Translations under genes and position numbers: made by a program
Source of the DNA: a virus
Lineage: Duplodnaviria; Heunggongvirae; Uroviricota; Caudoviricetes
IMG/VR virus record: IMGVR_UViG_3300021387_000463
Coordinates: 107,001-171,000 of that record
Length of the DNA stretch: 64,000 bases
Reading direction: 5' to 3' (one strand)
Shown here: positions 1 through 64,000 of the stretch, piece by piece
Position numbering within the stretch: position 1 is the first letter of the stretch
How the letters are laid out: the number at the start of each line of letters is the position of its first letter
The notes under the pieces: model-generated
What the model was told of the DNA's origin: nothing
The model's database searches: none
What the model saw: the letters and a program-made list of their open reading frames with translations, nothing else

Positions 1-11
1 CTGTAGATAAA

Positions 12-251
12 ATGAAAGACTATAATATTAAGACTCCAAGCTTTCCAAAAATGCCAGACATCAGAATGGATAGTGGCTTAAGCTCTCTTAATCTTTACAT
101 GGATAGCATTGATGTGTATTTCGATACACTCGATTCTTCTCTGAGGTCACTTTCTAAGGACTTGAGTGGCATTTCTAAGATTATAGGTGTTGACCTTAAT
201 AATGCAAATATCAAGTCATCAAGTTCTATATTTGATATACTTAAACTTTAA
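12..251 (+). CDS. hypothetical protein (79 aa)
   Basis: ORF on the coding strand, tightly followed by the next gene. Confidence 0.4.
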   Translation: MKDYNIKTPSFPKMPDIRMDSGLSSLNLYMDSIDVYFDTLDSSLRSLSKDLSGISKIIGVDLNNANIKSSSSIFDILKL

Positions 252-262
252 AGAAATAAAAA

Positions 263-685
263 ATGGCAATTGTAAATTTTCCACAAGAAATTAATGGTAT
301 AAGAGTTGTACAGAGTGATGAAGAGGTTGTAAAAGCCTTGAAGAACGGAGAAACTGTATGCCGTTATGAGTGGGGTGATTCTATGACCCCAGTACTGAAG
401 AATGGTGAGTATGCAAATCTTACACCCATTAAGGATATTAACGAGGTACAGAGAGGTGATGCAGTGTTCTGTAGAATGCCAGAGGGCTATTACATGACCC
501 ATATGGTTTGGGAAATCTCTCGCTGTGGTCACAATGGTAGACCTTGGTTTAAGATTGGTAGCACTGGCACATCAATCTATGGTTGGACACAAGATGTTCT
601 TGCTATCGCAACTGGCACTGACCATTATCAGAAGTTCACAAGAGAATATCGCAAGATGCTGAAGGGAAGTATTTGGAATCATTAA
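263..685 (+). CDS. S24-like peptidase (LexA/UmuD/signal-peptidase fold), paralog of 24726-25052
   Basis: GDSMTP motif (catalytic Ser context of S24 peptidases); 140 aa; paralog shares GNSMTP. Confidence 0.5.
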   Translation: MAIVNFPQEINGIRVVQSDEEVVKALKNGETVCRYEWGDSMTPVLKNGEYANLTPIKDINEVQRGDAVFCRMPEGYYMTHMVWEISRCGHNGRPWFKIGSTGTSIYGWTQDVLAIATGTDHYQKFTREYRKMLKGSIWNH

Positions 686-708
686 AATTCGTTAATTTTT
701 AGCGAAAA

Positions 709-740
709 ATTTGGTTTTCTCAAATATTTTTCATATCTTT
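709..740 (+). promoter_or_regulatory. Bacteroidetes sigma-A type promoter (TTTG -33 / TAtcTTTG -7)
   Basis: aaaaatTTGgttttctcaaatatttttcaTATCTTTGcaa. Confidence 0.55.
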
Positions 741-1027
741 GCAATATAAAACTTGAAATTTTTAAAAAAGACATTATATTTATAATAAACAAATTAAACA
801 ACGAATAGTATTATGATTACATTTAGTCTACATATAGAAGAGCAGCAGCCTAGAGGACTTGGATATGGTTATCCAAGACATGAAGGTGTGTCCGTATTCT
901 AATGTAGATTTACGTCATTTTATTATTATTGTAATCGAGAAAAGTGTGATTATATATAATGTATAGGTGGGTAGTCTACGGATTATCCACCTTAAACCGT
1001 TTAAAGATGTTAAAAATTAGCGAAAAA

Positions 1028-1059
1028 TTTGGTTATCTCAAAAATTTTCCATATCTTTG
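1028..1059 (+). promoter_or_regulatory. Bacteroidetes-type promoter
   Basis: aaaTTTGgttatctcaaaaattttccaTATCTTTGca; near-identical to the module at 709. Confidence 0.55.
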
Positions 1060-1086
1060 CATCGTGAATGAAAAACTAAAGACAAG

Positions 1087-1248
1087 ATGAACTTAAGAGA
1101 AATATTTTCAAAGCTATTCAAAAGACATAAACACAGATATGTTATAAGGTATGATGATAGAGAAGACTTCGATGAAGGAAGACATACCTTTAGAGTGACA
1201 CTCTGTGAAGAATGCGGAAAGATTAAAAGTATAGAACAAATCGCTTAA
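1087..1248 (+). CDS. small Cys-containing protein (~53 aa)
   Basis: ATG 25 nt after the promoter; CEECGK motif; below the ORF-track size cutoff. Confidence 0.3.
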   Translation: MNLREIFSKLFKRHKHRYVIRYDDREDFDEGRHTFRVTLCEECGKIKSIEQIA

Positions 1249-1253
1249 GATAT

Positions 1254-1339
1254 GCTGGGTTCGACTAGTGGTTTAGGTCGCAAGATTTTCAATCTTGTAC
1301 AGTGGTAAACTGTCAGGGGTTCGAATCCCCTACCCAGTA
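1254..1339 (+). tRNA. type-II tRNA-like; anticodon loop uuuucaa (formally UUC; TCA one position out of register)
   Basis: 7-bp acceptor with G1-U72; T arm agggg/ttcgaat/cccct; 3-bp D stem; long variable hairpin acagt/actgt; anticodon identity inconsistent with type II. Confidence 0.4.
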
Positions 1340-1346
1340 CAAAAAT

Positions 1347-1420
1347 GGCGGTATAGGCGAACTGATTAAGCCGTTGCCCTCTCAAGGCAGAGATTGCGAG
1401 TTTGAGCCTCGCTACCGCTA
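1347..1420 (+). tRNA. tRNA-Glu(CTC)-like
   Basis: acceptor ggcggta/taccgct; T arm gcgag/tttgagc/ctcgc; anticodon loop ctctcaa. Confidence 0.4.
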
Positions 1421-1524
1421 CTAGGACACTAAAATTATCGTTAAAAAAGAGTTCGAAAAACATAGTTGATACTATTTATATATAGAAAATAATTCTTATA
1501 TTTTATATGTAAATTAGTGTTATT

Positions 1525-2400
1525 ATGAGAAAAGTTGAATCATATGATAATGTTTTTAGTGCTGAAGAAAAAAAACAAATAATAAAAGACTATGTTGAAA
1601 ATTTTCTTAGTTTAAGAGAAATATATAAAAAATACAATATAAGGTCTAAAATATGGGTAGATAAACTTCTAGATGGTAAAAAAAGAAGCGTTTCTGATGG
1701 GGTGAAAATCGCCCATAAAAAATATCCAAATAGTTTTAAACTTTCAGAGAAAACAAAGGATAAAATAAGAAGAGCACATCTTATATGGATGAAAGAGCAT
1801 CCAGAACAAACTGCTTGGAGGCTGAAAAATATGTCATATCCAGAAAAATGTTTTCAAAAGATACTTGAAGATAATGGTTTGGATAAAAAGTATCTCATCT
1901 ATAGAGAGTATTCAGTATTTCCATATTTTATAGACTTTGCGTTTATAAATGAAAAAGTGGCAGTTGAAATAGATGGGTCTCAACACCTAGAAGAGAATAG
2001 AAAGAAAAGAGACGATGAAAAAGATGCATTGTTATTGTCTAAAGGATGGAAAGTTCTTAGGATAGCTGCAAATGAGGTTACTCACGATGGGACTAAGGCT
2101 TTGGAAGCTGTGTTAGAAATGCTTGGGAAAACGGTTATAAACTATGAGAAAGTAGGGGTACTTAAAGCACCAAAGACACGTGAGAAAGTTGTTCGTGGAG
2201 AAGATGGGTTATCTGATAAGGAGAGACTAAGAGCTTTTAATCAAAGAAGGGTTGAGAGACCAAGTAAAGAAGAACTTGGTAGACTACTCCAAGAGAGTAA
2301 TTTCACTGTAATAGGAAAGACTTATGGTGTATCTGACAATGCAATAAGAAGGTGGTGTAAAACATATGGATTACCATATAGAAAAAAAGATATGAAATAG
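1525..2400 (+). CDS. DUF559/Vsr-like endonuclease domain protein with C-terminal HTH (homing-endonuclease-like)
   Basis: YLIYREYSVFPYFIDFAF..VAVEIDGSQH..LLSKGWKVLRI resembles the Vsr/DUF559 PD-(D/E)xK core; C-terminal YGVSDNAIRRWCKTYGL motif is shared with the HNH protein at 4617. Confidence 0.55.
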   Translation: MRKVESYDNVFSAEEKKQIIKDYVENFLSLREIYKKYNIRSKIWVDKLLDGKKRSVSDGVKIAHKKYPNSFKLSEKTKDKIRRAHLIWMKEHPEQTAWRLKNMSYPEKCFQKILEDNGLDKKYLIYREYSVFPYFIDFAFINEKVAVEIDGSQHLEENRKKRDDEKDALLLSKGWKVLRIAANEVTHDGTKALEAVLEMLGKTVINYEKVGVLKAPKTREKVVRGEDGLSDKERLRAFNQRRVERPSKEELGRLLQESNFTVIGKTYGVSDNAIRRWCKTYGLPYRKKDMK

Positions 2401-2411
2401 AAAAAGATAGT

Positions 2412-2494
2412 GGGAACATACAGCAAGTAATTATTTATAAAATTAGTTACTAGATTTGGGTTTTAGATAAACGATTTTTTATTGTTCCCTTTTC
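2412..2494. repeat. TACAGCAA element copy: 5' GGGAACA-TACAGCAA ... 3' TGTTCCC + T-run
   Basis: gggaacatacagcaa at 2412-2426 and complementary tgttccc at 2483-2489 followed by tttt; ends 3 nt before tRNA-Gln. Confidence 0.45.
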
Positions 2495-2496
2495 AT

Positions 2497-2570
2497 TGGG
2501 CTTTAGTGGAATTGGCTAACACGTCAGATTCTGGCTCTGAAGATTGGGGGTTCGAGTCCCTCAAGCCCAA
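2497..2570 (+). tRNA. tRNA-Gln(CTG)
   Basis: U1-A72 acceptor tgggctt/aagccca; anticodon stem tcaga/tctga with loop ttctggc; T arm ggggg/ttcgagt/ccctc. Confidence 0.55.
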
Positions 2571-2756
2571 CGTTGAGCTTATTAGTCCCTGAAGAAATTC
2601 AAACTATGTAAGCCTTGTCGGAGAGCAAGTCTTTTTGAGACGTACATCTTGATGCCGATTGGTCGGAGGTAAATGAGAGATTGTATTATGTCTTTAACGA
2701 CTCTAAAGATTACTTAATCAGAAACTACTCTCCTTGTTTTAGATAACATATAGAAT

Positions 2757-3194
2757 ATGAGTATAGAGAAAAGTTTCGATGGTGCTTTCAAACGAATGAG
2801 AGACCGCAATTGGGAGAAGATATATGTGTTGGTAGATATACACGACACCATATTAAAAGCTTGCTACAATGACGAGGAAACGCATCAGTGGTTTCCATAT
2901 GCTAAAGAGGCTTTGGACATCATGAGTCATGCGCAGCAAATATCGCTCATTCTCTGGACATCAACCTATGATGACATCATCGCTGACTATCTCAAGCACT
3001 TTAAGGAGAATGGCATCACATTCGACATGGTGAACGTAAACCATGAGACAAAGAACACAGATTTGTCTTGCTTCGATAAAAAGACCTATTTCAATGTGGG
3101 TATCGATGACAAGTTTGGTTTTGATGCTGAAACAGATTGGGAAATATTGTACAACTACCTCGTTGAAGGTATAAGACTTGGCAAATTCAAGTAA
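2757..3194 (+). CDS. hypothetical protein (145 aa), weak HAD-like N-terminus
   Basis: ORF; VLVDIHDTIL only loosely resembles HAD motif I. Confidence 0.45.
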   Translation: MSIEKSFDGAFKRMRDRNWEKIYVLVDIHDTILKACYNDEETHQWFPYAKEALDIMSHAQQISLILWTSTYDDIIADYLKHFKENGITFDMVNVNHETKNTDLSCFDKKTYFNVGIDDKFGFDAETDWEILYNYLVEGIRLGKFK

Positions 3195-3405
3195 AATGAG
3201 TGACAGAGACTTAAAGATACTAAACGACAGAAAGAGCACTCTAGTGAACAAGATTAATTGGCATAAAGATAAGCTTGCAGAACTTGAGGGAGAGTTAAAA
3301 GGAATAAATAGTTTTATAAACAGTTCAAAATAAATAAAAGATATGTATTATTACGATTATTATTATAGTGGATAAAGTTTGATGGAGCAGTCTCGCACTT
3401 TCCAT

Positions 3406-3494
3406 CAATAAGCTTCGGAAGGCAGCAACGATGGTGGTGTTGTGCTAGACTGTAAATCTGGTCCCACAGGGTAAACATTGGGGGTTCGAATCCC
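3406..3494 (+). tRNA. tRNA-Tyr(GTA)-like, type II
   Basis: acceptor cggaagg/ccttccg; anticodon stem ctaga/tctgg with loop ctgtaaa; T arm ggggg/ttcgaat/ccctc; long variable region. Confidence 0.45.
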
Positions 3495-3601
3495 TCCCTT
3501 CCGACAAATGCTAACACAAGTCTTTAGGCAACCTCTCTAAGAGCAGCATAAGACTATAGAGGTAATAATGCAAGAATTCTAGAGTGTTGGTATTTTTAAA
3601 T

Positions 3602-3694
3602 CGGAAGGTAACGGCAGTGGTCTGTAAAACCACCCTGCTTAACAAATTGTCGTAGTGGACTCGCAGTAAGGGGGTTCAAATCCCTCCCTTCCGA
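3602..3694 (+). tRNA. aberrant tRNA-like paralog of 3406 (D region too short, extra 36-nt segment)
   Basis: same acceptor cggaagg/ccttccg and T arm; gtggtctgtaaaaccac hairpin sits too close to the acceptor to be the anticodon arm. Confidence 0.3.
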
Positions 3695-3703
3695 CATACA
3701 GAC

Positions 3704-3784
3704 TGTGGAGTTCCAGAGTGGTCAAATGGGGGGGTCTGTAAAACCTCTGCTTCGGCTTCGTAGGTTCAAATCCTACCTCCACAA
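3704..3784 (+). tRNA. tRNA-Tyr(GTA)-like, 13-nt variable region
   Basis: acceptor tgtggag/ctccaca; anticodon stem ggggt/acctc with loop ctgtaaa at the expected position; T arm gtagg/ttcaaat/cctac. Confidence 0.45.
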
Positions 3785-3794
3785 CAAAATAAAT

Positions 3795-3875
3795 CTAGGT
3801 GTAACTGGTAATAGGTTTCCAACTGCATTTGGAATGCAGGCGTAATGCATGGGGGTTCGAGTCCCTTCGCCTAGA
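3795..3875 (+). tRNA. tRNA-Pro(TGG)-like
   Basis: acceptor ctaggtg/cgcctag (one G-U); anticodon stem ctgca/tgcag with loop tttggaa; T arm ggggg/ttcgagt/ccctt. Confidence 0.45.
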
Positions 3876-3909
3876 CAAAAAGGAATCTTGCAGCAATAGG
3901 TAAGACATC

Positions 3910-3979
3910 AGACATGTAGCTCAATGGTTAGAGCCTTGGATTTTACCAAGAGATTAGGGTTCGACTCCCTACGTATCTT
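3910..3979 (+). tRNA. tRNA-like with 6-nt anticodon loop auuuua (UUU or UUA)
   Basis: canonical D arm ta-gctc-aatggtta-gagc and T arm taggg/ttcgact/cccta; anticodon stem cttgg/ccaag encloses only 6 nt; acceptor has 1 mismatch. Confidence 0.35.
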
Positions 3980-4007
3980 TGTTTAAAAGGATTCCGATTT
4001 TTAACAT

Positions 4008-4081
4008 GGTGGTTGTAGCTCAGTTGGTAGAGTACCAGATTGTGGCTCTGAGGGTCATGGGTTCGAATCCCATCTTCCACC
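4008..4081 (+). tRNA. tRNA-His(GTG)
   Basis: loop ttgtggc; extra 5' G(-1) opposite C73, typical of tRNA-His; T arm atggg/ttcgaat/cccat. Confidence 0.55.
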
Positions 4082-4096
4082 CAAAAAATTGTTACG

Positions 4097-4279
4097 ATGG
4101 TAAAAGTATTAAATAAAAACATAGCTAGATGCTCAAGATGCAATTGCCTTTTGGAATATAATGCATCTGACATTGAAGAGAAAGAATGCGGATATAGTGT
4201 TCAATCATACGCTGGAGAAACATATATTGGAAAGTTTATTACTTGTCCAAACTGTGGAAATAAATTTGAAGTGTCTTGA
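4097..4279 (+). CDS. small zinc-ribbon protein (60 aa)
   Basis: CSRCNC...CPNCGN paired CxxC motifs. Confidence 0.45.
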   Translation: MVKVLNKNIARCSRCNCLLEYNASDIEEKECGYSVQSYAGETYIGKFITCPNCGNKFEVS

Positions 4280-4298
4280 ACACATTTTTCTAAAAAAA

Positions 4299-4330
4299 TT
4301 TGGAATTTAAGATTTTTTTATATATCTTTG
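4299..4330 (+). promoter_or_regulatory. Bacteroidetes-type promoter feeding the tRNA/TACAGCAA unit at 4361
   Basis: aaTTTGgaatttaagatttttttataTATCTTTGca. Confidence 0.5.
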
Positions 4331-4360
4331 CATAGTATTTCATAGGCAACAAATACACAA

Positions 4361-4487
4361 GGAAACATACAGCAACTATTAAAGGTATAGCATTAAACTG
4401 ATAATTTAAGGGTCGTTGGTTCGAGTCCAACTCACGCTACCAAGGTTGGCGTGATAGCTAAGATGGATAGAATGTTTCCGATTTTTT
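4361..4487 (+). ncRNA. permuted/split tRNA-Ile(GAT) unit inside a TACAGCAA element
   Basis: 5' ggaaacatacagcaa (4361-4375); D-stem 3' strand tagc; anticodon arm ttaaa/ctgataa/tttaa; variable gggtc; T arm gttgg/ttcgagt/ccaac; acceptor 3' tcacgct-a-CCA (4431-4441); 5-nt linker aggtt; acceptor 5' ggcgtga (4447-4453) + ta + D-stem 5' gcta; 3' aatgtttcc gattttttt (4468-4487). No matching 5' acceptor upstream in normal order. Confidence 0.4.
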
Positions 4488-4564
4488 TAGGGGAGTGGGC
4501 CAGAGGTCAACGCCGCTTGCTTTGGGAGCAAGTTTTATCGCAGGTTCGAATCCTGTCTCCCCTA
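4488..4564 (+). tRNA. tRNA-Pro(TGG)
   Basis: acceptor aggggag/ctcccct; anticodon stem cttgc/gcaag with loop tttggga; T arm gcagg/ttcgaat/cctgt. Confidence 0.5.
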
Positions 4565-4616
4565 CAACTTGATGTAAATCAATAAATTACATAAACGGTG
4601 TAAATTGTTTTGAATT

Positions 4617-5600
4617 TTGGCTGATTTTTATGCGAGTTCGACTCTATATTATATAGAAATATGTAATTATATGGATGAATTAACAAAAAAAATCAGAGAA
4701 TTAAAATTTGAAAAGGGGTATTCAAATAGTCAAATTTCAAAAGAATTGGGAGTAACAATAGAAAAAGCAAAAAGAGTTACTTGTAAAAGATATGATGAAA
4801 CATTAAAAAAGAAGGAAATTAGAAAAAATGCTGAAAAAGAATTTGTTGATTTAGTAAAACGATATTTACCATTGTCTAATTCTTTAAATCATTTATGTAA
4901 CAATTTAGGGTTGAGAGGTGTAGACGGATATTATAAGAAACTAAAACGAATAATATCAGAATATAATCTATCTACTGAACATTTTGGTACTATTAAAATT
5001 AGCCGATTTGGTGTAGCTAGAAACAAAGTAACCGCAATGACGGACGAAGAATTTTTTGTAAAAGGTTCTAAACGTAGCGGAGACTCAATAATTAAAAGAT
5101 TAATTGAAGGTGAATATAAAGAATATAAATGTGAAAATTGTGGTATAAGTGAGTGGGATGGAAAACCATTGAGGCTGCAAGTCCACCATATAAACGGAGA
5201 CCATAACGACAATAGAGTTGAGAACATTCAGTTATTATGCCCAAATTGTCATGCACAAACTGACACATATGCAAGGCATAACACTACTAAGAATGGTGGG
5301 TTTGTTGTTAAAAACATTGAAGAGCTAAAAGATAGTATTAATTATGTCAAGCCAAAATATTGCAAAAAATGTGGCAAAGAAATAACTAATGGCAGTAATG
5401 AATATTGTTCTCATGAATGTGCTCAAAAAGCCTCTAGAAGATTTGAAGTATCATCAGCACAGTTGATAGAAGACTTCAAAGAACTTAAATCATTCACAGC
5501 AGTAGGTAGAAAATATAATGTTAGCGATAATGCAATAAGAAGAAGAGTTAAAAAACTTGGAGTATATGAAGAAGTAAGACAATTTATCACTCCAAGGTAA
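4617..5600 (+). CDS. HNH homing endonuclease with zinc ribbon and C-terminal HTH
   Basis: HHINGDHNDNRVENIQLLCPNCH HNH motif; CKKCGKEITNGSNEYCSHEC zinc ribbon; C-terminal YNVSDNAIRRRVKKLGV. Confidence 0.7.
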   Translation: MADFYASSTLYYIEICNYMDELTKKIRELKFEKGYSNSQISKELGVTIEKAKRVTCKRYDETLKKKEIRKNAEKEFVDLVKRYLPLSNSLNHLCNNLGLRGVDGYYKKLKRIISEYNLSTEHFGTIKISRFGVARNKVTAMTDEEFFVKGSKRSGDSIIKRLIEGEYKEYKCENCGISEWDGKPLRLQVHHINGDHNDNRVENIQLLCPNCHAQTDTYARHNTTKNGGFVVKNIEELKDSINYVKPKYCKKCGKEITNGSNEYCSHECAQKASRRFEVSSAQLIEDFKELKSFTAVGRKYNVSDNAIRRRVKKLGVYEEVRQFITPR

Positions 5601-5614
5601 AGACATTTGATGTT

Positions 5615-5950
5615 ATGGGTGAATATAAAAAAATCACAAAGGAAGATATTAATTTTCCAAAATATTGCCTCTTCTTTATCAAGAAAATACAAGAGGCAAT
5701 CGACAAGTCAAAGAGTGATTTGAGTTATGTGGAGTTTTTAAAGGTTGAGGTTGAAACAACCTACCCATATTGCTCTGAGGCATTCGATTTGATTGCAAAG
5801 ACATTCACAAGGAAGGGTCTTGAAATGAGGACACCAACCTATAAAATGAACAAAGTGGATGGGATACCACATTATCTATATAATTGGGGTGTGAGGAAGG
5901 AGGTTGACTACGATGACCTCCCTTTTGACGAATACTATGATATTTGGTAA
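5615..5950 (+). CDS. hypothetical protein (111 aa)
   Basis: ORF on the coding strand. Confidence 0.45.
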   Translation: MGEYKKITKEDINFPKYCLFFIKKIQEAIDKSKSDLSYVEFLKVEVETTYPYCSEAFDLIAKTFTRKGLEMRTPTYKMNKVDGIPHYLYNWGVRKEVDYDDLPFDEYYDIW

Positions 5951-5975
5951 ACAAGTTTTATTGTTATCATATCTT

Positions 5976-6069
5976 GGGAACTTACAGCAAGGTTAAGAGG
6001 ATAATTTTTTATTTGTTCAAAATGAAAATAGATAGTTCGAGCCTATCAAATGATAGTTCCCTTTTTTTT
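5976..6069. repeat. TACAGCAA element copy with internal T-arm-like hairpin
   Basis: gggaacttacagcaa (5976-5990); hairpin gatag/ttcgagc/ctatc (6031-6047); complementary agttccc (6055-6061) + ttttttttt. Confidence 0.4.
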
Positions 6070-6115
6070 ACTGACTAATATTTCTAAAAAAAATAATATA
6101 AGTAAGAAAAAAGTT

Positions 6116-7132
6116 ATGAAGAAAATTCTTTTAATGTTGGCACTCTTTAGTGCCGTAGTGAGTGCAAATGCACAGATTGCAACTGAAAACAGCAACGCTC
6201 TCGATAATTTGAGTATTGGTGTAACTGGTGGAGTATCAACTCCGCTTGATTTTAACTCAATCTTCCCACTTAACACAAATGTGGGTTTGAAGATTGCAAA
6301 GGATTTCACTCCAGCATTTGGAGTAGAGGCTGAAGGTATCGCATTCCTTAATGACAATCACTTCAGTGACATCAAAACTGCTGTAAAGGCAACAAACGTT
6401 GGTCTTAGTGGTGTATTTAATCTATCAAATATCTTTGGCGGTTATCAAGGTACTCCACGTGTGTTTGAGGTTAAGACCGTAACAGGTATTGGTTGGCTAC
6501 ATAGTTGGGACACACCAAATAACTTCTTGACATCTAAGACTGGTCTTGATTTCGTATTCAATGTTGGTAAGAAAAAGGCTCACAGCTTTGTATTGACACC
6601 AGCAGTGTATTGGAATCTTAATAAGTTCGGTAATGTTAAGTTTAATAAGCATGACTCACAGTTAGCTATTAACTTATCATACATTTACCACTTTAAGACA
6701 AGCAATGGAACACATCATTTCAAGACATACGATGTTGGCGCAATGATTAGCGAGATTGACCGCTTGAATGGCGCATTATCAGAGTGTGAGAGTCGTGAGC
6801 CACAAGTTAAGGAGGTAGAGAGAGTTGTAGAAAAAACTGTTACAGTAAATGAGCCTAATACAAAGTGGATTGTTCCATTTGAGTTTGGTAAGTCAAGTTT
6901 GACACCAGCTGCTGTATTTATCCTTAATCAGATTGGCGAGGATTCAATAGTAGAGATTACAGCAACGGCATCTCCAGAGGGTAGTAAGGAGTTTAATCAG
7001 AAGCTTTCTGAAATGAGAGCTGCAAAGGTTTCTGACTTTTTGACTAAGCGTGGAGTTAAGGTTGCAAGTGCTGAAGGTAAGGGAGTTGACTCTGAGAAGG
7101 GTAGGACTGCCATTGTGATAACTGTACAGTAG
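6116..7132 (+). CDS. OmpA-family outer-membrane protein (beta-barrel + peptidoglycan-binding domain)
   Basis: signal peptide MKKILLMLALFSAVVSANA; C-terminal SKEFNQKLSEMRAAKVSDFLTKRGV...GKGV resembles the OmpA_C motif; ORF-track start 6050 trimmed to the signal-peptide Met. Confidence 0.6.
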   Translation: MKKILLMLALFSAVVSANAQIATENSNALDNLSIGVTGGVSTPLDFNSIFPLNTNVGLKIAKDFTPAFGVEAEGIAFLNDNHFSDIKTAVKATNVGLSGVFNLSNIFGGYQGTPRVFEVKTVTGIGWLHSWDTPNNFLTSKTGLDFVFNVGKKKAHSFVLTPAVYWNLNKFGNVKFNKHDSQLAINLSYIYHFKTSNGTHHFKTYDVGAMISEIDRLNGALSECESREPQVKEVERVVEKTVTVNEPNTKWIVPFEFGKSSLTPAAVFILNQIGEDSIVEITATASPEGSKEFNQKLSEMRAAKVSDFLTKRGVKVASAEGKGVDSEKGRTAIVITVQ

Positions 7133-7332
7133 TGATTATGGTAGGAGAATAACGACAAACGCTTTGGCGGTGTTAATGCATGAAAACCGCAAGTTTGTCA
7201 GTCATCAAAAACTGTCTACATTCTCCTTTTCTTCAGATGACTAGATAAACGGTTGCTGCGAAAGGTAAACAGCTCACGGACTAATACCAAACCAGATTTG
7301 CTAATGGTAAATCACTAAGTTAGTTCACTTAT

Positions 7333-7403
7333 GCGAGTATCGTTCAATGGTAGGATGGGACGCCTCCAACGTTCAGATGTCGGTTCGATTCCGATTATTC
7401 GCT
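7333..7403 (+). tRNA. tRNA-Gly(TCC)
   Basis: acceptor gcgagta/tattcgc; anticodon stem ggacg/cgttc with loop cctccaa; T arm gtcgg/ttcgatt/ccgat. Confidence 0.55.
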
Positions 7404-7476
7404 CTTTTGAAAATAATTTGTCTTTCGAGACACATTTTTTGCTCTTTTGAAATATTTATATGTAAAGAGCTATATT

Positions 7477-8169
7477 ATGGAAATTGATATAAAAAGTGTT
7501 TTAGATAAATCAAAAACAATAAGTGATATTGCTAGAATAATTTTTGGAAAGCCTAACTATACAAACAGAGAAAAATGCAAAAAAATTCTTTCTGAGTATG
7601 GAATTGATTGGGAAAAATGGTTAGAAGAAAAAAAGATTAAGCCTAAGAAGTTTTGTCTTAATTGTGGGAAGGAAATAATTAATGGCGATTCTAGAAAAAA
7701 ATTTTGCAATTCATCTTGTGCAGCATCTTATAACAATTTAGGTATCGCTAGAAACTATAAAGGTGGTAAGAGAAAGGATGAAAAATCTTATTGCTTAAAC
7801 TGTGGTAAAGAAATAAAACGAGGTAAATTTTGTAATAATACTTGTCGTGCAGAATATAATGCAAAACAATATATTGAACGTTGGAAAAGAGGTGAAGAAA
7901 GTGGGTTAAAGGGTAAGTATGGCATTGCTTCTGCTGTTAGGCATTATATTTTTGAGAAAAACGAAAACAAATGTGAAATTTGTGGAAAAAGTTATGTAAA
8001 TCCGTATACTGGGTTGTCTGTTCTTCAAATTCATCATAAGGATGGCGATTGTACAAATAATAGAGAGGAAAACTTACAGTTATTATGTCCAACACATCAT
8101 GCAATGACCGAGAATTTTGGCAGTAGAAATCCAAATGCCACAAGAAAGGATAATAGAATGAGATATTAA
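7477..8169 (+). CDS. HNH homing endonuclease with two zinc ribbons
   Basis: HHKDGDCTNNREENLQLLCPTHH; CLNCGKEIINGDSRKKFCNSSC and CLNCGKEIKRGKFCNNTC; start moved to the internal Met after the promoter-like region. Confidence 0.65.
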   Translation: MEIDIKSVLDKSKTISDIARIIFGKPNYTNREKCKKILSEYGIDWEKWLEEKKIKPKKFCLNCGKEIINGDSRKKFCNSSCAASYNNLGIARNYKGGKRKDEKSYCLNCGKEIKRGKFCNNTCRAEYNAKQYIERWKRGEESGLKGKYGIASAVRHYIFEKNENKCEICGKSYVNPYTGLSVLQIHHKDGDCTNNREENLQLLCPTHHAMTENFGSRNPNATRKDNRMRY

Positions 8170-8171
8170 AT

Positions 8172-8243
8172 GACGGTGTAGCACAGTGGTTAGTGCGTCT
8201 GCTTGCCATGCAGAGGACGCCAGTTCGATTCTGGTCATCGTCT
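8172..8243 (+). tRNA. tRNA-Gly(GCC)
   Basis: acceptor gacggtg/catcgtc; anticodon stem ctgc/gcag with loop ttgccat; T arm gccag/ttcgatt/ctggt. Confidence 0.6.
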
Positions 8244-8267
8244 CATTAGACTAGAGAGTTGCACCAT

Positions 8268-8383
8268 GCCGTGTTAGTGTAAGATGGACAGCACAGCGCA
8301 AACAAGGCGACCCCAGTTTGGTACCAGCATATGCGTAAAGGGGTGTTTAAGTACTAACGTTGGTTCGAATCCAGCACACGGCT
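8268..8383 (+). tRNA. oversized tRNA-like gene (116 nt), anticodon unresolved
   Basis: perfect 7-bp acceptor gccgtgt/acacggc and T arm gttgg/ttcgaat/ccagc; body of ~95 nt contains acagc and caagg motifs. Confidence 0.35.
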
Positions 8384-8406
8384 CTATGAAACTGAAAACT
8401 GACAAT

Positions 8407-8604
8407 ATGGAAAAATGTATGCGTTGTGGGCATGAACTAATTATCGGAGGTAATTTCATGCTCAGTGACTTCAACGGAGAGGATTTAGCTGAAGATGATG
8501 ACGCAATGGTAACAAATGCTCATTGTCCACACTGCGGAGCTAGTTATGAGATATATGATACTCCTGAATCTGAAAAGAAGAATTATCCATATTGGAGTAA
8601 CTAG
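8407..8604 (+). CDS. small zinc-ribbon protein (65 aa)
   Basis: MEKCMRCGHE...CPHCGAS; the N-terminal part of ORF 8284-8604 overlaps a tRNA-like gene and was trimmed. Confidence 0.45.
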   Translation: MEKCMRCGHELIIGGNFMLSDFNGEDLAEDDDAMVTNAHCPHCGASYEIYDTPESEKKNYPYWSN

Positions 8605-8679
8605 CGGTGTATCCCCTCTGCCTTATACGCTGTTGAAAGGGTAATTGGTCACATGTGGGTTCAAGCCCCACCATCGCCA
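8603..8679 (+). tRNA. tRNA-like (good acceptor/T arm, non-canonical body)
   Basis: acceptor agcggtg/catcgcc (6/7 paired); T arm gtggg/ttcaagc/cccac; no clean D or anticodon arm found. Confidence 0.3.
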
Positions 8680-8722
8680 CGAAAAGAAAGTTCTTTCGTC
8701 TGACGGTTTACGTCAATAACAA

Positions 8723-8869
8723 GGAAACATCCAGCAAATACAGAGTTGTTATTAGAAATTGCTACCGAAACGGTATGTGGGTTCGACTCCCACACGTCTA
8801 TCTTAACGAGGGCGTTGGTGAAATTGGTATACACGGCTATTGTAGAACAAAATGTTTCCGAATTTTTTT
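8723..8869. repeat. TACAGCAA element copy with internal T-arm hairpin
   Basis: ggaaacatccagcaa (8723-8737); internal gtggg/ttcgact/cccac; complementary atgtttcc (8852-8859) + gaatttttttat. Confidence 0.4.
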
Positions 8870-8924
8870 ATATCAAAACGTATACACTTTTTGAAATTCA
8901 TGATATTTATATAAAAAGAATATT

Positions 8925-9377
8925 ATGAATAGCAAATTAGAGTATATAAAGGAAAATTTGGATATTATCAATGAAATGATTAAAGATAATAGACCTAAGT
9001 TTGAGATAGCTAGGATTTTGGGCGTTAAGTATGATACATTAAATAAGAATCTTAAGCTATTAGGAATTGAGTATGCAGGTAATCCAAACAGAAAAGGAAT
9101 GAAACATGAGGATGGTAAAATTTCTGCATATGAATACTTAGGTACTAACAAATTTATAACTGCTCCTAAACTAAGAAATAAATTAATAGAAGAGGGTATC
9201 AAAGGGGAAATATGTGAAAGGTGTGGAAATAGTACCTGGATGGGTGAGAAAATACCATTAGAGTTACATCATATAAATGGAAATCACTATGATAATAGAT
9301 TAGAGAATTTACAAATTCTATGTCCGAATTGTCATATGCAAGTACATGGTTATTCTAACACTAAGCACAAAGAATAG
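8925..9377 (+). CDS. HNH homing endonuclease (150 aa)
   Basis: CERCGNS...HHINGNHYDNRLENLQILCPNCH. Confidence 0.7.
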   Translation: MNSKLEYIKENLDIINEMIKDNRPKFEIARILGVKYDTLNKNLKLLGIEYAGNPNRKGMKHEDGKISAYEYLGTNKFITAPKLRNKLIEEGIKGEICERCGNSTWMGEKIPLELHHINGNHYDNRLENLQILCPNCHMQVHGYSNTKHKE

Positions 9378-9379
9378 AT

Positions 9380-9466
9380 GGGGTTGTGGCGCAACTGGTT
9401 GAGACGCACCACACTTAGGATGTGGAAGTCGAGAGACTTGTGGGGGTTCGAATCCCTTCAACCCTA
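9380..9466 (+). tRNA. tRNA-Leu(TAG), type II
   Basis: anticodon stem ccaca/tgtgg with loop cttagga; variable hairpin aagtc-gaga-gactt; acceptor ggggttg/caaccct. Confidence 0.55.
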
Positions 9467-9492
9467 CAAAATTCTAAATAAATCTTAAAATA

Positions 9493-9524
9493 TTTGGTTA
9501 TATCAGATTTTTTTAGTATCTTTG
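9493..9524 (+). promoter_or_regulatory. Bacteroidetes-type promoter
   Basis: taTTTGgttatatcagatttttttagTATCTTTGca. Confidence 0.55.
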
Positions 9525-9550
9525 CATCACGAAATTGAAAAACAAATGTT

Positions 9551-9730
9551 ATGGGAAGAATACTTTTTATATTGTTTGTGGCTTTTGTAATGGTGGTTGT
9601 AATCATGTTGATTAACAACTATCTCAACAAGAGAAATGGGAATAGAATGTCAAAGGAAGAGAAGAGAAAGTCTTTCAACGATGACATCGAGGCAGTAGCC
9701 AAGGAAATTAAAATGAGAAGAGAAGCATGA
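9551..9730 (+). CDS. small membrane protein (59 aa)
   Basis: ATG 26 nt after the -7 box; hydrophobic N-terminus ILFILFVAFVMVVVIML; overlaps the next ORF by ATGA. Confidence 0.45.
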   Translation: MGRILFILFVAFVMVVVIMLINNYLNKRNGNRMSKEEKRKSFNDDIEAVAKEIKMRREA

Positions 9731-10014
9731 TGTGGTATTTTATAATTGGATTCTTTGTTCTCATTACGATAGTATTCATGATACTGTTGTTACGTGAGAT
9801 TAAGAATGCCCCATTGGTTCCAGATACAATGCCTTTCTTAAGAGGTGATTACGTTCCAACTGGAGAAGAGTATTTCAAATACTTTAATACCTTCTGCAAG
9901 AATTGCAAATTCTTTGATGGAACTGCTACATGTTTGGCAGAACATAGTTTTGGTATCATTAATGAGCATAACACAAACACATGCAAAACAGAAAGTTTGT
10001 TTGAGCCGAAGTAA
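9727..10014 (+). CDS. small membrane protein (95 aa), Cys-rich C-terminus
   Basis: ORF; TM helix FIIGFFVLITIVFMILLL. Confidence 0.5.
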   Translation: MMWYFIIGFFVLITIVFMILLLREIKNAPLVPDTMPFLRGDYVPTGEEYFKYFNTFCKNCKFFDGTATCLAEHSFGIINEHNTNTCKTESLFEPK

Positions 10015-10020
10015 AAGAAT

Positions 10021-10095
10021 GGTGGGGTAGCTCAGTTGGATAGTAGCAACTGCCTTCTAAGCAGTAGGTCGAGGGTTCGAGTCCCTCCCTCATCA
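10021..10095 (+). tRNA. tRNA-Arg(TCT)
   Basis: D arm ta-gctc-agttggata-gtagc; anticodon stem actgc/gcagt with loop cttctaa; T arm gaggg/ttcgagt/ccctc. Confidence 0.6.
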
Positions 10096-10274
10096 CGAAT
10101 GCGGTTCGAGTCCGCTTCAGTGACCGAGATTAGGTAAATTCAACAAAGCAGTGTTCGATTCTTGCTTATCTCCACACTATGAGTTTCCAATGTTAACTCG
10201 TGGGGATTATGGTTAAGTTGAGGTCAAAAAAACGGTGTATCTAGGATGCCCAGTTGCGCCTAGCTGCATCAGTA

Positions 10275-10430
10275 GGAACGTACAGCAACATTTACTTATT
10301 TAAAAGATTTTGTATTAGATTCGTAAATGAGGATAAGAGAAGCACTAAATCATAATTGCGAGGCACTTATCCATGCTCTTCGGAGCAAATGTCTAGTCAT
10401 GACAGTAAATTGACCGTTCCTTTTTCTTTT
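10275..10430. repeat. TACAGCAA element copy (no tRNA body)
   Basis: ggaacgtacagcaa (10275-10288) ... complementary cgttcc (10415-10420) + tttttctttt; interior has the UUCG hairpin gctc-ttcg-gagc. Confidence 0.35.
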
Positions 10431-10750
10431 GTCGCAATTGACACAAAACATAGTGGAAGCGTACAGCATGTACTTAATCATCTTGTTACTAACGATTGCT
10501 GATTTTAGAGGTTTCCAATTAAACACTTGCAAGGGCAACCAGTAAGCGTACCTCTCTAATCTTTAATCACACTAGGCAAAGGGTTGAGGTAACGTATTAC
10601 TCTTGTGAAGATAGTAGCAAAGGCATGTGAGTGTAGGATAGGCGAGAGACGTTGAAGCATCTTCGCAAGGAGTTGTGGAGTCAACCTTGAAATATCGCCC
10701 TCATCGTAATAGCTGAATCTCCAACTAGAATAAACCTACGCTTCCTTCAT

Positions 10751-10824
10751 GCACCCATAGCTCAATGGATTAGAGCTTTTGATTACGAATCAAAGGGTTG
10801 TAGGTTCGAGTCCTACTGGGTGTA
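10751..10824 (+). tRNA. tRNA-Arg(ACG)
   Basis: ta-gctc-aatggatta-gagc D arm; anticodon stem tttga/tcaaa with loop ttacgaa; T arm gtagg/ttcgagt/cctac. Confidence 0.6.
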
Positions 10825-10848
10825 CACACTTTTTTTAAGGAGAATGTT

Positions 10849-11211
10849 ATGGTTATAGAGATAAATAAGAAACTTATTCTCAATGTATTTGAACAATGTT
10901 TAGTTGTTAAAGATGGTAAGTTGTTCAATACAAATACTAACGAGTATGAAGCCATTGAGGGTGATAAAGTTAAGTTTTGTTTCACCAATTATTTCGGAGT
11001 AGATTGTTGGGTTAGTGGAACAGTCGATGGATATACTTGTAATAGAAGAATCAAGTTAAGGGGTGTCCATGATTTATATGCAATTAAACATGGCACTAAG
11101 AAAACCATCAAGCATTTATCTGTAATAACAGACAGCGATTGCGAAGATGATGAAACAAACGCTTATGATGAAATGATGAAAGCTGAGTGGGAAGCTGCCT
11201 TAAGCGAATAA
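10849..11211 (+). CDS. hypothetical protein (120 aa)
   Basis: ORF with ribosome-binding-site-like aggagaa upstream. Confidence 0.5.
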   Translation: MVIEINKKLILNVFEQCLVVKDGKLFNTNTNEYEAIEGDKVKFCFTNYFGVDCWVSGTVDGYTCNRRIKLRGVHDLYAIKHGTKKTIKHLSVITDSDCEDDETNAYDEMMKAEWEAALSE

Positions 11212-11232
11212 ATAAAAAAAGTTCTCAAAAAA

Positions 11233-11264
11233 TTTGGAATTCTCAAATATTATCTATATCTTTG
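11233..11264 (+). promoter_or_regulatory. Bacteroidetes-type promoter
   Basis: aaTTTGgaattctcaaatattatctaTATCTTTGca. Confidence 0.55.
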
Positions 11265-11688
11265 CAATGTCAAAAGGTAATAATGAAGTAAGAATTTAAG
11301 AAAAATACAAAAAAATTCGTCAAAAACGAAACTTTTTGAATTTAAATATATAATTATAGAAAAAAATCAATACATTTTATATTATGATTACAGTAGTTAA
11401 AAATATCGTCAAAGCCAATGCTAGTTCATTTACATCAAGTAAGTGGAATGATGCCATTGTATCTAATTTTGATGCAAAAGGTAAGCAACAGCTATGCGGT
11501 GATATGGAAGTCTGATATAAGATGTAAGAAAATCTAGGCACTTACTTCACTATATATTTCCCAAGCTGTTGATGAACTCCTAAAAAAAGTAATCAGCAGC
11601 TTTTTTTGTTTGCTTAACTTTTCTTAACTCAGAAAATTTGGATAATAAAAAAATTTTTAGTATCTTTGCAAAAAAAATTGTGTTCGGA

Positions 11689-12027
11689 ATGAAAGTAGTA
11701 GTATGTATAGAGAGGCTTGAGGGACACGGAATAACATTTAGAGAGGGAGAGACATACTTTGCTAATATGGTGAATCCGCACTATTGGATAGTTGATTCGG
11801 TAGGTGTTAAGTCAGAGGACTTCTTGCTTCATTTCGAGGTTGTAGAGGAACTTATTGGGGATAAAGTTAGTGGAGGTACAGATGATGTAAATAAGAAGTT
11901 TGTAGAGGAAGAGAATGACTTCAAAGAGTTTCTTAAGAACTTCGGTTTCAATGATGATACAGAAGAGAAAAAAGAAGAAGATAAGGAATCATTACTCAAT
12001 AAAATAAAGGATTACATATTTGCGTAA
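11689..12027 (+). CDS. hypothetical acidic protein
   Basis: start moved to the Met after the -7 box (tatctttgca at 11661-11670). Confidence 0.45.
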   Translation: MKVVVCIERLEGHGITFREGETYFANMVNPHYWIVDSVGVKSEDFLLHFEVVEELIGDKVSGGTDDVNKKFVEEENDFKEFLKNFGFNDDTEEKKEEDKESLLNKIKDYIFA

Positions 12028-12034
12028 TCCATAT

Positions 12035-12107
12035 GGGTCGGTAGCAAAGATGGTCAATGCACCAGACTGAAAATCTGGCAATGGTGGTTCGAGTCCACCC
12101 CTACCCA
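12035..12107 (+). tRNA. tRNA-Phe(GAA)
   Basis: anticodon stem ccaga/tctgg with loop ctgaaaa; T arm ggtgg/ttcgagt/ccacc; acceptor 6/7 paired. Confidence 0.55.
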
Positions 12108-12124
12108 CATAAATAATAAATCAT

Positions 12125-12196
12125 AGTGGCGTAGTTCAGTGGTAGAGCACCTGTCTGTCTAACAGGGTGTCGTGGGTTCGAATCCCATCGTCACTG
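12125..12196 (+). tRNA. tRNA-Asp(GTC)
   Basis: anticodon stem cctgt/acagg with loop ctgtcta; acceptor agtggcg/cgtcact; T arm gtggg/ttcgaat/cccat. Confidence 0.6.
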
Positions 12197-12204
12197 CAAA
12201 ATAT

Positions 12205-12278
12205 GTGGGAGTAGCTGAGATGGTTTAGCGGTGGGTTGAAGCCCCACGTCAACGGTGGTTCGATTCCATCCTCTCACA
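12205..12278 (+). tRNA. tRNA-Phe(GAA)-like second copy (loop uugaagc)
   Basis: anticodon stem gtggg/cccac with loop ttgaagc; acceptor gtgggag/ctctcac. Confidence 0.4.
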
Positions 12279-12414
12279 CAAAGACCAGATTCAGAATGAG
12301 GCATTAGGATGACTACGAGGAGGAGGCTGAGAGACTGAAATCTAGAGCAGTTGAGCCGAATGTCTACTAAGTAAGTCCGCATCTGTGAGTTGCAACATCT
12401 GGTCTTTACTAAAT

Positions 12415-12506
12415 GGATGCACGCTGCGAAGAGAAACATAGCAATATGCCTCTACGGAGAACGACGTGGAAATGCGATTCCGCAGGTTCGAATCCTGCTG
12501 CATCCA
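12415..12506 (+). tRNA. type-II-length tRNA-like (92 nt), anticodon unresolved
   Basis: perfect acceptor ggatgca/tgcatcc and T arm gcagg/ttcgaat/cctgc; body contains gaaacatagcaa, a TACAGCAA-motif variant. Confidence 0.35.
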
Positions 12507-12612
12507 CAAGTTTGTCTAGCTAGATTTGATATCGGTTGAAACTAGATGCCACACTTAAAGGTTTCTCTATAGTCCAAGGTAGAGAGTGAAAATGAATTGC
12601 TTGGGCGCATAT

Positions 12613-12687
12613 AGGAGGTTAGCTCAGTTGGTTTAGAGCGATAGTCTTACAAACTATAGGTCATCGGTTCGACTCCGTTACCTCCTA
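12613..12687 (+). tRNA. tRNA-Val(TAC)
   Basis: acceptor aggaggt/acctcct; anticodon stem atagt/actat with loop cttacaa. Confidence 0.6.
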
Positions 12688-12694
12688 CAAACAT

Positions 12695-12767
12695 TGGGAG
12701 ATAGCACAGCGGTTAGTGCAGCGGACTGTTAATCCGCAGGTCGTGGGTTCGAATCCCACTCTCCCAG
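12695..12767 (+). tRNA. tRNA-Asn(GTT)
   Basis: anticodon stem gcgga/tccgc with loop ctgttaa; acceptor tgggaga/tctccca. Confidence 0.65.
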
Positions 12768-12782
12768 CAAAAAAATATAAAT

Positions 12783-12974
12783 ATGCATAAGATACGTAAT
12801 ACAAAACATCTGGAGCTCCTAGAGAAGTTGAAGGGTATAATCCCTACTGGTTGTAGTGAGCCGTTGTCCAAGAGAGTGTTGAGAGACCTTCTTGTAAGTA
12901 ACAATTGGGACGAACATAAAGTTCTACAATTGATTAAAAACGATGAATGGTGGTATCGTTATGCAAATGATTAA
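12783..12974 (+). CDS. hypothetical protein (63 aa)
   Basis: ORF between tRNAs. Confidence 0.35.
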   Translation: MHKIRNTKHLELLEKLKGIIPTGCSEPLSKRVLRDLLVSNNWDEHKVLQLIKNDEWWYRYAND

Positions 12975-12981
12975 AACATAT

Positions 12982-13069
12982 GTTTGGATGGCCGAGTGGT
13001 TTAAGGCAGCAGGCTGTTAACCTGCCGTGTGGTTTCGCTACACCATAGGTTCGAATCCTACTCCAAACG
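12982..13069 (+). tRNA. type-II tRNA (Ser/Tyr-like D arm, long variable arm) with anticodon GTT
   Basis: D arm tg-gcc-gagtggtttaa-ggc; anticodon stem gcagg/cctgc with loop ctgttaa; variable hairpin gtgt...acac; acceptor gtttgga/tccaaac. Confidence 0.4.
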
Positions 13070-13075
13070 CAATTA

Positions 13076-13158
13076 GGAGGCTGAGAGCACTGGAGAATAG
13101 TGTGCTATGCCATTGTTGAGGTGAGCATAGAAGATGGGTTCGATTCCCATAGCCCCCA
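13076..13158 (+). tRNA. tRNA-like (acceptor and T arm good, anticodon arm replaced by a 6-bp stem with 14-nt loop)
   Basis: T arm atggg/ttcgatt/cccat; acceptor ggaggct/agccccc; ctatgc...gcatag stem. Confidence 0.3.
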
Positions 13159-13339
13159 CTCCCAGACGTGGGTCTCAAACAACACTCAAAGATGTACATA
13201 TGAGTGGCTAGAGTTGTTAGACTGTGAAGTGGGACGAAGTAACCCACAACGTTAGCCATACGTCCGTTCAAGGTAGCAGCCATTTTATCTAGCCGTAAGG
13301 AAGCACTAAGCCAACGATACTGCTGCTGTGCATTGCTTG

Positions 13340-13410
13340 GGTCATGTAGTGTAACGGCTAGCACTTCACATTTGCAATGTGACAGAGGGGTTCAAATCCC
13401 ACATGTATCC
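13340..13410 (+). pseudogene. tRNA-Ala(TGC)-like pseudogene/fragment
   Basis: D arm and anticodon arm tcaca/tttgcaa/tgtga present; T stem weak; acceptor strands do not pair. Confidence 0.25.
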
Positions 13411-13426
13411 ACTTAATGTACACAAT

Positions 13427-13517
13427 GGAGGTGTACTCAAATTGGTGAAGAGGACGGTCTTGAAAACCGTTAGGTCGGTGATGAGTCGGCATGGGGGTTC
13501 GAATCCCTCCACCTCCG
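13427..13517 (+). tRNA. tRNA-Ser(TGA), type II
   Basis: anticodon stem acggt/accgt with loop cttgaaa; acceptor ggaggtg/cacctcc; long variable arm. Confidence 0.6.
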
Positions 13518-13543
13518 CAAGTTTAACTCATAAATTGAGAATA

Positions 13544-13939
13544 ATGGCAAAGAATATACACTTCAATATTAGTGAATATCGTAATATCTTTTGGATTATA
13601 GCTTCTGACAAAGAGAGTGGGTTATGGTATGGCACATTGACAGCAAGCTATGATGTCGAATATAATAGATATAAGCATCTTTGCAATGGCGATAAGATGT
13701 TGAAGATTGTTCGACTAGAAACAAGTCCAAATTATGTTGGAGAAGGTATTGCAAGTTCGTTGATGAATAAGTTCATTGATTATTATAAAGATTACAATAT
13801 GTATCTTCTTGTAAGTCCACAAGCACGAGAAAAGGACACTCTCAGGAGTGTAACGGATTTGAAGAAATTCTATGAGAAGTTTGGATTCCGTAAAACTGGA
13901 GAATTACTTCCAACGATGATTAGAAAGGCAACAATATAA
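13544..13939 (+). CDS. GNAT-family N-acetyltransferase (131 aa)
   Basis: C-terminal ...VTDLKKFYEKFGFRKTG resembles the GNAT acetyl-CoA binding/beta-bulge region; start trimmed to the Met after the tRNAs. Confidence 0.45.
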   Translation: MAKNIHFNISEYRNIFWIIASDKESGLWYGTLTASYDVEYNRYKHLCNGDKMLKIVRLETSPNYVGEGIASSLMNKFIDYYKDYNMYLLVSPQAREKDTLRSVTDLKKFYEKFGFRKTGELLPTMIRKATI

Positions 13940-14072
13940 TCGTTCTAGAAGGACACGCTAGGAACAGCAACCTAGAGAAGTTATCGTAGGCAACGAACAG
14001 ATTAGTATCATACAATCAAGGCTAAAAGGTTATAGTTGTACGAGATAGTGGAATGTAAGGAATCGATTCAAT

Positions 14073-14160
14073 GGAGAGTTACCCAAGTTGGTGAAGGGGG
14101 CACATTGCTAACGTGCTAGGTCTGTAAAAGGGCGCAGGGGTTCGAGTCCCTTACTCTCCG
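14073..14160 (+). tRNA. tRNA-Ser(GCT), type II
   Basis: anticodon stem gcaca/cgtgc with loop ttgctaa; acceptor ggagagt/actctcc; variable arm contains ggtctgtaaaa. Confidence 0.55.
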
Positions 14161-14179
14161 CAAGTTAAAAGGAAATGTT

Positions 14180-14485
14180 ATGGTTAGTTCCACGTTGAAC
14201 ATGGTCTCTTTGGGATTCATAATCATAGGAATGTTTATGTCCATGATAATAATGGAGAACAGAAGGGGACGATATATTGGATGGCTATTACTTTCAATAG
14301 GTATGTTTATCAATGCGTATGCACTGATATTTCTTGAGGGAAGATGGATATTATCTTTGTTCAACATAGGTGCAGGTATACTTGATTTATATCTATTCTT
14401 CTTTTGGAAGAGGAAATACAATGAGAGCAAGTTGTCCAATAGGGAAAAGTTTTTAGAAGAAATAATGAGTTTAAAAAAGAAATAA
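14180..14485 (+). CDS. small membrane protein (101 aa)
   Basis: three predicted TM segments. Confidence 0.5.
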   Translation: MVSSTLNMVSLGFIIIGMFMSMIIMENRRGRYIGWLLLSIGMFINAYALIFLEGRWILSLFNIGAGILDLYLFFFWKRKYNESKLSNREKFLEEIMSLKKK

Positions 14486-14489
14486 ACCA

Positions 14490-14735
14490 ATGGTTGTACA
14501 AGATATAAAGTCAATTGTGAAGGGTATTGCAGAGCTTCAGTATATAATGTCTGGGGGTATTGCAGTATATCATATCACATCAGTTGATAACAAGAAATAT
14601 CAGCTTGAGATTGACCTTAGTGACAAGAAAGATGTTGGGGAAACAGCAGCCTTTAAGCCAACTGAAAAAGCAATCCTTCTTATGAGGTGGATTAGAAAGG
14701 CAAACGAAAATGATACATTAATTGAAATAAAGTAA
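14490..14735 (+). CDS. hypothetical protein (81 aa)
   Basis: ORF. Confidence 0.45.
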   Translation: MVVQDIKSIVKGIAELQYIMSGGIAVYHITSVDNKKYQLEIDLSDKKDVGETAAFKPTEKAILLMRWIRKANENDTLIEIK

Positions 14736-14861
14736 AACGAATTTAAATATTAAATAAGCATATGAGAATGGTTAAAGTCATAAAACGTAAAAAGCGAAAG
14801 TAACGCTCTATAAGTTTCAACCACGTTGAGCTTCGAGCGTTATAGAAAGATACAAACAAAT

Positions 14862-14933
14862 GCGCTTGTAGCTTAGTGGTAGAGCACGTGTCTCTTAAAC
14901 ATGGGGTCAAGGGTTCGAATCCCTTCAGGCGCA
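14862..14933 (+). tRNA. tRNA-Lys(CTT)
   Basis: anticodon stem cgtgt/acatg with loop ctcttaa; acceptor gcgcttg/caggcgc. Confidence 0.55.
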
Positions 14934-14966
14934 CACTAATGTATATATGTATCTTACATGCAATTT

Positions 14967-15039
14967 GCGCCCATAGCTCAGTTGGTAGAGTACATGACTT
15001 TTAATCTTGGGGTCGAGGGTTCGAGTCCCTCTGGGCGTA
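14967..15039 (+). tRNA. tRNA-Lys(TTT)
   Basis: loop cttttaa; ta-gctc-agttggta-gagt D arm; acceptor gcgccca/tgggcgt. Confidence 0.6.
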
Positions 15040-15051
15040 CTGATTTTCTAA

Positions 15052-15141
15052 CCTCCGTTAGTTCATCGGTGAGTGCTCGAAAGAGACGAGAACACTAGTC
15101 TTTTAAACTAGGTGTGGTTGGTTCGACTCCAACACGGAGGA
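15052..15141 (+). tRNA. tRNA-Lys(TTT) variant with 25-nt D-loop containing an extra hairpin
   Basis: perfect acceptor cctccgt/acggagg; D stem gttc/gaac encloses atcggtgagtg-ctcg-aaagaga-cgag; anticodon stem ctagt/actag with loop cttttaa; T arm gttgg/ttcgact/ccaac. Confidence 0.5.
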
Positions 15142-15153
15142 CATTTTTCATAT

Positions 15154-15225
15154 GCTCCTATGGCAGAAGGGATTATGCACCAGACTCTTAATCTGGCTAT
15201 CAAGGTTCGAGTCCTTGTGGGAGTA
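15154..15225 (+). tRNA. tRNA-Lys(CTT)-like second copy
   Basis: anticodon stem ccaga/tctgg with loop ctcttaa; T arm caagg/ttcgagt/ccttg. Confidence 0.45.
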
Positions 15226-15246
15226 CCAATTTTAAAATGTTACGAA

Positions 15247-15735
15247 ATGGCAAATTGTGATAAAAACAATTGTAAGTTAGAAGAAAACTCTAGCTCAAGG
15301 TGGTCAAAGGAAGAGATAGAGAAAACTTTAAAAGAGTATTGGTCACGTGTTGACTATAAGGTTGGTGATTGGGTAGAAACATGTAGTTTCCTTCCAGGAA
15401 TTGTACAGAAGATAAACATTCGTTTCAATGATGACCCAAAGTACGATTGTTTTGAGGATGATGTGTTGATATTCTATCCGCATTATGCTTTCACTGAAAA
15501 GGAAGAATGGAAGGGCAAGTATTGTGGCGGTAGCTGTTGTTCAGCAAAACACTGCGGAGTACACAAGATAACTCCAGAATATGCTTGCAAGCTTATGTCA
15601 CTTGGTCATGACCGTCTTGAGAAGCTTTGGGATAAAGCCATCAAGGAAAAAGAGAAAGACATTAACACTGATAAAAAGTGGTCTGAATACGTAGAAGAAT
15701 TATATGCTAAAGAGTTCCCAAAGGGATTTGAGTAA
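15247..15735 (+). CDS. Cys-rich hypothetical protein (162 aa)
   Basis: MANCDKNNCK...YCGGSCCSAKHCG; start trimmed to avoid the tRNA overlap. Confidence 0.5.
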   Translation: MANCDKNNCKLEENSSSRWSKEEIEKTLKEYWSRVDYKVGDWVETCSFLPGIVQKINIRFNDDPKYDCFEDDVLIFYPHYAFTEKEEWKGKYCGGSCCSAKHCGVHKITPEYACKLMSLGHDRLEKLWDKAIKEKEKDINTDKKWSEYVEELYAKEFPKGFE

Positions 15736-15744
15736 CATACTCAT

Positions 15745-15817
15745 GCCTCGTTAGCTCAGTTGGTAGAGCACCACCCTTGTAATGTGGCTGTCGTGGGTTC
15801 GATTCCCTCACGAGGCT
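15745..15817 (+). tRNA. tRNA-Thr(TGT)
   Basis: loop cttgtaa; perfect acceptor gcctcgt/acgaggc. Confidence 0.6.
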
Positions 15818-15951
15818 CGATGCTAGGAGAAGTCATACAATAGACGTACAGACGTAATTTTGTGTGGTGAGGAATCTAGAACAGAACATACTAGTCTGTA
15901 ATGGTATGCCAAAGGTTCAATATCAGGGAAGGTTACTTTGGATTTAATAGT

Positions 15952-16088
15952 GGGTACACACAGCAAGTATAAATTTACACTTCAAACAGACTGTCAATTT
16001 GTGTAACGTGGGTTCGATTCCCACCCCCTCCGCAAAGAGAATTAAATAAACTGGAGGGGTTGAAATGTTGGTTTTATGTACCCTTTTA
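15952..16088 (+). ncRNA. permuted/split tRNA-Asp(GTC) unit inside a TACAGCAA element
   Basis: 5' gggtacacacagcaa (15952-15966); D-stem 3' strand ttca; anticodon arm acaga/ctgtcaa/tttgt; T arm gtggg/ttcgatt/cccac; acceptor 3' cccctcc-g (16025-16032); 20-nt linker; acceptor 5' ggagggg (16053-16059) + D-stem 5' tgaa; complementary tgtaccc (16076-16082) + ttttat. Confidence 0.4.
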
Positions 16089-16161
16089 TGGCTCGATAGT
16101 TCAGTTGGTAAAATACTCGATTTGTAATCCTGAGTCCTCAGTTCGAATCTGGGTCGAGCCT
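16089..16161 (+). tRNA. tRNA-like, anticodon arm irregular (loop contains uuuguaa; TGT or GTA)
   Basis: perfect acceptor ggctcga/tcgagcc; T arm ctcag/ttcgaat/ctggg; D arm ta-gttc-agttggtaa. Confidence 0.4.
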
Positions 16162-16166
16162 CAAAC

Positions 16167-16293
16167 GGTGACGTAGCTCAGTCGGTAGAGCACTAAAAAA
16201 TCAACGTGTTGCCTCGTGTGCGCAACCCACAGCAAATATTATGATGAATGGCTGTTAACCAAGGGGTCTGTGGTTCGAGTCCACACGTCACCG
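16167..16293 (+). tRNA. oversized tRNA-like gene (127 nt) with ~75-nt insertion after the D arm
   Basis: perfect acceptor ggtgacg/cgtcacc; canonical D arm ta-gctc-agtcggta-gagc and T arm tgtgg/ttcgagt/ccaca; insertion carries gcgcaac-CCACAGCAA and gctgttaacc. Confidence 0.35.
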
Positions 16294-16299
16294 CAACTT

Positions 16300-16372
16300 G
16301 CCTCGTTAGCTCAGTTGGTAGAGCGATTCTGTGGTATGGAATAGGTCGTGGGTTCAAGTCCCTCACGTGGCT
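16300..16372 (+). tRNA. tRNA-Thr(GGT)
   Basis: anticodon stem attct/ggaat with loop gtggtat; same acceptor/D arm family as 15745. Confidence 0.5.
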
Positions 16373-16374
16373 CA

Positions 16375-16572
16375 ATGGAAGAAAGGAAATGTTATTACGT
16401 CTGTTGCTTCATCGAGGGCAGAGAAAAGACGATTGAAATGCCTCCTAGAACTGGCCCTTTGACCTTATCAGAGGCTGAAGATGTGAGAAAGAAGAAGAGT
16501 AGTGGTAGGTATCGTAGGAAACTAAGATATAGGATTCTCGATGCAGAAAAAAACGAAATAGTAAAGTTATGA
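16375..16572 (+). CDS. small basic protein (65 aa)
   Basis: ORF starting right after the tRNA; KKKSSGRYRRKLRYR. Confidence 0.4.
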   Translation: MEERKCYYVCCFIEGREKTIEMPPRTGPLTLSEAEDVRKKKSSGRYRRKLRYRILDAEKNEIVKL

Positions 16573-16769
16573 GTCTTTGGACATTTTACACGATAGGATG
16601 CTTGATTGCGTTTGTATGGGGTACAAATGATTACTACGAGTTCAAGGTTAGAAATCGCATGTACAATGGGCGCATATTTGACGATATGGAAGATGCGTTT
16701 AATATGATGGTGTTTTCCCTAGGTTCATGGATTGCTGTTATCACACTTTTATTCAGTGATGATGATTAA
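16569..16769 (+). CDS. small membrane protein (66 aa)
   Basis: ORF with two hydrophobic helices; ATGA overlap. Confidence 0.45.
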   Translation: MSLWTFYTIGCLIAFVWGTNDYYEFKVRNRMYNGRIFDDMEDAFNMMVFSLGSWIAVITLLFSDDD

Positions 16770-16783
16770 TAAATCTTAAAAAA

Positions 16784-16815
16784 TTTGGTTGTTCCATTTT
16801 TTTTTCGTATCTTTG
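16784..16815 (+). promoter_or_regulatory. Bacteroidetes-type promoter
   Basis: aaaTTTGgttgttccatttttttttcgTATCTTTGca. Confidence 0.55.
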
Positions 16816-16843
16816 CATCATAATAACGTAATCTACGAATAAT

Positions 16844-17125
16844 ATGTTAGAAATAACAGAGAAAATATTGGCTAGCATCCATGCCACACCAATGACATAT
16901 AGCGAAATAAGTGATTTGCCATATCTTAAGACAATATCTCATTATGGTATTGATTTTTCAATTGAGACGTTGATTAAGAGAGACTTTATAATTGAGAAGA
17001 TTGTCGATAGACATCCATACCGTACAAAAGAGTATAGGAGAAAGTATGGCGAAGTTGTGAGAGTAAAATATCGTGCAACGAAGAAAGGTGAGAAGTATCT
17101 TGCTGAACATGGATATTTAGACTAA
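16844..17125 (+). CDS. hypothetical protein (93 aa)
   Basis: ORF 28 nt downstream of the promoter. Confidence 0.55.
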   Translation: MLEITEKILASIHATPMTYSEISDLPYLKTISHYGIDFSIETLIKRDFIIEKIVDRHPYRTKEYRRKYGEVVRVKYRATKKGEKYLAEHGYLD

Positions 17126-17278
17126 TCTATTAAAAAAATTTACTATATGGATAAGATTAAATGTGCGAAATGTGGAAAGGAAACTGAGATTGACATTAGC
17201 AAGGCCATCGATGCCGATGGTGAGGTGTTCAAATGTAATCATTGTGGTTATCCGTTTAGATACGCAAAATAATAATTT

Positions 17279-17668
17279 ATGAGAGAGTTAGACAAGTTTT
17301 CGAGGAATGGTGCAGAGTTATATAGTAACGCTGTAAAGGAGAGAGCAAATATCAACATCGAAAAAGCTGCCAACAGAATTATCAAGTATATCGCCTCAAG
17401 ATATGAGGGAGAAATCAAGGCAGCAATTGACCGTAATTACAATTGTAAGAAAATTGATATATCTTTGCCTAGAGGATGTAACCCTGAAAAGCTTAGCCCA
17501 AATAAGGCTGCATGGGGGAACATCTTGAATGAACTAGACAAGAGAGTGAATAAGCATTTTGGAGAACTTGGTTTCCATATTACCTTGTGTAATGGGAACT
17601 CATGTAACTGTTTGTTTGATTGCATCTGTAACAGAGGTGAGTTCGTTGCTAAAATAGTATGGGAATAG
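17279..17668 (+). CDS. Cys-rich hypothetical protein (129 aa)
   Basis: ORF; CNGNSCNCLFDCICNRG. Confidence 0.5.
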   Translation: MRELDKFSRNGAELYSNAVKERANINIEKAANRIIKYIASRYEGEIKAAIDRNYNCKKIDISLPRGCNPEKLSPNKAAWGNILNELDKRVNKHFGELGFHITLCNGNSCNCLFDCICNRGEFVAKIVWE

Positions 17669-17680
17669 TAACCCATAAAT

Positions 17681-17753
17681 GGGGCCATAGCTCAGTTGGC
17701 TAGAGCGTTACCCTTGCAAGGTAAATGTCGTGGGTTCGAGTCCCACTGGCTCC
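17681..17753 (+). tRNA. tRNA-Ala(TGC)
   Basis: G3-U70 pair present; anticodon stem ttacc/ggtaa with loop cttgcaa; T arm gtggg/ttcgagt/cccac. Confidence 0.65.
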
Positions 17754-17761
17754 ACTTAATT

Positions 17762-17833
17762 GGTAGATAGCACAGTAGGTTAGTGCAGCGGACTGTTAAT
17801 CCGCAGGTCGTGGGTTCGAGTCCCACTCTTCCA
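17762..17833 (+). tRNA. tRNA-Asn(GTT), second copy
   Basis: near-identical body to 12695 (gcgga/ctgttaa/tccgc). Confidence 0.6.
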
Positions 17834-17915
17834 GCAATATTTTTAGGCTTTTATGAAGCATTATGGGTTAATATATCGTTCTGTTCTAGTAATAGAGATA
17901 TGTTACTCGCTTCTG

Positions 17916-17985
17916 ATGCGGATAGTACAATGGTTAGTACAAGTTCTTATATAACTAAATTAGGGTTCGAGTCCCTATTCGCATG
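17916..17985 (+). tRNA. tRNA-Ile(TAT) candidate (AUA decoder)
   Basis: acceptor atgcgga/ttcgcat; D arm ta-gtac-aatggttag-tac; 4-bp anticodon stem agtt/aact with loop cttatat; T arm taggg/ttcgagt/cccta. Confidence 0.35.
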
Positions 17986-18006
17986 CTAATTTAAATAAGA
18001 AAAGGA

Positions 18007-18669
18007 ATGATAGCTGCTTTTGATACATATTATTATAATGGATATTCTTATACTGTAGCTGGAGTATTTAAGTCATGGAATGATAAAGATATTGCTTACT
18101 ATGCTACTAGTAAGAGGATGTGTATTGACGCAGAATACAAACCAGGAGAACTATATAAGCGTGAGCTTCCATGCATTATGCAATGTTTGGCATTATTACC
18201 ACTTAAGGATATTACGCTTATTATGGTAGATGGTTTTGTATGGCTTTCTGAGGATGGTAAAACCTTAACGAAGGGTTTGGGTGCTCACCTTCAAGATGCA
18301 ATCTTTAAGAAATATGGTGAGAAAATTACTGTTGTTGGTGTCGCAAAGAACAGATACCATGTAAATATACCAGATTGCTATGATATAGAGCGTGGTTTGG
18401 AATCAGCAAAGCCATTGTTTGTAACATGTAGTGAACACTGTCTTGCAGAACATTATTCAAACATGGTCAAGATTATGTATGGTGATTATAGAATACCAAA
18501 AATCTTGAAAGATGTAGACACTAGGACAAGAGAACTTGGGCATGAACATTCTGAGGAGATAGAAGCAGAACTTGAAAAAGAATATAACTCCAAACCCATA
18601 GATATATCAATTGGTGATTTTGATGAATTTATGGCAACTTGTGAAAAAAATGGTTTTAAATATAGATAG
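18007..18669 (+). CDS. nfi: endonuclease V (deoxyinosine 3' endonuclease; also cuts inosine-containing RNA)
   Basis: RELP, MVDGFVW, GLGAHL and VVGVAKNR align with E. coli Nfi blocks REYP, FVDGHGI, GVASHFG and IGVAKKR. Confidence 0.6.
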   Translation: MIAAFDTYYYNGYSYTVAGVFKSWNDKDIAYYATSKRMCIDAEYKPGELYKRELPCIMQCLALLPLKDITLIMVDGFVWLSEDGKTLTKGLGAHLQDAIFKKYGEKITVVGVAKNRYHVNIPDCYDIERGLESAKPLFVTCSEHCLAEHYSNMVKIMYGDYRIPKILKDVDTRTRELGHEHSEEIEAELEKEYNSKPIDISIGDFDEFMATCEKNGFKYR

Positions 18670-18782
18670 AAAAAAAATGAAGAAATGTGAAAAAAGAAAT
18701 AAAACTTGTGGACTATGTAAGTCTCTTTTGATAATCGCAGTGGCATATACAATGTCTATTCTTTTGGCTTTATATTTATAAT

Positions 18783-18853
18783 AGGTGGTTATGTTAATGG
18801 TAAACGGCATCTCTCCAAAAGATGAGAAAGGGGTTCGAATCCTCTACCGCCTG
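18783..18853 (+). tRNA. tRNA-Trp(CCA)
   Basis: anticodon stem catct/agatg with loop ctccaaa; acceptor aggtggt/accgcct. Confidence 0.55.
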
Positions 18854-18966
18854 CGATAATCCTTATCGAGTTTACCTCATTTTATGGGGGAGGAAAGCAC
18901 TACTTGCAGAGTCTAGAGATAGACTAAAACTTTAAGTGACGTGGTAGGCCGAGGAAGCTTACCTTT

Positions 18967-19206
18967 ATGAAAAGGAAATTTAATATCACTATGCAAATAC
19001 AGTATATAGCAATTATGGTGTATCTCCTAGTTGGTTTCGTACTATCATATTATTGGTTTATACGTGACTATGAAAAGGAATACAAAAAGAGTATTGAGGA
19101 TGGCGAAGCTGAAGAAAAAGGAATGTTCAGTTTAGTGATGTTACTTATGACAGTTTTATGGCTATTCATTTTGATTAAAAATCTAATAACGCAGAAAACT
19201 TTATGA
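18967..19206 (+). CDS. small membrane protein (79 aa)
   Basis: ORF, two TM helices. Confidence 0.45.
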   Translation: MKRKFNITMQIQYIAIMVYLLVGFVLSYYWFIRDYEKEYKKSIEDGEAEEKGMFSLVMLLMTVLWLFILIKNLITQKTL

Positions 19207-19385
19207 ATTTACCTAAATCATTCATCAAGAACAGAATGTTTGAAATTGGTAGGACTGTTATAACACATCCTAGAAAAAAAATTATTGAATTTTACCACAA
19301 AAAGATATCTTGGTGGATTGAAATTTATGGCATAAGACTTAAGCATAGTGGATATTATCTAATGTTAAAAAAGATTTGTTTCTAA
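19203..19385 (+). CDS. hypothetical protein (60 aa)
   Basis: ORF, ATGA overlap. Confidence 0.35.
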   Translation: MNLPKSFIKNRMFEIGRTVITHPRKKIIEFYHKKISWWIEIYGIRLKHSGYYLMLKKICF

Positions 19386-19972
19386 TGGAAGTTACAGTAT
19401 TTGACAAAAATCATATCAAGGTTGCTTATGGTGGGATTAGCAAAACTGATAGCAAACCAAAGGTTTCTTGGACTACTTTTCGTGAAAGAGTATTCCCAAA
19501 AGGTATGTCCATTACCACGATAAAGGAGAAATCTGAAGATGTGGTCAAAGAATCGCCACTAGGTTTCTATTATGAGTCAATACAAAAGGTAAAATATGAG
19601 GAACAAACTCCAGTTAGTGCAACTATTGAATTTCACAAAATACATATAAATCTATTTACAAAATATTATGTGATTACCTATCCAATATCTTGTAATGATG
19701 TTAAGATAGGATTTGATGCAAGACCTTGGGATATATGTATTGGCGATATGTCAATGAGAGAAAATTTTATAAAAGCTTTGAATAAAATTCTTGACAATAT
19801 ATTTGTATCTGCTGCCCCAATCAAGGGTATCGCTAGAACTAGGGAGAAGGTTTTCAAGGAAGTCTTTGGTAATACAAAGGGTTATAGCACTGTTGATAAC
19901 GAGGTAAAAATTATCTCTCATGGTTTTGACCCAAAGGAATCTTTTAGAAAGGTTAAAAAGAAGAAGAAATGA
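19376..19972 (+). CDS. hypothetical protein (198 aa)
   Basis: ORF. Confidence 0.5.
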   Translation: MFLMEVTVFDKNHIKVAYGGISKTDSKPKVSWTTFRERVFPKGMSITTIKEKSEDVVKESPLGFYYESIQKVKYEEQTPVSATIEFHKIHINLFTKYYVITYPISCNDVKIGFDARPWDICIGDMSMRENFIKALNKILDNIFVSAAPIKGIARTREKVFKEVFGNTKGYSTVDNEVKIISHGFDPKESFRKVKKKKK

Positions 19973-20589
19973 AGCATACAAAGAGATATATGGTGATATT
20001 CCAGAAATGGGGTAGGATAAAGTTTCACGAGGATAAGACTGAATATGACACGATTACTGAAGCAATGGAAGAAGCCAAACTCCTAGAGGAATTCTATGCT
20101 GATACTCCATGTCCAAAAAAACTTACTAATTATAATTGGTCTACTAAGAAGTATACCAACTATTACGAATGGGGTGAGACATATTTGGATGAAGCTCTTT
20201 GGGGGTATGTCATTCTAGACTTTGATGAAGAGAAAGTTGTAAAGTGGGGACATGACCAACTTAAGTATATCACCAAGGATGAAGATATAAGAAAAGTCAA
20301 AGACAGATTCTTCAGAAAAGAGGGTGAAGTACCAGATGACTACAAATGGGATATAGGCGAATATGAAGGTTGGCTTCAGTTCCGTTGGGGCAATGGTAGA
20401 AACTCAGTTGAATTCGGAGAGAATGCTGTTATAGACAGCAAAAATAATACTCAGAAGTGTGTGAGACGTTGCAGCATTAAAAAGAAGAAGTATCGCAATT
20501 TTACATATGATGAGAATGAAGAGTTAGAACTTGACAAACTTAATGAGGAAATATTGGCAGAATCTAAGGTTAGCGTAGATGGAAATTGA
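19969..20589 (+). CDS. hypothetical protein (206 aa)
   Basis: ORF, ATGA overlap. Confidence 0.5.
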   Translation: MKHTKRYMVIFQKWGRIKFHEDKTEYDTITEAMEEAKLLEEFYADTPCPKKLTNYNWSTKKYTNYYEWGETYLDEALWGYVILDFDEEKVVKWGHDQLKYITKDEDIRKVKDRFFRKEGEVPDDYKWDIGEYEGWLQFRWGNGRNSVEFGENAVIDSKNNTQKCVRRCSIKKKKYRNFTYDENEELELDKLNEEILAESKVSVDGN

Positions 20590-21003
20590 TAATGCACAGC
20601 TCAGTGACTTATACAAAATTAAGGGTAATATATTGAATGACATTTTGAATCTTAATGAGCAACTTAGCAAAAAGAAATTAGCCCTTTCAATAGTCAATAG
20701 CAGAATTAAGAAATTAGAAGAGAAATGAAAAATTGTTAAAAGATTTGGAAATCTCAAAAATTATATATATCTTTGCATTGTTAAACAATTTAATATCAAA
20801 TATTATGTTAGAATTTATTATCGGTTTAGTTGGTGGTTGGTTCGCCTACAAGTATAAGGATAAGGTGGGGCTGTAACCAAAAGGTATAGTGGGACAAGAG
20901 AACTGTAATAGTGGAATCTGAAACATAGCGAACAACGTGCCATAAGAAGCCTCAGGTCTTGTTGAAAGGGCGAATCACACTTTAAAAACAAACGCCCCCA
21001 AAT

Positions 21004-21087
21004 GCTTGAAGACATATGAATAGGTAACATCTACGAGACCCACAAGGGTTGACGGAATAGTAGGTTCAAATCCTACCGCAAGCACCA
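21004..21087 (+). pseudogene. tRNA 3' fragment ending in encoded CCA (T arm gtagg/ttcaaat/cctac, acceptor 3' cgcaagc-a-cca); 5' half degenerate
   Basis: no complementary acceptor 5' strand (gcttgaa pairs only 5/7); CCA is directly followed by the TACAGCAA 5' motif. Confidence 0.3.
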
Positions 21088-21088
21088 A

Positions 21089-21230
21089 GGAAACAGACAG
21101 CAATGGTTATTTTTTTAATAAGCCTTGTAAGCAGTGGGTCATGGGTTCGAATCCCATCGAGGGGTGTAAGCTCCTTGTAGCTCAGTCTGGTCTAGAGCAA
21201 CTTAAAATGTTAAAAACGTTTCCGATTTTT
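21089..21230 (+). ncRNA. permuted/split tRNA-like unit inside a TACAGCAA element
   Basis: 5' ggaaacagacagcaa; T arm atggg/ttcgaat/cccat; acceptor 3' cgagggg-t; 5-nt linker gtaag; acceptor 5' ctccttg (all 7 pair, 2 G-U) + complete D arm ta-gctc-agtctggtcta-gagc; 3' acgtttcc gattttt. Confidence 0.35.
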
Positions 21231-21248
21231 AATTAAAACGAAATAACA

Positions 21249-21809
21249 ATGGCAGTAGGTGTAATTATCGCAAGGCTTCAGCCAATACACAAGGGACACC
21301 TTGAGTTGGTCAGACAAGCTCTTAATGAGAATGACGAGGTTCTTATCCTTGTTGGTTCAGCAGACAAACTGAATAAGCGTAACCCAATTCCTATCGCAAT
21401 GCGTTTGGATTTGGCAAAGAGAGCAATAACTGAGGAGTTTGGTGAGGGCGCTGGCAAAGTTAAAGTAATGCCACTCAATGACCTTACAGATGAATCAGAT
21501 AATTCTCATGATTGGGGATTTTATCTCTACAGCCATATAGTTGGAATCACTAAGTCACTTGAATTTACCATTTATTATTCAGATGGATTTGAGATTATCA
21601 TGCAGTGGTTTCCTCCATTCATTACAAGAGACTTCGTTTCTTTTAAATTGAATGCTAGAGGTGCAATCCACAACAACTTGTCTGCAACAAAGGTAAGACA
21701 GATGATTCTCAAGGGTGATGAAAATGCTCTCGCAGAGGCAGTACCAACTTGTGTTGCTGAAAATGCGGTAATATTGAAACATTTCATTGAAGCATTTCAA
21801 GATGTATGA
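21249..21809 (+). CDS. nadM: nicotinamide/nicotinate mononucleotide adenylyltransferase (NadM-type NMNAT)
   Basis: ARLQPIHKGHLELV = (H/T)xGH nucleotidyltransferase motif in the archaeal/phage NMNAT context GRFQPxHKGH. Confidence 0.6.
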   Translation: MAVGVIIARLQPIHKGHLELVRQALNENDEVLILVGSADKLNKRNPIPIAMRLDLAKRAITEEFGEGAGKVKVMPLNDLTDESDNSHDWGFYLYSHIVGITKSLEFTIYYSDGFEIIMQWFPPFITRDFVSFKLNARGAIHNNLSATKVRQMILKGDENALAEAVPTCVAENAVILKHFIEAFQDV

Positions 21810-22024
21810 ATTATCAGTATGGAGAAGCGTTTTTGGAGATAACTTTCAAAGATGGCAATAAGGCACGAATTAAAAGGGATGCAATAACTGATATCTACTC
21901 ATACAAAGAAAATGGTGTTAGCATTGTAAAAGTATCCTTTGATAGAGGAAATAGTTCACATTATTATAGATTCGATGGAACTCTAGAAGAATTTGAACAA
22001 AATTCCAAGATTGTATATTTATAA
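21806..22024 (+). CDS. hypothetical protein (72 aa)
   Basis: ORF, ATGA overlap. Confidence 0.45.
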   Translation: MNYQYGEAFLEITFKDGNKARIKRDAITDIYSYKENGVSIVKVSFDRGNSSHYYRFDGTLEEFEQNSKIVYL

Positions 22025-22163
22025 TAGCTAGTTCCGTAGTACGATATATAAATTGGCAAGCGTATAACGTAGTTGTTCCTATAACGAACTCATAGCATAT
22101 TAGGAGGTTCAGAGAAACTTGTGTGGTGAAGAATCGGAAATCCGCAGACTAGCTTTTTTTCAT

Positions 22164-22237
22164 GTTGATGTAGCTCAGTAGGTTAGAGCACGTGACTGAT
22201 ACTCACGAGGTCAGGGGTTCAACTCCCTTCATCAACA
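22164..22237 (+). tRNA. tRNA-Ile(GAT)
   Basis: perfect acceptor gttgatg/catcaac; anticodon stem cgtga/tcacg with loop ctgatac; canonical D arm. Confidence 0.65.
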
Positions 22238-22780
22238 CAAAACATAATGGGCTTGAATGGTATAGAACGTTATGCGTCTGGTAAAGGACAAGCAGTGGGC
22301 ATACACTTCAAATAGCAAAAAAAACAAACGCAGAGAACGTAGATTCTCCTGCTTATGAGTACGCTATAGCTGCGTAAGCATGAGCCGAGAGGCTAGGCTC
22401 TTAGGAACAGAACATCCTAGCAAACTTTTTTTAGCTTCGTGCTAGATGGTGGAATCGGTGACTCTAGTCATCCCCCAAGTTTTCCTTGTTTTCTCAAAAT
22501 AAGGTGGCGGATTTTCGACAGCAATGTCAACTTTCCAATTTAAGCTTGTATAATCCTTTATGGGATGGTAATTGTGACGAGGGTTCGAATCCCTCCAGGT
22601 CCACTTAATAATCAGTCAGGGTTGGATGATGAAGTAAACTTTTACAGTAAAGTTATGCTATATTAGGATAAAAGTCATGTATTAATCTGTATAACATACA
22701 TGGAAGGGAATCTTTCATAAGTACATTGAAGAGGTTCGTGTAGCTGATTATTTTATAAAAGAAAAAAAGTTCTTTGAAAA

Positions 22781-22812
22781 TTTGGAAATCTCAAAAATTA
22801 TCTATATCTTTG
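22781..22812 (+). promoter_or_regulatory. Bacteroidetes-type promoter
   Basis: aaaTTTGgaaatctcaaaaattatctaTATCTTTGca. Confidence 0.6.
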
Positions 22813-22836
22813 CACTGTTAAACAAAACAATACATT

Positions 22837-23088
22837 ATGAGTAAGATATTAGAGAGCGAATTTAGAAAAGAGTTGTATAAGTCTCTTACTGAGGCTGGCT
22901 ACGAGAAGAAAGAAGCTCAAGCCATTGTAGGCAAGAAGTATTATGAGGCACTTAAAGTTGACCTTGTAGATAGAATGAAGAGACAGATTGCAAACATAGA
23001 AAGTGAGAATTCTGAGTTGGTACTCAGTGCAGAGGAATATAACAATGCTCTTACTGAGTTAGAAAAATTAAAAGAATTTGCAAAATGA
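22837..23088 (+). CDS. hypothetical coiled-coil protein (83 aa)
   Basis: ORF 25 nt after the promoter. Confidence 0.55.
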   Translation: MSKILESEFRKELYKSLTEAGYEKKEAQAIVGKKYYEALKVDLVDRMKRQIANIESENSELVLSAEEYNNALTELEKLKEFAK

Positions 23089-23332
23089 TGAAAAAAAGTT
23101 CCTAAAAAATTTGGAATTCTCGAAAATTATCTATATCTTTGCAAAGTGAAAAGAAATAAATGAGGAAACTAACAGCAAACATTTAAACATCAAACTGTAA
23201 ATTTGAACAACGTTTAAAAAGTTTCCGTTTTATTATATAACATAGCGGCAGAGTGAAACAGATTACACGCTAGGCTCATAACCTAGAAACACCAAGTGCG
23301 ACTCTTGCGTGCCGCCACTTGATTTGGAAGAT

Positions 23333-23443
23333 ACCAGAGGAGAACAGTCGTAAGGCTGATGTAGACAAATGGGCACTAAGTTCGTGCTTAGTGTGCTTCT
23401 TCAGAAGCTTCGTGGTGTGCAAATCCCACTCTTCCAACAAGGG
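23333..23443 (+). ncRNA. structured RNA repeat unit, copy 1
   Basis: direct ~111-nt repeat of 23504-23617; hairpin cactaag-ttcgtg-cttagtg vs catcaag-ttcgtg-cttgatg in copy 2 (compensatory changes). Confidence 0.4.
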
Positions 23444-23503
23444 AAATGCTTAAGGAAGCGAATAATTTGTGGTGTACAAAGTAAAAAAACACCTTTTGGT
23501 AAG

Positions 23504-23617
23504 TACCAGAGGAGAACTGTCAGCAATGGCAGATGTAGACAAATGGGCATCAAGTTCGTGCTTGATGTGGCTCTTCGGAGTCTTCAGCAGTGCAAATCTG
23601 CTCTTACCAACGATTCC
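23504..23617 (+). ncRNA. structured RNA repeat unit, copy 2
   Basis: see copy 1; shared taccagaggagaac...gatgtagacaaatgggca...gtgcaaatc. Confidence 0.4.
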
Positions 23618-24440
23618 AACATTGTAGGCTTCGGCTGAAAATGAGGAGTTTGGCTAGCTTTCGTAGCCAAATGAAGGATAATCCAGTGATGGGACTAAAT
23701 GTGATGTGAAATTGACCATAGTAGCATTGCAGATATGTAGGGGCAACCCTATGTATTTCACTGAAAAGCATATGGCACGGTCTACGCTGGGGGTAACACC
23801 CTAGGCGTAGGTTCTCAAGGGCTGAATGTCTTTGAGTGAGTGGTAACACAATAGATTGCCATATGGAACTCGATGCAATAGTCACCAGTTGGCGTGTTGG
23901 GTTCAGTTATATGCTAGTCTCAAGTTGAAATGCTTGAGAACCGTAAGGCTGATAGTATGTAATAGCAATTGGACTTGTGGTGAGTCTTTGTAGGGAGGCG
24001 ATTTCGTGGGTCGTGCTCAAAAGGCACGAATGCGATGGGTCGCACCTCGTCTTCCAATGGTCGTGCAAATTTCCAAAATTTGATTTGAAATATGGTTCAA
24101 ATGTTTATTTAGCAAAAGTGTGCGACACTAGGCAGCTAAAATGCACTTATCCTTCTGCAATATGAAGGGGTTGGGGACTCGCAAGGAATCCAACAAGAGA
24201 GTAAAAGTACTCGTCTGAGTCAACAGGAGGCATCCTGTGAATCCGCAAGAGCTTGGCGAAGAACTGAAATCTATGATGCTGTACCGAAAGGTTTAAACTA
24301 GTAAGTGTTTGGTTGTTTTCGCAAAACCTCCGTGCATGGTGTCTACGGCTATCGTAAGGTAGCGTGTGAACAGCAACGTCCAACCGTTGTGAAATGACAT
24401 CTACAACAAGACAATGTTCTCAGTCTTTTGTTTTTACATA

Positions 24441-24564
24441 GGGAGTTAGCTTAATGGTCAGAGTAATTTTGTTGCGATTTAAGCTACAACACAGTCTCGA
24501 CTTCGGAACAGATTGATGCTTTAACTGATAATGAAAAAATGGTGGTTCGAGTCCATCACTCCCT
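24441..24564 (+). tRNA. oversized tRNA-like gene (124 nt)
   Basis: acceptor gggagtt/cactccc (6/7); T arm ggtgg/ttcgagt/ccatc; body contains ctgataa (Ile-type loop) and a UUCG hairpin. Confidence 0.3.
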
Positions 24565-24725
24565 GCGTACCGTTTTGGGGCACTTTTTGAGTAAACAAAG
24601 TGTTAAACTTTGGCACTAGATAGCTACTAGGTGTTATGGGTTGGAAAGTTTGAATCCCTTGGGGGTTTGTAGAATGTAATGTTTTTAACCAACTGTTTTT
24701 GATACGGCTTAATATTTAATTATAT

Positions 24726-25052
24726 ATGAGAGACTTTACTTATAGTGGTTTCGAAAACCAAGAGGCATGTAACCATTTAAGAAATGGAGAAACTTGTAAG
24801 GTTACTGGTATTGGAAACTCTATGACTCCCATATTAAAGTCGAGGCAAGCAGTAATATGCGAACCAGTAAAAGATGATACTAAACTTAACAAACGAGACA
24901 TTGTACTTTGTAAAGTAAGGGGTCATCATTATTTGCATTTAATACATGCCATCAAGAATGATAATGAATACCTTATTGGTAATAATCATGGTCATATGAA
25001 TGGTTGGGTATCCAAAAAGCAAATCTATGGTAAAGTCGTAGAAGTTCTCTAA
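24726..25052 (+). CDS. S24-like peptidase paralog (108 aa)
   Basis: GNSMTPILKS...VLCKVRG; homologous to 263-685. Confidence 0.5.
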   Translation: MRDFTYSGFENQEACNHLRNGETCKVTGIGNSMTPILKSRQAVICEPVKDDTKLNKRDIVLCKVRGHHYLHLIHAIKNDNEYLIGNNHGHMNGWVSKKQIYGKVVEVL

Positions 25053-25106
25053 GGTCACAAAAGGCAAATTAGGGTTCGATTCCCTAGTGACTGACAATAT
25101 GTTTAT

Positions 25107-25179
25107 GGGCTGTATGGTGTAGTTGGCTAACACGACTCCCTTGCACGGAGTAATTGCGGTTCGAATCCGATATGGTCCA
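25107..25179 (+). tRNA. tRNA-Ala(TGC)-like second copy
   Basis: anticodon stem actcc/ggagt with loop cttgcac; acceptor gggctgt/atggtcc pairs with 3 G-U; weak T stem. Confidence 0.4.
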
Positions 25180-25616
25180 CTAAGGTTTGGAATAATGCTA
25201 CGATGAGTAGGTAGAGAGTTTCGTAGTGTGGCTCTACCAGTTTCCAAAACCTTAAACAATAAACTTACGATAGAGGCGTAGATATACAAGCGTGGGTACA
25301 TTTGTCGCAAGGGTACACACTAAGAAGAATGTAGATTGAGGTATGTAACAATGTCTATATAGTTCCACTAGCATATGGAATACTATCTCATTCGATGCTA
25401 CCTAATGGTGTGTGAAGCACTCTGTGAAGTTCCTATGAGTGGATGGGTAAAAATAAGTCTTCAGCAGAGAAAGCCAGATTCCTGATAAAGTATATCCGTA
25501 AGTTTTTAAACATTGCGAGTTAGACTGGAGGTAGTCCCAGCACGGTCTCATAAGCCGTTCTACGTGAGTGCAACTCTCACACTCGCTACAACACTAATGT
25601 TTTGTGAACATTATTA

Positions 25617-25677
25617 AGGAAGCTTACAGCAATGTAAAAAGACCGCAACTCTTGGCCTAAGACTAGCTTCCGATTTT
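25617..25677. repeat. TACAGCAA element, minimal copy (no tRNA body)
   Basis: ggaagcttacagcaa ... complementary agcttcc + gattttt. Confidence 0.4.
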
Positions 25678-25789
25678 TAATAACAATTTTAAAGTTTAAT
25701 TAATTATGAAGAAAATTAGTAATTGGTAGGGCTTTGACCAATTTTGGTAGCTGAGCACGATTCGTGGTCCTGATGTATTCTTAATTTGG

Positions 25790-26167
25790 ATGGGAAAAGT
25801 AGTGAATAAGTTAAAATCATTAGTTAATAACAAACAAATTAAAGAATATATTAATATGGAAAAGAAAATTTTTACAGAAAAGGAAACCACTAGAGAACAG
25901 TATCTTAAGTTTAAGGAATTCATTAAGTCAGACGCATATAAAGACCATTCTGACTATGTAGCTTACTACATTTTTAAACATCGTATCGAGGGTGCAGACC
26001 GTGACGCATATCTTGAGGATGAGGTTAGAAACCGTTGTTACAAGATGTTGCACAGTGGTCGTTGGGGTGTAAGCGGTGGTGACATGACCGAGAGTTATGT
26101 CATTCCAGCATTCAAGAACGCAGTAATCAAGGTGTATAACAAGTATGCAGACCCAACAGAAGAATAA
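25790..26167 (+). CDS. hypothetical protein (125 aa; start uncertain, internal Met at 25856)
   Basis: ORF. Confidence 0.45.
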   Translation: MGKVVNKLKSLVNNKQIKEYINMEKKIFTEKETTREQYLKFKEFIKSDAYKDHSDYVAYYIFKHRIEGADRDAYLEDEVRNRCYKMLHSGRWGVSGGDMTESYVIPAFKNAVIKVYNKYADPTEE

Positions 26168-26466
26168 TGGAGAAGAGAAAGTTATACGTTTTGATTGACA
26201 AGTCGCTCAAACCTGTGTACGGTTGCGTACAAGGTGGTCATGCAGTTGCGCAATGGATGCTAGAACATCCTCACAGTAGAGAGTGGCAAAATGATTATTT
26301 GATTTACTTAAGTGCTGATGTACCTAAGTGGAGGAGAAAGCTAGAAAGCTTAGATGTTGAGTACACAGAGTTCAAAGAACCTGACCTCGATTTCAAAGTA
26401 ACAGCTCTAGCAGTCTTCGGACACGAAGAGTTATTCAAAAGGTTGAAGGTTGTTACCGAAGACTAA
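26167..26466 (+). CDS. hypothetical protein (99 aa)
   Basis: ORF, TAATGG overlap. Confidence 0.5.
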   Translation: MEKRKLYVLIDKSLKPVYGCVQGGHAVAQWMLEHPHSREWQNDYLIYLSADVPKWRRKLESLDVEYTEFKEPDLDFKVTALAVFGHEELFKRLKVVTED

Positions 26467-26477
26467 CAACATACAAA

Positions 26478-26515
26478 AACGTCATAGGCTCTTGAGCTTG
26501 TGACGTTTTTTTGTT
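26478..26515 (+). terminator. rho-independent terminator
   Basis: cgtcataggctcttgagcttgtgacg hairpin + tttttttg. Confidence 0.5.
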
Positions 26516-26567
26516 TTTTTAATAATAAAAATTTGGTTATCTCAGATTTTTTTTGTATCTTTGCACT

Positions 26568-26813
26568 ATGAAGAAATTTTGGTTTTTGAACATAGTAATA
26601 ATATTTGTTACAGCATTAAGCTTCGTCAGTTGCGATGAGTGCGTTACTGACGATAAAGGTGTTGTTAGATGTGTCGAAACAACTGAGGGACATAATAACT
26701 ATGGTAAGAAATATAAGGTAGATATACGTATCAAATCTGGATACAACACATTTGATTATACTTTATATACCAATAAATCATATCGTGTAGGAGATTCAGT
26801 TTATATCAAATGA
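26568..26813 (+). CDS. small lipoprotein (81 aa)
   Basis: signal peptide + lipobox FVSC; start right after the -7 box. Confidence 0.5.
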   Translation: MKKFWFLNIVIIFVTALSFVSCDECVTDDKGVVRCVETTEGHNNYGKKYKVDIRIKSGYNTFDYTLYTNKSYRVGDSVYIK

Positions 26814-27130
26814 GAAAAGCAATAGATTTAAAAGTAGGTGAGGAAGTGATTTATCTCTATGCACATCAAGAGATAAAGACATCTACTGTTGTTGAGAAGC
26901 CTATAGATAACAATGAAAGACCAAAGTTTATGGTTGGTAGAATTGACCTTGCTAATGGTGATTATCTCATTCGTGGTGCATCGACAATATATGATTCAGT
27001 TGAAGAGGCAAAAGAAGAGTTGATAAAGAAACTTGAGGAACTAATAGAAACATATGAAGGTAAGAAAGATTTTATTGAGGCATCTATTTGTATCTTTAAG
27101 TCAAAAATTAGAAGTCTAAAGGGAGAATAA
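26810..27130 (+). CDS. hypothetical protein (106 aa)
   Basis: ORF, ATGA overlap. Confidence 0.5.
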   Translation: MRKAIDLKVGEEVIYLYAHQEIKTSTVVEKPIDNNERPKFMVGRIDLANGDYLIRGASTIYDSVEEAKEELIKKLEELIETYEGKKDFIEASICIFKSKIRSLKGE

Positions 27131-27141
27131 TCAATTAATAT

Positions 27142-27226
27142 GGGCATATGGCTGAGTGGTCGATAGCGGCAGTCTCTAAAACTGTTATGGCGAAAGTCAT
27201 CGTGGGTTCGAATCCTACTATGCTCA
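27142..27226 (+). tRNA. amber suppressor tRNA, anticodon CTA, type II (Ser/Leu/Tyr-like body)
   Basis: acceptor gggcata/tatgctc all paired; D arm tg-gctg-agtggtcgata-gcgg; anticodon stem gcagt/actgt with loop ctctaaa at the expected position; long variable arm; T arm gtggg/ttcgaat/cctac. Confidence 0.5.
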
Positions 27227-27454
27227 CTACGGCTGGTGTATCCATAGTGGATGCTGAAATAAGTGAGACAGCGCAAGCCATGTAAGAAGTGGCAGATGAA
27301 GCAGCAATGCGGTGCGAGGATTAGTCCCTTGCCCTAGTTCCTTGATGGTTAAGAGGATACCTTCATGGTTGATACAGGTAAACCTAATTTACTATTATGA
27401 TAGAATATCTCAAAAAATTAGAAGCAACGATGTGCAAGCATAAATGGGAGGATT

Positions 27455-27685
27455 ATGGATATGAAGTTGGTAATCCTTTCGTTAAGATGTATCGTTGTAA
27501 AAAGTGTGGGGAAGTTAAAAGAGTTAATGTTGACCCTTGGTGATATGGCAAGCGAAAATAAAAAGAAAAAAGGAAAGAACTCTTATTTGGCAAAAGCCAA
27601 TAAGACTACTGACAAGTTGAAGAGAATTAACTTCTACAACAAGGTGAATAGAGCCGAGAACAAGTGTAAGGTTAATGAGTGTTAA
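27455..27685 (+). CDS. small Lys-rich protein (76 aa); an alternative 37-aa zinc-ribbon frame starts at 27431
   Basis: ORF; frame choice ambiguous. Confidence 0.35.
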   Translation: MDMKLVILSLRCIVVKSVGKLKELMLTLGDMASENKKKKGKNSYLAKANKTTDKLKRINFYNKVNRAENKCKVNEC

Positions 27686-27720
27686 AGTTGAATTAATCAT
27701 TTGGTTAGTTCAACTTTTTT
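27684..27720 (+). terminator. terminator hairpin + T-run, doubling as the spacer of the next promoter
   Basis: agttgaa-ttaatcatttggttag-ttcaact + tttttttcg, then tatctttaca. Confidence 0.45.
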
Positions 27721-27757
27721 TCGTATCTTTACATCAGAAATTTAAAAACAAGGAAAT

Positions 27758-28243
27758 ATGAAGAAAGGAATTTTATTTGTATTTGTTTCAGTGGTAATGT
27801 GTCTAACATCTTGTAATCATGATGTTATTATGGCTGATTTCATGTATGCATTTTGTGATTATGAGTGTAGGGAGAGCCAAGTCAATTGTGAGTGCATCCA
27901 AAAGGTATATGATACAAAGGGTGGGTATAGACCAAATGCAAAGGAACTGAGTGATTCACTTACCTATGTTTTCGAGAATATTGCAACTGAGTGCTTTGAC
28001 TCGCTGTATATCAAGTATGGTGATGCCATAGTGAAGAAGTTGGTATATAGGCAAAACGGTATTGTTCTTGAGAATAAGGAAATGTTGCATAAGTTCTACG
28101 TCAATAAATCCGTATCAAAGATAATGAACAACGTAGCTTTGCAGATTAAGACACAGACCATCCTTAACCCTTCTGAAGAGGATAAACTAGAGGAAATCAG
28201 AGAGGCTTTCGGAGAAGGTGGGTATAATTATTACAGTGACTAG
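27758..28243 (+). CDS. lipoprotein (161 aa)
   Basis: signal peptide MKKGILFVFVSVVMCLTSC, lipobox LTSC. Confidence 0.55.
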   Translation: MKKGILFVFVSVVMCLTSCNHDVIMADFMYAFCDYECRESQVNCECIQKVYDTKGGYRPNAKELSDSLTYVFENIATECFDSLYIKYGDAIVKKLVYRQNGIVLENKEMLHKFYVNKSVSKIMNNVALQIKTQTILNPSEEDKLEEIREAFGEGGYNYYSD

Positions 28244-28336
28244 ACTGTTAATGTCCTATAATTAATGTTAATATTGAGGAAGGTATTTGCCTTTCTCAAT
28301 TTTTTTTAATATATTTGCCTAAAATATTGTTTAATC

Positions 28337-28726
28337 ATGAAATGCGTAGAATATAAGATTGTAAACAGTTTCGAGGAAGCCATAAGTAAGAGGGGTATTT
28401 TTTTCGAAGTACTCATTCTTAGTAATAATGGATATGGGGTTAGGAGACGTTTGATGACAGCAAAGTATCAAAATCATGACCGTAAGTATCTCACAGTAAC
28501 CATATATGACAAGTGGGGTAGATGGTTGAATGATTTCAGCATTTATGTGAAGCGTGATAATGACCAAGATAATGATGTTAAAAACAATGTATTGCATTAT
28601 TATGGAGGTATGTTAACCACATCTAGGGACTACGCATATACTTATGTAATGGGCGTATTAAAAAACAAGATGGCAGACTTAAGGCGTAAAGCCAATCAAT
28701 TACATGAAACCGTATACTCGATATAA
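28337..28726 (+). CDS. hypothetical protein (129 aa)
   Basis: ORF. Confidence 0.5.
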   Translation: MKCVEYKIVNSFEEAISKRGIFFEVLILSNNGYGVRRRLMTAKYQNHDRKYLTVTIYDKWGRWLNDFSIYVKRDNDQDNDVKNNVLHYYGGMLTTSRDYAYTYVMGVLKNKMADLRRKANQLHETVYSI

Positions 28727-28729
28727 AAG

Positions 28730-29158
28730 ATGGCAAAAGAGAAAGTTACAATAAAGTATAAAACAGCTAATACATTTGCTGACATCTTCAATGATAAGAG
28801 TGGCACCTTCTATGAGGTGTTCTTAAAACCAACAAAGGGAAATACAGTTAAGAGATATTTGGCTATGGGAACAATAAGTTCTTATGGTGATAGAAGATGT
28901 GTATGCCAATGCTACTCAAAGGTTGGACGACCAGTTTTTAGTTGGTACAATGGCATAAAATCTTTTGAAGTCAATAAGGATGCTGAGAAAGGTTTAGAGA
29001 TAACATCTGCAAAGGTTCAGTGCGACTATCACCTTTACACGGCATATGTCTCAAGGGAAGATGCTTTTCATGCAGCCATGCATGGTCTTAAGTTACAGAA
29101 ACTTAAGATTAACAAGCAAATTATCAAGTTACAGAACGATTTATATTCAGAAGAATAA
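28730..29158 (+). CDS. hypothetical protein (142 aa)
   Basis: ORF. Confidence 0.5.
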   Translation: MAKEKVTIKYKTANTFADIFNDKSGTFYEVFLKPTKGNTVKRYLAMGTISSYGDRRCVCQCYSKVGRPVFSWYNGIKSFEVNKDAEKGLEITSAKVQCDYHLYTAYVSREDAFHAAMHGLKLQKLKINKQIIKLQNDLYSEE

Positions 29159-29649
29159 TGGAGATAGAAGAATTAGCAAAGAGAGTGGCAATAGCCTTAA
29201 TGGATAAGAACTATAAGATTGCTACTGCTGAAGAATGTACAGCTGGGTTGATTGGTGCTGCAATTGCAAGCCAAGACTATGCTCAGAGGTGGTACAAGGG
29301 TACAGTTGTGGCATACGATGAAACAATCGCTTGCAAGGTTCTTGATGTCCAAGACTATACCATTAAGAGAAATGACTTTGTTAGTCCTCAAGTGGTTAGT
29401 CAGATGGCTTTGACAACACTGTATAAGTTTGATGTTAACGTAGCCCTTGCTATCACTGGTTATGTAGATGGATATGGAAGCACGGATATTCCAGCTGGTG
29501 ATGTTCAAATATGTGTTGCTAGACTTGTCAACAAATCAGTGTCATTTAGCTATAAGAAGGTAAGAGTTAAGAACAAAGAGAGAGGTAAGAACATTGAGGA
29601 AGCAATCAAGGAGTCTCTTATCCTCATAATGGAAACAATAGTAGGGTAG
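29158..29649 (+). CDS. pncC: CinA C-terminal domain protein / NMN deamidase (PncC-like)
   Basis: KIATAEECTAGLIGAAIAS matches the conserved CinA_C block (..ATAESCTGGL..). Confidence 0.55.
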   Translation: MEIEELAKRVAIALMDKNYKIATAEECTAGLIGAAIASQDYAQRWYKGTVVAYDETIACKVLDVQDYTIKRNDFVSPQVVSQMALTTLYKFDVNVALAITGYVDGYGSTDIPAGDVQICVARLVNKSVSFSYKKVRVKNKERGKNIEEAIKESLILIMETIVG

Positions 29650-29651
29650 AT

Positions 29652-30035
29652 ATGGAAAAATGTCCGTTTTGTGAAATAGAAAAAAGAATTGATGAATCTA
29701 GAATCATTTATCAAGATTCGACTTGGATTGCGATATTAGACAATTATCCAGTGTCAGAAGGTCATACTCTCTTAATACCAAAGAGACACTGTAAAAGCTA
29801 TTTCGATTTAAATTTTATTGAACTTGAGAGTGTCGGTGTTACAATTGGTATTGTTAAGAGAATATTAGACACAAAGTATAAGCCAGATGGTTATAACATT
29901 GGAATAAATTGTGGCGAGGCTGCTGGTCAAACCGTTATGCATTGTCACATCCATATTATACCTCGTTATAATGGGGACTGTGAAAATCCTAGAGGTGGCG
30001 TAAGGAGAGTAATTCCAGAGAAACAGCATTACTAA
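29652..30035 (+). CDS. HIT-family hydrolase
   Basis: histidine triad HCHIHIIPR; SEGHTLLIPKRH. Confidence 0.6.
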   Translation: MEKCPFCEIEKRIDESRIIYQDSTWIAILDNYPVSEGHTLLIPKRHCKSYFDLNFIELESVGVTIGIVKRILDTKYKPDGYNIGINCGEAAGQTVMHCHIHIIPRYNGDCENPRGGVRRVIPEKQHY

Positions 30036-30403
30036 TGAAACGCATATTGATATTATTCTTATTAGCTCTGACTCTTGGGACAGTAAATGCCACTGAAAAT
30101 ACTGTGAAGCCATTTACTGAATCTTGTGTTAAAATCGGATATAAACTTGATGAGTTTAGTCCAACAAAACAAGAAAAGAGGGTGGAAAAAAAGGAGGAAG
30201 CTAAAACTGAAGAAACGGAAGGACTTACTCCAGAGGAAAAGAGAAAAATTAAAGAGGCATTTAAGCATTTTGGGGTATCTTTCTTGGAAGCTTTTGTGTT
30301 TTGTCTCATGTGTGGTATTGCTTGCTTTATAGTAATGGTTGGATATTTCATTATCTTACGTATTATCATAAATTTACAGCACAAATATGCTAAAAAAGGT
30401 TAA
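30035..30403 (+). CDS. secreted/membrane protein with KE-rich linker (122 aa)
   Basis: signal peptide, C-terminal TM. Confidence 0.5.
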   Translation: MKRILILFLLALTLGTVNATENTVKPFTESCVKIGYKLDEFSPTKQEKRVEKKEEAKTEETEGLTPEEKRKIKEAFKHFGVSFLEAFVFCLMCGIACFIVMVGYFIILRIIINLQHKYAKKG

Positions 30404-30449
30404 CAAATTTTGATGTTTCAAGTATTTTTCGTATATTTGCATCGAAATC

Positions 30450-30523
30450 GGACTTGTAGCTCAGTTGGTTAGAGCAACAGACTCATAATCTGGAGGTCGT
30501 GGGTTCAAGCCCCTCCGAGTCCA
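30450..30523 (+). tRNA. tRNA-Met(CAT) (elongator or Ile2-type)
   Basis: loop ctcataa; canonical D arm ta-gctc-agttggtta-gagc; acceptor ggacttg/cgagtcc. Confidence 0.6.
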
Positions 30524-30647
30524 CAACACATAGACATTGTAAACAGAGCAAGATGGTAATAGGCCGTTACTCTCTTGAAGTTCGTTAACTTTGAAGTGTG
30601 TTCTAGGTATACTTAGGCTTCGTTTGTTGGGCGTTATCAGCAAACAT

Positions 30648-30723
30648 TGCGGAGTGGCGCAGTTGGCTAGCGTACTAGGGGTACATGTCCTAGGGGTCAG
30701 TGGTTCGAGTCCACTCTCCGCTA
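30648..30723 (+). tRNA. tRNA-like with unpaired 1-72 (initiator-like); anticodon loop contains acaug (CAT or ACA)
   Basis: T arm agtgg/ttcgagt/ccact perfect; acceptor tgcggag/ctccgct with 1:72 mismatch; tg-gcgc-agttggcta-gcgt D arm; anticodon stem register ambiguous. Confidence 0.35.
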
Positions 30724-30765
30724 CAACTAATATAAAATAAGTAAACTAATATAAAATAAGTAATT

Positions 30766-31149
30766 ATGAATTTTGCAGAAATTGACAGATTAAAGGGTAA
30801 GGATATTACGTTTGAGGAGTTTTACAAAGCACCTTACAAGCAAGATTCATTCTGCCCTATTTACGGATTCAGTTCGAATGGTATGAAGTGCTTCAGTGCT
30901 TTCACTGATAAGGCACAAGATGAACTTGCCAATATAATCAAACTCTTGAATGGTGAGGGTGGCAAAAAATACGACAAGAAAGACGTTGTAGTTGACAAAG
31001 CCGAACTTTATATCAAGGGTAATTTCATCCTTGTTCGTGGATGGGGAGAGTTAACTGGTAATGGAGCTTTGGCTCTACCAATTGACAAGGCATCTAAGAT
31101 ACAGAATGACTTCATTGATTGGATTGTCAAGACAATTACAAAGGATTAA
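30766..31149 (+). CDS. hypothetical protein (127 aa)
   Basis: ORF. Confidence 0.5.
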   Translation: MNFAEIDRLKGKDITFEEFYKAPYKQDSFCPIYGFSSNGMKCFSAFTDKAQDELANIIKLLNGEGGKKYDKKDVVVDKAELYIKGNFILVRGWGELTGNGALALPIDKASKIQNDFIDWIVKTITKD

Positions 31150-31226
31150 CAAGAATTAACGAAAATAATTTGGTTATATCAAATAAATTTCATATCTTTG
31201 CACCGAAATCCAAAAATAAAATAGAT

Positions 31227-31571
31227 ATGAACAACAACAACAATAATAAGATTGATAGAGCTATCGATGTTTTGAGAACTCTTCATAAAGTAGTTTTGGC
31301 TGAAGAAAATGGAAGTGCAGAACACGTTTCTGAATATTTTTCTTCTAAAGAGATTAGTAGAGTAATAAATGAACTTGGAGGGTGTATCGAATCCAATTTG
31401 TCTAATGCTGAAATAGAAGAAGCAGTTAATGACTTTGTTTCAGAGAACAAGGGTAAGACACTTGAAGAACTTCTAAAAATATCTAAGGGTTGGGTTGCTG
31501 ATTCAGACTTAAATAAAGCTGCAAGAAGTGGTTTTTACAATCGTTTGATGAAAAAGTTCCCCAAAAAATAG
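31227..31571 (+). CDS. hypothetical protein (start trimmed to the Met after the promoter)
   Basis: -7 box at ~31190; MNNNNNNKIDRAI. Confidence 0.5.
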   Translation: MNNNNNNKIDRAIDVLRTLHKVVLAEENGSAEHVSEYFSSKEISRVINELGGCIESNLSNAEIEEAVNDFVSENKGKTLEELLKISKGWVADSDLNKAARSGFYNRLMKKFPKK

Positions 31572-31598
31572 AAATTATTAACTTTTAAAATAAAGAAT

Positions 31599-32432
31599 AT
31601 GAAGAAGTTTTTAACAATGTTTTCATTCGTCATTATGTTGACGATGAGTATGACAATGACCTCTTGTATTGGCTGTACCACAGTTAATGCTGACGAGGAG
31701 ACAGTTCTGATTGACAAGCCTTGGTTCTTGGGTCATGGTGGCGTACAGAATGAGCCAGTTGAGACTGGTCTTGAGTGGATTTGGTGGTCTACTGACACAG
31801 AGACTTTCAAGATTGTACCTTTCAAGCATCAAGTAGACATGGATGACTTGTTCAGTGATGACAATACTCCGTTGGACTTCCATACCATTATCATCACACA
31901 GATTCAGAAGGGTAAGTCACCAATTCTCTTGCAGAACTACGGTACTGATTGGTTCAACACAAACCTTTACAACTACTACTGTAATCTTGTGCGAGACCAT
32001 ATCTCACAGCACAGTCCCTTTGACCTCATGTCCAATCGAGCGATTCTGAATGAGATTGATACAAAGGTACTCAAGCAGATGCGGAGCTATGTAGCAGAGT
32101 TGTCCAAGGAGAAGGAGTTCCCTGTAACGATTCGTCAGGTAACGATTGGTAAGGCAATTCCTAATAAGGAGCAGCTTGCGGAAATGAATAAGACAGCGAA
32201 GGCAGTGCAAGCAAAGCAGACTCAAGAGCGACAGGTTGAGGTTGAGTTAGCTCGTGAGAAAGCTGAACGTCAGAGGGCAAAGGCTGATAAGGCTTATCGA
32301 GAGGAACTTGGTCTTAGTACGCAAGACTTCATTAGTCTGAAGTGGATTGAGACTATTGCAGCTAAGAATGGCGCAAATATTGATGTGATGGTTGGTGGTG
32401 GTTCTACCCCAATGTGGAACATCAAGCATTAA
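31599..32432 (+). CDS. lipoprotein (277 aa) with C-terminal coiled/charged region
   Basis: signal peptide + lipobox MTSC; ...QVEVELAREKAERQRAKADKAYREE. Confidence 0.5.
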   Translation: MKKFLTMFSFVIMLTMSMTMTSCIGCTTVNADEETVLIDKPWFLGHGGVQNEPVETGLEWIWWSTDTETFKIVPFKHQVDMDDLFSDDNTPLDFHTIIITQIQKGKSPILLQNYGTDWFNTNLYNYYCNLVRDHISQHSPFDLMSNRAILNEIDTKVLKQMRSYVAELSKEKEFPVTIRQVTIGKAIPNKEQLAEMNKTAKAVQAKQTQERQVEVELAREKAERQRAKADKAYREELGLSTQDFISLKWIETIAAKNGANIDVMVGGGSTPMWNIKH

Positions 32433-32640
32433 CGATACAAGGATGGGCGAGTTTTCCTTTTTTTAAACAGATATTGAGGGTATGGTGTCTGTTAAACTCG
32501 CAGATTGGCTTGTCTTAAGAAGCTGAGTGGGTTGTCGGAATTCGGCTCTGTGGGGTAAATTAAACCGTCTCGTTGGCTGAGTACAGCCGTTGCTTTTAGG
32601 GGAAGTGAGCAACGCTAGCAAAATCATTTCCCCTTTTTAT

Positions 32641-32712
32641 ATCTCCTTCGTCTATCGGTTAGGACACGTGGCATCGCAAGTCGGAAGAGAGGTTCGATTC
32701 CTCTAGGAGATT
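32641..32712 (+). tRNA. tRNA-like (72 nt), anticodon arm irregular (loop caucgca)
   Basis: perfect acceptor atctcct/aggagat; T arm agagg/ttcgatt/cctct; D arm tc-gtc-tatcggttag-gac. Confidence 0.35.
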
Positions 32713-33069
32713 CAATAAAGTGATTTGGCATAATTTAAGGTAAATACTGCATGTGAAGTAAGCCATGTGGGATAGTGGTTTCAAATCCACTTGCACCATT
32801 GGAGACGATGGGTTCACAAACAATATAATTAGCTGTTGCGGACGTAATTTGATAAAGGTCTACCACAGGGCAGAGAAAGCAATAGGAGATAATTACGTAA
32901 TAAGACCTATGGGCGTACTCAGTTAAGAGGGGATAATGGTTAAAACTAGCCTGCCCCTAGCAGCTAATTTACCAAAAGTCATGGTGGTGTAGCACGTGAT
33001 ACTCAATAAGACTTCGGTTAACCATCATAGTTCGTGAGACATACGTATATCGTTTATAGCGAACAAACT

Positions 33070-33208
33070 GTGCGGTTCGTCTAGTGGTTTAGGACAACGT
33101 TTAAAAAAGTTTTTTAACGTTTCCGTTAGGAAATAGACAGCAGATGTATTATTGAAAAATTATGCATTCCAAGCCGTAAACAGAGGTTCGAATCCTTTAC
33201 CGCACTCT
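33070..33208 (+). tRNA. oversized tRNA-like gene (139 nt), paralog of 32641 with ~85-nt insertion
   Basis: perfect acceptor gtgcggt/accgcac; same D arm tc-gtc-tagtggtttag-gac; insertion has the palindrome aacgtttaaaaaagttttttaacgtt and hairpin tttcc-gtta-ggaaa followed by TAGACAGCAG. Confidence 0.3.
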
Positions 33209-33228
33209 AATCATTTATTTTATTAATA

Positions 33229-34200
33229 ATGGCAGAATTAACAGACATCTTTAGTGCAATGACAGCCAACGAGACCATCGAAGTTGCCAAAGAGCAAAAG
33301 AATCCGAAGAAACTCTACAAGGAGTTTTGGTTTGAGAACGAGGTGTGCTGCTTATTTGCAGATGCTAATGTCGGTAAGAGTATCCTTGCCGTACAGATTA
33401 GCAATGCCATTGCTGAAAAACTACCAAAGGATGAATACATATTATATTATGACTTTGAGTTAAGTAAGAAGCAGTTTGAGCTTCGTTACACTGACGAGAA
33501 GAATAAGAGTACTTTCAAGTTCAATGATAGGTTCATCCGAGTGGAGCTTAACGCTGATAAGGTGAAAGAATATTGTGAGACCACAAAGGCTAGTTTTGAT
33601 GACATCATCATGGATGCAATCGAAGCCAACATCAAGAAATACAACTCGAAGATTCTGATTGTTGATAACCTCAGTTGGTTGGTCAATATGAAAGATACCG
33701 CCACTACTGCTGGTAAACTCATGCAGAAACTTTGTACAATTAAGAAGAAATATGGTGCTAGCATCTTAGTTCTTTCTCATACACCGAAGAGAAACTTGGG
33801 TTCTCCGTTGACTCAGAACAGTTTGAGTGGTAGCAAGAAATTGACTAATTTCTTTGATGCGATGTTCGCAGTTGGAATGAGTATCAAAGACCCTTCAGTT
33901 AGATACATCAAGCAGATTAAGGTGCGTACTGGTGAGTTCAAGTATGGTGCTAACCATGTTTACCTCTGCAAGATTGAGAAGAGTGGTAGTTTCTTAGGAT
34001 TTACTCATATTGGTTTCTCTAGTGAGGATGAACAACTCAAGAAAGAGACTGTTTCTAGAGCTACAAAGGCTGTAAAGGCTCATAAGGTAAAGAGAGGTCG
34101 TAAATCTAGAAGAATGTATCGCAGTGAGTTAGCAGCAGCACAGATAGACTTGGTAAGTCAGATGGCAGATGAAGCTTTTGATATTTTTTACAAAAGTTAA
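33229..34200 (+). CDS. RecA-like P-loop ATPase (AAA_25/DnaB-like fold)
   Basis: Walker A ADANVGKS; Walker B ILIVDNLSWL; LVLSHTPK. Confidence 0.5.
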   Translation: MAELTDIFSAMTANETIEVAKEQKNPKKLYKEFWFENEVCCLFADANVGKSILAVQISNAIAEKLPKDEYILYYDFELSKKQFELRYTDEKNKSTFKFNDRFIRVELNADKVKEYCETTKASFDDIIMDAIEANIKKYNSKILIVDNLSWLVNMKDTATTAGKLMQKLCTIKKKYGASILVLSHTPKRNLGSPLTQNSLSGSKKLTNFFDAMFAVGMSIKDPSVRYIKQIKVRTGEFKYGANHVYLCKIEKSGSFLGFTHIGFSSEDEQLKKETVSRATKAVKAHKVKRGRKSRRMYRSELAAAQIDLVSQMADEAFDIFYKS

Positions 34201-34467
34201 CATTTAAAATTTGGAAATTACAAAAATTACCTATATCTTTGCACTGTCAATAAGACAATAAAACAGTATTATTAATAACACATTATCTAATACTATGATA
34301 AACACACAAAGAAAAATCCTTAAGAGATTTTAACAAAAAAAACTTCTCAAAAATTTGGAAATCACAAAAAAAGGATATATCTTTGCAATGTCAAACAGAG
34401 ACAACAAACAAACAACAAACAAATAACATTTATAGTTCACATTATTAACTTTTAAAACTTAAACAAA

Positions 34468-34821
34468 ATGGGAAAGTTTTTGCAGATGATGAGTCAGAAT
34501 GACTCAAAGGCTCTTGTAGCACGTGCGTCACAGATTAATGTGCAGGCTCAGATTGCACAGGACAATATCGTTCAGAAGCTGAAGAACGACATTGCCGAGG
34601 TAGAGATTGAGATTCAGAATCTCACCGACTTCGCACCAGACACAACTCAGTCACTCCGTCCAGGCGTGAAGGGTTGGAATCCAACCAAGTGGGCATCTGA
34701 CCTTCAGGATGCTAAGACTCGTCTTTACGAGTTGAACATCGAGCTGAAGATTGCCGAGGCTACCAAGAAGGAGTTCTTCGGTGATGACGAGGATGCAGCA
34801 CTCGCACCTGCTGAGGATTAA
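34468..34821 (+). CDS. hypothetical coiled-coil protein (117 aa)
   Basis: ORF preceded by two tandem promoter modules (34205-34250, 34345-34390). Confidence 0.55.
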   Translation: MGKFLQMMSQNDSKALVARASQINVQAQIAQDNIVQKLKNDIAEVEIEIQNLTDFAPDTTQSLRPGVKGWNPTKWASDLQDAKTRLYELNIELKIAEATKKEFFGDDEDAALAPAED

Positions 34822-34857
34822 GAACTAGCAATAGCTCTTATTACTGAGTGAAAACAA

Positions 34858-34889
34858 GGTGGGCATTCAGCCTTGAATGTCCACCTTTA
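34858..34889 (+). terminator. rho-independent terminator
   Basis: ggtgggcattca-gcct-tgaatgtccacc hairpin + tttag. Confidence 0.5.
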
Positions 34890-34969
34890 GTCTAAAAATT
34901 AGTTATTAACAAACAAACACGAAGAGACTTATGTGGAATTACAGACAACTTAGTCGCAGAGAGAGTCCA

Positions 34970-35461
34970 ATGGCTGAAATTCTTAGCCGTTGCTCTAGCA
35001 AAGCTAACATCAATCTAGTGATTTACCACCTCTCTGAGAATCATGTGGAGTGTGCGACAGTACCTGATGTGGACAAGTTCCGTCTTGGTGAGACTGCACG
35101 TACAATTAAGGCTGATTCACAGCACAATCACGCAATTCTTGCATACGACCTTGGTACTAACGAGGTTTACAAGATTGAGGATGTTCCAGAGTTGCCAGTA
35201 GCATCTGCGGTACTGCTTTGCGTAGTTACCGAGTTGATGAACGGTGCAGTTCTGCCTCGTGAGAATCAGTATGGTACTCCAGTTGCTCGTAGAACAGCAG
35301 CTCCTACAAACAACGTTGCTCGTGGAGCTAACGGACGTTTCGTAAGACAAGAGCCTCAGTTCGAGGAGACAGATGAGGAGCAAGCTCCTAGACCTACTAG
35401 AGTCGTTGACGAGGGCGCACCTGTTATTAGGGGACACCGCTTCCGTCTTGGTAAGCACTAA
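34970..35461 (+). CDS. hypothetical protein (163 aa)
   Basis: ORF; GC-richer than its neighbours. Confidence 0.5.
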   Translation: MAEILSRCSSKANINLVIYHLSENHVECATVPDVDKFRLGETARTIKADSQHNHAILAYDLGTNEVYKIEDVPELPVASAVLLCVVTELMNGAVLPRENQYGTPVARRTAAPTNNVARGANGRFVRQEPQFEETDEEQAPRPTRVVDEGAPVIRGHRFRLGKH

Positions 35462-35520
35462 AAACCAAACAAAGGTTTATCATTTCGGAGAATGGATGGT
35501 AAACCTTTTATTTTTTAAAT

Positions 35521-35593
35521 GCCCCATTAGTTCAGATGGATAGAGCATTTGTTTCCTAAACAAACTGTCACTGGTTCGAGCCCAGTATGGGGT
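35521..35593 (+). tRNA. tRNA-Arg(CCT)
   Basis: anticodon stem tttgt/acaaa with loop ttcctaa; ta-gttc-agatggata-gagc; acceptor gccccat/atggggt. Confidence 0.6.
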
Positions 35594-35610
35594 ACATAAA
35601 CTTAAGAAAT

Positions 35611-35796
35611 ATGAATAGACCGCATGAAGAAGAATTTCAGAAATACTTATGGAATATGCACTGCAATGGTGATATATTTGCTGAGTATTGGAGGCCATTT
35701 ACATACGATGAATGGTTGAGAAACGGAAAACCTATTGAAGATGGTGGAGTTAAACTAAGTGATGGTACAGAGCACTTAACCACATTCCGTTATTAA
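35611..35796 (+). CDS. hypothetical protein (61 aa)
   Basis: ORF trimmed to avoid the tRNA. Confidence 0.35.
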   Translation: MNRPHEEEFQKYLWNMHCNGDIFAEYWRPFTYDEWLRNGKPIEDGGVKLSDGTEHLTTFRY

Positions 35797-35821
35797 TACT
35801 TTTCAAAATCTATTTATATTT

Positions 35822-36124
35822 ATGAGCAAGAAACGAGGTAGAGCTTACAGAAGGTGGAAGACCTTCATAAAATATGTAGCCAAGCTTAAGGAACGCATGG
35901 GATGGTATGTAGATGACCCAAATGCACCAAGAGGACATAGGCATCCAAGCAGTTGGAAGGAACTAGATAAGGATGAAAATAACAGCTATGTTAAAATGCT
36001 CAAGAAAACATCTACAAAGTGGTCTTCTAAATGGGAAGATGCATATGACAATTTACGCATCAAAAAGCTCCGTAGAGAGGATAAAACCCTAATAGACGAA
36101 GAGTTGAGGGGAAAAGAAGAATAA
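35822..36124 (+). CDS. basic hypothetical protein (100 aa)
   Basis: ORF. Confidence 0.45.
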   Translation: MSKKRGRAYRRWKTFIKYVAKLKERMGWYVDDPNAPRGHRHPSSWKELDKDENNSYVKMLKKTSTKWSSKWEDAYDNLRIKKLRREDKTLIDEELRGKEE

Positions 36125-36475
36125 TCGTCTTAAAATTGAATTCTCATGATTATTTGCAACGAAACTTGCCAACTATACTACAAATGTGATTGTAGGAACT
36201 TACGCCAAAGATGTGTCTTTGATATGGGTATTCCTTTTGACAAGGAAGAGGATGATGATGAATTCATTGATAGGCTTACTTATTGAAAGTAACGATAAAA
36301 GTCTTAGGATTGAGATATAAACAAATATAATGATTAAAATTAATGAATGATAGAATAATAAAATTAATGTAGAGGTTTATATCGATTTCCGTTTGTTTCA
36401 CCTACTTACACGTGGAGAGATTGGGAAGCATGGACTTCGTGGCTAATGTGGCAGCATTAGCCATTTAAAGAGAAA

Positions 36476-36754
36476 ATGTTGTGTAAACTAAATATAAACG
36501 TTATGTTAAAACTTATTTCAAAAGCACTATTGCCCATTGCAATGATATTTGCGGCTTTATTTGGAGCTTCATGGGCTGAAGGATGCCCTCAGTATTGGTA
36601 CATCGTTGGTATTGTGATTCTCTTCTTAATGAGTTGTGCAATAGACTATGTTATAGATAAGTTAGGTAGTGTAGAGTTCTACAAGAACTGTGGATTATCT
36701 ATGTGGGAAATGACTAAGAAAATAAATAATAAAAAGAAAGGAAAAGTAAAATGA
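36476..36754 (+). CDS. small membrane protein (92 aa)
   Basis: 2-3 TM helices; ATGA overlap with the next gene. Confidence 0.5.
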   Translation: MLCKLNINVMLKLISKALLPIAMIFAALFGASWAEGCPQYWYIVGIVILFLMSCAIDYVIDKLGSVEFYKNCGLSMWEMTKKINNKKKGKVK

Positions 36755-38058
36755 AGAAAATTGTTTTATTTATGCTTGCAATGATTGCTTTTGGTTCTTG
36801 TTCAAAGCATGATTTTGCAGAGTATTCTTACGCTGAACAGCAGAAGGATAAGTTCGAGTCTGCATTTGTTGAGGAGTTCGGAACACCAGCTTCTGACCAA
36901 GATTGGGGTTTTGACAACGTAACATTGTTTGACTACACGCAAGCAAGTACACGTGGCCATGATGTGAATCGTAATCAGTGGCAAGGAAAATACATTATTC
37001 CTGCAAATGTAACTGCTGAAGAAGAGCAAGCTGTTCTTGACAAACTTGCAGAAGGTTCTGGTGACAGAGATTCTAAGATGATTGAGGATTGGCCTAATTT
37101 CTTTGTTTACCATGTTCATAAGGGAACAGATGTTTATTACGACCATGCTGGACAAAGCATTGGCGTTGCATCAGACCATATGAATCACTTACAAGCAGTG
37201 TTCCCAGATGGTACAATGGACCATATCAACGACTTCAACAGTGGTCAGCAGAATGCTAATTGGTGGACGATTGAGGGTGCAACTCTTATGTTGAATTCGT
37301 CAACATCAGATTTCGCTTACCACAATTCAACCGACAGCAAATATCATAACAACTATGTTGTGATTGATGGTGCTACTATTGGTTATCCTGGTTTCTATTA
37401 CATTTGTTTCGATTTTTTGGCAAATGGTGACATTGAGCAGCCTAGCAACAAGAATATGGGTGTTGATAGAAACTACAACTACACTGATTGGATTATTCGT
37501 ATTAGTCCAGCTGTTTTTGATATGACTGGTGCTGTTCGTATTATTGCTGAAGACTTGGGTGCTGACCAAGGAAGTGACTTTGACTACAATGATGTTGTAT
37601 TCGATGTAAAGCTTGCTAATGATTGGGATGCATCTTGGGGTTCAAATGGAGATAACAGACTTAAGGCTTATATAACACTACGTGCAGCAGGTGGTACTCT
37701 TCCTCTTACAGTGGCTGGGGTTGAGGTACACAGCAAGTTTGGCGTTGCCGCAAACCATATGCACAATACAAATGCTTATGGCGAAGGAATCAATTATAAC
37801 AGTGGCGTTAGTTTCGTAGCAGACCTCGGTCCTGCTGAATGGAACTTACAAGGAAGTGACATTGCTAAGAATCTTATTCCTATTGTCGTAACATACAAGA
37901 ATGGAGAGACAGCAACTCTTAGCTGCGAGACTGGTAAAGCTCCAGAAAAGATTTGTGTTAAGCCTGATTTCAAATGGCAAGAGGAATACATCAACATTAG
38001 AAAGAAGTATCCTTTGTTCTCTGCTTGGGTTCTCGACAAAACTGTTAATTGGCAGTAA
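36751..38058 (+). CDS. lipoprotein, paralog A (435 aa)
   Basis: signal peptide + lipobox FGSC; shared motifs DFDYNDVVFDV and KICVKPDFKWQ with 38111-39355. Confidence 0.6.
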   Translation: MKKIVLFMLAMIAFGSCSKHDFAEYSYAEQQKDKFESAFVEEFGTPASDQDWGFDNVTLFDYTQASTRGHDVNRNQWQGKYIIPANVTAEEEQAVLDKLAEGSGDRDSKMIEDWPNFFVYHVHKGTDVYYDHAGQSIGVASDHMNHLQAVFPDGTMDHINDFNSGQQNANWWTIEGATLMLNSSTSDFAYHNSTDSKYHNNYVVIDGATIGYPGFYYICFDFLANGDIEQPSNKNMGVDRNYNYTDWIIRISPAVFDMTGAVRIIAEDLGADQGSDFDYNDVVFDVKLANDWDASWGSNGDNRLKAYITLRAAGGTLPLTVAGVEVHSKFGVAANHMHNTNAYGEGINYNSGVSFVADLGPAEWNLQGSDIAKNLIPIVVTYKNGETATLSCETGKAPEKICVKPDFKWQEEYINIRKKYPLFSAWVLDKTVNWQ

Positions 38059-38110
38059 ACTATCAACAGCCACACTGTACCCCCACAAGGGGACAATGTG
38101 GCTTTAATAT

Positions 38111-39355
38111 TTGTTTAATATGCATAGAATCTTATATTATATCATATTATTGGCTGTATTTATCTCTTGTGAAAAGCAAATGACTATATCACAAGAGTCT
38201 CAAAACATATCTAGTTATAACGAAGACTTTAGGAATAAAGTTGGAAATCCTAGTGGTTCACAAGAATGGGGAGATTGGTGTCTTCACATTCCGTCATTCA
38301 CTAGGTCTGTTAATAGCGATACTACAACATGGGATAGATACAGAGAAGTCACATATCCATCTGATGAAGATATAAACGATATTATATCTACGTTTAATGA
38401 ATACTATGATGGTATTAATATGGTAACATTACCAGAAGGGGATTATTGGGTTAAAACAATATATAAGGATACTTTACACCTTTATATATCTCCAGATTGG
38501 CATGGTGCTTGGTTTTATGCATATGAGAAAATGCCTACTATAAGCGTATATAGTCAATCTGAGAAAAGATATGAACCAATAGAAGGTATTGATTCATTAG
38601 TTCTCATTGAAAACCTTGATGAATATGATAGTATAATGCCTCAATTCGCATATTTCAATGAGTTATACAGTGAAAATCATTTTGAACAAAGAACTATTGA
38701 ATACAATGGTATATACTATGTTGGATTTGATTTTTACGCTGATGGCTTTATAGAGGGTGGTGGAGACGATTACTTTATCATGAATGTTGTAGAAAGAGAC
38801 TACATATATCGTGATATGATAATCATGTTAATACCAGCATATAAATTAGGACAAGAAGAGGTGTATGATGAAAAAAGGGTAATGTGCGAAGATTTGTCAA
38901 ACAATCATGATTTTGATTTCAATGACCTTGTATATGATGTTGCTATCGTCAAATTAGATGACGTTCTAAAGACTAAAATCACAGTGCAAGCAGTTGGTAC
39001 AAATCAATCGATAATAATAGCCACTAAGGAGGCACATGAATTATTCGGTACACAAGAGGCAATTATTAACACTAACCCAAGTATGCCTAGAAGAGAACCA
39101 CAGTCTTTCTATATTGATGAAGTTATAGAGGATATAAGGGATATTGAAGTCTCTACATTTTACAATAACAAAATCTACTTTCTTGGAAATGAAAAGGGAG
39201 AACCAACACAGAGAATATGTGTAGATACTAACACAAAATGGGGAAATGAAGGATATGTTTTCTGGATAACTTATCCTAGATTTAAGGAATGGGTCAGCGA
39301 CCCTTCAGTTACTGATTGGGAAAAATATTGCAATACCGAGCTTGTTTTTAAATGA
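38111..39355 (+). CDS. lipoprotein, paralog B (414 aa)
   Basis: signal peptide + FISC; DFDFNDLVYDV and RICVDTNTKWG. Confidence 0.6.
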   Translation: MFNMHRILYYIILLAVFISCEKQMTISQESQNISSYNEDFRNKVGNPSGSQEWGDWCLHIPSFTRSVNSDTTTWDRYREVTYPSDEDINDIISTFNEYYDGINMVTLPEGDYWVKTIYKDTLHLYISPDWHGAWFYAYEKMPTISVYSQSEKRYEPIEGIDSLVLIENLDEYDSIMPQFAYFNELYSENHFEQRTIEYNGIYYVGFDFYADGFIEGGGDDYFIMNVVERDYIYRDMIIMLIPAYKLGQEEVYDEKRVMCEDLSNNHDFDFNDLVYDVAIVKLDDVLKTKITVQAVGTNQSIIIATKEAHELFGTQEAIINTNPSMPRREPQSFYIDEVIEDIRDIEVSTFYNNKIYFLGNEKGEPTQRICVDTNTKWGNEGYVFWITYPRFKEWVSDPSVTDWEKYCNTELVFK

Positions 39356-39413
39356 AAGCAACATTATATTTATTATATACATGGGTAAATAATAAGTATA
39401 AAGGTAAGACAAA

Positions 39414-40010
39414 ATGATAATCGGTTCAACTAACTCCTTAACATATAGCCGCCCAAGCAGTTGGTGGCACAATATGCTATGGTGGCGTACTAGACACCAA
39501 GAAGTAGACTATGAGCTACAATATAGGTTCTATGGTGTAAGATTATTCGAATTCAAATTATACGTAAACAAGAATAAACGAATAGTAGTTAGAAGTGAGA
39601 ATGCGATATACTCTATATTCTCATTCTATGAGATATTGGATTTCTTCAATAAGATGGGTGATGTAACTCTTTTAATTACTCTCAATGAAACACTTGATGA
39701 ATACATGTTGGATTATAATCATGCGATTGAGAAGAAGTTTATAGAATCTTGTCGTATTATGGAAACCATCTACAAAGATATAATGTTTTGTGGAGGCTAT
39801 AGAGAATATGATGAAAAGCAGTTATATGAATTTGAATGGGAAAAGAAGAATGGCATGCCTAACATACTAGCTCCAGATGACTGGTCAGTAGCATATAGAT
39901 TTGTTCAGAAATGGTGTCCATTCCTACTCAAGAAGCTCAATAGGTACTACATTAAGAAATATGAGTATTTCAAAGGATTCTTAATGCTCAGTTACGTAAA
40001 CAGACGTTAG
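39414..40010 (+). CDS. hypothetical protein (198 aa)
   Basis: ORF. Confidence 0.5.
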   Translation: MIIGSTNSLTYSRPSSWWHNMLWWRTRHQEVDYELQYRFYGVRLFEFKLYVNKNKRIVVRSENAIYSIFSFYEILDFFNKMGDVTLLITLNETLDEYMLDYNHAIEKKFIESCRIMETIYKDIMFCGGYREYDEKQLYEFEWEKKNGMPNILAPDDWSVAYRFVQKWCPFLLKKLNRYYIKKYEYFKGFLMLSYVNRR

Positions 40011-40021
40011 GAATATTTATA

Positions 40022-40141
40022 TTAGGGGATAGTGTAATGGTAACACGCTGTAATTTCCGTTACCTTTGAGGTAACATTACAGCAATCATTAGGAAAATAG
40101 CTTTTGGTGCCAGTATTGGAGGTTCGAATCCTTCTCCCCTA
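40022..40141 (+). tRNA. oversized tRNA-Gln(TTG)-like gene (120 nt) with insertions flanking the anticodon arm
   Basis: perfect acceptor tagggga/tccccta; D arm ta-gtg-taatggtaa-cac; anticodon arm gttac/ctttgag/gtaac; preceded by gtaatttccg and followed by ATTACAGCAA; T arm ggagg/ttcgaat/ccttc. Confidence 0.35.
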
Positions 40142-40148
40142 GCAAACA

Positions 40149-40234
40149 TGGCGAGGTGCCAGAGTGGACAATTGGGGCACTCTCATAAGGTGTTAGTTTC
40201 GGCTACCGTTGGTTCGAATCCAACCCTCGCTACC
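40149..40234 (+). tRNA. type-II tRNA with anticodon CAT and encoded CCA
   Basis: acceptor ggcgagg/cctcgct; D arm tg-cca-gagtggacaat-tgg; anticodon stem gcact/ggtgt with loop ctcataa; variable arm; T arm gttgg/ttcgaat/ccaac; a-cca. Confidence 0.4.
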
Positions 40235-40235
40235 A

Positions 40236-40344
40236 AGGGAACTTACAGCAAGTATAACTCGTGAAGGAATGGTCTACTTGAAAGTCTAAAAAACTTTTGC
40301 GCAGTTTGCGCTTGTGGGTTCGAATCCCACCGAAAATCAGTTCC
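40236..40344. repeat. TACAGCAA element copy abutting the CCA end; internal T-arm hairpin
   Basis: gggaacttacagcaa (40236-40250); gtggg/ttcgaat/cccac; complementary agttccc (40338-40344). Confidence 0.35.
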
Positions 40345-40859
40345 CTAACTTATACTTAACCATAAGGTTTTAAGTTTTTGTATTATTTTATTTTTATCGA
40401 AAGGAGCATCCAGCAATGGGTGCTCTGATTTTTTATGCAACTTGATGTAAATCAAAGGTCTGATATAAATCAAGATTGAGCGTGATTTTTATGTTTTTTC
40501 TTGGAATATTTTGGGTATTTGAGTTTTTTTTAATATCTTTGCATCGTTAATCAAAAACAGTGTGTTCGCACACAACTTAAATTGACATAGGTCAAATAGT
40601 GGTTAGTTTTTCATAAAAAATGCATTTTGAATGATTGACATTGTGGCGTTTGGTTATATATATTAAATGAAGTGCAAGACCAAATGTATGAGCAACGGCT
40701 TGGGAAATCAATAGTCTAGGCTAATTTGTAAGTAAGTGCATTGTGGTTGGGTATCGGTTAAAATTGGAGGAAGTAAGTGTACCGATTTCGGCCACAATTA
40801 ATTAAAAGTGAGAAGTAAGTAAAATAAGTAAGTGTAAAATTAAAGAAAGGGAAATTATT

Positions 40860-41234
40860 ATGAAGAAGTATTTTTTAATGTTGGTGATGTTGTTCACCAT
40901 GAGCGTATATTCATTCGCAGAGGATAATAACGCAACAGAGATTGAGCGTATCGAGAGATACAATGTTAAGGTTAATACCAAGAAATTGGCTAACTACCTT
41001 CAGTTGTCAAGTGACCAAATGGATGCTGTAGAGACAGTGGCAGACGAGTTTAGTAATGACTTGATGTTTGCAGCAGTACAAGATGGTGAGACAAGTCGTA
41101 AGGCAGTAACCAAGAACTTGATTGAGAAGAATGTTAAGTACATGTCTTACATTCTTAACAAGGTTCAGATGCATAAGTATCTTACAGTGCTTAATGCAAC
41201 TATGAACAATAGGAATATAACAGTAAACGAGTAA
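40860..41234 (+). CDS. secreted protein (124 aa)
   Basis: signal peptide MKKYFLMLVMLFTMSVYSFA. Confidence 0.5.
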   Translation: MKKYFLMLVMLFTMSVYSFAEDNNATEIERIERYNVKVNTKKLANYLQLSSDQMDAVETVADEFSNDLMFAAVQDGETSRKAVTKNLIEKNVKYMSYILNKVQMHKYLTVLNATMNNRNITVNE

Positions 41235-41513
41235 GAATTTTAAAGTGAAGTAATTTTATGAAGACAATAAAGAAGTGTTTAAGATGGTACATAAATGCGT
41301 TTGGTAACGCATACAATACAGAAAAATGCTATAGGTACTATAGATTATATTAAAATTTCTTTTCAATGGTCGGTGTTGTGAAACACTGACCATTTTATAA
41401 GTTAAACTGTGTTAATTAATTTGTTTATCTAGATTTTTTTATGTATCTTTGCATAAAGTACTAAATATATAAGATTTAATAGACAAAATATTTTTTATTA
41501 AGAGAAAATAAGA

Positions 41514-42077
41514 ATGGATAAGAAATTGGTTAACCAGCCTTGTTATGACAAAGAAGGCAATTTTATCGGATGGTTTAGCCGTTCAATGGCAGCAGCAATC
41601 TTCATCTATTGTAGAGACAAAGATGGCGATTGGTGCGTTCTTGCGTCAGAGCGAGGCGAGGAAGCTGCTGACTTTAGAGGTTTTTGGAATTGCACATGCG
41701 GTTACTTGGATTTTGGGGAAACCACCAAGGATTGCGCAATGAGGGAGCTGTATGAGGAAACTGGACTACTCATAGATGAAAAGCTAGTCAAGTTTGTGGC
41801 TTATGAGGATAGTCCAGAGGCGAATAAGCAGAATGTTACATTCCGTTTTGCAGCATTCATCGATGACGCAATTACAGACGAATTTACCTTCTCTAAAAAG
41901 CACAATGAGGGTAAGGAAGTAGGAGAAATCAAATGGATTAAGATATCAGACGTGGACAAATACATGTGGGCATTTAACCATGACAAAAGAATAAAAGAGA
42001 TTTTTGCAACTAGGGAAAAGAAACTTTCTTGGGTTGACAAAGTAAAACGTTTCATTGGCAAATTTCTTAAAAAATGA
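41514..42077 (+). CDS. Nudix hydrolase (ADP-ribose pyrophosphatase-like)
   Basis: Nudix box GYLDFGETTKDCAMRELYEETGL. Confidence 0.65.
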   Translation: MDKKLVNQPCYDKEGNFIGWFSRSMAAAIFIYCRDKDGDWCVLASERGEEAADFRGFWNCTCGYLDFGETTKDCAMRELYEETGLLIDEKLVKFVAYEDSPEANKQNVTFRFAAFIDDAITDEFTFSKKHNEGKEVGEIKWIKISDVDKYMWAFNHDKRIKEIFATREKKLSWVDKVKRFIGKFLKK

Positions 42078-42436
42078 AGTTCGAAAACATATTACCAACA
42101 ATCAGCATTGTTGAACAAGCAAGAAAGAACTCCAAATATAACACTAGGAAGAGTGCGCTTAACAAGAAATGGACTAGGTATCTCAAGAACAGAAAGCTGT
42201 TTGATGAATACATGGTGTATCTTGCAGGACACGATGCCATAGGAGTTGAACCTAAGACATATAAGCAGATTTCAAACATTTGCTATAATATGAATGGAAA
42301 ATCATTCAACGTTCCTTCAAGTTTCGGTAAACTCATCAGTGTTGATTGGGTTAATGAGTTTAAGAATTTTTTCGAGGAGAACGTTAAGTGGTACGAGTTC
42401 AAACACAAACTCTGGTTTGCAGCAAATTTTGGATAA
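42074..42436 (+). CDS. hypothetical protein (120 aa)
   Basis: ORF, ATGA overlap. Confidence 0.5.
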   Translation: MKFENILPTISIVEQARKNSKYNTRKSALNKKWTRYLKNRKLFDEYMVYLAGHDAIGVEPKTYKQISNICYNMNGKSFNVPSSFGKLISVDWVNEFKNFFEENVKWYEFKHKLWFAANFG

Positions 42437-42541
42437 TAAGCAAATTTTTATTAAAACATTTGGAATTCTCAAATATTTTGTATATCTTTGCATACTGAAA
42501 ATATAAACTAATTAAATAATAAATTAAAAAAGGATAAGAAA

Positions 42542-42715
42542 ATGAAGAAATTACTTTTTGCGTTCATTGCAACTGTAGCAATGACATTTGCAGCTTGCGG
42601 TGGTCAGACTGCATCAAATCAGACTGCAACAGATTCTGATAGTATTGCAGTAGTTGACTCTATCGACTCAATCGCAGTTGATTCTGCTGTTGTTGATAGT
42701 GTAGTTGCAGAGTAA
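42542..42715 (+). CDS. small lipoprotein (57 aa)
   Basis: promoter at ~42455-42490; lipobox FAACGG; below the ORF-track cutoff. Confidence 0.4.
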   Translation: MKKLLFAFIATVAMTFAACGGQTASNQTATDSDSIAVVDSIDSIAVDSAVVDSVVAE

Positions 42716-42800
42716 TCTAATTTAGACTACAAACACAACTTAAATAACGCTAGCTGATGGTATGGGACATATTATCAACTAGCGTTTATCTGTTTAATAT

Positions 42801-43553
42801 ATGGCAAAGAAAAATATAGCAAAATCCCAAAGGATTGGGGTTACGGAAAACGGTGAGGTTGCTTTCCACTTGGAGGCATTTGATAACCTCTATGAAGGTA
42901 ATATAATCATTACCAAAAGATTAAGCAATGGCTTGATTGATAAACTTATAGAACATCAAGACAAGATAATACTCCATCTTTCCATAACTGGTATGGGTCA
43001 AAGTCGTATTGAGCCATTTGTACCAAAGGCAGAGGAAACATATAAGAAACTCATAGAATTGCTTGAGAAGGGTTTTCCAATTACTCACGTTGTTCTTAGA
43101 GTTGACCCAATAGTCCCCACCAATAAAGGATTAGAGACTGCCCTAGGTGTTATAACAGCCTTTAGTGGACTTGGCATCAAGAGACTTAGATTCTCCTTCC
43201 TAGACAACTATAAACACGTTAAGAAGCGTTTTAAGGAGGAAGGTATAGCAGAGCTTTATGGTGGAGAATTTCACGCTCCATTGGAATTAAGACAAGAATA
43301 TGCAAAAAAGATTGAAGAAGTTGCTCACGATGGTGGTTTTGAAACAGTAGAGGCTTGTGGAGAACCTGGAATTGAAAGTGTTTCTTGTCTTTCGCAGAGA
43401 GACGTAGATATATTGGGTTTAACGGATAAGATAACTCTTGAGGGTTCAGCAGAACAAAGAGAGGGTTGTGGATGTCCAGCCAATAAATCAGAATTGTTAA
43501 GAATTAGACCACACCAATGTGAGAACAAATGTCTATATTGTTATTGGAGGTAA
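42801..43553 (+). CDS. hypothetical protein with C-terminal Cys cluster (250 aa)
   Basis: EGCGCPANKSEL...CENKCLYCYW. Confidence 0.5.
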   Translation: MAKKNIAKSQRIGVTENGEVAFHLEAFDNLYEGNIIITKRLSNGLIDKLIEHQDKIILHLSITGMGQSRIEPFVPKAEETYKKLIELLEKGFPITHVVLRVDPIVPTNKGLETALGVITAFSGLGIKRLRFSFLDNYKHVKKRFKEEGIAELYGGEFHAPLELRQEYAKKIEEVAHDGGFETVEACGEPGIESVSCLSQRDVDILGLTDKITLEGSAEQREGCGCPANKSELLRIRPHQCENKCLYCYWR

Positions 43554-43556
43554 CTT

Positions 43557-44351
43557 ATGAAAATTATAACACGAGGAAAAATCAAGGATTTTTATGACTA
43601 TCTAATGGGTGTCTTGGGGCAAGACGAATTGGTTGTATATGACCGTAGAGAATGTTTTCCAATTGACCCAACAAAGAAATGGGATAATTGCTACGACAGT
43701 AAGCACTGTTATCCTTGCTCTTGTTCTGATTATCAAAACAGCAACATAGAGAAATGGTTCAGTAAAAACCGTGTCTATGGTGATAAGAAAAGAGAAACCA
43801 TTCACAGATGGTCAACAAAGAAAGTTCTTGAGTATAAGGAACAGAAAGAGGCAACTGAAGGACTAAGCTGGCGTAAGAAAGACAGCGTTAGGAATTCTTG
43901 GCAAGACATCAAGGAAGGAGAAGTGTTTCATTTTGTTCTTGAGGTAGGCTACCACCATTATTATTTCGAGGTTGAAAGATACATCGATGATGAGGATGAA
44001 AACAGAATACACCTCAATTATGGACTTATAGAGAAGAAAGACATCAGCAAAGATGAAAAGATTTCTTATGCTCCAATATGTCTTTGTCCTATTTCACACC
44101 ACAAGTATTGGTATGCTGGTAGCAATGACCGTTTTGAGGTTAGTGAAAGGGATAGAGAACAAGCAATTGATAACCCTATCCTTTATTCTACATACATCCC
44201 CAAGTTCATTGATGCATATGAAATGTGGAATAACCTATATGAGTATATTTCATCATTGAGGGATAAGGATTTTGAAGATACAAGAACAAACGAACAACAC
44301 ATAGAATCACATGGATTTGACAAAAAAATCAGCTTCCGTCACAGAAAATGA
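43557..44351 (+). CDS. hypothetical protein (264 aa)
   Basis: ORF. Confidence 0.5.
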   Translation: MKIITRGKIKDFYDYLMGVLGQDELVVYDRRECFPIDPTKKWDNCYDSKHCYPCSCSDYQNSNIEKWFSKNRVYGDKKRETIHRWSTKKVLEYKEQKEATEGLSWRKKDSVRNSWQDIKEGEVFHFVLEVGYHHYYFEVERYIDDEDENRIHLNYGLIEKKDISKDEKISYAPICLCPISHHKYWYAGSNDRFEVSERDREQAIDNPILYSTYIPKFIDAYEMWNNLYEYISSLRDKDFEDTRTNEQHIESHGFDKKISFRHRK

Positions 44352-44406
44352 CTATAAACTTTTCATAAAACGTGTTGTGATACTGTTTTTGAAAGAGACT
44401 AAACTA

Positions 44407-44745
44407 ATGCATTATTGGTATGACTACACATTGTCAGCAGAATATTCTAATTTTCTTGATAATTATAGTCATACTCCAATTTGGTATGATAGGGAGGATT
44501 GTATGGAAGTCTTTGGTATGTGTGATTTCACTGGTTTTATAAATAAAAACTATAAAAAAATAGATTTTAATGTGTATTATCTCTTCGCTGTTTTTTTGGC
44601 GATATTTAATAAGGAAGAATACCAAAAATGGAACATTCGTCTTGGCAACGGTATAGATACTGAAGAATTCATTCTTAATATGAAGGGTGACTACTATTCT
44701 AAATTCATTGACAATTGGGTTAAACTTAAAAACGCCTTAGAATGA
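44407..44745 (+). CDS. hypothetical protein (start uncertain; ORF opens at 44311)
   Basis: ORF. Confidence 0.4.
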   Translation: MHYWYDYTLSAEYSNFLDNYSHTPIWYDREDCMEVFGMCDFTGFINKNYKKIDFNVYYLFAVFLAIFNKEEYQKWNIRLGNGIDTEEFILNMKGDYYSKFIDNWVKLKNALE

Positions 44746-45026
44746 AAATTAATATTGAACTTAGTGATGAAGATGTAGCAAACGTACTTGCAATATCCAA
44801 TTTCGTGACTGAGAAAGTGCTTGTTTGGTACAATAAACTAGATGATGATTGCTATCATCTTGAGGAACTAGGCAGTTATCAGATGGTGGTAGCTTATCCG
44901 AAGTATCATAGACCAGAAATTCTTGAGAAGGAAAAAATCATGGTCGATGATGTTAAGCACATGGGAGTAACAGAAGTTGTCAATGAGCTTTTCAATGAGT
45001 TGCTTATCAATAAACTTTGGAAATAA
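44742..45026 (+). CDS. hypothetical protein (94 aa)
   Basis: ORF, ATGA overlap. Confidence 0.45.
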   Translation: MKINIELSDEDVANVLAISNFVTEKVLVWYNKLDDDCYHLEELGSYQMVVAYPKYHRPEILEKEKIMVDDVKHMGVTEVVNELFNELLINKLWK

Positions 45027-45063
45027 CATCGCAGTTGACCCAAATAAATTTAAAATATAAGAA

Positions 45064-45399
45064 ATGAAAACGTTTTTAGATTATTACAAGACTTATCAAA
45101 AAGATAAAAGTTTTAGGTTTTCACTTTACTACATTGTAAAGGGTAAATCACCAAGAGTTGAAGAAAGTGATGGTTGCACATTTCGCACTGATAACGATGG
45201 GTGGATAAGTATCTGTAGACCACCACAAAAAGGATGGGGTTGGATGAGGCGTGTAATGCATAATGCGTGTCCAATGTATTTTGGATTGTTTAAAAAGGAA
45301 GAAGACCTTAATACTTCCATACTCAAAGACAATTGGAATCACACAGCAAAAACAGCATATCTAAACAAGGAGGATGCAGAAAAAGAATTAATAAAATAG
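45064..45399 (+). CDS. hypothetical protein (111 aa)
   Basis: ORF. Confidence 0.5.
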   Translation: MKTFLDYYKTYQKDKSFRFSLYYIVKGKSPRVEESDGCTFRTDNDGWISICRPPQKGWGWMRRVMHNACPMYFGLFKKEEDLNTSILKDNWNHTAKTAYLNKEDAEKELIK

Positions 45400-45446
45400 G
45401 TCAACACCTATATTATTACCTAAACTTTTTAGTTAACATAAATTAA

Positions 45447-45478
45447 CGTGGGATTTTTGGAAATCTCACGTTTTTTTT
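45447..45478 (+). terminator. terminator hairpin whose loop carries the -33 TTTG of the next promoter
   Basis: cgtgggatttttggaaatctcacg + tttttttt, then tatacctttgca. Confidence 0.5.
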
Positions 45479-45514
45479 ATACCTTTGCACAAAGTTTAAT
45501 CAAAAACATTTTTT

Positions 45515-46048
45515 ATGACCAATTTTAAGATTATTGCTTGCATTAACCAAAAGAGGGTTTTAGGTAACGATGGTAAGCTATTGTATCACATTGGTAACGA
45601 CTTAGCCAATTTCAAACGTATGACAGTTGGCAATGTTGTAATCATGGGTAGAAAGACCTTCGAATCACTGCCAAATGGTGCGCCATTGAAGGACAGAATT
45701 AACATTATTATTACTAGTAATGAGGAGTATGGTGTTGACGCAAATTTTGAAAATGTGTACATCGTACACTCAGTGGAAGATGCAATTGAGTTATGCGATG
45801 CTTTCTTCTCAGATAAGGAAGTATTCGTTATTGGAGGTGAGAGCATTTATCGTCAGTTCATGGAGAAAGACCTTGTTAATGAAATGAGGTTGACTATCGT
45901 AAACGATGATGCTGATGGTAATGCTGTGTTTCCAGAGTATAATGAAGAGGATTGGTATGTGTACTACAAATCAATGGCTCAAGTTAGCTCATGGGAGGGT
46001 GTTGATAAATCATTCTATTTTGAAGTTCTATTGAAAAAGAAAGAATAA
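45515..46048 (+). CDS. folA: dihydrofolate reductase
   Basis: IIACINQKRVLGNDGKLLYHIGNDLANFKRMTVGNVVIMGRKTFESLP...VFVIGGESIY matches DHFR signature blocks. Confidence 0.75.
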   Translation: MTNFKIIACINQKRVLGNDGKLLYHIGNDLANFKRMTVGNVVIMGRKTFESLPNGAPLKDRINIIITSNEEYGVDANFENVYIVHSVEDAIELCDAFFSDKEVFVIGGESIYRQFMEKDLVNEMRLTIVNDDADGNAVFPEYNEEDWYVYYKSMAQVSSWEGVDKSFYFEVLLKKKE

Positions 46049-46407
46049 TGGTTGAAAACAATGAAATCGCAGAAACATTATTGTCACGTGAGTCCATTGT
46101 AAGTAGGGCAAAGGAAAAATGGGATGCTAAACCTAGTGCTGAAAAAGTTCGTTCAAGTCACAAGTACAAGCATATCTTCGAGAAGCTTCAGTTACCATCT
46201 GTTGATTGGGACAATGAATTTTCCAAACTCTCTAAAAGTCAGACTAACATTCTGATAAAAGGTGAATTGATTCGTACATATGATTCAATGCCGAATAGGG
46301 TAAAAACAAAAATCAAAAACCAATTTGGATTATCATCTTTCTCAAGCAAGTGGTTCAGACTATCCCCTAGTGACAAAAAGATTTTGCTTAATTCTATACT
46401 AAGATGA
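46048..46407 (+). CDS. hypothetical protein (119 aa)
   Basis: ORF, TAATGG overlap. Confidence 0.45.
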   Translation: MVENNEIAETLLSRESIVSRAKEKWDAKPSAEKVRSSHKYKHIFEKLQLPSVDWDNEFSKLSKSQTNILIKGELIRTYDSMPNRVKTKIKNQFGLSSFSSKWFRLSPSDKKILLNSILR

Positions 46408-46655
46408 AGGAAAGCAAAAACGAAAAGTTTAAGAGAGATTATAGGGATATATGTTATTTCGTTGACCACGTTAAAAATGTAGATTTTAGGATTAGTCTTA
46501 TCAAGAGCCTTGGTTACAAAATCGGTGTTAACATCGTTAAGGAAGGATTCGATAAGGAGAAGACAATCACATTAGGTAAGCGAAAAGAGTACAGAATACA
46601 GATTGCTCCAGTTTTACCACATTCGCCATTAGTGCAGTGTGCAATAGTGGAATAA
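46404..46655 (+). CDS. hypothetical protein (83 aa)
   Basis: ORF. Confidence 0.45.
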   Translation: MKESKNEKFKRDYRDICYFVDHVKNVDFRISLIKSLGYKIGVNIVKEGFDKEKTITLGKRKEYRIQIAPVLPHSPLVQCAIVE

Positions 46656-46688
46656 CTTGTATTAATAAAAGTTAAAGTTTTGTCAATA

Positions 46689-46721
46689 TTTTGGTTTAAT
46701 TAAAAAAATACTATATCTTTG
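46689..46721 (+). promoter_or_regulatory. Bacteroidetes-type promoter
   Basis: aTTTGgtttaattaaaaaaatacTATATCTTTGca. Confidence 0.55.
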
Positions 46722-46748
46722 CAAAAAATAATCAAACGTATATTAGAA

Positions 46749-48299
46749 ATGAATGACTCTAAAGAATTAAATGAGAAGAAAGAGGGTATCGTTGATACCA
46801 CTCCAAAGGGAGAAGAGCAGACAACTACTCCTAAAGTAGATAATAACTCTGAGGGTACTAAGGAAGTATCTGGTGAGATTGTCTCAGTTATTCTCGACAA
46901 GGAAGTTTCCGTCCGTTTCGATGACAAGGAAGGGGCTGTATTACCTTATGACAAATTTAAGGAGAAGCCTATGGTTGGTGACACCGTAACGGTACGTCTT
47001 GAAAAGAAGAACAATGATATGGTGGTAACTGACATCGTATCACATGAGAGACCCAATAAGGAGTCTGAAACATCTAATGAGGAAGATGATGTGGAAGAGG
47101 TTGAAGTAGAGACCGACCCCATCGATGATGAAATGGACTTAGCCTATCTGGACAAGGACTTTGTTCTTGAAACTATGTCCGTTCCTAGTGATACCCACAA
47201 CGAGTTTCGTTTGGTAGTTTACGTCATTCAGTTTGCAAGACGTAACGGCATCAAGTATGAATTTGACGATTACGGTAACGTATATCTTACAAAGGGTGAG
47301 CTTGCCGAAGGTGAGTATTATCCTTGTGTAACCTCTCACCTTGATAGTGTTCAGCATAAGCAGCAGCCTTACATCTTTGCTGGTGTTCCTCTTGACCTTA
47401 AGTGTGAACGCACTAAGGACAATGAGCATAAGGTCTTTGTAGATACCAAGGGACAAGACCGAATTGGTATCGGTGCTGACGATAAGGGCGGTGTATGTAT
47501 CTGTCTTTCAATGTTTGAACACCTTGAGAAGCTTAAGGCTTGTTTCTTCCTTTGTGAAGAGATAGGTTGCCTTGGTTCTAAGGAGCTTAACAAGGAGTGG
47601 TTCAAAGACGTTGGTTACTGTATCGGTTATGACTCTCCAGATTTGATTCGTGCTGCATGGTCATGCGCAGGTGTCAAGCTCTTCTCCTACGAGTTCTATG
47701 AGAAGTGGATGAAGCCAGTGTGTGATGAGTGGGGTCTTAAGGACTGTTTCTACTCAGAGCCTATCACTGACGTGATGGAGATTCGTAAGCAAGTTGGTGT
47801 TATGTGTATGAACTTTGGTAATGGTGGTTACAACGCTCACTCAGAGAGCGAGTACATCATTCTAGAGCACATGGACCACGCTTGTGGTATGGGTCTTGCT
47901 CTTATTGACCATATCGGTTGTACACGTCACTACTTGAAGCACACATCTTCAACTTATGGTACATCTAAGGGTACATACAAGAAAGAGGGTGGCTTCTATA
48001 TCCGCACTGATGTGGATGATACCAAGCAGTTAGAGAGTCTTGGTGACAACAAGCGTAGAGGTACAACCACATATTACGGTGGTAGCGGTTATAACTCTAA
48101 TCGTAGCACTGTTACCAAGGATGAACAGCTCAACTTTGAGATTGTTAAGTATATTGTCAATCGTTACGATGGACATATCTTGGCAATCAAGGACGAGGTG
48201 CTTGAGGCAATCAAGGGCATCTGTGAGAAGTCAGGTGTTGACTACTCATTGTTCGAGACAGAGGTGAGTGAGAAATTCAGTAATGATATTAAATTTTAA
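46749..48299 (+). CDS. M20/M28/M42-like metallopeptidase with acidic N-terminal domain
   Basis: IGIGADDKGGVCI, HSESEYIILEHMDHACGMGL; start placed after the -7 box. Confidence 0.45.
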   Translation: MNDSKELNEKKEGIVDTTPKGEEQTTTPKVDNNSEGTKEVSGEIVSVILDKEVSVRFDDKEGAVLPYDKFKEKPMVGDTVTVRLEKKNNDMVVTDIVSHERPNKESETSNEEDDVEEVEVETDPIDDEMDLAYLDKDFVLETMSVPSDTHNEFRLVVYVIQFARRNGIKYEFDDYGNVYLTKGELAEGEYYPCVTSHLDSVQHKQQPYIFAGVPLDLKCERTKDNEHKVFVDTKGQDRIGIGADDKGGVCICLSMFEHLEKLKACFFLCEEIGCLGSKELNKEWFKDVGYCIGYDSPDLIRAAWSCAGVKLFSYEFYEKWMKPVCDEWGLKDCFYSEPITDVMEIRKQVGVMCMNFGNGGYNAHSESEYIILEHMDHACGMGLALIDHIGCTRHYLKHTSSTYGTSKGTYKKEGGFYIRTDVDDTKQLESLGDNKRRGTTTYYGGSGYNSNRSTVTKDEQLNFEIVKYIVNRYDGHILAIKDEVLEAIKGICEKSGVDYSLFETEVSEKFSNDIKF

Positions 48300-48308
48300 T
48301 CTAATATT

Positions 48309-50837
48309 ATGATAGGTACAAGCATTAGAAGCGTCAGACACTTATTCAGAGTGTCTGATGCCTCTTTGAAAACAGTTCTTATTAAGTTCAAGGAAAACGC
48401 ATGGGATATTTGTAAGGTAGTTAAATTCCCTAAAGGTAGTGCATTTGGAGAAACTATGTTTATCTTCAATAACTACATTCGTCAAAGCCATTGGAGTTTT
48501 GACTCAATTCTTGTGTCAAATGAATTCAGAAAACTTTTCAAAATAGAAGACGTAACTGCTTATGCTTGTCGTGCCATATCTGTTAACAGCAGTGAATTTT
48601 CCTCTTTGGCTGGATATTTCCAAGAGATTACCTTACTTCCAGATTCTTTCGAAAGTGATTACGAAAAGTTCTTGAAAGACAATAACAAGATGGTGACAAA
48701 CTTGTGCAGCAAGTATGGCATTGCCACAAGGGACATTAAGATGAAAAGACTATACATCTATTCTGATGGTTCTAAGAACTTCTTCCAGTGGGCAGTAAAC
48801 TCTTACTATCAGAATGGAACATCTATGTCTGTGCTCAAGAATATTCTCCTTTGGAACGAATCTTATAAACAGCTTTCAAAGAACTTAGAGAAGGGTACAA
48901 TTACGGCATATACGTCAAAGGATTCAATCGTTAAGCTCTTAAAGGAGTTGGTAGAGTTGAGAAAAGAGAAGAGAATTAACGACTCAATCAACTCATTCAA
49001 CACAGCGCAGAAGAAACTCTTCAAGAGCAATAAATTGGCTGATGCGGATAAGCAAGCCCTCTGGCGTCTTTCACGTCTTTCAGAGACAAAGAGAATTAAT
49101 TTCATCAAAAAAGTATCATCAATTACCGATTTCAATGAGTTATTGAGACAGCTTCGTTTTGCGACTAGCGTACATTTCTCATGGAATAAGGAATCATTCA
49201 TGGACTTTCTTGAGAATGTTGAGGGTATCAAATACGAGAAGATATACGACAACGAAAAAGTTGTTCTTGTTAAGGTTATCGATTACGAAACCATTAAGCA
49301 GCTTGGTAAGACCACTAACTGGTGTATCTCCAAGAACAAGTCATACTGGAACAACTATATCGAAAACTATCATGGTGTAACCACACAGTATATGATTTTC
49401 GACTTCTCTAAGTTAGAGGATGACAAATTATCTATTGTTGGATTCACCACAACTCGCAACAAGGGTATCACTTCAGCTCATAACTTTGTTAATGAGAATC
49501 TTATGGGTGGCGAAGAGGGAGAGCAAGTATTCCTTAACTCATTTATATCTAGGTTCAAGGAATCCAAGAACATCTATTCTGTGCTTGCAGATGATGGTAT
49601 CGATATTACCCTTGTTGTTCAGTATGACATGCCACCTTATAAGTGGGATGAAAACAGCCTCATGGACTACTTGTATGAGTGTGTAAATCCAGAGAATGTT
49701 GATGTCATTAAGAAGAGTGAAGGTAAAGTTGTTCTTTCCATCACGGATGAAAATATCCGTTACTTCCTTGGTGATGCATACCATGACAATATCCCAAGCG
49801 ATTATTGGAATTATCAGCACATCTTGTTCATTGATTTCAACAAGAGCGTATATGATGTTAACAAACTTCAGTTCGCAATTATTGAGGAAGGTGGCGGTGA
49901 TGAGGACTATTGCATGGGTCTGTACAATGAGAGGGCACTTGGTGCTAATCAGAACTTTGACACAAAACTTATTGAGTTCGGTTTGCCGTACAATACAATA
50001 AGACGTACAAATGACCCTTACGTAAGACTGAGAAATGGTTTGTTCTCATACAACACACCAATGATTAAGGCTTGTGTGGCTGAGTGTGGTAAGGATGTTA
50101 TCAAGAAGATGATTACTAAGGATGTTGGTACTGATACATTCTATGACATGATTCTCAGAACAGTAAGAAACCACATGTCATTTGACTATCTCAACCTTAT
50201 CTATGACAATGGTCTTAAGTTGACAGATATATTCTCAGCAAGTTATGTTGGTGATATACTCAAACAGTTTGTCCATGACATGAGGAACTTGAGTAGAGCA
50301 ACTACCATGTTCAAGAATATCAAGGCTGTAAGCGAAGAGAACATCAAGAACTTCTATGATGGGAATTATGGAAGGGATGATACCAAGTATATCGGTTTCT
50401 TTGTTGCAATCAAGATGATTATTGACAAGGAGAAAGGTCTATCGAGCCGAGACTATAATTCAATGTTCAAGAGGACTTTGAACTTTATAGCAAACGATAG
50501 CAAGAATTCCCAGCTCTATGACGAGTTGTTTAACATGTTCAAGGACAAGATGGATTATTCATTAGCAGATGACGCAACATATTGTATTATCAAGTATGCG
50601 ATTTACCGCGGTGGTGAAGAGACAAAGAAATTCATCGAAAACAAGACCAAGGAATCTTCGAATGTAAAGAAATACTATGAGACCATCAAGAGGGACTTTG
50701 AGAAATTAACTACCTCTTCAAAGGTGAATAGTGCTAGCGCAAGAAATAATGGAGTATATACAGTTCGTCTTGAGAATCCTATAGACCATCTTGAGTTTGA
50801 ATATGCAGTAGCTCCAAACGGTGATATTGGATTCTAA
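48309..50837 (+). CDS. large hypothetical protein, paralog A (842 aa)
   Basis: shares the central block TNWCISKNKSYWNNY...FDFSK...GFTTTRNKG with 51127-53187 (TKWCITREESYFRQY...FDFGR...GFTMENGRG). Confidence 0.65.
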   Translation: MIGTSIRSVRHLFRVSDASLKTVLIKFKENAWDICKVVKFPKGSAFGETMFIFNNYIRQSHWSFDSILVSNEFRKLFKIEDVTAYACRAISVNSSEFSSLAGYFQEITLLPDSFESDYEKFLKDNNKMVTNLCSKYGIATRDIKMKRLYIYSDGSKNFFQWAVNSYYQNGTSMSVLKNILLWNESYKQLSKNLEKGTITAYTSKDSIVKLLKELVELRKEKRINDSINSFNTAQKKLFKSNKLADADKQALWRLSRLSETKRINFIKKVSSITDFNELLRQLRFATSVHFSWNKESFMDFLENVEGIKYEKIYDNEKVVLVKVIDYETIKQLGKTTNWCISKNKSYWNNYIENYHGVTTQYMIFDFSKLEDDKLSIVGFTTTRNKGITSAHNFVNENLMGGEEGEQVFLNSFISRFKESKNIYSVLADDGIDITLVVQYDMPPYKWDENSLMDYLYECVNPENVDVIKKSEGKVVLSITDENIRYFLGDAYHDNIPSDYWNYQHILFIDFNKSVYDVNKLQFAIIEEGGGDEDYCMGLYNERALGANQNFDTKLIEFGLPYNTIRRTNDPYVRLRNGLFSYNTPMIKACVAECGKDVIKKMITKDVGTDTFYDMILRTVRNHMSFDYLNLIYDNGLKLTDIFSASYVGDILKQFVHDMRNLSRATTMFKNIKAVSEENIKNFYDGNYGRDDTKYIGFFVAIKMIIDKEKGLSSRDYNSMFKRTLNFIANDSKNSQLYDELFNMFKDKMDYSLADDATYCIIKYAIYRGGEETKKFIENKTKESSNVKKYYETIKRDFEKLTTSSKVNSASARNNGVYTVRLENPIDHLEFEYAVAPNGDIGF

Positions 50838-50842
50838 ACGCT

Positions 50843-51028
50843 ATGTTTAAAATAATTCTACTTTTTATAGCAATAGGCTTTACTGTTTTTTCAGTGAATT
50901 ATAAGTTTAGCAAAGCAGTAAGGTTTATTGCTTACAACGAAGAAGAAACCCAAGCTGGGGCTTATGCGGACATCTTTCTTTGTATAGGTATCACAGTTCT
51001 GTGGACAATATATTTTTCACTATTTTAA
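50843..51028 (+). CDS. small membrane protein (61 aa)
   Basis: two TM helices. Confidence 0.45.
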   Translation: MFKIILLFIAIGFTVFSVNYKFSKAVRFIAYNEEETQAGAYADIFLCIGITVLWTIYFSLF

Positions 51029-51126
51029 GGTTTGTTAACTTGAAAAATTTGTTATTCAATATTTTTTTGTATAACTTTGCATCGACAAACAATTTTTGAA
51101 ACAAAACATACTTAATAGAATAAAAC

Positions 51127-53187
51127 ATGACTTACAACAAGAAACAAATGCAGCCTTTGATTGATAAGTATGCTATCAATCCTGAGACTAACAAGCTGTT
51201 TGCTAGTGTTTGTGAAATGTTTGACGGACAGCCAAACTATCAGATTTGGGCAGTAAAGATGGTTTTCTCCAAATCATTAAACATGGACCAGCTTGAAGCA
51301 ATTCACGAATGGGTCACTAAGAACCAAACCCTAGTGAAATCACTTGAGAAACAGAACATTGTATCTTATTCAACAAAGAATGCTATTTCTCAGTTATTCA
51401 ACGAAATGAATGGTCTTGATAACCTTTCAGTTATTAAAGATACAATCAGTCGCTTCAATACTGACCAGAGAAAGATGCTTACTAGCAGCTTGCTTCCAAG
51501 AGAGTATACTGCATTAGAGGGATATTCTAACCCTAACATTAAAAAGTGGGCTGACATCTTTAGAAAGTTCAACCGTCTTCCATTTGACCGTAAGAACAAG
51601 TTCTTCAGTAACTGTTCTAAGTTGAGAGACCTTAACAATTTGCAGAGTGCCATCGTTACTTGTCTTGAGACATCATACGAATGGAACAAGGAAGACCTTT
51701 TGGCATACGTAGCAAACGTGACAACTGACTGTGAGGTTGTGCTCGACAATGGTAACTTCGTTATCGTTCATGTTCCTTCATTCAAGTCAAGTAAACTTCT
51801 TTGTGGTAATGGACGTACCAAATGGTGTATCACTCGTGAAGAGAGCTACTTCCGTCAGTACGTGACTGACCAGAGCAATAGAGACCAGTACTTCTTGTTC
51901 GACTTTGGCCGTAAGGAAAGTGATGCATTCGCACACATCGGTTTCACAATGGAGAATGGACGTGGCTTCTACTGCGCTCAGACTTGTAACAACTCTAGTA
52001 TGGTAGGTGGTTACACACAGAATGGTGAGACCCTTAACATCAGCCAAGCACTTGAGAGAGCTGGTTGTAAGATGTCTCTCTTCTTACGTCTTAACGCTCT
52101 TGTGAACTACAAGTGGGAACTTGATTCTATTGTGAATCTCATTAAGAGCAAACCAAACGATTTCGCCATTGCTTATGAGAAAGATGGACGTTTGATTATC
52201 AACGTTCTTAACACTCAAGCAGTTAAGACCCTTATCGGTCACTCACTCATTAACAATAGCAATTTCATAGTTGACAACAATAACAAGGTGTACGTATTCA
52301 TTGACACCAATGTTAAGTATAACGATGATAGGGCACTTATCGCAATGCACTATCAGAAAGACCAATACGGTACTCTCTCATTGAAGAGAATGTGTGACCC
52401 ATTCAACACCGATATTACCAAGGCTGGTTATTTGTCAAAGGTTGGTATTACCACTGACAACTATCTCAACCGTGAGGCTATCGACCCACAAGTATTGCTT
52501 CACAAGCTTATCGATGAGAACGATGAGATTGGCGCATTGAAACTTCTTGAGAAAGAGGGTAAGGACTTTAACGTCAACTACGAGTTCAATCAGAGAATTC
52601 CTATTATCTCTGCTGTGAACAACAAGATGTACAACTTGTTCGAGAAGATTGTAAGCCATCCTAAGTTTGATTCTTCAATCGAGGACGGTTTCGGTGAGAC
52701 CCTTCTTGAGTCACTTATTTATCTCTATGGTAGTGACGAGATTTCAGCCTCTAAAGAGGAAGAGAAGTCTCTTAAGAGAATGATTACCGCAATCTTGAAG
52801 TCTGATACATACGACTTCAACGCGAAAGACCTTAACTCTGACACTGCAATCAACATTGCATGTGAATATCCAAAGATGCTGTGGATTGTTGAGGCTCTTG
52901 CATCTAAGAAGAGTGTTGACATCAACATTGTTAATGATTTTGAGTGTGCAGCCCTTGGTGACTGTATCCGTAATAAGAACCTTGAAGCATTGAAGATTAT
53001 CGGTAAGAGACCTGATGTTAAGGTTAGGGAAGAGGATAAGAAACTCGCTAAGACCTATGGCATCAACTTGGGTGACTACATCAAGCCTGATGAGAAGATT
53101 TTCGGTAGTTTCAAGTTCGAGGAAACTGAGGACGATGGTAAGACCACATCTAAGTCAGAAATGGAAATGGCTATGGCTGCTTCATAA
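51127..53187 (+). CDS. large hypothetical protein, paralog B (686 aa), C-terminal ankyrin-like repeats
   Basis: paralog of 48309-50837; own promoter at ~51040-51090. Confidence 0.65.
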   Translation: MTYNKKQMQPLIDKYAINPETNKLFASVCEMFDGQPNYQIWAVKMVFSKSLNMDQLEAIHEWVTKNQTLVKSLEKQNIVSYSTKNAISQLFNEMNGLDNLSVIKDTISRFNTDQRKMLTSSLLPREYTALEGYSNPNIKKWADIFRKFNRLPFDRKNKFFSNCSKLRDLNNLQSAIVTCLETSYEWNKEDLLAYVANVTTDCEVVLDNGNFVIVHVPSFKSSKLLCGNGRTKWCITREESYFRQYVTDQSNRDQYFLFDFGRKESDAFAHIGFTMENGRGFYCAQTCNNSSMVGGYTQNGETLNISQALERAGCKMSLFLRLNALVNYKWELDSIVNLIKSKPNDFAIAYEKDGRLIINVLNTQAVKTLIGHSLINNSNFIVDNNNKVYVFIDTNVKYNDDRALIAMHYQKDQYGTLSLKRMCDPFNTDITKAGYLSKVGITTDNYLNREAIDPQVLLHKLIDENDEIGALKLLEKEGKDFNVNYEFNQRIPIISAVNNKMYNLFEKIVSHPKFDSSIEDGFGETLLESLIYLYGSDEISASKEEEKSLKRMITAILKSDTYDFNAKDLNSDTAINIACEYPKMLWIVEALASKKSVDINIVNDFECAALGDCIRNKNLEALKIIGKRPDVKVREEDKKLAKTYGINLGDYIKPDEKIFGSFKFEETEDDGKTTSKSEMEMAMAAS

Positions 53188-53212
53188 CCAACTCCATGAA
53201 AAACATAGAAAA

Positions 53213-53246
53213 AGTGATATGCAATGGACACATATCACTTTTTTTA
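53213..53246 (+). terminator. rho-independent terminator
   Basis: agtgatatg-caatggaca-catatcact + ttttttt. Confidence 0.55.
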
Positions 53247-53256
53247 TTCCCAAAAA

Positions 53257-53288
53257 TTTGGAAATTAACAAAAATATACATATCTTTG
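53257..53288 (+). promoter_or_regulatory. Bacteroidetes-type promoter
   Basis: aaaTTTGgaaattaacaaaaatatacaTATCTTTGca. Confidence 0.55.
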
Positions 53289-53327
53289 CATATATAAGCA
53301 ATATGTTGAACTTAAACCTAACAAAAA

Positions 53328-54803
53328 ATGAATGTTTATAATTTTAAGAAAATTGAGAAATGTTATGTGTTTGGAAACATAGACAGAAACATGGATAGGT
53401 TTATCAAAACCATAACATCTAATATTTCAAAATTTAAAAAAGAAGAGCATCCAAAGGAAATCGAAAGACAAGAGAGACTAAAAAAGCGTGAAGCAGATAG
53501 GCTAGCTAATGATGGGCTTGGTGGAGGTCTTGGTTTACATAATCCATATGACGCTCATTTACAACAGCGTAGAGTTAATAGACGTGACGCTGGTATGGAC
53601 CTAGACCCTTCACCATTTGCATGGAATATTGGGGATAGTGATAAGAAAATGTTTACTAGAAAGGTAGATTCAAGTTACAATGACAGTGTAATCATCGTTA
53701 GTGGTAACTGTGGTATTGGAAATAAGAGCAAGAAGTATTACGAGGAAACATTTAGTAAACTAGATAAGATTCTTGGTGATAACAATTGCTTTGTCTTATT
53801 CGTAAGAGGTAACAACGATAACCCTTCTATCTTCAACAACATGGAAATTGACTTTGAACATATTAAGGCAATTCCAGATTATTCAGTGGTTGCAATGAAG
53901 ACATTCAACTGTCTCTGTATCGGTGGTAGTGTCTCAATGGATAAGGAGTGGAAACTAGCTCAAGAAGAACTTTATGGAAAGAAACTCTATTGGGAGGATG
54001 AAGCCCCTAAATATCATGAAAAGCAACTGAAGGAAATACTTGATGCCTATAACATCAATTGTATTATTACAAGCACTTGTCCGAGCTTTGCATATCCTGG
54101 AACTAATGCTTTTAAGAAAAGCAAGTGGTTCTATCGTGATAAGAAAATTGTTTCTGAATTTTCAAAGGAGAGAAAAATCATGGACAAAATATATGAGCAG
54201 ATTATGGACTCTGAATCAAAACCATATATGTGGATTTATGGCAGATTTAAGATGTATCACACAGACAAGATTAACGATATTGTTTTCTGTTCATTGGCTT
54301 CTTATGGAATGATACAAGTTAACTCTCAACTGAGTGCTTTCTTCGGTGTTGATACATCCAAGACACTTGAGACCAATGCGCACACATTCGACCATATTCT
54401 CAATGAAGAACTAAACGGTGCTGCAAGACTAAGACCACATGAAATCGAAGATGAGGCGATGGAAATTGGTGATGAAGACATTGCAGAAGGTGATGATGAG
54501 GAAATGGCAAACGATGTAGCTGAAGAGGTTGAGGCTGCTCCAAGAGAGAATGTAGCTGCTACTGCAAATACAGTTGAAGAAGCAAGAGAAACACTTGACC
54601 GAATGATTCAAGAAATAAGAGCTGCTGACAACTACACATATGCCGATTATGCTACAATATTTAACCAAGCAAGGAATATGACAGTGGGGGGCAATGACAT
54701 ATACACAATAAGGGCACAAGCTCCTCAAGAACTAAGAGCTGTTACACTCGAAGATATAGACCGAGTTGCACCAGTCATGGGAAACGGAACTAGAAATGGC
54801 TAA
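53328..54803 (+). CDS. hypothetical protein (491 aa), weak phosphoesterase-like features, acidic C-terminus
   Basis: SGNCGIGNKS and VRGNNDNP only loosely resemble P-loop / GNHD motifs. Confidence 0.45.
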   Translation: MNVYNFKKIEKCYVFGNIDRNMDRFIKTITSNISKFKKEEHPKEIERQERLKKREADRLANDGLGGGLGLHNPYDAHLQQRRVNRRDAGMDLDPSPFAWNIGDSDKKMFTRKVDSSYNDSVIIVSGNCGIGNKSKKYYEETFSKLDKILGDNNCFVLFVRGNNDNPSIFNNMEIDFEHIKAIPDYSVVAMKTFNCLCIGGSVSMDKEWKLAQEELYGKKLYWEDEAPKYHEKQLKEILDAYNINCIITSTCPSFAYPGTNAFKKSKWFYRDKKIVSEFSKERKIMDKIYEQIMDSESKPYMWIYGRFKMYHTDKINDIVFCSLASYGMIQVNSQLSAFFGVDTSKTLETNAHTFDHILNEELNGAARLRPHEIEDEAMEIGDEDIAEGDDEEMANDVAEEVEAAPRENVAATANTVEEARETLDRMIQEIRAADNYTYADYATIFNQARNMTVGGNDIYTIRAQAPQELRAVTLEDIDRVAPVMGNGTRNG

Positions 54804-55563
54804 TACAAATAGTAAATTCTTCTCTGTGATGGTGATTGGAGAAAATCACAGAGATTTAATGTCAAAGTATTCACTTGACTTAGAGGTTGACTCTTATGTT
54901 AAGTATGAATATCTTAAAGCTGATAAATACCTAAACAGTTCAATCAAGGCTCTAGACAATATCTTATCCAATGCTGATAAGATAGGTCTAGAACCTTCAG
55001 TGAAGGAAAGTCTATCGAATAGGATTAAAATCCTTAATCAGATGACACCATTTGAATACTACAGAGAGTTGACAGATGGTATGTACTATGACGAGAATGG
55101 CAATGCCCTTTCAACAGAAAACCAAGAGGGACATTGGAAGACTGCTAGAATAGGTAGGAATTTCTCACTACCACTTAAACTAAAGGATGGCAGTGAGGTA
55201 TATTCAGCAAAAGTTGGCGATGTGGATTGGGAAATCATGAACGAGCCACCAAAACTATATGAGGCTGCATGGGAAATGGTAATGGAAGGACGAGAACCTA
55301 CTGATGAAGAGGAAGAACAAGTCTATAAGTCCATGAAGGATAAGACTGTATATTTCTCTAAGTTCAAAAGCAAGGAGGATTACGTCACATACAGCACCTC
55401 TTACTGGAATTATGCCTTTGTAGACGAAAACGGATGGGTAGATGTAGATAGTGATAAGGAAGGGGAACAACATTGGATTGCAACGTTTTATGACAGATTC
55501 ATAAAAAATTTAGACCCTAACCAATTGGTCACAATCTATGAATGTAGTGTTAATAATGGTTAA
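54796..55563 (+). CDS. hypothetical protein (256 aa)
   Basis: ATG overlapping the upstream stop; MANTNSKFF. Confidence 0.5.
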   Translation: MANTNSKFFSVMVIGENHRDLMSKYSLDLEVDSYVKYEYLKADKYLNSSIKALDNILSNADKIGLEPSVKESLSNRIKILNQMTPFEYYRELTDGMYYDENGNALSTENQEGHWKTARIGRNFSLPLKLKDGSEVYSAKVGDVDWEIMNEPPKLYEAAWEMVMEGREPTDEEEEQVYKSMKDKTVYFSKFKSKEDYVTYSTSYWNYAFVDENGWVDVDSDKEGEQHWIATFYDRFIKNLDPNQLVTIYECSVNNG

Positions 55564-55642
55564 GATTATTTAAAGGAATGGGATAACGTTTTGTTATCTC
55601 ATTTTTTTTTCATATATTTGCATAGAGAAATACTGTAGTGAA

Positions 55643-56026
55643 ATGGATAGTTTGTCTGAATATGGAGAAAAATATAGGAGAATCCTAACATATTTCCTTA
55701 AGAAAAAGGGAATATACGAGGATTTTGTTGCTAACGCCAAACACTTTAGTACTAAGATGATTAGTAAAAACAATCATCTTCGTGGGAGACAATACTATAA
55801 TGACATATTCAATCATACTGCTTGGGATAATGAGGGACTTGTTGGACTTTTCGAAAAGTTTTTCTCTTTCACAAGTGCTAAATATCCAAAAAACATTAAG
55901 GAACATGATGGTACATGTAAAGAATTAAATATATTCGCTAGATATAACTATTGGATTAGTCTGTTAAAAGAATGGCAAAACTTCATATATAGAAGAGAAT
56001 ACGAAGAAATAACAACATTAATATAA
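55643..56026 (+). CDS. hypothetical protein (127 aa)
   Basis: ORF after a promoter-like tcatatatttgca. Confidence 0.5.
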   Translation: MDSLSEYGEKYRRILTYFLKKKGIYEDFVANAKHFSTKMISKNNHLRGRQYYNDIFNHTAWDNEGLVGLFEKFFSFTSAKYPKNIKEHDGTCKELNIFARYNYWISLLKEWQNFIYRREYEEITTLI

Positions 56027-56977
56027 ATGGATTTATTACTTAAACAATTTAGAGGACGATTCATTGAAGATAATCAGCTACCAATTACAACAGTTGAAAA
56101 TCCCTACTTCGATGAAAGAATCAAGATGCTTGAGGGTGAATTCCATGCACAACTCAAATATCTCTTACTTATGGAAACAGTAAGGGATAACTTTGGCAGT
56201 AACATGCAGAAATTCCTTGAGCATAGACATAGCGTTAAAGACCAGATTTTGAGTCACATACTCAATTCTGAAGGCTACAAGACAATGTTGGCTGACAAGT
56301 CCCCATTGGAGGATTGTAAGCTTATTGTAGGCGCAAATGAGATTTACACAGAGCAGCAAGATGGTGGTTTGTTCTTGTCATTTGATATGATTAAGGCAAA
56401 CTTCCAAGCACTTCGCTATGTTGACCCAAGCATTGTGCGTGATTGTGATACTTGGGAAGAGTTCGTAGCTTGCTTCACTGATGTGAAATACCTCGCCTCC
56501 GCAAAGCAAGTAAGACAAGAGGTATTGGGTAAACTCAATGGTAAAAGATTGGCAGCTATTGAGAAATACCACTCTAACGAGTTTGCAAAAGAGTTCAAGT
56601 ATAGATTGGGAATATATGGTTTCTCACCATTCTCAATCAAGACTGACGAGATTATCTTCAAGTTTAATGGCACTGAGAAGGAATTTGAGTCATTCAACGC
56701 TGGAGACCAAGAGTATAAGGGTTTCAAGTTCCGTGTGAACAAATTCAAGCTCCATATGAGAACCTTCAAGAGAGCATTCTCTGATAAACTCATAAATGTA
56801 TTCGAAAAGGAAGACTTCTTAGATGGTCATAGACGCAATTTAAAGTGCGTTCCTGCCACTTATTACCCACAAGTGTATAAACTACTCAATGGGATGGAGA
56901 TAAGCGATTCTGACCTAGTTTTCACTAGCGACCATGAATTGTGTAAGTATATGAAGCCTATTGAGTTGGAGAAATGA
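56027..56977 (+). CDS. hypothetical protein (316 aa)
   Basis: ORF. Confidence 0.5.
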   Translation: MDLLLKQFRGRFIEDNQLPITTVENPYFDERIKMLEGEFHAQLKYLLLMETVRDNFGSNMQKFLEHRHSVKDQILSHILNSEGYKTMLADKSPLEDCKLIVGANEIYTEQQDGGLFLSFDMIKANFQALRYVDPSIVRDCDTWEEFVACFTDVKYLASAKQVRQEVLGKLNGKRLAAIEKYHSNEFAKEFKYRLGIYGFSPFSIKTDEIIFKFNGTEKEFESFNAGDQEYKGFKFRVNKFKLHMRTFKRAFSDKLINVFEKEDFLDGHRRNLKCVPATYYPQVYKLLNGMEISDSDLVFTSDHELCKYMKPIELEK

Positions 56978-57180
56978 CGAACATAAGTAAAGATTTTGCA
57001 TATTATCTTAAGCAAAGACGTGCATTCTCCAACTTCGTAAGATATACTAAAAGGGATGAGGGACACGTTACTTGGTGTTATTTCAATTGGGATGATACCA
57101 AAGAGGGAGTGGCTTATTGGCAAGACATATTCAATGGCTTTATACCTTTTATAGAAAAGAAATACGATTATATAAATTAG
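56974..57180 (+). CDS. hypothetical protein (68 aa)
   Basis: ORF, ATGA overlap. Confidence 0.4.
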   Translation: MTNISKDFAYYLKQRRAFSNFVRYTKRDEGHVTWCYFNWDDTKEGVAYWQDIFNGFIPFIEKKYDYIN

Positions 57181-57186
57181 AAATAG

Positions 57187-58581
57187 ATGGAAATATTCAA
57201 AGACGAAAGAATAAAGAAAGTCTTAGCGAAGATTCAGAATGCCATTAAACTGACTGCCTTTGAGGGGCATGTTTATGTGGTTGGTGGTGCGGTGAGAGAC
57301 GCACTGTTGAACCTTCCAGTCAAGGACTTGGATTTCGTGGTAGAGATACCTAATGGTGGAGTAATGCTTGCCCATCTTCTTGCTTCAAAGGAGAAGTGTT
57401 ATGTGATGGGTAAGAATCCAGTAATATTCGAGACCTATGGTACTGCAAAGCTGAATCTCTTTAAGGATGAAGACCTCAAAGACTTTGACCTTGAATTCGT
57501 TCAGACTAGAAAGGAGCAGTATCACAAGGAGAGCAGAAACCCAGATACAGTGTTTGGTTCAATCGAGGAAGATGCAGCACGTAGGGACTTAACCATTAAC
57601 TCATTGTACTACAATGTTACTGATGGTAAGTTGTACGATTTCAACCAAGGTGTTGATGACTTGGTTAACCAAGTGATTAAGACCCCAACTGACCCAGATG
57701 TTATCTTTGACGATGACCCACTACGTATCTTGAGAGTTATCAGATTCTCTTGCAGATATGGCTGGGGTATCGAGAAGAACACTTGGTTGGGCATGGTTAA
57801 GAATGCACATCGTATCAAGATTATCTCACAAGAGAGAATCACTGATGAGATTTCCAAGATTATAACTGGTCCAAACGCTTCTGTTGGTATCCGCAAGATG
57901 TTGTTCTGTGGCATCTTGAATAGGGTAATGCCAGACATCTACGACTTAACCAACGCATATGAATCAAAGAATCCAATGCTTACCTCATTTGACCACACAA
58001 TGTTAGTTCTTGATAAGGTACAGCCTTATATTGAGAATAGACTTGCTGCATTGTTTCATGATGTAGGTAGAATCGCAACTGAGGGAAATAGGGGTATCTC
58101 TCAAGATTCATTCAGTGCTGATGTTGCTAGCTGTGACTTGAAAGCGATGAAATTCCCAAAGAATATTATCAATTCTGTTGAGAACGCAATCAAATATCAC
58201 AGATTCTTCAGAAACTACGCTGATGGCACTGTTCCACCAGACAAGAAGATAAGAAAGTTTATCAACGAGTGTGGTGACAACATTGGAAACGTGGTTGACT
58301 TGATGAATGCTAACAACTTGTATCAGACCTACGATAAGAAGAAGAGACAAGTATTGGATATTCTGAATAGAATTGAAGAGCTAGATGAGCTTGAAGAGGC
58401 TAAGAACGTTAAGCTGCCTATCGATGGAAAAGATTTAATGGCAGAATTTAATCTTAAAAGTGGCCCTCAGATTGGTATACTCATGGAACACTTGAAAGAG
58501 GCTTATTTCGAGAATCCGAAGATTACCAAGGAAGAGTGCTTCAAGTTGGTTGAGGATAAGATTAAAGTCTTGGCAGTCTAA
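57187..58581 (+). CDS. cca: CCA-adding enzyme (tRNA nucleotidyltransferase, class II) with HD domain
   Basis: VVGGAVRDALLNLPVKDLDFVV head-domain motif; RDLTINSLYY; HD motif LFHDVGR. Confidence 0.7.
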   Translation: MEIFKDERIKKVLAKIQNAIKLTAFEGHVYVVGGAVRDALLNLPVKDLDFVVEIPNGGVMLAHLLASKEKCYVMGKNPVIFETYGTAKLNLFKDEDLKDFDLEFVQTRKEQYHKESRNPDTVFGSIEEDAARRDLTINSLYYNVTDGKLYDFNQGVDDLVNQVIKTPTDPDVIFDDDPLRILRVIRFSCRYGWGIEKNTWLGMVKNAHRIKIISQERITDEISKIITGPNASVGIRKMLFCGILNRVMPDIYDLTNAYESKNPMLTSFDHTMLVLDKVQPYIENRLAALFHDVGRIATEGNRGISQDSFSADVASCDLKAMKFPKNIINSVENAIKYHRFFRNYADGTVPPDKKIRKFINECGDNIGNVVDLMNANNLYQTYDKKKRQVLDILNRIEELDELEEAKNVKLPIDGKDLMAEFNLKSGPQIGILMEHLKEAYFENPKITKEECFKLVEDKIKVLAV

Positions 58582-58733
58582 CTCTGCCAAGTCTTTTTTC
58601 TTTATATATTATATTATTTAATATATTAATTAAAATATATAATAATATATTAAAATATAATAAATATTATATTAGTTATTTTTTTATTTAAAATATTTTT
58701 AGTATCTTTGCAAAAAGTATAAAGTATATCAAT

Positions 58734-58988
58734 ATGGGAACATTATGTAAAAATTGTCCTGTAAGGAATTCACATAAGGAAAATGGTCAACCGTGTACCG
58801 TTGCTTTTGCAATGAGGTACGGCAATAGTTGTGTCAATCTTGACATAACAGAACAGCTATTCAACAAAGAATTAGAAGAACTGTCCAAGAAAAAGGAAGA
58901 GGACAAAAAGAAAAAGACTGAGACCAAGAAGCCTAGAACAACAAAGAAGAAAGAAACGGAAAAAGTAGAAATTTTAAAAACAGAATAA
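58734..58988 (+). CDS. small Cys/Lys-rich protein (84 aa)
   Basis: ORF after the promoter at ~58690-58725. Confidence 0.45.
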   Translation: MGTLCKNCPVRNSHKENGQPCTVAFAMRYGNSCVNLDITEQLFNKELEELSKKKEEDKKKKTETKKPRTTKKKETEKVEILKTE

Positions 58989-58992
58989 ACAT

Positions 58993-59568
58993 ATGGGAAG
59001 AAAAATTTTAATTATCGTTGATGGTCAGTATGACTTTCTTGAGGGTGGTGCTCTTGCAGTAGAAGGTGGTAAAGATGCTATGACCAATCTCACCGAGTTC
59101 ATTGAGAAGCATTACAAGGAGTATGATGGCATATTCTTAACTGCTGATTGGCATCCAATCACTCACTGTTCATTCAAGGATAATGGTGGTATCTGGCCAA
59201 CTCACTGCGTACAGTTCTCACATGGTGCTGCAATATATCAGCCAATTCTTGATGTGTTAGACGATTTAAAGGTTGACTACGATGTTCTTACGAAGGGCTG
59301 TGACGAAGACCATGAGGAGTATTCTATCTTCAAGAATGTTACCTCAGAGGCATATCTCAAAGCCATGAACAAACACAACGAGATTGGTGTTGTTGACATT
59401 TGTGGTATCGCTGGAGACTACTGTGTGCTTGATACCATCAAGGATGGGCTTATGGAATTTCCGAATGCCGAGTTCCATGTTATCAAGGAGTGTGTTGCAT
59501 CAATCGATGGTGGCGCAACATTGAACAAGTTTATTGACGATAACGAAAGGGTTTTATGTCACGAATAG
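58993..59568 (+). CDS. pncA: isochorismatase-family hydrolase, nicotinamidase (PncA)-like
   Basis: ILIIVDGQYDF, catalytic Cys context DICGIAGDYCVLDT. Confidence 0.55.
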   Translation: MGRKILIIVDGQYDFLEGGALAVEGGKDAMTNLTEFIEKHYKEYDGIFLTADWHPITHCSFKDNGGIWPTHCVQFSHGAAIYQPILDVLDDLKVDYDVLTKGCDEDHEEYSIFKNVTSEAYLKAMNKHNEIGVVDICGIAGDYCVLDTIKDGLMEFPNAEFHVIKECVASIDGGATLNKFIDDNERVLCHE

Positions 59569-59804
59569 ATATGGACATTAAGGAATATCAAGGCATGAGG
59601 AACAAGATTAAAAACTTGGAATCTGCCTTGAATTCCGTTTCTATGGAGGCTGCTACCAACAAAGAGATTATCGAGAAAGTTAAGGCTCTAGTAGTAGACC
59701 TTGAGGGGGAAGGATTTTTTAACCGCTTGTTTAGATGGAAAAGTGTGATTGAACCTTTTAAGGAGTTGTTAGAGACACATGGGCAGATTCAAGAGGAAAA
59801 GTAA
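59556..59804 (+). CDS. hypothetical protein (82 aa)
   Basis: ORF. Confidence 0.4.
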   Translation: MSRIDMDIKEYQGMRNKIKNLESALNSVSMEAATNKEIIEKVKALVVDLEGEGFFNRLFRWKSVIEPFKELLETHGQIQEEK

Positions 59805-60459
59805 AAAGCGATACCATATACCCAAAAACGCAGTAGAGCAATATATTGAAAAGGTTAGAAAGCCAAAAAGCAAGATTGTAGTTTGGACTTCACCTATAAA
59901 AGACAATAGGAGATTGGTTGGCTTATTCAGAAAACTATTTTTGGTACTTAAGAAAAACAAGAAATTCGGAAACTTCATAGAATGTTTTAAGCCAATTGAG
60001 AAAAAAACGCAATACGGTACTGCTGATAGTGTACGAACATGCTTGGGTGGCAACTTTAATTATAGCCAAGCACGTATTCTGATTGGAAGCAACTTTTTTG
60101 TACCAATTGAAAGAAATATGTTGACACCAAATGGTATCGCAAATACACCAATTGGAAATGTGATATGGCTTGACTACTTGCTTGAAAAGAATTGGCATCA
60201 TAAAAGAGATACTGATTTAGGTAAACGAGACATAGCTGAAATGTATCTGAGGGATGCGTATGAGGAAAAAGGCATCACAAAGTCTAAAGTTCCAAACGAA
60301 ATGGCGTTTTCAATGCGAATGGGGACAATACTAGCCTCAATATTCTATTTGATAATTACCTTTATGCTCTATTGGTTTATATCGCCATTGGCTGCTTTGA
60401 TATACAGCTTGATTACGGCTTTTATAATTGTTTACTTCCTCTTCAGTTTCCCAAATTAA
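59779..60459 (+). CDS. basic protein with C-terminal TM helices (226 aa)
   Basis: ORF. Confidence 0.45.
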   Translation: MGRFKRKSKKRYHIPKNAVEQYIEKVRKPKSKIVVWTSPIKDNRRLVGLFRKLFLVLKKNKKFGNFIECFKPIEKKTQYGTADSVRTCLGGNFNYSQARILIGSNFFVPIERNMLTPNGIANTPIGNVIWLDYLLEKNWHHKRDTDLGKRDIAEMYLRDAYEEKGITKSKVPNEMAFSMRMGTILASIFYLIITFMLYWFISPLAALIYSLITAFIIVYFLFSFPN

Positions 60460-60515
60460 TTAACAACATTTAACACCATCCATTTGGTGAGTTCAAAAAT
60501 ATTTCGTATCTTTAC

Positions 60516-60992
60516 ATGGAGAAATTGACGATAGATGTATTCAGACATTTTAGGTTTTTCTTGAAAAAGAATAAACAGTATGACTTGTTCATGCGAAATT
60601 TCAGAAGACAGCCATTTCAGATTTATCACGTATTTGATTCGAAGATTCCGAATTACATACAGATAATGATGAAAGATTCTGTAGATGGGATTGGAAATCG
60701 ATACTTCAAGGAATTCGGTGCAATGCATCTTATCTTTAGGTCATTTAATTGGTCTGGAGATTGTTGCACAACCAAAACAAATTCGAAGCATTGGGCTACG
60801 GTTGGTCTTAAATGGGCGTTATATTGCATAAGGCATAACATCGACATATGCACAGATGAACGGCTTGGGAGACTTATAGAGTATTGGAATTCTAATGGAT
60901 GGATTAATATTAGCAAGCTATCCTTTGAAGATAAAATAATAGTAAATCAGTTAAAACGAAAATATAATAATTATGGGGTTACAAGTGTATGA
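60516..60992 (+). CDS. hypothetical protein (158 aa)
   Basis: promoter-like tcgtatctttaca upstream. Confidence 0.5.
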   Translation: MEKLTIDVFRHFRFFLKKNKQYDLFMRNFRRQPFQIYHVFDSKIPNYIQIMMKDSVDGIGNRYFKEFGAMHLIFRSFNWSGDCCTTKTNSKHWATVGLKWALYCIRHNIDICTDERLGRLIEYWNSNGWINISKLSFEDKIIVNQLKRKYNNYGVTSV

Positions 60993-61908
60993 TAAGATTG
61001 ATACAATCTATAAAAGATACCAGTTTGATGGTAAGGATTGTCCAAATAAGGATTGGTTAAAGTTCAAGAATAAGATTATTCTTGGTGAGTTCTCAAACAA
61101 GGAGGCTGAGTATCTGTTCAACTGTCTTTGGGAAGCATATAGTAAGTTAGACGGAACAAACTCTAAAATTGCATTCTTCCCCTCAACTAGTGAGATTCGT
61201 GTTGAGGGTAAGACCGAGAAAGCTCAGTCACAGCATGGACAGTTCGAAATGCTTGAGAAGATTGGTGAGCGTATCAAGCCACAGCTTTGCGCAATGTTCC
61301 CAAAGGAGTCAGCAAGGTTTGCTCCAGTTAAAGAGGGAAATAAGGTTCAGTATTATGCAACTAGGGTTGAGTATGCAACGGCATTTAATCCTATAGTTGA
61401 TTTTAAAAAGGCAGAACCTACTGCCAATGGATTGTATGGTGTTCAGCTAGAGGAAGTTCCTATATACATCTACGGTGAGTATTTCGGTACTGGTATTCAG
61501 AAGTATGGTTCTCGCTACATTCAGAATGGTAACGGTTTCCGTGTATTCGACATTAAACAGCAAGGTTGGTGGTTGCCAAAGGAGAATCGTGATGCAATGT
61601 GCAAAGGTCTTGGTCTTGAGACTGTGCCTTTCTTGGGTGTTATGACCTTGCGTGACATTGAGGATATGGTACGTAAGGGCTTCACTACCAAGTTTGAGGG
61701 AGCTGCTGACCCAACAATGCTTGAGGAGGGTATTGTAGCACGTCCCATCATTCCTCTTTACAGTGGCAATGGTAGTTCCACTCGTGTCATCGTTAAGGTG
61801 AAGTACTGTGATTACGTTGAGTATGATGCTGTACGCAAACAATTCTCTGATAAGGAGTTCACTGAGTTCGACACTTGGTATCATGAGAATATCGAAAGTA
61901 AAAAATAA
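60973..61908 (+). CDS. RNA ligase (Rnl2-like ATP-dependent nucleotidyltransferase)
   Basis: motif I KLDGTN (adenylylation lysine, cf. T4 Rnl2 KIHGTN); motif IV-like EEGIVARP; motif V-like RVIVKVKY. Confidence 0.55.
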   Translation: MGLQVYDKIDTIYKRYQFDGKDCPNKDWLKFKNKIILGEFSNKEAEYLFNCLWEAYSKLDGTNSKIAFFPSTSEIRVEGKTEKAQSQHGQFEMLEKIGERIKPQLCAMFPKESARFAPVKEGNKVQYYATRVEYATAFNPIVDFKKAEPTANGLYGVQLEEVPIYIYGEYFGTGIQKYGSRYIQNGNGFRVFDIKQQGWWLPKENRDAMCKGLGLETVPFLGVMTLRDIEDMVRKGFTTKFEGAADPTMLEEGIVARPIIPLYSGNGSSTRVIVKVKYCDYVEYDAVRKQFSDKEFTEFDTWYHENIESKK

Positions 61909-61911
61909 GAT

Positions 61912-62181
61912 ATGAGAGAGTTTACAAGAATTACATTGAGGTTGTTGATGTGTCTTTTCCTACTTGTAGGATGTGGTGCTAACATCTACTATTTGTCTGA
62001 AGTTACTGATGACAATGATTACGCTAGTTATCGGAGAAAAGCTAAGACACGTCACAGTGTTACCTATGATAGTAATGGCTACAATGAATATCAGCAGCCA
62101 CAATCTATCATAGAGTATGATACCCTCAAGGTAGACTTAACTGAGGATTATCCAATACAACTTAGAGAATTTCATTACTAA
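61912..62181 (+). CDS. small secreted/lipoprotein (89 aa)
   Basis: signal peptide LLMCLFLLVGCG. Confidence 0.45.
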   Translation: MREFTRITLRLLMCLFLLVGCGANIYYLSEVTDDNDYASYRRKAKTRHSVTYDSNGYNEYQQPQSIIEYDTLKVDLTEDYPIQLREFHY

Positions 62182-62639
62182 TGGGCGAAGTTATTGCAAA
62201 ATTGCGTGATAAGGAAGTAACTATGTACTCCAAATTTAACATTGGAGATTATGTGAAAGTGGTGAATACTGGACATCAGTATTCATCATATAACACAGCC
62301 TTCGAGTTCTTTTGGGGTAACACAGAAAGATTCTATCTTCCTTATAGTGTTGGTGAATATGAGAATGAAAGCGACTTTCAAGCAGCAATGGCAAGAATAC
62401 CGCAACGTTGGAAAGTCATTAACATGGCTGTTCATGACTTCTCACCAGACGTTATACTCTATCATATAAGAAGTGAAGAAGGTAAAAACTGTGTTGTGAA
62501 TGATGGGGCTATTGAGCTTATAGATTTCCACCATAGAAACAGAGAACATGTTAGCAAAATCATGATTTATCAATTACCTGCCAATGGTAGGGTCATGAAA
62601 CATAAATGGACAGAAAAATTATATAAAATAATAAAATAA
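62181..62639 (+). CDS. hypothetical protein (152 aa)
   Basis: ORF, TAATGG overlap. Confidence 0.5.
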   Translation: MGEVIAKLRDKEVTMYSKFNIGDYVKVVNTGHQYSSYNTAFEFFWGNTERFYLPYSVGEYENESDFQAAMARIPQRWKVINMAVHDFSPDVILYHIRSEEGKNCVVNDGAIELIDFHHRNREHVSKIMIYQLPANGRVMKHKWTEKLYKIIK

Positions 62640-62646
62640 CAGAATT

Positions 62647-63840
62647 ATGATTTATAGTATACTCGATTCAGACCTCTATAAATTTACGATGTCTAATGCT
62701 TATTTTCAGTTGTATCCTGATGCTGAAGGTACGTTTGCTTTTAATGACCGTAACAATGAGGTTTATGACAAGAAGTTCTTGGAAATGCTTCAATTAGAGT
62801 TCGCTCGTCTTTGTGAACTTAAGTTGACAACGGAAGAGTACATGTATGTGTCTCAGATTCGTTTTTTAGCAACCAACTACACTGAGTGGTTGAAGAACTT
62901 TAAGTTTGAGTTTGACAAGATTAAGTTCTGGCTCGATGACGAGGGACATCTTCACATTGAGGTAACTGACAAGATGTATAAGGTAACTCTTTACGAAGTA
63001 CCTATCCTTGCCACAGTTGCCGAGTGTCGTAACAAGTGGCTTGGTGTACACATTGATAATGCAAGGGTGATTGAAATCCTCGATAAGAAGATTGACTTTG
63101 CCAATGAGCATCAGTTGTATTTCTCTGAATTCGGTACAAGACGTAGAGCTTCTGCTGCAAGTCATGACCTCATTGTAAGACGTTTGAAGGAGCGTTGCCC
63201 AATCTATTGCGTTGGTACATCCAATGTGTATTTGGCAATGAAGTATAACATGATGCCTAGTGGAACTTGCGCACATGAGTGGATTATGTTCCACGCTGGT
63301 ATTGGCGGTTTTAAGACTGCTAACCTCACAGCCCTTAACGATTGGATTAAGGTGTATCAAGGTGACTTGGGTATTTCGTTGATTGATACCTATACCACAG
63401 CTTCATATCTCCACACACTTACGCTTAAGCAAGCTAAGTTGCTTGATGGCTTCCGTCAAGACAGTGGTGATGAATACCGCATCGGTAACATGATTATCGA
63501 TAAGCTGCATGAAATGCGCATCGACCCAACAAGCAAGACCATTGTCTTCAGCAATGCGCTTAACTTTGAGAAGTATGCTGAGATTGCTCGTTACTTTAAG
63601 GGACGCATCAAGGTATCCGCTGGTATTGGTACAAACCTTACTTGTGACCTTGGTATTGATGGCTACAAGCCAGCCAATATCGTGATGAAACTCGCTAAAT
63701 GCCGTTACAGTCCTCGTGATTTCTGGGAGTATGTCATCAAGATTTCCGATGACCTTGGAAAGCACATGGGTCGTAAAGACCTATTCGACATTGCTGCCAA
63801 GGAGTTGCACTTTGAAGAGCTTGGTGTTAAAGTAAATTAA
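62647..63840 (+). CDS. pncB: nicotinate phosphoribosyltransferase (NAPRTase, PncB-like)
   Basis: N-terminal ILDSDLYKFTM and C-terminal SAGIGTNLTCD are NAPRTase family hallmarks. Confidence 0.6.
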   Translation: MIYSILDSDLYKFTMSNAYFQLYPDAEGTFAFNDRNNEVYDKKFLEMLQLEFARLCELKLTTEEYMYVSQIRFLATNYTEWLKNFKFEFDKIKFWLDDEGHLHIEVTDKMYKVTLYEVPILATVAECRNKWLGVHIDNARVIEILDKKIDFANEHQLYFSEFGTRRRASAASHDLIVRRLKERCPIYCVGTSNVYLAMKYNMMPSGTCAHEWIMFHAGIGGFKTANLTALNDWIKVYQGDLGISLIDTYTTASYLHTLTLKQAKLLDGFRQDSGDEYRIGNMIIDKLHEMRIDPTSKTIVFSNALNFEKYAEIARYFKGRIKVSAGIGTNLTCDLGIDGYKPANIVMKLAKCRYSPRDFWEYVIKISDDLGKHMGRKDLFDIAAKELHFEELGVKVN

Positions 63841-63850
63841 ATAAAATTAA

Positions 63851-63882
63851 CGTGAGATATTTGGTTATCTCACGTTTTTTTT
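63851..63882 (+). terminator. terminator hairpin overlapping the next promoter's -33 element
   Basis: cgtgagatatttggttatctcacg + tttttttt. Confidence 0.5.
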
Positions 63883-63891
63883 ATATCTTTG
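63860..63891 (+). promoter_or_regulatory. Bacteroidetes-type promoter
   Basis: TTTGgttatctcacgttttttttaTATCTTTGca. Confidence 0.5.
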
Positions 63892-64000
63892 CAACTAAGA
63901 AACTGAATATTATTGTCGGCAAAGATGATATTGGAAAAAGATAAAGTATACAAAATAAGGCATAAAGGTGAACATTCATTAACCTATTTGAGAGATTACA

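Follow-up and report, generated by a model that had tools for sequence, protein, structure and literature searches.

A recurrent RNA module was identified in the tRNA array of a tailed phage (Caudoviricetes), within a 64,000-nucleotide stretch comprising positions 107,001 to 171,000 of IMG/VR record IMGVR_UViG_3300021387_000463 (hereafter, the window). The window contains 11 solid copies of the module and one weak copy, all on the + strand. A copy opens with one strand of a 6–8 bp helix (helix X) beginning with GG, followed by N-A-CAGCAA, an interior of 40–135 nt, the exact complement of the first strand, a G or T, and in most cases a T-run. The 5' strand of helix X has the consensus GG-R-W-W-C-N, and the box directly 3' of it, N-A-C-A-G-C-A-(A/G), is single-stranded; no complementary partner for ACAGCAA is present in the window. 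An A-rich stretch precedes the 3' strand of the helix, and G or U and then U-rich sequence follow it. The sequence-only reading in which the element was first noticed listed ten copies, all of which are present where it placed them or 1–6 nt away, and overlooked two (3882–3995, with core TGCAGCAA, and 23164–23226). It also had the 3' strand followed by G and a T-run; the T-run is found in 10 of 11 copies, being absent at 40345, but the nucleotide may be G or T, and is never A. HNH endonuclease ORFs are scattered through the tRNA array. A CCA-adding enzyme (57187–58581) and an RNA ligase (PF09414, 60973–61908) are encoded nearby.

The pattern GGN7CAGCAA occurs 12 times in the window, always on the + strand, compared with 1.24 ± 1.0 times in shuffled sequence. 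ACAGCAA occurs 26 times (10.8 expected), 25 of them on the + strand, and TACAGCAA eight times (3.07 expected). In a count that does not presuppose pairing, the reverse complement of the 6-nt stem lies within 260 nt downstream for 10 of 14 relaxed matches to the 5' motif and upstream for none, where shuffled stems give an expectation of 1.1; the solid copy at 10275, with its 6-bp stem, falls outside the regular expression used and is the eleventh. All eight differing stems (GGGAACA, GGAATC, GGAAACAT, GGGAACT, GGAACG, GGGTACA, GGAAACT and GGAAGCT) pair exactly with their partners. The proposed helix, covarying and working as RNA, is supported, and a single recent duplication with identical stems is excluded. 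The Rfam search that had been suggested returned no family matching the module.

Three open copies enclose permuted tRNAs (Ile, Asp and Thr), in which the anticodon arm and T arm come first, the acceptor 3' strand, a short linker and the acceptor 5' strand follow, and the D arm is last. The copy at 4361–4479 (helix GGAAACAT/ATGTTTCC) carries a circularly permuted tRNA-Ile(GAT), in which the anticodon arm and T arm are followed by the acceptor 3' strand TCACGCT with ACCA, a 5-nt spacer, the acceptor 5' strand GGCGTGA and the D region; a partial tRNA match lies inside it at 4378–4431. At 15952–16083 (helix GGGTACA/TGTACCC, core CACAGCAA) the cargo is a circularly permuted tRNA-Asp(GTC), whose acceptor CCCCTCC...GGAGGGG is closed by a 21-nt linker; the tail TTTTA leads to tRNA-Thr at 16090. 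The third, at 21089–21223 (helix GGAAAC/GTTTCC, core GACAGCAA), encloses a permuted tRNA-Thr(TGT)-like body with the canonical D arm TAGCTCAGTCTGGTCTAGAGC and an acceptor linker of 6 nt. The break in the permuted form falls in the D loop or the anticodon stem. That interiors include whole permuted tRNAs, as had been claimed, can be seen directly in the sequence from the T arm, the 7-bp Watson-Crick acceptor closed by the linker, U8-A9 and the canonical D arm. In silico rotation yields ARAGORN tRNAs for Ile, Asp, Thr, Asn, His, Gly, Cys and Gln, and RNAalifold independently predicts helix X, the anticodon arm, the T arm and the closed acceptor, with compensatory changes at 10 of 26 pairs.

The copy at 3882–3995 (helix GGAATC/GATTCC, tail GATTTTT) encloses a degenerate tRNA body in normal order (ARAGORN tRNA-???, 3910–3979) and therefore has a leader/trailer topology; the relative L094(-)5783 encloses a near-intact tRNA-Ile. 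In some other copies the cargo is decayed or is not a tRNA. At 8723–8859 (helix GGAAACAT/ATGTTTCC, core variant CCAGCAA) a degenerate permuted tRNA-like body consists of a T arm, a short closed acceptor-like hairpin and a D-like arm. The interior at 5976–6061 (helix GGGAACT/AGTTCCC, T8 tail), which follows an ORF stop, is reduced to a T arm (GATAG TTCGAGC CTATC), and that at 40237–40345 (helix GGGAACT/AGTTCCC, core TACAGCAA) includes a T arm. Several copies are incapable of giving a tRNA. Among them, the one at 10275–10420 (helix GGAACG/CGTTCC, core TACAGCAA, tail TTTTTCTTTT) has a structured, non-tRNA-like cargo, and three have short or AT-rich interiors: 2412–2489 (helix GGGAACA/TGTTCCC, core TACAGCAA, tail TTTTC), which lacks a T arm but has a 7-bp hairpin and a second one resembling an anticodon arm (loop TTTGGGT); 23164–23226 (helix GGAAACT/AGTTTCC, core AACAGCAA); and the shortest, of 54 nt, at 25618–25671 (helix GGAAGCT/AGCTTCC, core TACAGCAA, tail GATTTTT), which scores 21.6 bits with model R1. 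By eye, the interior at 23164 reads as a rod with an anticodon-arm-like tip, TCAAA-CTGTAAA-TTTGA, a reading that a constrained fold did not return. The copy at 10455–10516 was rightly called weak, with core ACAGCAT, a GGAAGC/GTTTCC helix containing one G.U pair, and no T-run.

The copies had also been described as abutting tRNAs. Two do begin 1 nt past an encoded CCA, at 21089 (the ...CACCA of an upstream tRNA-like RNA) and at 40237 (tRNA-Met, 40150–40235), while those at 2412, 4361 and 15952 end 6–9 nt, occupied by the T-run, before a tRNA (tRNA-Gln at 2497 for the first). A tRNA lies within 20 nt 3' of 5 of the 11 open copies, which must thus be co-transcribed with it and processed.

Hairpin-capped copies, in which a local helix precedes (A)CAGCA(A/G), interrupt three tRNAs. 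In tRNA-Asn(GTT) (16167–16293) the copy at 16208–16235 (GTTGC-loop-GCAAC, CC, ACAGCAA) is inserted in the anticodon stem between positions 28 and 29; in tRNA-Gly(TCC) (33070–33205) the copy at 33120–33143 (TTTCC-GTTA-GGAAA, TAG, ACAGCAG) lies at 29/30; and in tRNA-Gln(TTG) (40023–40141) the copy at 40059–40085 (GTTACC-TTTGA-GGTAAC, AT, TACAGCAA) lies at 28/29. Deletion of 46–64 nt restores all three tRNAs. The last hairpin had been taken for the anticodon arm; it is rather the insert, and the anticodon loop TTTTGGT is found downstream. A further local version suggested at 22515–22527 in the tmRNA lacks the GG..AAC helix and is probably a chance match. The interrupted tRNA-Gln is the window's only Gln-UUG tRNA; most tRNAs with the module have an ordinary counterpart elsewhere in the array. 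In relatives the capped insert is placed in the anticodon loop. The capped-copy loops TGTAT, TGTATTG and GTTA are similar to open-copy tails, and the 29/30 junction of tRNA-Gly(UCC) is common to the capped form (window, 33070) and a permuted form (L024(-)2790); in a second permuted tRNA-Gly(UCC), L093(-)8823, the junction is ambiguous between 28/29 and 29/30. The module thus occurs in three topologies, as a leader/trailer pair around a normal-order body, as the two ends of a permuted tRNA, and as a hairpin-capped insert, and these are interconvertible. The copies do form a family, as had been suggested, but it is not one of free-standing small RNAs neighbouring tRNAs: the module is the break-point, or junction, element of tRNA genes whose topology is unconventional.

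The module is present in at least 13 IMG/VR contig groups without mutual nucleotide similarity. Among 145 copies (119 fetched loci and the window, leaving out the search seed) the complement is present in 46, compared with 8–10 in controls. The seventh helix pair, which the filter did not demand, is AU in 24 cases, UA in 13, GC in 8, UG in one and other in 13. A related phage has orthologous copies at syntenic positions (L093(-)2083 is the ortholog of that at 2412), and copies are also gained or lost between related phages. In orthologs the anticodon-arm/T-arm core is near-identical while the acceptor can be swapped and is still fully complementary (TCACGCT/GGCGTGA versus CCTCCCC/GGGGAGG). Anticodons drift, from GAT to AAT, from GTC to GTT (L058(-)1475, the ortholog of 15952), and from ATTCCAA to ACGCTAT. 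In L093(-)9736, which neighbouring alignment blocks indicate is likely the syntenic counterpart of 8723, the acceptor is closed by a 3–4 nt loop, making a tRNA yield impossible.

What the module does we can only infer; most likely it is a clamp acting at the RNA level and a signal recognised in processing. A guide for processing or ligation, one role proposed earlier, is plausible and is the leading reading; that the module is an RNA-level junction element of phage tRNA genes acting as clamp and processing signal together seems to us about an even proposition. Helix X would clamp two RNA ends or two exon ends so that the tRNA body can fold, and would render the termini resistant to exonucleases. 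RNase P and RNase Z may free the tRNA or open the acceptor linker, ACAGCAA may be recognised by a putative nuclease, ligase or RNP that excises the junction or seals it, and the phage ATP-dependent RNA ligase and CCA-adding enzyme may carry out the last steps. The end product would be a rejoined tRNA or a two-piece tRNA, and some copies may have lost their tRNA cargo and retained the module alone. Precedents are the YrlA of Mycobacterium smegmatis and the introns in megaphage tRNAs, both described below. Both the insertion site and the spacer between module and tRNA body (about 0 to 18 nt) vary, which argues against a ruler-type splicing enzyme. A need for splicing is also countered by the leader/trailer form, which requires none. 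The copies incapable of giving a tRNA, the drift of anticodons between orthologs and the ordinary counterparts of most tRNAs with the module likewise count against this reading.

A strong rival to a processing clamp, albeit one we rate as unlikely, is that these are tRNA mimics resembling YrlA, stable small RNAs that never mature to tRNAs and would decoy or tether either enzymes that bind tRNA or anticodon nucleases. Helix X would then be a terminal stem, ACAGCAA a protein handle like the Ro60/Rsr site on the Y RNA 5' strand, and the T/D elbow the effector. The YrlA of Mycobacterium smegmatis, a tRNA mimic of permuted order, undergoes RNase P cleavage and CCA addition (PMC4201824). Like the module, bacterial Y RNAs (Rfam RF02553), some of them phage-encoded, have 5' and 3' ends that pair as a terminal stem, a short conserved 5'-side motif, and a tRNA-like domain ordered T arm, closed acceptor, D arm between the stem strands. 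Loops of 3–6 nt closing some acceptors, the better preservation of T and D arms while anticodons drift, and short copies in several lineages with anticodon-arm-like tips (CTTTTAA, CTGTAAA) and no further tRNA part also fit a mimic, as do weak sub-threshold YrlA matches (E 0.26 and 8.8). However, the Rsr motif GNCGAAN0-1G is not present, scores with the Rfam model fall far short of its threshold, and the ORFs scanned yielded no TROVE protein, whereas YrlA lies less than 4 kb from a Ro60/TROVE gene and occurs in one or two copies rather than a dozen. Most copies keep the anticodon arm that YrlA lacks, and the same module lies inside normal tRNAs with free acceptor ends and brackets a near-intact normal tRNA.

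It is improbable, in our estimate, that a selfish, intron-like element (or else a scar of recombination) has invaded redundant tRNA genes, with the module as its conserved end and the permuted and interrupted tRNAs being pseudogenes from tandem duplication and deletion between copies that carry the module. The stretch from the hairpin loop of one capped tRNA to that of the next in tandem corresponds exactly to an open copy, the linkers match inter-tRNA spacers in length, and insertions occur at many points in tRNAs of many identities. The continuum from intact to decayed cargo, the turnover between related phages and the interspersed HNH endonuclease ORFs agree with this origin. Yet tRNA cores are better conserved than flanks, replaced acceptor stems still pair completely, terminal helices vary by copy without target duplication in flank logos, neither a reverse transcriptase nor a transposase turned up in the ORFs scanned, and syntenic orthologs speak for long residence.

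The T-runs after 10 of 11 open copies, several of which lie between ORF stops and a promoter-like TAnnTTTG, raise the very slim prospect that open copies use a long-range hairpin as intrinsic terminator or 3'-end stabiliser, with the box incidental. Five copies are followed by a tRNA after 6–17 nt, too close for a promoter to fit, the T-run is missing from many relatives, capped copies sit within tRNAs, and the invariant ACAGCA would be left without explanation. The ribozyme and DNA-level readings are not supported, and we consider both hardly credible. HDV-like theta ribozymes are likewise small and structured; they lie in the tRNA regions of gut phages of Bacteroidota, which often encode an RNA ligase or CCA enzyme, and start with G immediately past a tRNA 3' end (PMC10879173); a theta- or hatchet-like ribozyme cutting at its own 5' end to make an upstream tRNA 3' end would suit the two copies 1 nt past CCA and the 7-bp, P1-like helix with its initial G, but the partner strand is terminal rather than in the middle, no conserved sequence is left downstream to make P4, J4/2 or P2, the double-pseudoknot topology and catalytic C region are missing, no ribozyme family matches up to E 10, and a fixed catalytic core is incompatible with variable spacers. 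A MITE, as once suggested, or a folded single-strand recombination site like attC could explain segments of 50–150 bp in one common orientation, flanked by inverted repeats of variable sequence and retained complementarity, but the terminal repeats differ within the genome, no target-site duplication is visible, orthologs are syntenic, every copy lies on the transcribed strand of the tRNA array, in most cases followed by a U-run, tRNA-structure boundaries coincide with helix ends, G.U pairs are required in a few candidate copies, the attC core sites (RYYYAAC/GTTRRRY) find no match, and the ORFs scanned include no recombinase.

One of the closest known arrangements is that of the permuted tRNA genes of Cyanidioschyzon merolae, some green algae and Thermofilum pendens, where, as in the phage, the 3' part precedes the 5' part in one unit, a short linker closes the acceptor stem, the transcript ends pair, and the same junction element doubles as an intron of tRNAs in normal order. 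In those genes the splicing endonuclease of archaea and eukaryotes cuts a bulge-helix-bulge motif at the junction. The phage junction instead combines a 7-bp helix without interruption, ACAGCAA and spacers of variable length, in a bacterial virus, and to our knowledge no such endonuclease is known in bacteria. Two-piece tmRNA, also from a circularly permuted tRNA-like bacterial gene, functions as two base-paired pieces without ligation; the module lacks its tag reading frame and G3.U70 alanine identity, and its cargo has many identities. Unexplained introns are on record in the tRNAs of Prevotella megaphages, and these Lak introns are likewise non-group-I inserts of 50–130 nt in Bacteroidota phages, without Rfam match and in some cases holding tRNA-like parts (Devoto et al. 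2019, PMC6784885). They differ in lying directly after the anticodon, in starting with UAC(A/G)G followed by a hairpin and in enclosing a nested T-arm domain; the GGRWWC helix plus ACAGCAA module is missing, with zero occurrences of the box in the part of Table S6 covered, and permuted genes are not described in that work. We found no report in the literature of circularly permuted tRNAs in bacterial viruses. The new part is what the module marks, namely the break points of unconventional tRNA genes.

We identified a recurring RNA module within the tRNA array of this phage. The module consists of a helix of 6–8 bp (helix X), the 5' strand of which begins GG, and a single-stranded box, ACAGCAA. 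Open copies carry the two strands of helix X at their ends, while capped copies consist of a hairpin and the box within a tRNA. Every copy proposed in the sequence-only reading was found in the window, and a script that required a stem starting GG, 0–4 nt, CAGCA, and the reverse complement of the stem no more than 220 nt away added two (3882–3995 and 23164–23226). The pattern GGN7CAGCAA occurs 12 times, always on the + strand, against 1.24 +/- 1.0 in shuffled sequence. ACAGCAA is found 26 times (25 on the + strand) where 10.8 are expected, and TACAGCAA eight times where 3.07 are expected. Starting from the 5' motif alone, the complement of a copy's own stem lies downstream for 10 of 14 matches and upstream for none, and shuffled stems give 1.1; the eleventh solid copy, 10275, with its stem of 6 bp, is not captured by the expression used in this test. 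This one genome holds eight different stems, each perfectly paired, and the copies therefore do not come from one recent duplication, the alternative raised when the motif was first noticed. The helix is specific to one RNA strand and covaries, and the box is invariant and single-stranded.

The module appears to be co-transcribed with neighboring tRNAs: a tRNA begins 6–17 nt after five open copies, and two open copies begin 1 nt past a CCA. An alignment of the termini reveals two correlated flank subtypes, GT before the element being followed by TT after it, and AA before it mostly by G or TG. The nucleotides on the two sides are unable to pair together.

The search of related phages suggested by the sequence-only reading extended the family. 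We scanned IMG/VR with a single 15-mer, most matches to which are chance, and recovered complete elements on approximately 20 contigs, often several per contig and in dense tRNA arrays. Across 119 fetched loci and the window, a downstream complement is present for 46 of 145 non-seed motif matches, compared with 8–10 in controls. The resulting consensus is (R)(W)|GG-R-W-W-C-N|N-A-C-A-G-C-A-A/G ... A-rich|N-G-W-W-Y-C-C|G/U, followed by a U-rich stretch. Among 59 distinct termini, 96.9% of helix X cells are paired and four of the seven pairs show changes on both sides, but pairs 1–6 were forced to match by the filter, so the independent evidence lies in the enrichment tests and in pair 7. This last pair, free of the filter, is AU in 24 cases, UA in 13, GC in 8, UG in 1 and unpaired in 13. 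In a test of whether helix X pairs as RNA or as DNA, there was no statistical excess of G.U pairs, with only a few plausible cases.

Module-bearing contigs fall into at least 13 groups without nucleotide similarity between them. One group, made up of the loci L024, L048, L058, L079, L086, L093 and L094, is related to the window, and L093 is syntenic with it at 76–86% identity. A covariance model built from the module termini, as had been proposed, recovered just the 54-nt copy. Because it was unable to bridge the long interiors, the model was dropped in favor of pattern scans. Across 185,579 bacterial and archaeal genomes the capped pattern gave 49 matches, none of them in a tRNA and close to the roughly 43 that we estimate for chance; viral contigs scanned in the same way yielded one true tRNA insert (L127).

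The interior of many open copies follows a common order in alignments of orthologs. A spacer, anticodon arm, variable region and T arm come first. These are followed by a 7-nt strand with a discriminator base (and CCA in some), a linker of 5–21 nt, and the perfect complement of the 7-nt strand. U8-A9, a canonical D arm such as GCTCAGTTGGTAGAGC, and an A-rich spacer complete the interior. Such an interior is a circularly permuted tRNA: a linker closes its acceptor stem, and helix X holds its two ends together. This order, with T arm and acceptor 3' strand ahead of acceptor 5' strand and D arm, is directly visible in 4361, 15952 and 21089 and in relatives. Rotation and trimming of the module produce full-length ARAGORN tRNAs for Ile(GAT) (4361), Asp(GTC) (15952) and Thr(TGT) (21089), and relatives treated likewise give Asn, His, Gly, Cys and Gln, with the provisos that ARAGORN is permissive and the exact junction ambiguous by a few nucleotides. 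Run without guidance on six permuted elements, RNAalifold predicted helix X together with three tRNA parts (anticodon arm, T arm and closed acceptor stem), and 10 of 26 pairs change in a compensatory manner. The Ile element has nearly the same anticodon-arm/T-arm core in the window and in L093, yet its acceptor is fully replaced, still complementary (TCACGCT/GGCGTGA in the window and CCTCCCC/GGGGAGG in L093).

The break in the tRNA lies in the D loop for the Ile and Asp/Asn groups, and in the 5' strand of the anticodon stem (28/29 or 29/30) for the Gly and Thr groups. This architecture is also that of permuted tRNA genes in Cyanidioschyzon merolae and Thermofilum pendens, whose bulge-helix-bulge (BHB) junction is, however, absent here. 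No pair of 3-nt bulges separated by 4 bp was found at the termini, where helix X is continuous over 6–8 bp, and in the logos and sequences read ACAGCAA and the A-rich flanking strands form no 4-bp central helix. Anticodons differ between several orthologs that are otherwise nearly identical, as in GTC/GTT (15952 and L058(-)1475), GAT/AAT (4361 and L093(-)6526), TCC/GCT-like (L093(-)8823 and L094(-)8759) and TTT/TGT (L032(-)3477 and L063(+)6602).

In a second topology, the leader/trailer form represented by the GGAATC group, the tRNA body surrounded by the module keeps its normal order. In L094(-)5783 this body is a near-intact tRNA-Ile that has an acceptor stem of its own, and in window copy 3882–3995 it is a degenerate tRNA (ARAGORN tRNA-???). 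The third topology bears out three of the four local versions of the module that had been noticed inside oversized tRNAs. Here a capped hairpin followed by ACAGCA(A/G) is inserted at anticodon-stem position 28/29 or 29/30 of tRNA-Asn(GTT) (16167–16293, +), tRNA-Gly(TCC) (33070–33205, +) and tRNA-Gln(TTG) (40023–40141, +), and deletion of 46–64 nt restores ordinary tRNAs. Capped inserts also occur in tRNAs of L032, L063, L089 and L127, some in the anticodon loop.

Circular permutation relates the open form to the capped form. In all cases, open and capped, the strand adjoining ACAGCAA is the GG..AAC strand, and the capped loops TGTAT, TGTATTG and GTTA resemble the first nucleotides of open-copy tails. 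The 29/30 junction of tRNA-Gly(UCC) is capped in window copy 33070 and permuted in L024(-)2790; that of L093(-)8823 is ambiguous between 28/29 and 29/30.

Other copies carry little or no tRNA. Copies 2412, 23164 and 25618 span 54–78 nt with AT-rich interiors containing at most an anticodon-arm-like hairpin, the cargo of 10275 is a non-tRNA structure, and 5976 and 40237 retain the T arm alone. In other lineages, many short copies terminate in a hairpin with a 7-nt loop, for example CTTTTAA or CTGTAAA. Since the cargo is decayed or is not a tRNA in some copies, the module is the sole constant. Another structured RNA (7144–7226, +), directly after an ORF, has a terminal helix GGAGAAT/ATTCTCC and a T-run. 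Its core is AACGACAA and not ACAGCAA, and it has an ortholog at L093(-)8506–8592. Additionally, tRNA-Tyr (3416–3505, +) carries CAGCAA at positions 8–13 (acceptor stem, C8 A9, D stem GCAA); the module could thus descend from the acceptor stem plus D-region of a tRNA.

ARAGORN called 43 tRNAs and a tmRNA in the window, every one on the + strand. One of the 43 is a suppressor tRNA with anticodon CUA (27142–27227, +), which suggests TAG recoding in the phage. The tmRNA (22249–22604, +) encodes the tag AENVDSPAYEYAIAA. Three further RNAs were missed by ARAGORN: a Tyr(GTA)-like RNA with a D-like arm in the variable-arm position (3596–3700, +), a 115-nt oversized tRNA-like RNA conserved in L093 and L094 (8268–8382, +), and an 85-nt tRNA-like RNA with a CACCA end just before copy 21089, an arrangement also present in L010 (21003–21087, +). 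Promoter-like boxes of the Bacteroidota type (TAnnTTTG) are present in the window. Megablast against GenBank phages returned zero matches to the window; its DNA is also found on an 83-kb metagenomic scaffold.

Four free-standing ORFs lie among the tRNAs (1525–2400, 4617–5600, 7447–8169 and 8925–9377, all +), and several adjoin module copies. From HNH-like motifs in the raw sequence they are read as putative HNH endonucleases; a domain search of one of the four matched the DUF559 model. A conserved small HAD-like ORF (2757–3194, +) also occurs in the arrays of L093, L094 and L048. The array includes an Endonuclease V family protein (PF04493; 18007–18669, +; 29.2 bits, cut-off 23.4), and homologs with 60% identity are likewise embedded in the arrays of L058 and L079. 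EndoV reportedly leaves 3'-OH and 5'-phosphate ends, which an ATP-dependent RNA ligase can join. Such a ligase domain protein (PF09414; 60973–61908, +) belongs to an RNA-repair and NAD-salvage cluster (57187–63840 and 21249–21809, +), together with a CCA-adding enzyme (57187–58581, +), an isochorismatase-family (nicotinamidase-like) protein and NAPRTase. The NMN adenylyltransferase of this cluster is encoded inside the tRNA array, and a NADAR-domain protein, seen in L181, just past the end of the window.

The module amounts to a new RNA motif, by which the permuted and interrupted tRNA genes of these bacterial viruses are set apart as a new, non-BHB variant; we have high confidence in the structural description of the module and its topologies. 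What the products do is a separate matter. They may be rejoined or two-piece tRNAs used in translation, a reading we consider tentative. That they are instead tRNA mimics resembling YrlA is a strong rival reading, only slightly less probable; the drift of anticodons between orthologs, the loops of only 3–6 nt that close some acceptors, and the duplication of ordinary array tRNAs by most of these tRNAs are in favor of mimicry. YrlA and the module have in common the order of terminal stem, T arm, closed acceptor and D arm. However, YrlA has no anticodon loop, whereas most module copies keep the anticodon arm, and the two differ in motif and model score and apparently in genomic neighborhood. YrlA genes share a strand with a gene for a TROVE-domain protein that lies no more than about 4 kb away, and no TROVE domain was found among 30 window ORFs compared with Pfam (64 kb of the genome). 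The best scores with the YrlA model (RF02553) were 21.0 and 15.7 bits against a gathering score of 69. [quoted passage not shown]

The module does not correspond to any known family in Rfam, a comparison that the sequence-only reading had put forward, whether gathering thresholds were applied (the window and nine related loci) or E was relaxed to 10 (two sub-regions). Matches were confined to tRNA, tmRNA, a GOLLD-like RNA below threshold, and weak YrlA/TLS noise. The GOLLD-like large RNA (23993–24426, +) aligns over the full length of RF02032 with 73.6 bits (E 1.6e-18), short of the gathering score, 150. An oversized tRNA-Ile(GAT) (24440–24565, +) follows 14 nt downstream and has a 52–65 nt insert ahead of the anticodon arm. 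ACAGCAA is absent from this insert, in which ACACAGTC comes after a GTTG...CAAC hairpin, and which may represent a diverged module or some other type of insert.

The one previous report of introns in phage tRNAs concerns Lak megaphages and calls them 'enigmatic'; they begin UAC(A/G)G directly after the anticodon and have a T-arm domain inside (PMC6784885). None of the Lak introns compared carries the helix X and ACAGCAA module. Introns of this second type also appear in L008(-)9802 and 10350, L089(-)2758, 6189, 7163 and 10424, and L099(+)489. They are 75–130 nt long, directly follow the anticodon and start with a UAC(A/G)G-hairpin. In three of the seven, GAAC comes last, ahead of exon AA; a T arm or an entire nested tRNA lies within some, and two host tRNAs appear to be suppressors (UUA, UCA). 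Their nested tRNA-like domain points to excision by RNase P and RNase Z. Full-text literature searches returned no account of the module, nor of phage tRNA genes in permuted form.

For an intrinsic terminator, a short G+C-rich hairpin with a U-run directly after it at a transcript end, the picture is mixed: 10 of 11 open copies have a U-run, but the hairpin encloses 40–135 nt and a tRNA directly follows five open copies. Theta ribozymes are the obvious lead for the flanks of phage tRNAs (PMC10879173). However, the HDV-like nested double pseudoknot (P1, P2, P3, P1.1, P4 and the J4/2 catalytic C) places the partner of its first strand mid-RNA, ahead of further helices, and does not fit an element in which the partner of the 5' strand is terminal and only a T-run comes after. 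HDV-like, hatchet and hairpin ribozymes have the wrong topology or the wrong conserved nucleotides, and no ribozyme family in Rfam matched two sub-regions at E up to 10. Group I introns exceed about 200 nt, compared with inserts of 46–64 nt, and Intron_gpI gave zero matches. While the observation in the sequence-only reading was borne out and extended and its interpretation is supported in part, its suggestion of a MITE-like element fails: a MITE would have shared terminal inverted repeats served by one transposase and target-site duplications, and here one genome has eight different stems and the flank logos are without direct repeats. Integron attC (which fails on a defining feature), a tmRNA-like tag from GCA (inconsistent reading frames), a retron msr/msd (no reverse transcriptase among the ORFs scanned), a K-turn or box C/D (no tandem G.A), a CRISPR-repeat mimic (variable stems) and a promoter (the 5' strand must be in RNA) were likewise rejected.

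Helix X probably clamps and protects the ends, RNase P and RNase Z would cut the 7-bp acceptor stems, and ACAGCAA would draw in a factor that removes or seals the junction. There is a precedent for RNase P acting on a tRNA mimic of permuted order in the YrlA of Mycobacterium smegmatis (PMC4201824). It is doubtful, and at present rather improbable, that large Bacteroidota phages run a complete non-BHB pathway for tRNA splicing and rejoining. In such a pathway helix X and ACAGCAA would be what is recognized, a phage nuclease would cut together with RNase P and RNase Z of the host, and the phage ATP-dependent RNA ligase would join exons or circularize the permuted precursor.

To our knowledge, permuted and protein-spliced tRNA genes are regarded as an archaeal and eukaryotic speciality reliant on the BHB endonuclease. 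If true, the pathway would give the bacterial world its first tRNA splicing system that depends on protein, and its first permuted tRNA genes that function. The motif could readily be proposed as a new Rfam family. Standard tRNA finders miss the genes that bear it, and phage tRNA repertoires and the recoding inferences drawn from them are therefore incomplete. As a conserved, covarying and widespread module it flags permuted and interrupted tRNAs in bacterial viruses and offers a sequence handle for testing their expression. It may also help to explain the tRNA introns of megaphages, and may reveal the purpose of the RNA ligases and CCA-adding enzymes that are enriched in these phages.

Follow-up and report, generated by a model that had tools for sequence, protein, structure and literature searches.

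A permuted tRNA-like element in a phage tRNA array belongs to a large family of structured RNAs with a shared terminal handle

Does a permuted arrangement of tRNA parts inside a phage tRNA array encode a decoding tRNA, or an RNA of another kind? We interrogated this question at positions 4361-4487 of a 64,000-nt stretch of phage DNA (the whole of which we call the window), a locus that a preliminary description had read as a circularly permuted or split tRNA-Ile(GAT) gene. Reading the sequence by string position, we found all of the elements listed in that description, and its permuted topology stands: the 3′ three-quarters of a tRNA, a short loop, and the 5′ acceptor and D-stem strands follow one another inside a terminal helix. 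Specifically, the body of 4361-4479 is in circularly permuted tRNA order, with the acceptor stem shut by a 9-nt loop and followed by the 5′ D-arm strand. The features of the locus are listed below.

4299-4330, + strand: putative Bacteroidota-type promoter, a conserved block about 30 nt upstream of the RNA
4299-4302, + strand: TTTG, putative promoter −33 element, 20 nt from the −7 element
4323-4330, + strand: TATCTTTG, putative promoter −7 element (TAnnTTTG), in the conserved block
4361-4368, + strand: GGAAACAT, 5′ side of the bracket (string position in the window)
4361-4367, + strand: GGAAACA, 5′ strand of P1, the helix of the family handle (covariation across 80 distinct members)
4368 with 4472, + strand: T4368 and A4472, optional eighth P1 pair (sequence)
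4369-4375, + strand: ACAGCAA, invariant single-stranded motif (family conservation)
4376-4392, + strand: linker with a D-loop-like AAGG (the Rfam tRNA model aligns 4378-4391 to the D arm)
4388-4391, + strand: TAGC, candidate D-stem 3′ strand, upstream of the anticodon-arm-like hairpin
4392, + strand: A4392, A26-like, closing the linker
4393-4409, + strand: anticodon-arm-like hairpin TTAAA-CTGATAA-TTTAA (sequence, stem covariation)
4410-4414, + strand: variable loop GGGTC (Rfam tRNA alignment)
4415-4431, + strand: T arm GTTGG-TTCGAGT-CCAAC (Rfam tRNA alignment, T-stem covariation)
4432-4454, + strand: loop-closed acceptor hairpin, 7 bp including a G.U (sequence, covariation)
4432-4438, + strand: TCACGCT, acceptor 3′ strand (sequence)
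4439-4442, + strand: A-CCA in the acceptor loop, 3′ of TCACGCT
4443-4447, + strand: AGGTT, linker between CCA and the acceptor 5′ strand
4448-4454, + strand: GGCGTGA, acceptor 5′ strand (sequence)
4455-4456, + strand: TA, tRNA positions 8-9 (sequence)
4457-4460, + strand: GCTA, D-stem 5′ strand (sequence)
within 4455-4471, + strand: AGATGGATAGA, D-loop-like, after GCTA (sequence)
4472-4479, + strand: ATGTTTCC, 3′ side of the bracket (string position in the window)
4473-4479, + strand: TGTTTCC, 3′ strand of P1 (string position, family covariation)
4480-4488, + strand: G-A-T7 tract separating the element from tRNA-Pro(tgg)
from 4489, + strand: tRNA-Pro(tgg), directly 3′ of the T7 run

The U-tract noted after the bracket is the T7 run at 4482-4488. 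The acceptor strands, described as exactly complementary, form six Watson-Crick pairs plus G1.U72, and A73 (A4439) could also pair with the U at −1 (T4447) to give 8 bp and a 7-nt loop. A local D arm in this copy would have only the 3 bp of GCTA..TAGA; otherwise GCTA would have to pair long-range with TAGC. The block at 4299-4330 is one that we take to be a promoter from the published Bacteroides consensus.

In its native order, 4361-4487 yields no tRNA call with ARAGORN, and three re-permuted joins of 4361-4479 are called as tRNA-Ile(gat). The Rfam tRNA model matches the locus partially, over model positions 10-63 with 31.2 bits, and an Rfam search returned no tmRNA-family match on 4361-4487. 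A composite pattern of the arrangement has two matches in the window against 0.00 expected in shuffles, which together with the covarying helices of its relatives indicates that the arrangement is not due to chance. The minimum free energy fold of the single sequence (−28.9 kcal/mol, with a z-score of only −1.7) differs from the cloverleaf-like fold (−20.1). Since folding of the single sequence does not recover the cloverleaf-like fold, we built the argument on comparative data. RNAalifold independently predicts P1, the anticodon-like hairpin, the T arm and the acceptor hairpin; the long-range D stem TAGC/GCTA is absent from its prediction. This D stem, proposed in the preliminary description, also shows no covariation among close relatives (the pairing is invariant there, so covariation is uninformative), and it is mismatched in the three copies (L080, L094 and L104) that have a full local D arm, GCTC-AGTTGGTA-GAG, at the equivalent of 4455-4471. 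Full local D arms occur likewise in L002 and L005.

We compared the locus with 13 distinct close relatives from independent metagenomes. The acceptor loop reads ACCA in only three of them and ACAA, GCAA or ACTA in the rest, and an encoded CCA is missing from 10 of the 13; the acceptor stem is CCTCCCC/GGGGAGG in 10/13. Anticodon-like loops in this subfamily include CTGATAA, CTAATAA, TTGATAA, TGAGGGA and a 6-nt CTGAAA. One relative (L089) has an identical ACCA acceptor hairpin, yet its loop is TGAGGGA, without U33; L094 and L104 have 6-nt anticodon-like loops, and L011 and L014 have AAT in place of GAT. The missing CCA, the drifting "anticodon" and the two 6-nt loops make a decoding tRNA-Ile function at 4361-4479 appear unlikely, so the locus does not hold up as the tRNA-Ile(GAT) gene of the preliminary description. 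The canonical tRNA-Ile(GAT) placed elsewhere in the window was recovered by ARAGORN at 22164-22238.

The same comparison bears on a functional two-piece tRNA-Ile(GAT), in which the acceptor loop would be opened by RNase P and 3′ trimming to leave a nicked cloverleaf that the acceptor stem, D stem and P1 keep in one piece and that would serve translation once charged, without ligation. Its appeal lies in features of this copy (an acceptor stem of 7 bp, A73, the encoded CCA, a U at −1, a canonical T loop and the CTGATAA loop) and in the example of two-piece tmRNAs, whose split tRNA-like domains can work. However, the absence of CCA from most relatives and the aberrant loops of L089, L094, L104, L011 and L014 all count against it, as does a D stem without covariation support. 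An 8-bp helix and about 30 unpaired nt would furthermore stick out of the D loop at the tRNA elbow, and the window already encodes the canonical tRNA-Ile(gat). We regard a charged two-piece tRNA as highly improbable.

Within the subfamily, four of the five pairs of the anticodon-like stem covary (variants that still pair include TTAGT/ACTAA, TTTGA/TCAAA and TAAAA/TTTTA), as do three of the seven acceptor pairs, with one additional one-sided change; hairpin loop sequence and length vary. These compensatory changes in two helices, in an arrangement kept by 13 distinct close relatives, speak against a non-functional scar, that is, two truncated tRNA gene fragments that remain after a tandem duplication and deletion within the array. 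The acceptor loop does resemble a tandem-tRNA spacer (trailer ACCAAGG, then U, then G+1), and the tRNA-Met at 40150-40232 ends in ...CCAACCCTCGCTACCAAGG, near the element's ...CCAACTCACGCTACCAAGG, making an origin by duplication plausible. However, no relative has an ordinary contiguous tRNA-Ile at this position, the flanking handle covaries and is common to at least 80 distinct members (see below), and the promoter block AAATTTGGAA..TATATCTTTGCA is conserved upstream of the element in L078, L080, L104, L069, L059, L101, L095 and L094; it also precedes a paralogue at window position 23164. Arrangement, helices and promoter block are thus all conserved. A scar is barely credible to us, and covariation appears to refute it effectively.

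The bracketing helix of the preliminary description is no peculiarity of the locus. Using the pattern GGAAACA..GGTTCGANTCC..TGTTTCC, we recovered 41 unique family sequences from contigs of phages and metagenomes, and a covariance model (R1) raised the set to at least 80 distinct sequences, including some with other P1 sequences. These relatives, from rumen, marine and freshwater phage contigs, always lie inside tRNA arrays of phage or metagenome contigs, and the 64-kb window contains at least 10 family copies, of which at least four are full and several short. The locus is one copy of a large, apparently undescribed phage small-RNA family: our literature searches, which covered permuted tRNAs and Y RNAs of phages, decoys resembling tRNAs, and introns in phage tRNA genes, turned up no description of it, and the handle matched no ribozyme or other Rfam family at E up to 10. 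A blastn search of 3900-4900 against GenBank phages gave generic tRNA-His and similar matches and no close relative, and an exact search with the 42-nt junction matched a single contig. Across bacterial and archaeal genomes (185,579 species), a pattern specific for the GGAAACA form of P1, a strand that varies across the family, gave 18 matches, none with CAGCA.

Six of the first seven P1 pairs change on both sides among 80 distinct members, and pairs 1-6 have no unpaired cell (variants include GGGTACA/TGTACCC, GGATGCT/AGCATCC and ACAATCT/AGATTGT). The bracket ggaaacat...atgtttcc is present as described, and only seven of its eight pairs are conserved across the family. Compensatory changes occur family-wide at 7/7 pairs of the acceptor hairpin and 3/5 pairs of the T stem; 94.5% of cells are paired, versus 71.5% in shuffles and at most 57% with slid partners. 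The motif CAGCA lies within the first 20 nt of all 80 distinct members. ACAGCAA occurs 26 times in the window, where 10.8 ± 3.4 are expected, and 25 of the 26 are on the + strand. The 10 nt before the P1 3′ strand are 52% A in the family versus 32% overall, and a run of four or more T lies within 12 nt downstream in 38/80 members. The handle comprises the 7-bp P1 formed by the two ends of the RNA, the ACAGCAA that directly follows its 5′ strand, and the A-rich stretch that precedes its 3′ strand. A DNA-level inverted repeat (an inverton or att site) was also considered and dropped: the repeat spans just 7 bp, only one side has the neighbouring motif, and the covariation is like that of an RNA helix.

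The handle carries different cargoes. Some are tRNA-like bodies whose acceptor stem is closed by a loop and whose break lies in the D loop, at 26/27 or 29/30, or in the anticodon loop; some short members carry just a bare anticodon-like hairpin (Pro TTTGGGT, Tyr CTGTAAA and Asp CTGTCAC loops); and in an unpermuted tRNA at 16167-16293 the handle module is an insert. This last tRNA is open-ended; its positions 28 and 29 are separated by 54 nt that include the handle's stem and ACAGCAA, and deletion of the insert leaves a perfect tRNA-Asn(gtt). In many members the anticodon-like loop is well formed, with 7 nt, U33 and R37. In a brute-force deletion and re-permutation of all members, ARAGORN never called members with acceptor stems shorter than 7 bp, and AT-rich linkers were too noisy for "complete cloverleaf" scoring.

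Permuted tRNA genes are known from Cyanidioschyzon merolae, other algae and Thermofilum. As in those genes, the 3′ part at our locus lies upstream of the 5′ part, a short linker joins the acceptor ends, the leader pairs with the trailer, and the re-permuted sequence is recognisable as a tRNA. In contrast, inspection of the leader/trailer junction found no bulge-helix-bulge: P1 is a simple helix of 7-8 bp, next to which lie ACAGCAA on one strand and A-rich sequence on the other, and no 4-bp helix bordered by 3-nt bulges is seen. The phage element also differs in that its anticodon and CCA drift among orthologues, and the family in that many members are unable to yield a tRNA. The splicing endonuclease is, to our knowledge, not known from bacteria or phages.

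These likenesses and differences frame the possibility of true permuted or interrupted tRNA genes, in which an endonuclease would excise the intron-like P1/ACAGCAA module, the phage RNA ligase would join the ends, and, for permuted copies, a circular intermediate would be opened by RNase P, 3′ processing and the CCA-adding enzyme to give, at this locus, a functional tRNA-Ile(GAT). The re-permuted ARAGORN calls and the perfect tRNA-Asn(gtt) speak for this, and the window encodes a CCA-adding enzyme (57187-58581) and an RNA ligase (PF09414; 60973-61908). Several members have discontinuous but complete 5-bp anticodon stems with canonical 7-nt loops, and acceptor loops start NCAA, a beginning shared by the 3′ trailers of 18 of the window's 39 tRNA genes. 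However, the would-be splice junctions show neither a bulge-helix-bulge nor other conserved structure, and both the insertion point (D loop, 26/27, 28/29, 29/30, 31/32) and its distance to the handle vary such that no measuring rule fits. Orthologues with 6-nt loops, loops without U33 and drifting anticodons are equally hard to accommodate, as are the many acceptor stems that have 4-6 bp or are closed by 3-4-nt loops and the short members without any tRNA body. The anticodon-like loops identified among window members (Ile GAT, Leu TAG, Thr TGT, Asn GTT, Pro TGG, Tyr GTA) all duplicate canonical window tRNAs. True permuted genes are improbable in our view. We grade just as low the idea that the module is a protein-dependent tRNA intervening element, present as an insert at 16167-16293 and as a split leader and trailer at 4361-4479, and removed by an endonuclease and the phage RNA ligase. 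If it were true, bacterial viruses would provide the first examples beyond archaea and eukaryotes both of permuted tRNA genes and of tRNA introns that do not self-splice; removal of the handle would amount to a new RNA splicing system.

The range of cargoes, which mimic Ile, Leu, Thr, Gly, Glu, Lys, Met and Asn tRNAs, may instead point to decoys for tRNA-targeting host defences (anticodon nucleases or other effectors), each member imitating one tRNA species while the handle stabilises the RNA or recruits a phage factor. Short members that show just an anticodon-like stem-loop, the many copies within phage tRNA arrays, and the tRNA-repair toolkit of RNA ligase and CCA-adding enzyme encoded nearby are consistent with this. 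However, a specific anticodon-nuclease decoy should conserve its loops, and those of the Leu-like group read ATTAGAA, ATTGTAA, AAAAGGA and GAATGGG, with similar variation in the subfamily of this locus; nor did our literature search find a description of such RNAs. Decoys are an unlikely explanation.

Two other known systems resemble the element in part. In two-piece tmRNA (permuted ssrA, Rfam RF04321 and related), a permuted tRNA-like domain has its acceptor ends joined in the precursor and opened by processing, and the paralogue at 15952-16083 has weak partial matches to permuted-tmRNA models. The phage element, in contrast, is without a tag reading frame and without pseudoknots, and ARAGORN found a single standard one-piece tmRNA in the window (22249-22604). 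The stable RNAs C and D of T4 (species 1 and 2) are, by analogy only, also small, located among phage tRNA genes and co-processed, and RNA C ends in a T-arm-like hairpin. As homologues they were rejected: model R1 does not match them, and they have no P1/ACAGCAA handle.

The closest likeness is to YrlA (RF02553; Chen et al. 2014, PMC4201824). Bacterial and phage YrlA Y RNAs are permuted tRNA mimics, which the preliminary description passes over in naming only a few algae and archaea for permuted tRNA genes. In YrlA, too, the 5′ and 3′ ends pair as a terminal stem, the order is T arm, loop-closed acceptor stem and D arm (clear at this locus for the T arm and acceptor hairpin, its local D arm having 3 bp at most), the 3′ strand is A-rich, and genomes contain several different copies. 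In M. smegmatis, RNase P cleaves a YrlA whose acceptor stem has 7 bp, and CCA is added to it; the Rsr/Ro60-binding motif GNCGAAN0-1G sits in the 5′ strand of the YrlA stem (PMC4201824). The positional orthologue L002:3872-3995 aligns to the Rfam YrlA model at full length (34.5 bits, E 6.6e-6), eight other members score 34-44.5 bits, and, as a control, three Y RNAs adjoining phage TROVE/Ro60 genes score 37.9-47.5 bits. Family members and Ro60-adjacent Y RNAs thus match the model about equally well; all of these fall below the Rfam gathering score of 69 bits, and this locus scores 15.7 bits.

The phage family differs from YrlA in its handle, where the Ro60/Rsr motif is missing (GNCGAAN0-1G in the first 40 nt of 0/80 members) and an invariant ACAGCAA is present instead. 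This handle, unlike the YrlA stem, is also found on non-tRNA cargo and as an insert in otherwise normal tRNAs, with at least 10 family copies inside the tRNA arrays of one phage; and this copy differs from YrlA in having a full anticodon-like arm and in being opened in the D loop, not in the anticodon stem. By tblastn with human Ro60 and D. radiodurans Rsr, no TROVE/Ro60 gene was detected in the 64-kb window (related contigs are ~409 kb) or in the fetched flanks. The family was absent from the best 80 TROVE-encoding viral contigs listed, with 55 further TROVE loci existing.

Judged from sequence comparison, the family is real: its helices covary, its handle is constant and its cargo variable, and its architecture matches that of the YrlA class. 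On balance, we favour the reading of 4361-4479 as the gene for a structured non-coding RNA, about 120 nt long, that imitates a tRNA in the manner of Y RNAs, sits on a handle that binds a protein, and does not decode; RNase P nicking is possible. We propose that a Bacteroidota-type promoter of the element's own would drive one transcript through the downstream tRNA-Pro, and that tRNA-processing enzymes would trim it, the RNase P cut at the 5′ end of tRNA-Pro setting the element's 3′ end. The handle would bind a phage or host protein, and the tRNA-like cargo may engage the tRNA-binding machinery (enzymes of modification or repair, or nucleases, for example), comparable to the way in which Y RNAs link Ro60 with further factors. 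Since this copy has a 7-bp acceptor stem, a U at −1 and A73-CCA, RNase P nicking is plausible here, as in M. smegmatis YrlA. The product would be two RNA pieces joined by base pairing in the acceptor stem, in P1 and possibly in the D stem, and the phage CCA-adding enzyme could maintain the 3′ end.

The purpose of the big tRNA arrays of large phages is still debated. Scattered among these tRNAs is a hidden multi-copy family of tRNA look-alikes that standard tRNA finders and Rfam do not report, and its constant handle with varied cargo in several circular permutations suggests a ribonucleoprotein system built of modules. If the family is Y-RNA-like, it would carry the Ro/Y-RNA principle, in which a protein has a tRNA mimic attached, over to another handle and probably to another protein partner, and would connect with the ways in which phages control tRNA processing and repair or evade defences. 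Phage tRNA counts miss or partly mis-call such elements.

The U33/R37 loops and the perfect tRNA-Asn obtained by deleting the module, neither of which a pure Y-RNA model requires, count against such a model.

We interrogated the parts of the candidate permuted tRNA-Ile(GAT) gene at 4361-4479 (+). Every element that the preliminary description had placed within 4361-4487 was found.

Parts of the locus, as read from the sequence
4361-4368 (+), bracket 5' strand, GGAAACAT
4388-4391 (+), TAGC, candidate D-stem 3' strand
4393-4409 (+), hairpin TTAAA-CTGATAA-TTTAA
4415-4431 (+), T arm, preceded by GGGTC
4432-4438 (+), TCACGCT, then A-CCA-AGGTT
4448-4454 (+), GGCGTGA, then TA and GCTA (4457-4460)
4472-4479 (+), bracket 3' strand, ATGTTTCC, then a T7 run

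The acceptor strands TCACGCT/GGCGTGA, described as exactly complementary, form six Watson-Crick pairs and one G.U. ARAGORN makes no tRNA call on the locus in native order and calls tRNA-Ile(gat) once the 5' piece precedes the 3' piece; "permuted tRNA" is an accurate name for its architecture. The Rfam tRNA model matches at model positions 10-63 only (31.2 bits), and Rfam YrlA (Y RNA-like) gives a weak match spanning the T arm, acceptor hairpin and D region.

The locus is one copy of a family, not a one-off. Using the pattern GGAAACA N30-60 GGTTCGANTCC N35-65 TGTTTCC, we found two matches in the window vs 0.00 expected, and 13 viral and 74 metagenome loci in all; 41 unique pattern-matched sequences also share CAGCA directly after the first stem strand. 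Across 185,579 bacterial and archaeal genomes, the GGAAACA-specific pattern matched 18 times, with the CAGCA motif in 0/18. R1, a covariance model trained on those 41, adds many copies with other terminal-stem sequences, giving 80 distinct sequences in all. In their alignment, which was fitted to R1 and is biased toward the structure, the 7-bp terminal stem P1 shows both-sided changes at six of its first seven pairs and no mismatch in pairs 1-6, covariation is seen at 7/7 pairs of the acceptor hairpin and 3/5 of the T stem, and paired cells reach 94.5%, vs 71.5% when shuffled and no more than 57% once partners are slid. A MAFFT alignment of the original 41 agrees for the acceptor and T stems, and P1 variants (GGGTACA/TGTACCC, GGATGCT/AGCATCC, ACAATCT/AGATTGT) are visible directly in the raw sequences. 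After P1, N-ACAGCAA is essentially invariant (CAGCA in 80/80); A makes up 52% of the 10 nt preceding the P1 3' strand, and a T-rich run follows P1 in 38/80. This handle is undescribed in Rfam and in the literature found by searching. The window has 26 copies of ACAGCAA (10.8 +/- 3.4 expected), 25 of them on the + strand. A copy that may be there by chance lies at 22518-22524, towards the 3' end of the phage tmRNA (22249-22604).

We examined a subfamily alignment of 13 distinct close relatives of the locus. Three have TCACGCT/GGCGTGA as acceptor stem and ten have CCTCCCC/GGGGAGG, the changes being compensatory, and the anticodon-like stem keeps its pairing through changes at 4/5 pairs. ACCA occurs in the acceptor-hairpin loop only in the three TCACGCT copies, the loops of the others starting ACAA, GCAA or ACTA, and the "anticodon" loops read CTGATAA, CTAATAA, TTGATAA, TGAGGGA or a 6-nt CTGAAA; one relative (L089) combines TGAGGGA with an ACCA acceptor hairpin identical to that of the locus. 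Therefore, selection has kept the helices and not the features needed by a decoding tRNA-Ile, and the proposed identity as a tRNA-Ile gene is not supported. The proposed long-range D stem TAGC/GCTA is not supported either: it shows no variation, the three copies with a local D arm (GCTC-AGTTGGTA-GAG) mismatch it, and RNAalifold does not predict it. A positional relative, reached via the HNH gene next door (57% identical in protein), likewise lies upstream of tRNA-Pro and has ends GGAAACAC...ATGTTTCC as at the locus, a perfect local D arm, and an acceptor hairpin of 5 bp whose closing loop, ATAAAA, has no CCA; it matches Rfam YrlA over its full length (34.5 bits, E 6.6e-6). Separately, at 13015-13640 of the fetched locus L014, a tRNA-like gene (5' part GGGGAGGTAGCAAAGATGG, 3' part GGTGGTTCGAGTCCACCCCTCCCCACAA) with the acceptor pair of most relatives is split by ~590 nt, within which lie a complete tRNA (13045-13117) and an HNH-like reading frame; upstream of the gene is a TAnnTTTG promoter box.

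Within the window, the cargo on the handle varies.

Family members and related features in the window
3882-3995 (+), handle GGAATCT..GGATTCC with GCAGCAA around a whole tRNA-like cloverleaf, 6-nt anticodon loop
8723-8859 (+), second full member; handle GGAAACAT...ATGTTTCC as at the locus, with CCAGCAA; class II, Leu-like body opened in the anticodon loop
15952-16083 (+), full member, R1 77.7 bits; P1 GGGTACA/TGTACCC
21089-21223 (+), full member, R1 75.6 bits; Thr-like loop CTTGTAA, canonical D arm, opened at 29/30
2412-2489, 5976-6061, 10274-10421, 23164-23226, 25618-25671, 40237-40345 (+), probable short or atypical members, R1 low (19-40 bits)
16167-16293 (+), open-ended tRNA interrupted after position 28 by 54 nt (16195-16248), resuming at position 29
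24440-24565 (+), similar interrupted tRNA, ACAGTC in place of ACAGCAA
~40010-40140, probably a further interrupted tRNA

The tRNA-like body is opened at different sites: at 26/27 in L082, where the Lys-like anticodon arm and the D arm are both complete, at 29/30 also in L056:611 and L005:5263, and in the anticodon loop also in L002. The 8723-8859 member holds a D arm (GTG-AAATTGGTATA-CAC), a variable-arm hairpin (TACCG-AAA-CGGTA) and a relic loop ATTAGAA, with a canonical tRNA-Leu(tag) 520 nt downstream; the cargo at 15952-16083 matches permuted-tmRNA and beta-tmRNA models weakly and partially. The six probable short or atypical members pair perfectly over the 7 bp of P1 and carry T-ACAGCAA at the expected offset, with a slight or absent tRNA body. 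Those at 2412-2489 (loop TTTGGGT), 23164-23226 (TCAAA-CTGTAAA-TTTGA only) and 25618-25671 consist of handle plus a hairpin, often anticodon-arm-like; 40237-40345 has a T arm only. Inside 3882-3995, ARAGORN labels 3910-3979 "tRNA-??? (tt)", with like calls in L002 (5238-5310) and L014 (4363-4434). At ~8655-8685 (+), a stretch resembling a T arm and acceptor 3' strand (GTGGGTTCAAGCCCCACCATCGCCAC) draws no tRNA call from ARAGORN or Rfam; in L059 and L073 this 3' end directly precedes a family member.

In the interrupted tRNAs, the 5' anticodon-stem strand is broken by inserts of 54-65 nt, and Rfam recognizes 16167-16293 and 24440-24565 as tRNAs with long inserts where ARAGORN misses them. The insert at 16195-16248 contains P1 in hairpin form and, after it, ACAGCAA. 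One RNA design thus occurs in two forms: permuted members have a closed acceptor and an open P1, and the unpermuted, insert-bearing ones an open acceptor and a closed P1. The main rival explanation takes the handle as an excised intron-like module and the members as true permuted or interrupted tRNA genes; deleting 16195-16248 indeed leaves a perfect tRNA-Asn(gtt), and the phage encodes an RNA ligase (PF09414, 60973-61908), but junction sites vary among members, anticodon loops are degenerate, acceptor stems are short, and some members have no cargo.

The best-supported reading of the locus is a predicted Y-RNA-like tRNA mimic on a conserved, probably protein-binding handle. YrlA is a tRNA mimic whose T arm, loop-closed acceptor stem and D arm sit on a Ro60/Rsr-binding stem (Chen et al. 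2014, PMC4201824); in M. smegmatis its acceptor stem measures 7 bp, RNase P cleaves the RNA both in vitro and in vivo, and CCA is added (PMC4201824). As a control, we fetched TROVE-encoding viral contigs and sought tRNA-like modules beside the TROVE genes. At least 135 viral contigs carry a Ro60-like protein gene, and many of L108-L187 among them have a YrlA-type module no more than 1 kb upstream of that gene and in its orientation; none of these modules reaches the Rfam YrlA gathering score of 69. Three TROVE-adjacent modules score 37.9-47.5 bits and eight handle-family members 34-44.5 bits, likewise all under 69; given this overlap, the family resembles YrlA in architecture as closely as genuine phage Y RNAs do. 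The acceptor loop ACCAAG of one TROVE contig (L109) recurs at the locus. The Rsr motif GNCGAAN0-1G is found in 0/80 family members. No TROVE gene was detected in the 64-kb window or the fetched flanks, and no family-bearing contig is among the best 80 of at least 135 TROVE contigs; both results cover a minor part of each phage genome.

Upstream of the locus, a block with TTTG at -33 (4299-4302) and TAnnTTTG at -7 (4323-4330) is kept in eight relatives and before another family member; by the published consensus it is a putative Bacteroides-type promoter. The tRNA-Pro starts 9 nt past P1, so RNase P cleavage at its 5' end would set the 3' end of the ~4361-4479 RNA. RNase P may also nick this RNA into two pieces. 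Acceptor loops of many members start NCAA, as do true tRNA trailers, and the locus T arm plus ACCAAGG resemble the 3' end of tRNA-Met 40150-40232; both observations fit a possible descent from tandem tRNA copies.

The phage to which the window belongs is very large; the nearest contigs, of 409 kb and 412 kb, derive from rumen-metagenome phages. ARAGORN, confirmed with Rfam, finds 43 tRNA genes and a tmRNA, every one on the + strand. Among 39 tRNA 3' flanks, C comes next in 37 and CAA in 18, and CCA is encoded in only two (15154-15225 and 40150-40232, both +); most phage tRNAs therefore need CCA addition. A CCA-adding enzyme is encoded at 57187-58581. It and the RNA ligase belong to a set of RNA-handling and NAD-salvage genes (57187-58581, 60973-61908, 18007-18669, 41514-63840) that includes an endonuclease V-like protein, NUDIX, CinA, isochorismatase and NAPRTase. 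Among the tRNAs lie genes for HNH and DUF559 endonucleases (1525-2400, 4617-5600, 7447-8169, 8925-9377). The tRNA at 27142-27227 (+), labelled "Pyl" by ARAGORN, has anticodon CTA and is an amber suppressor; TAG may be a sense codon in some genes of this phage.
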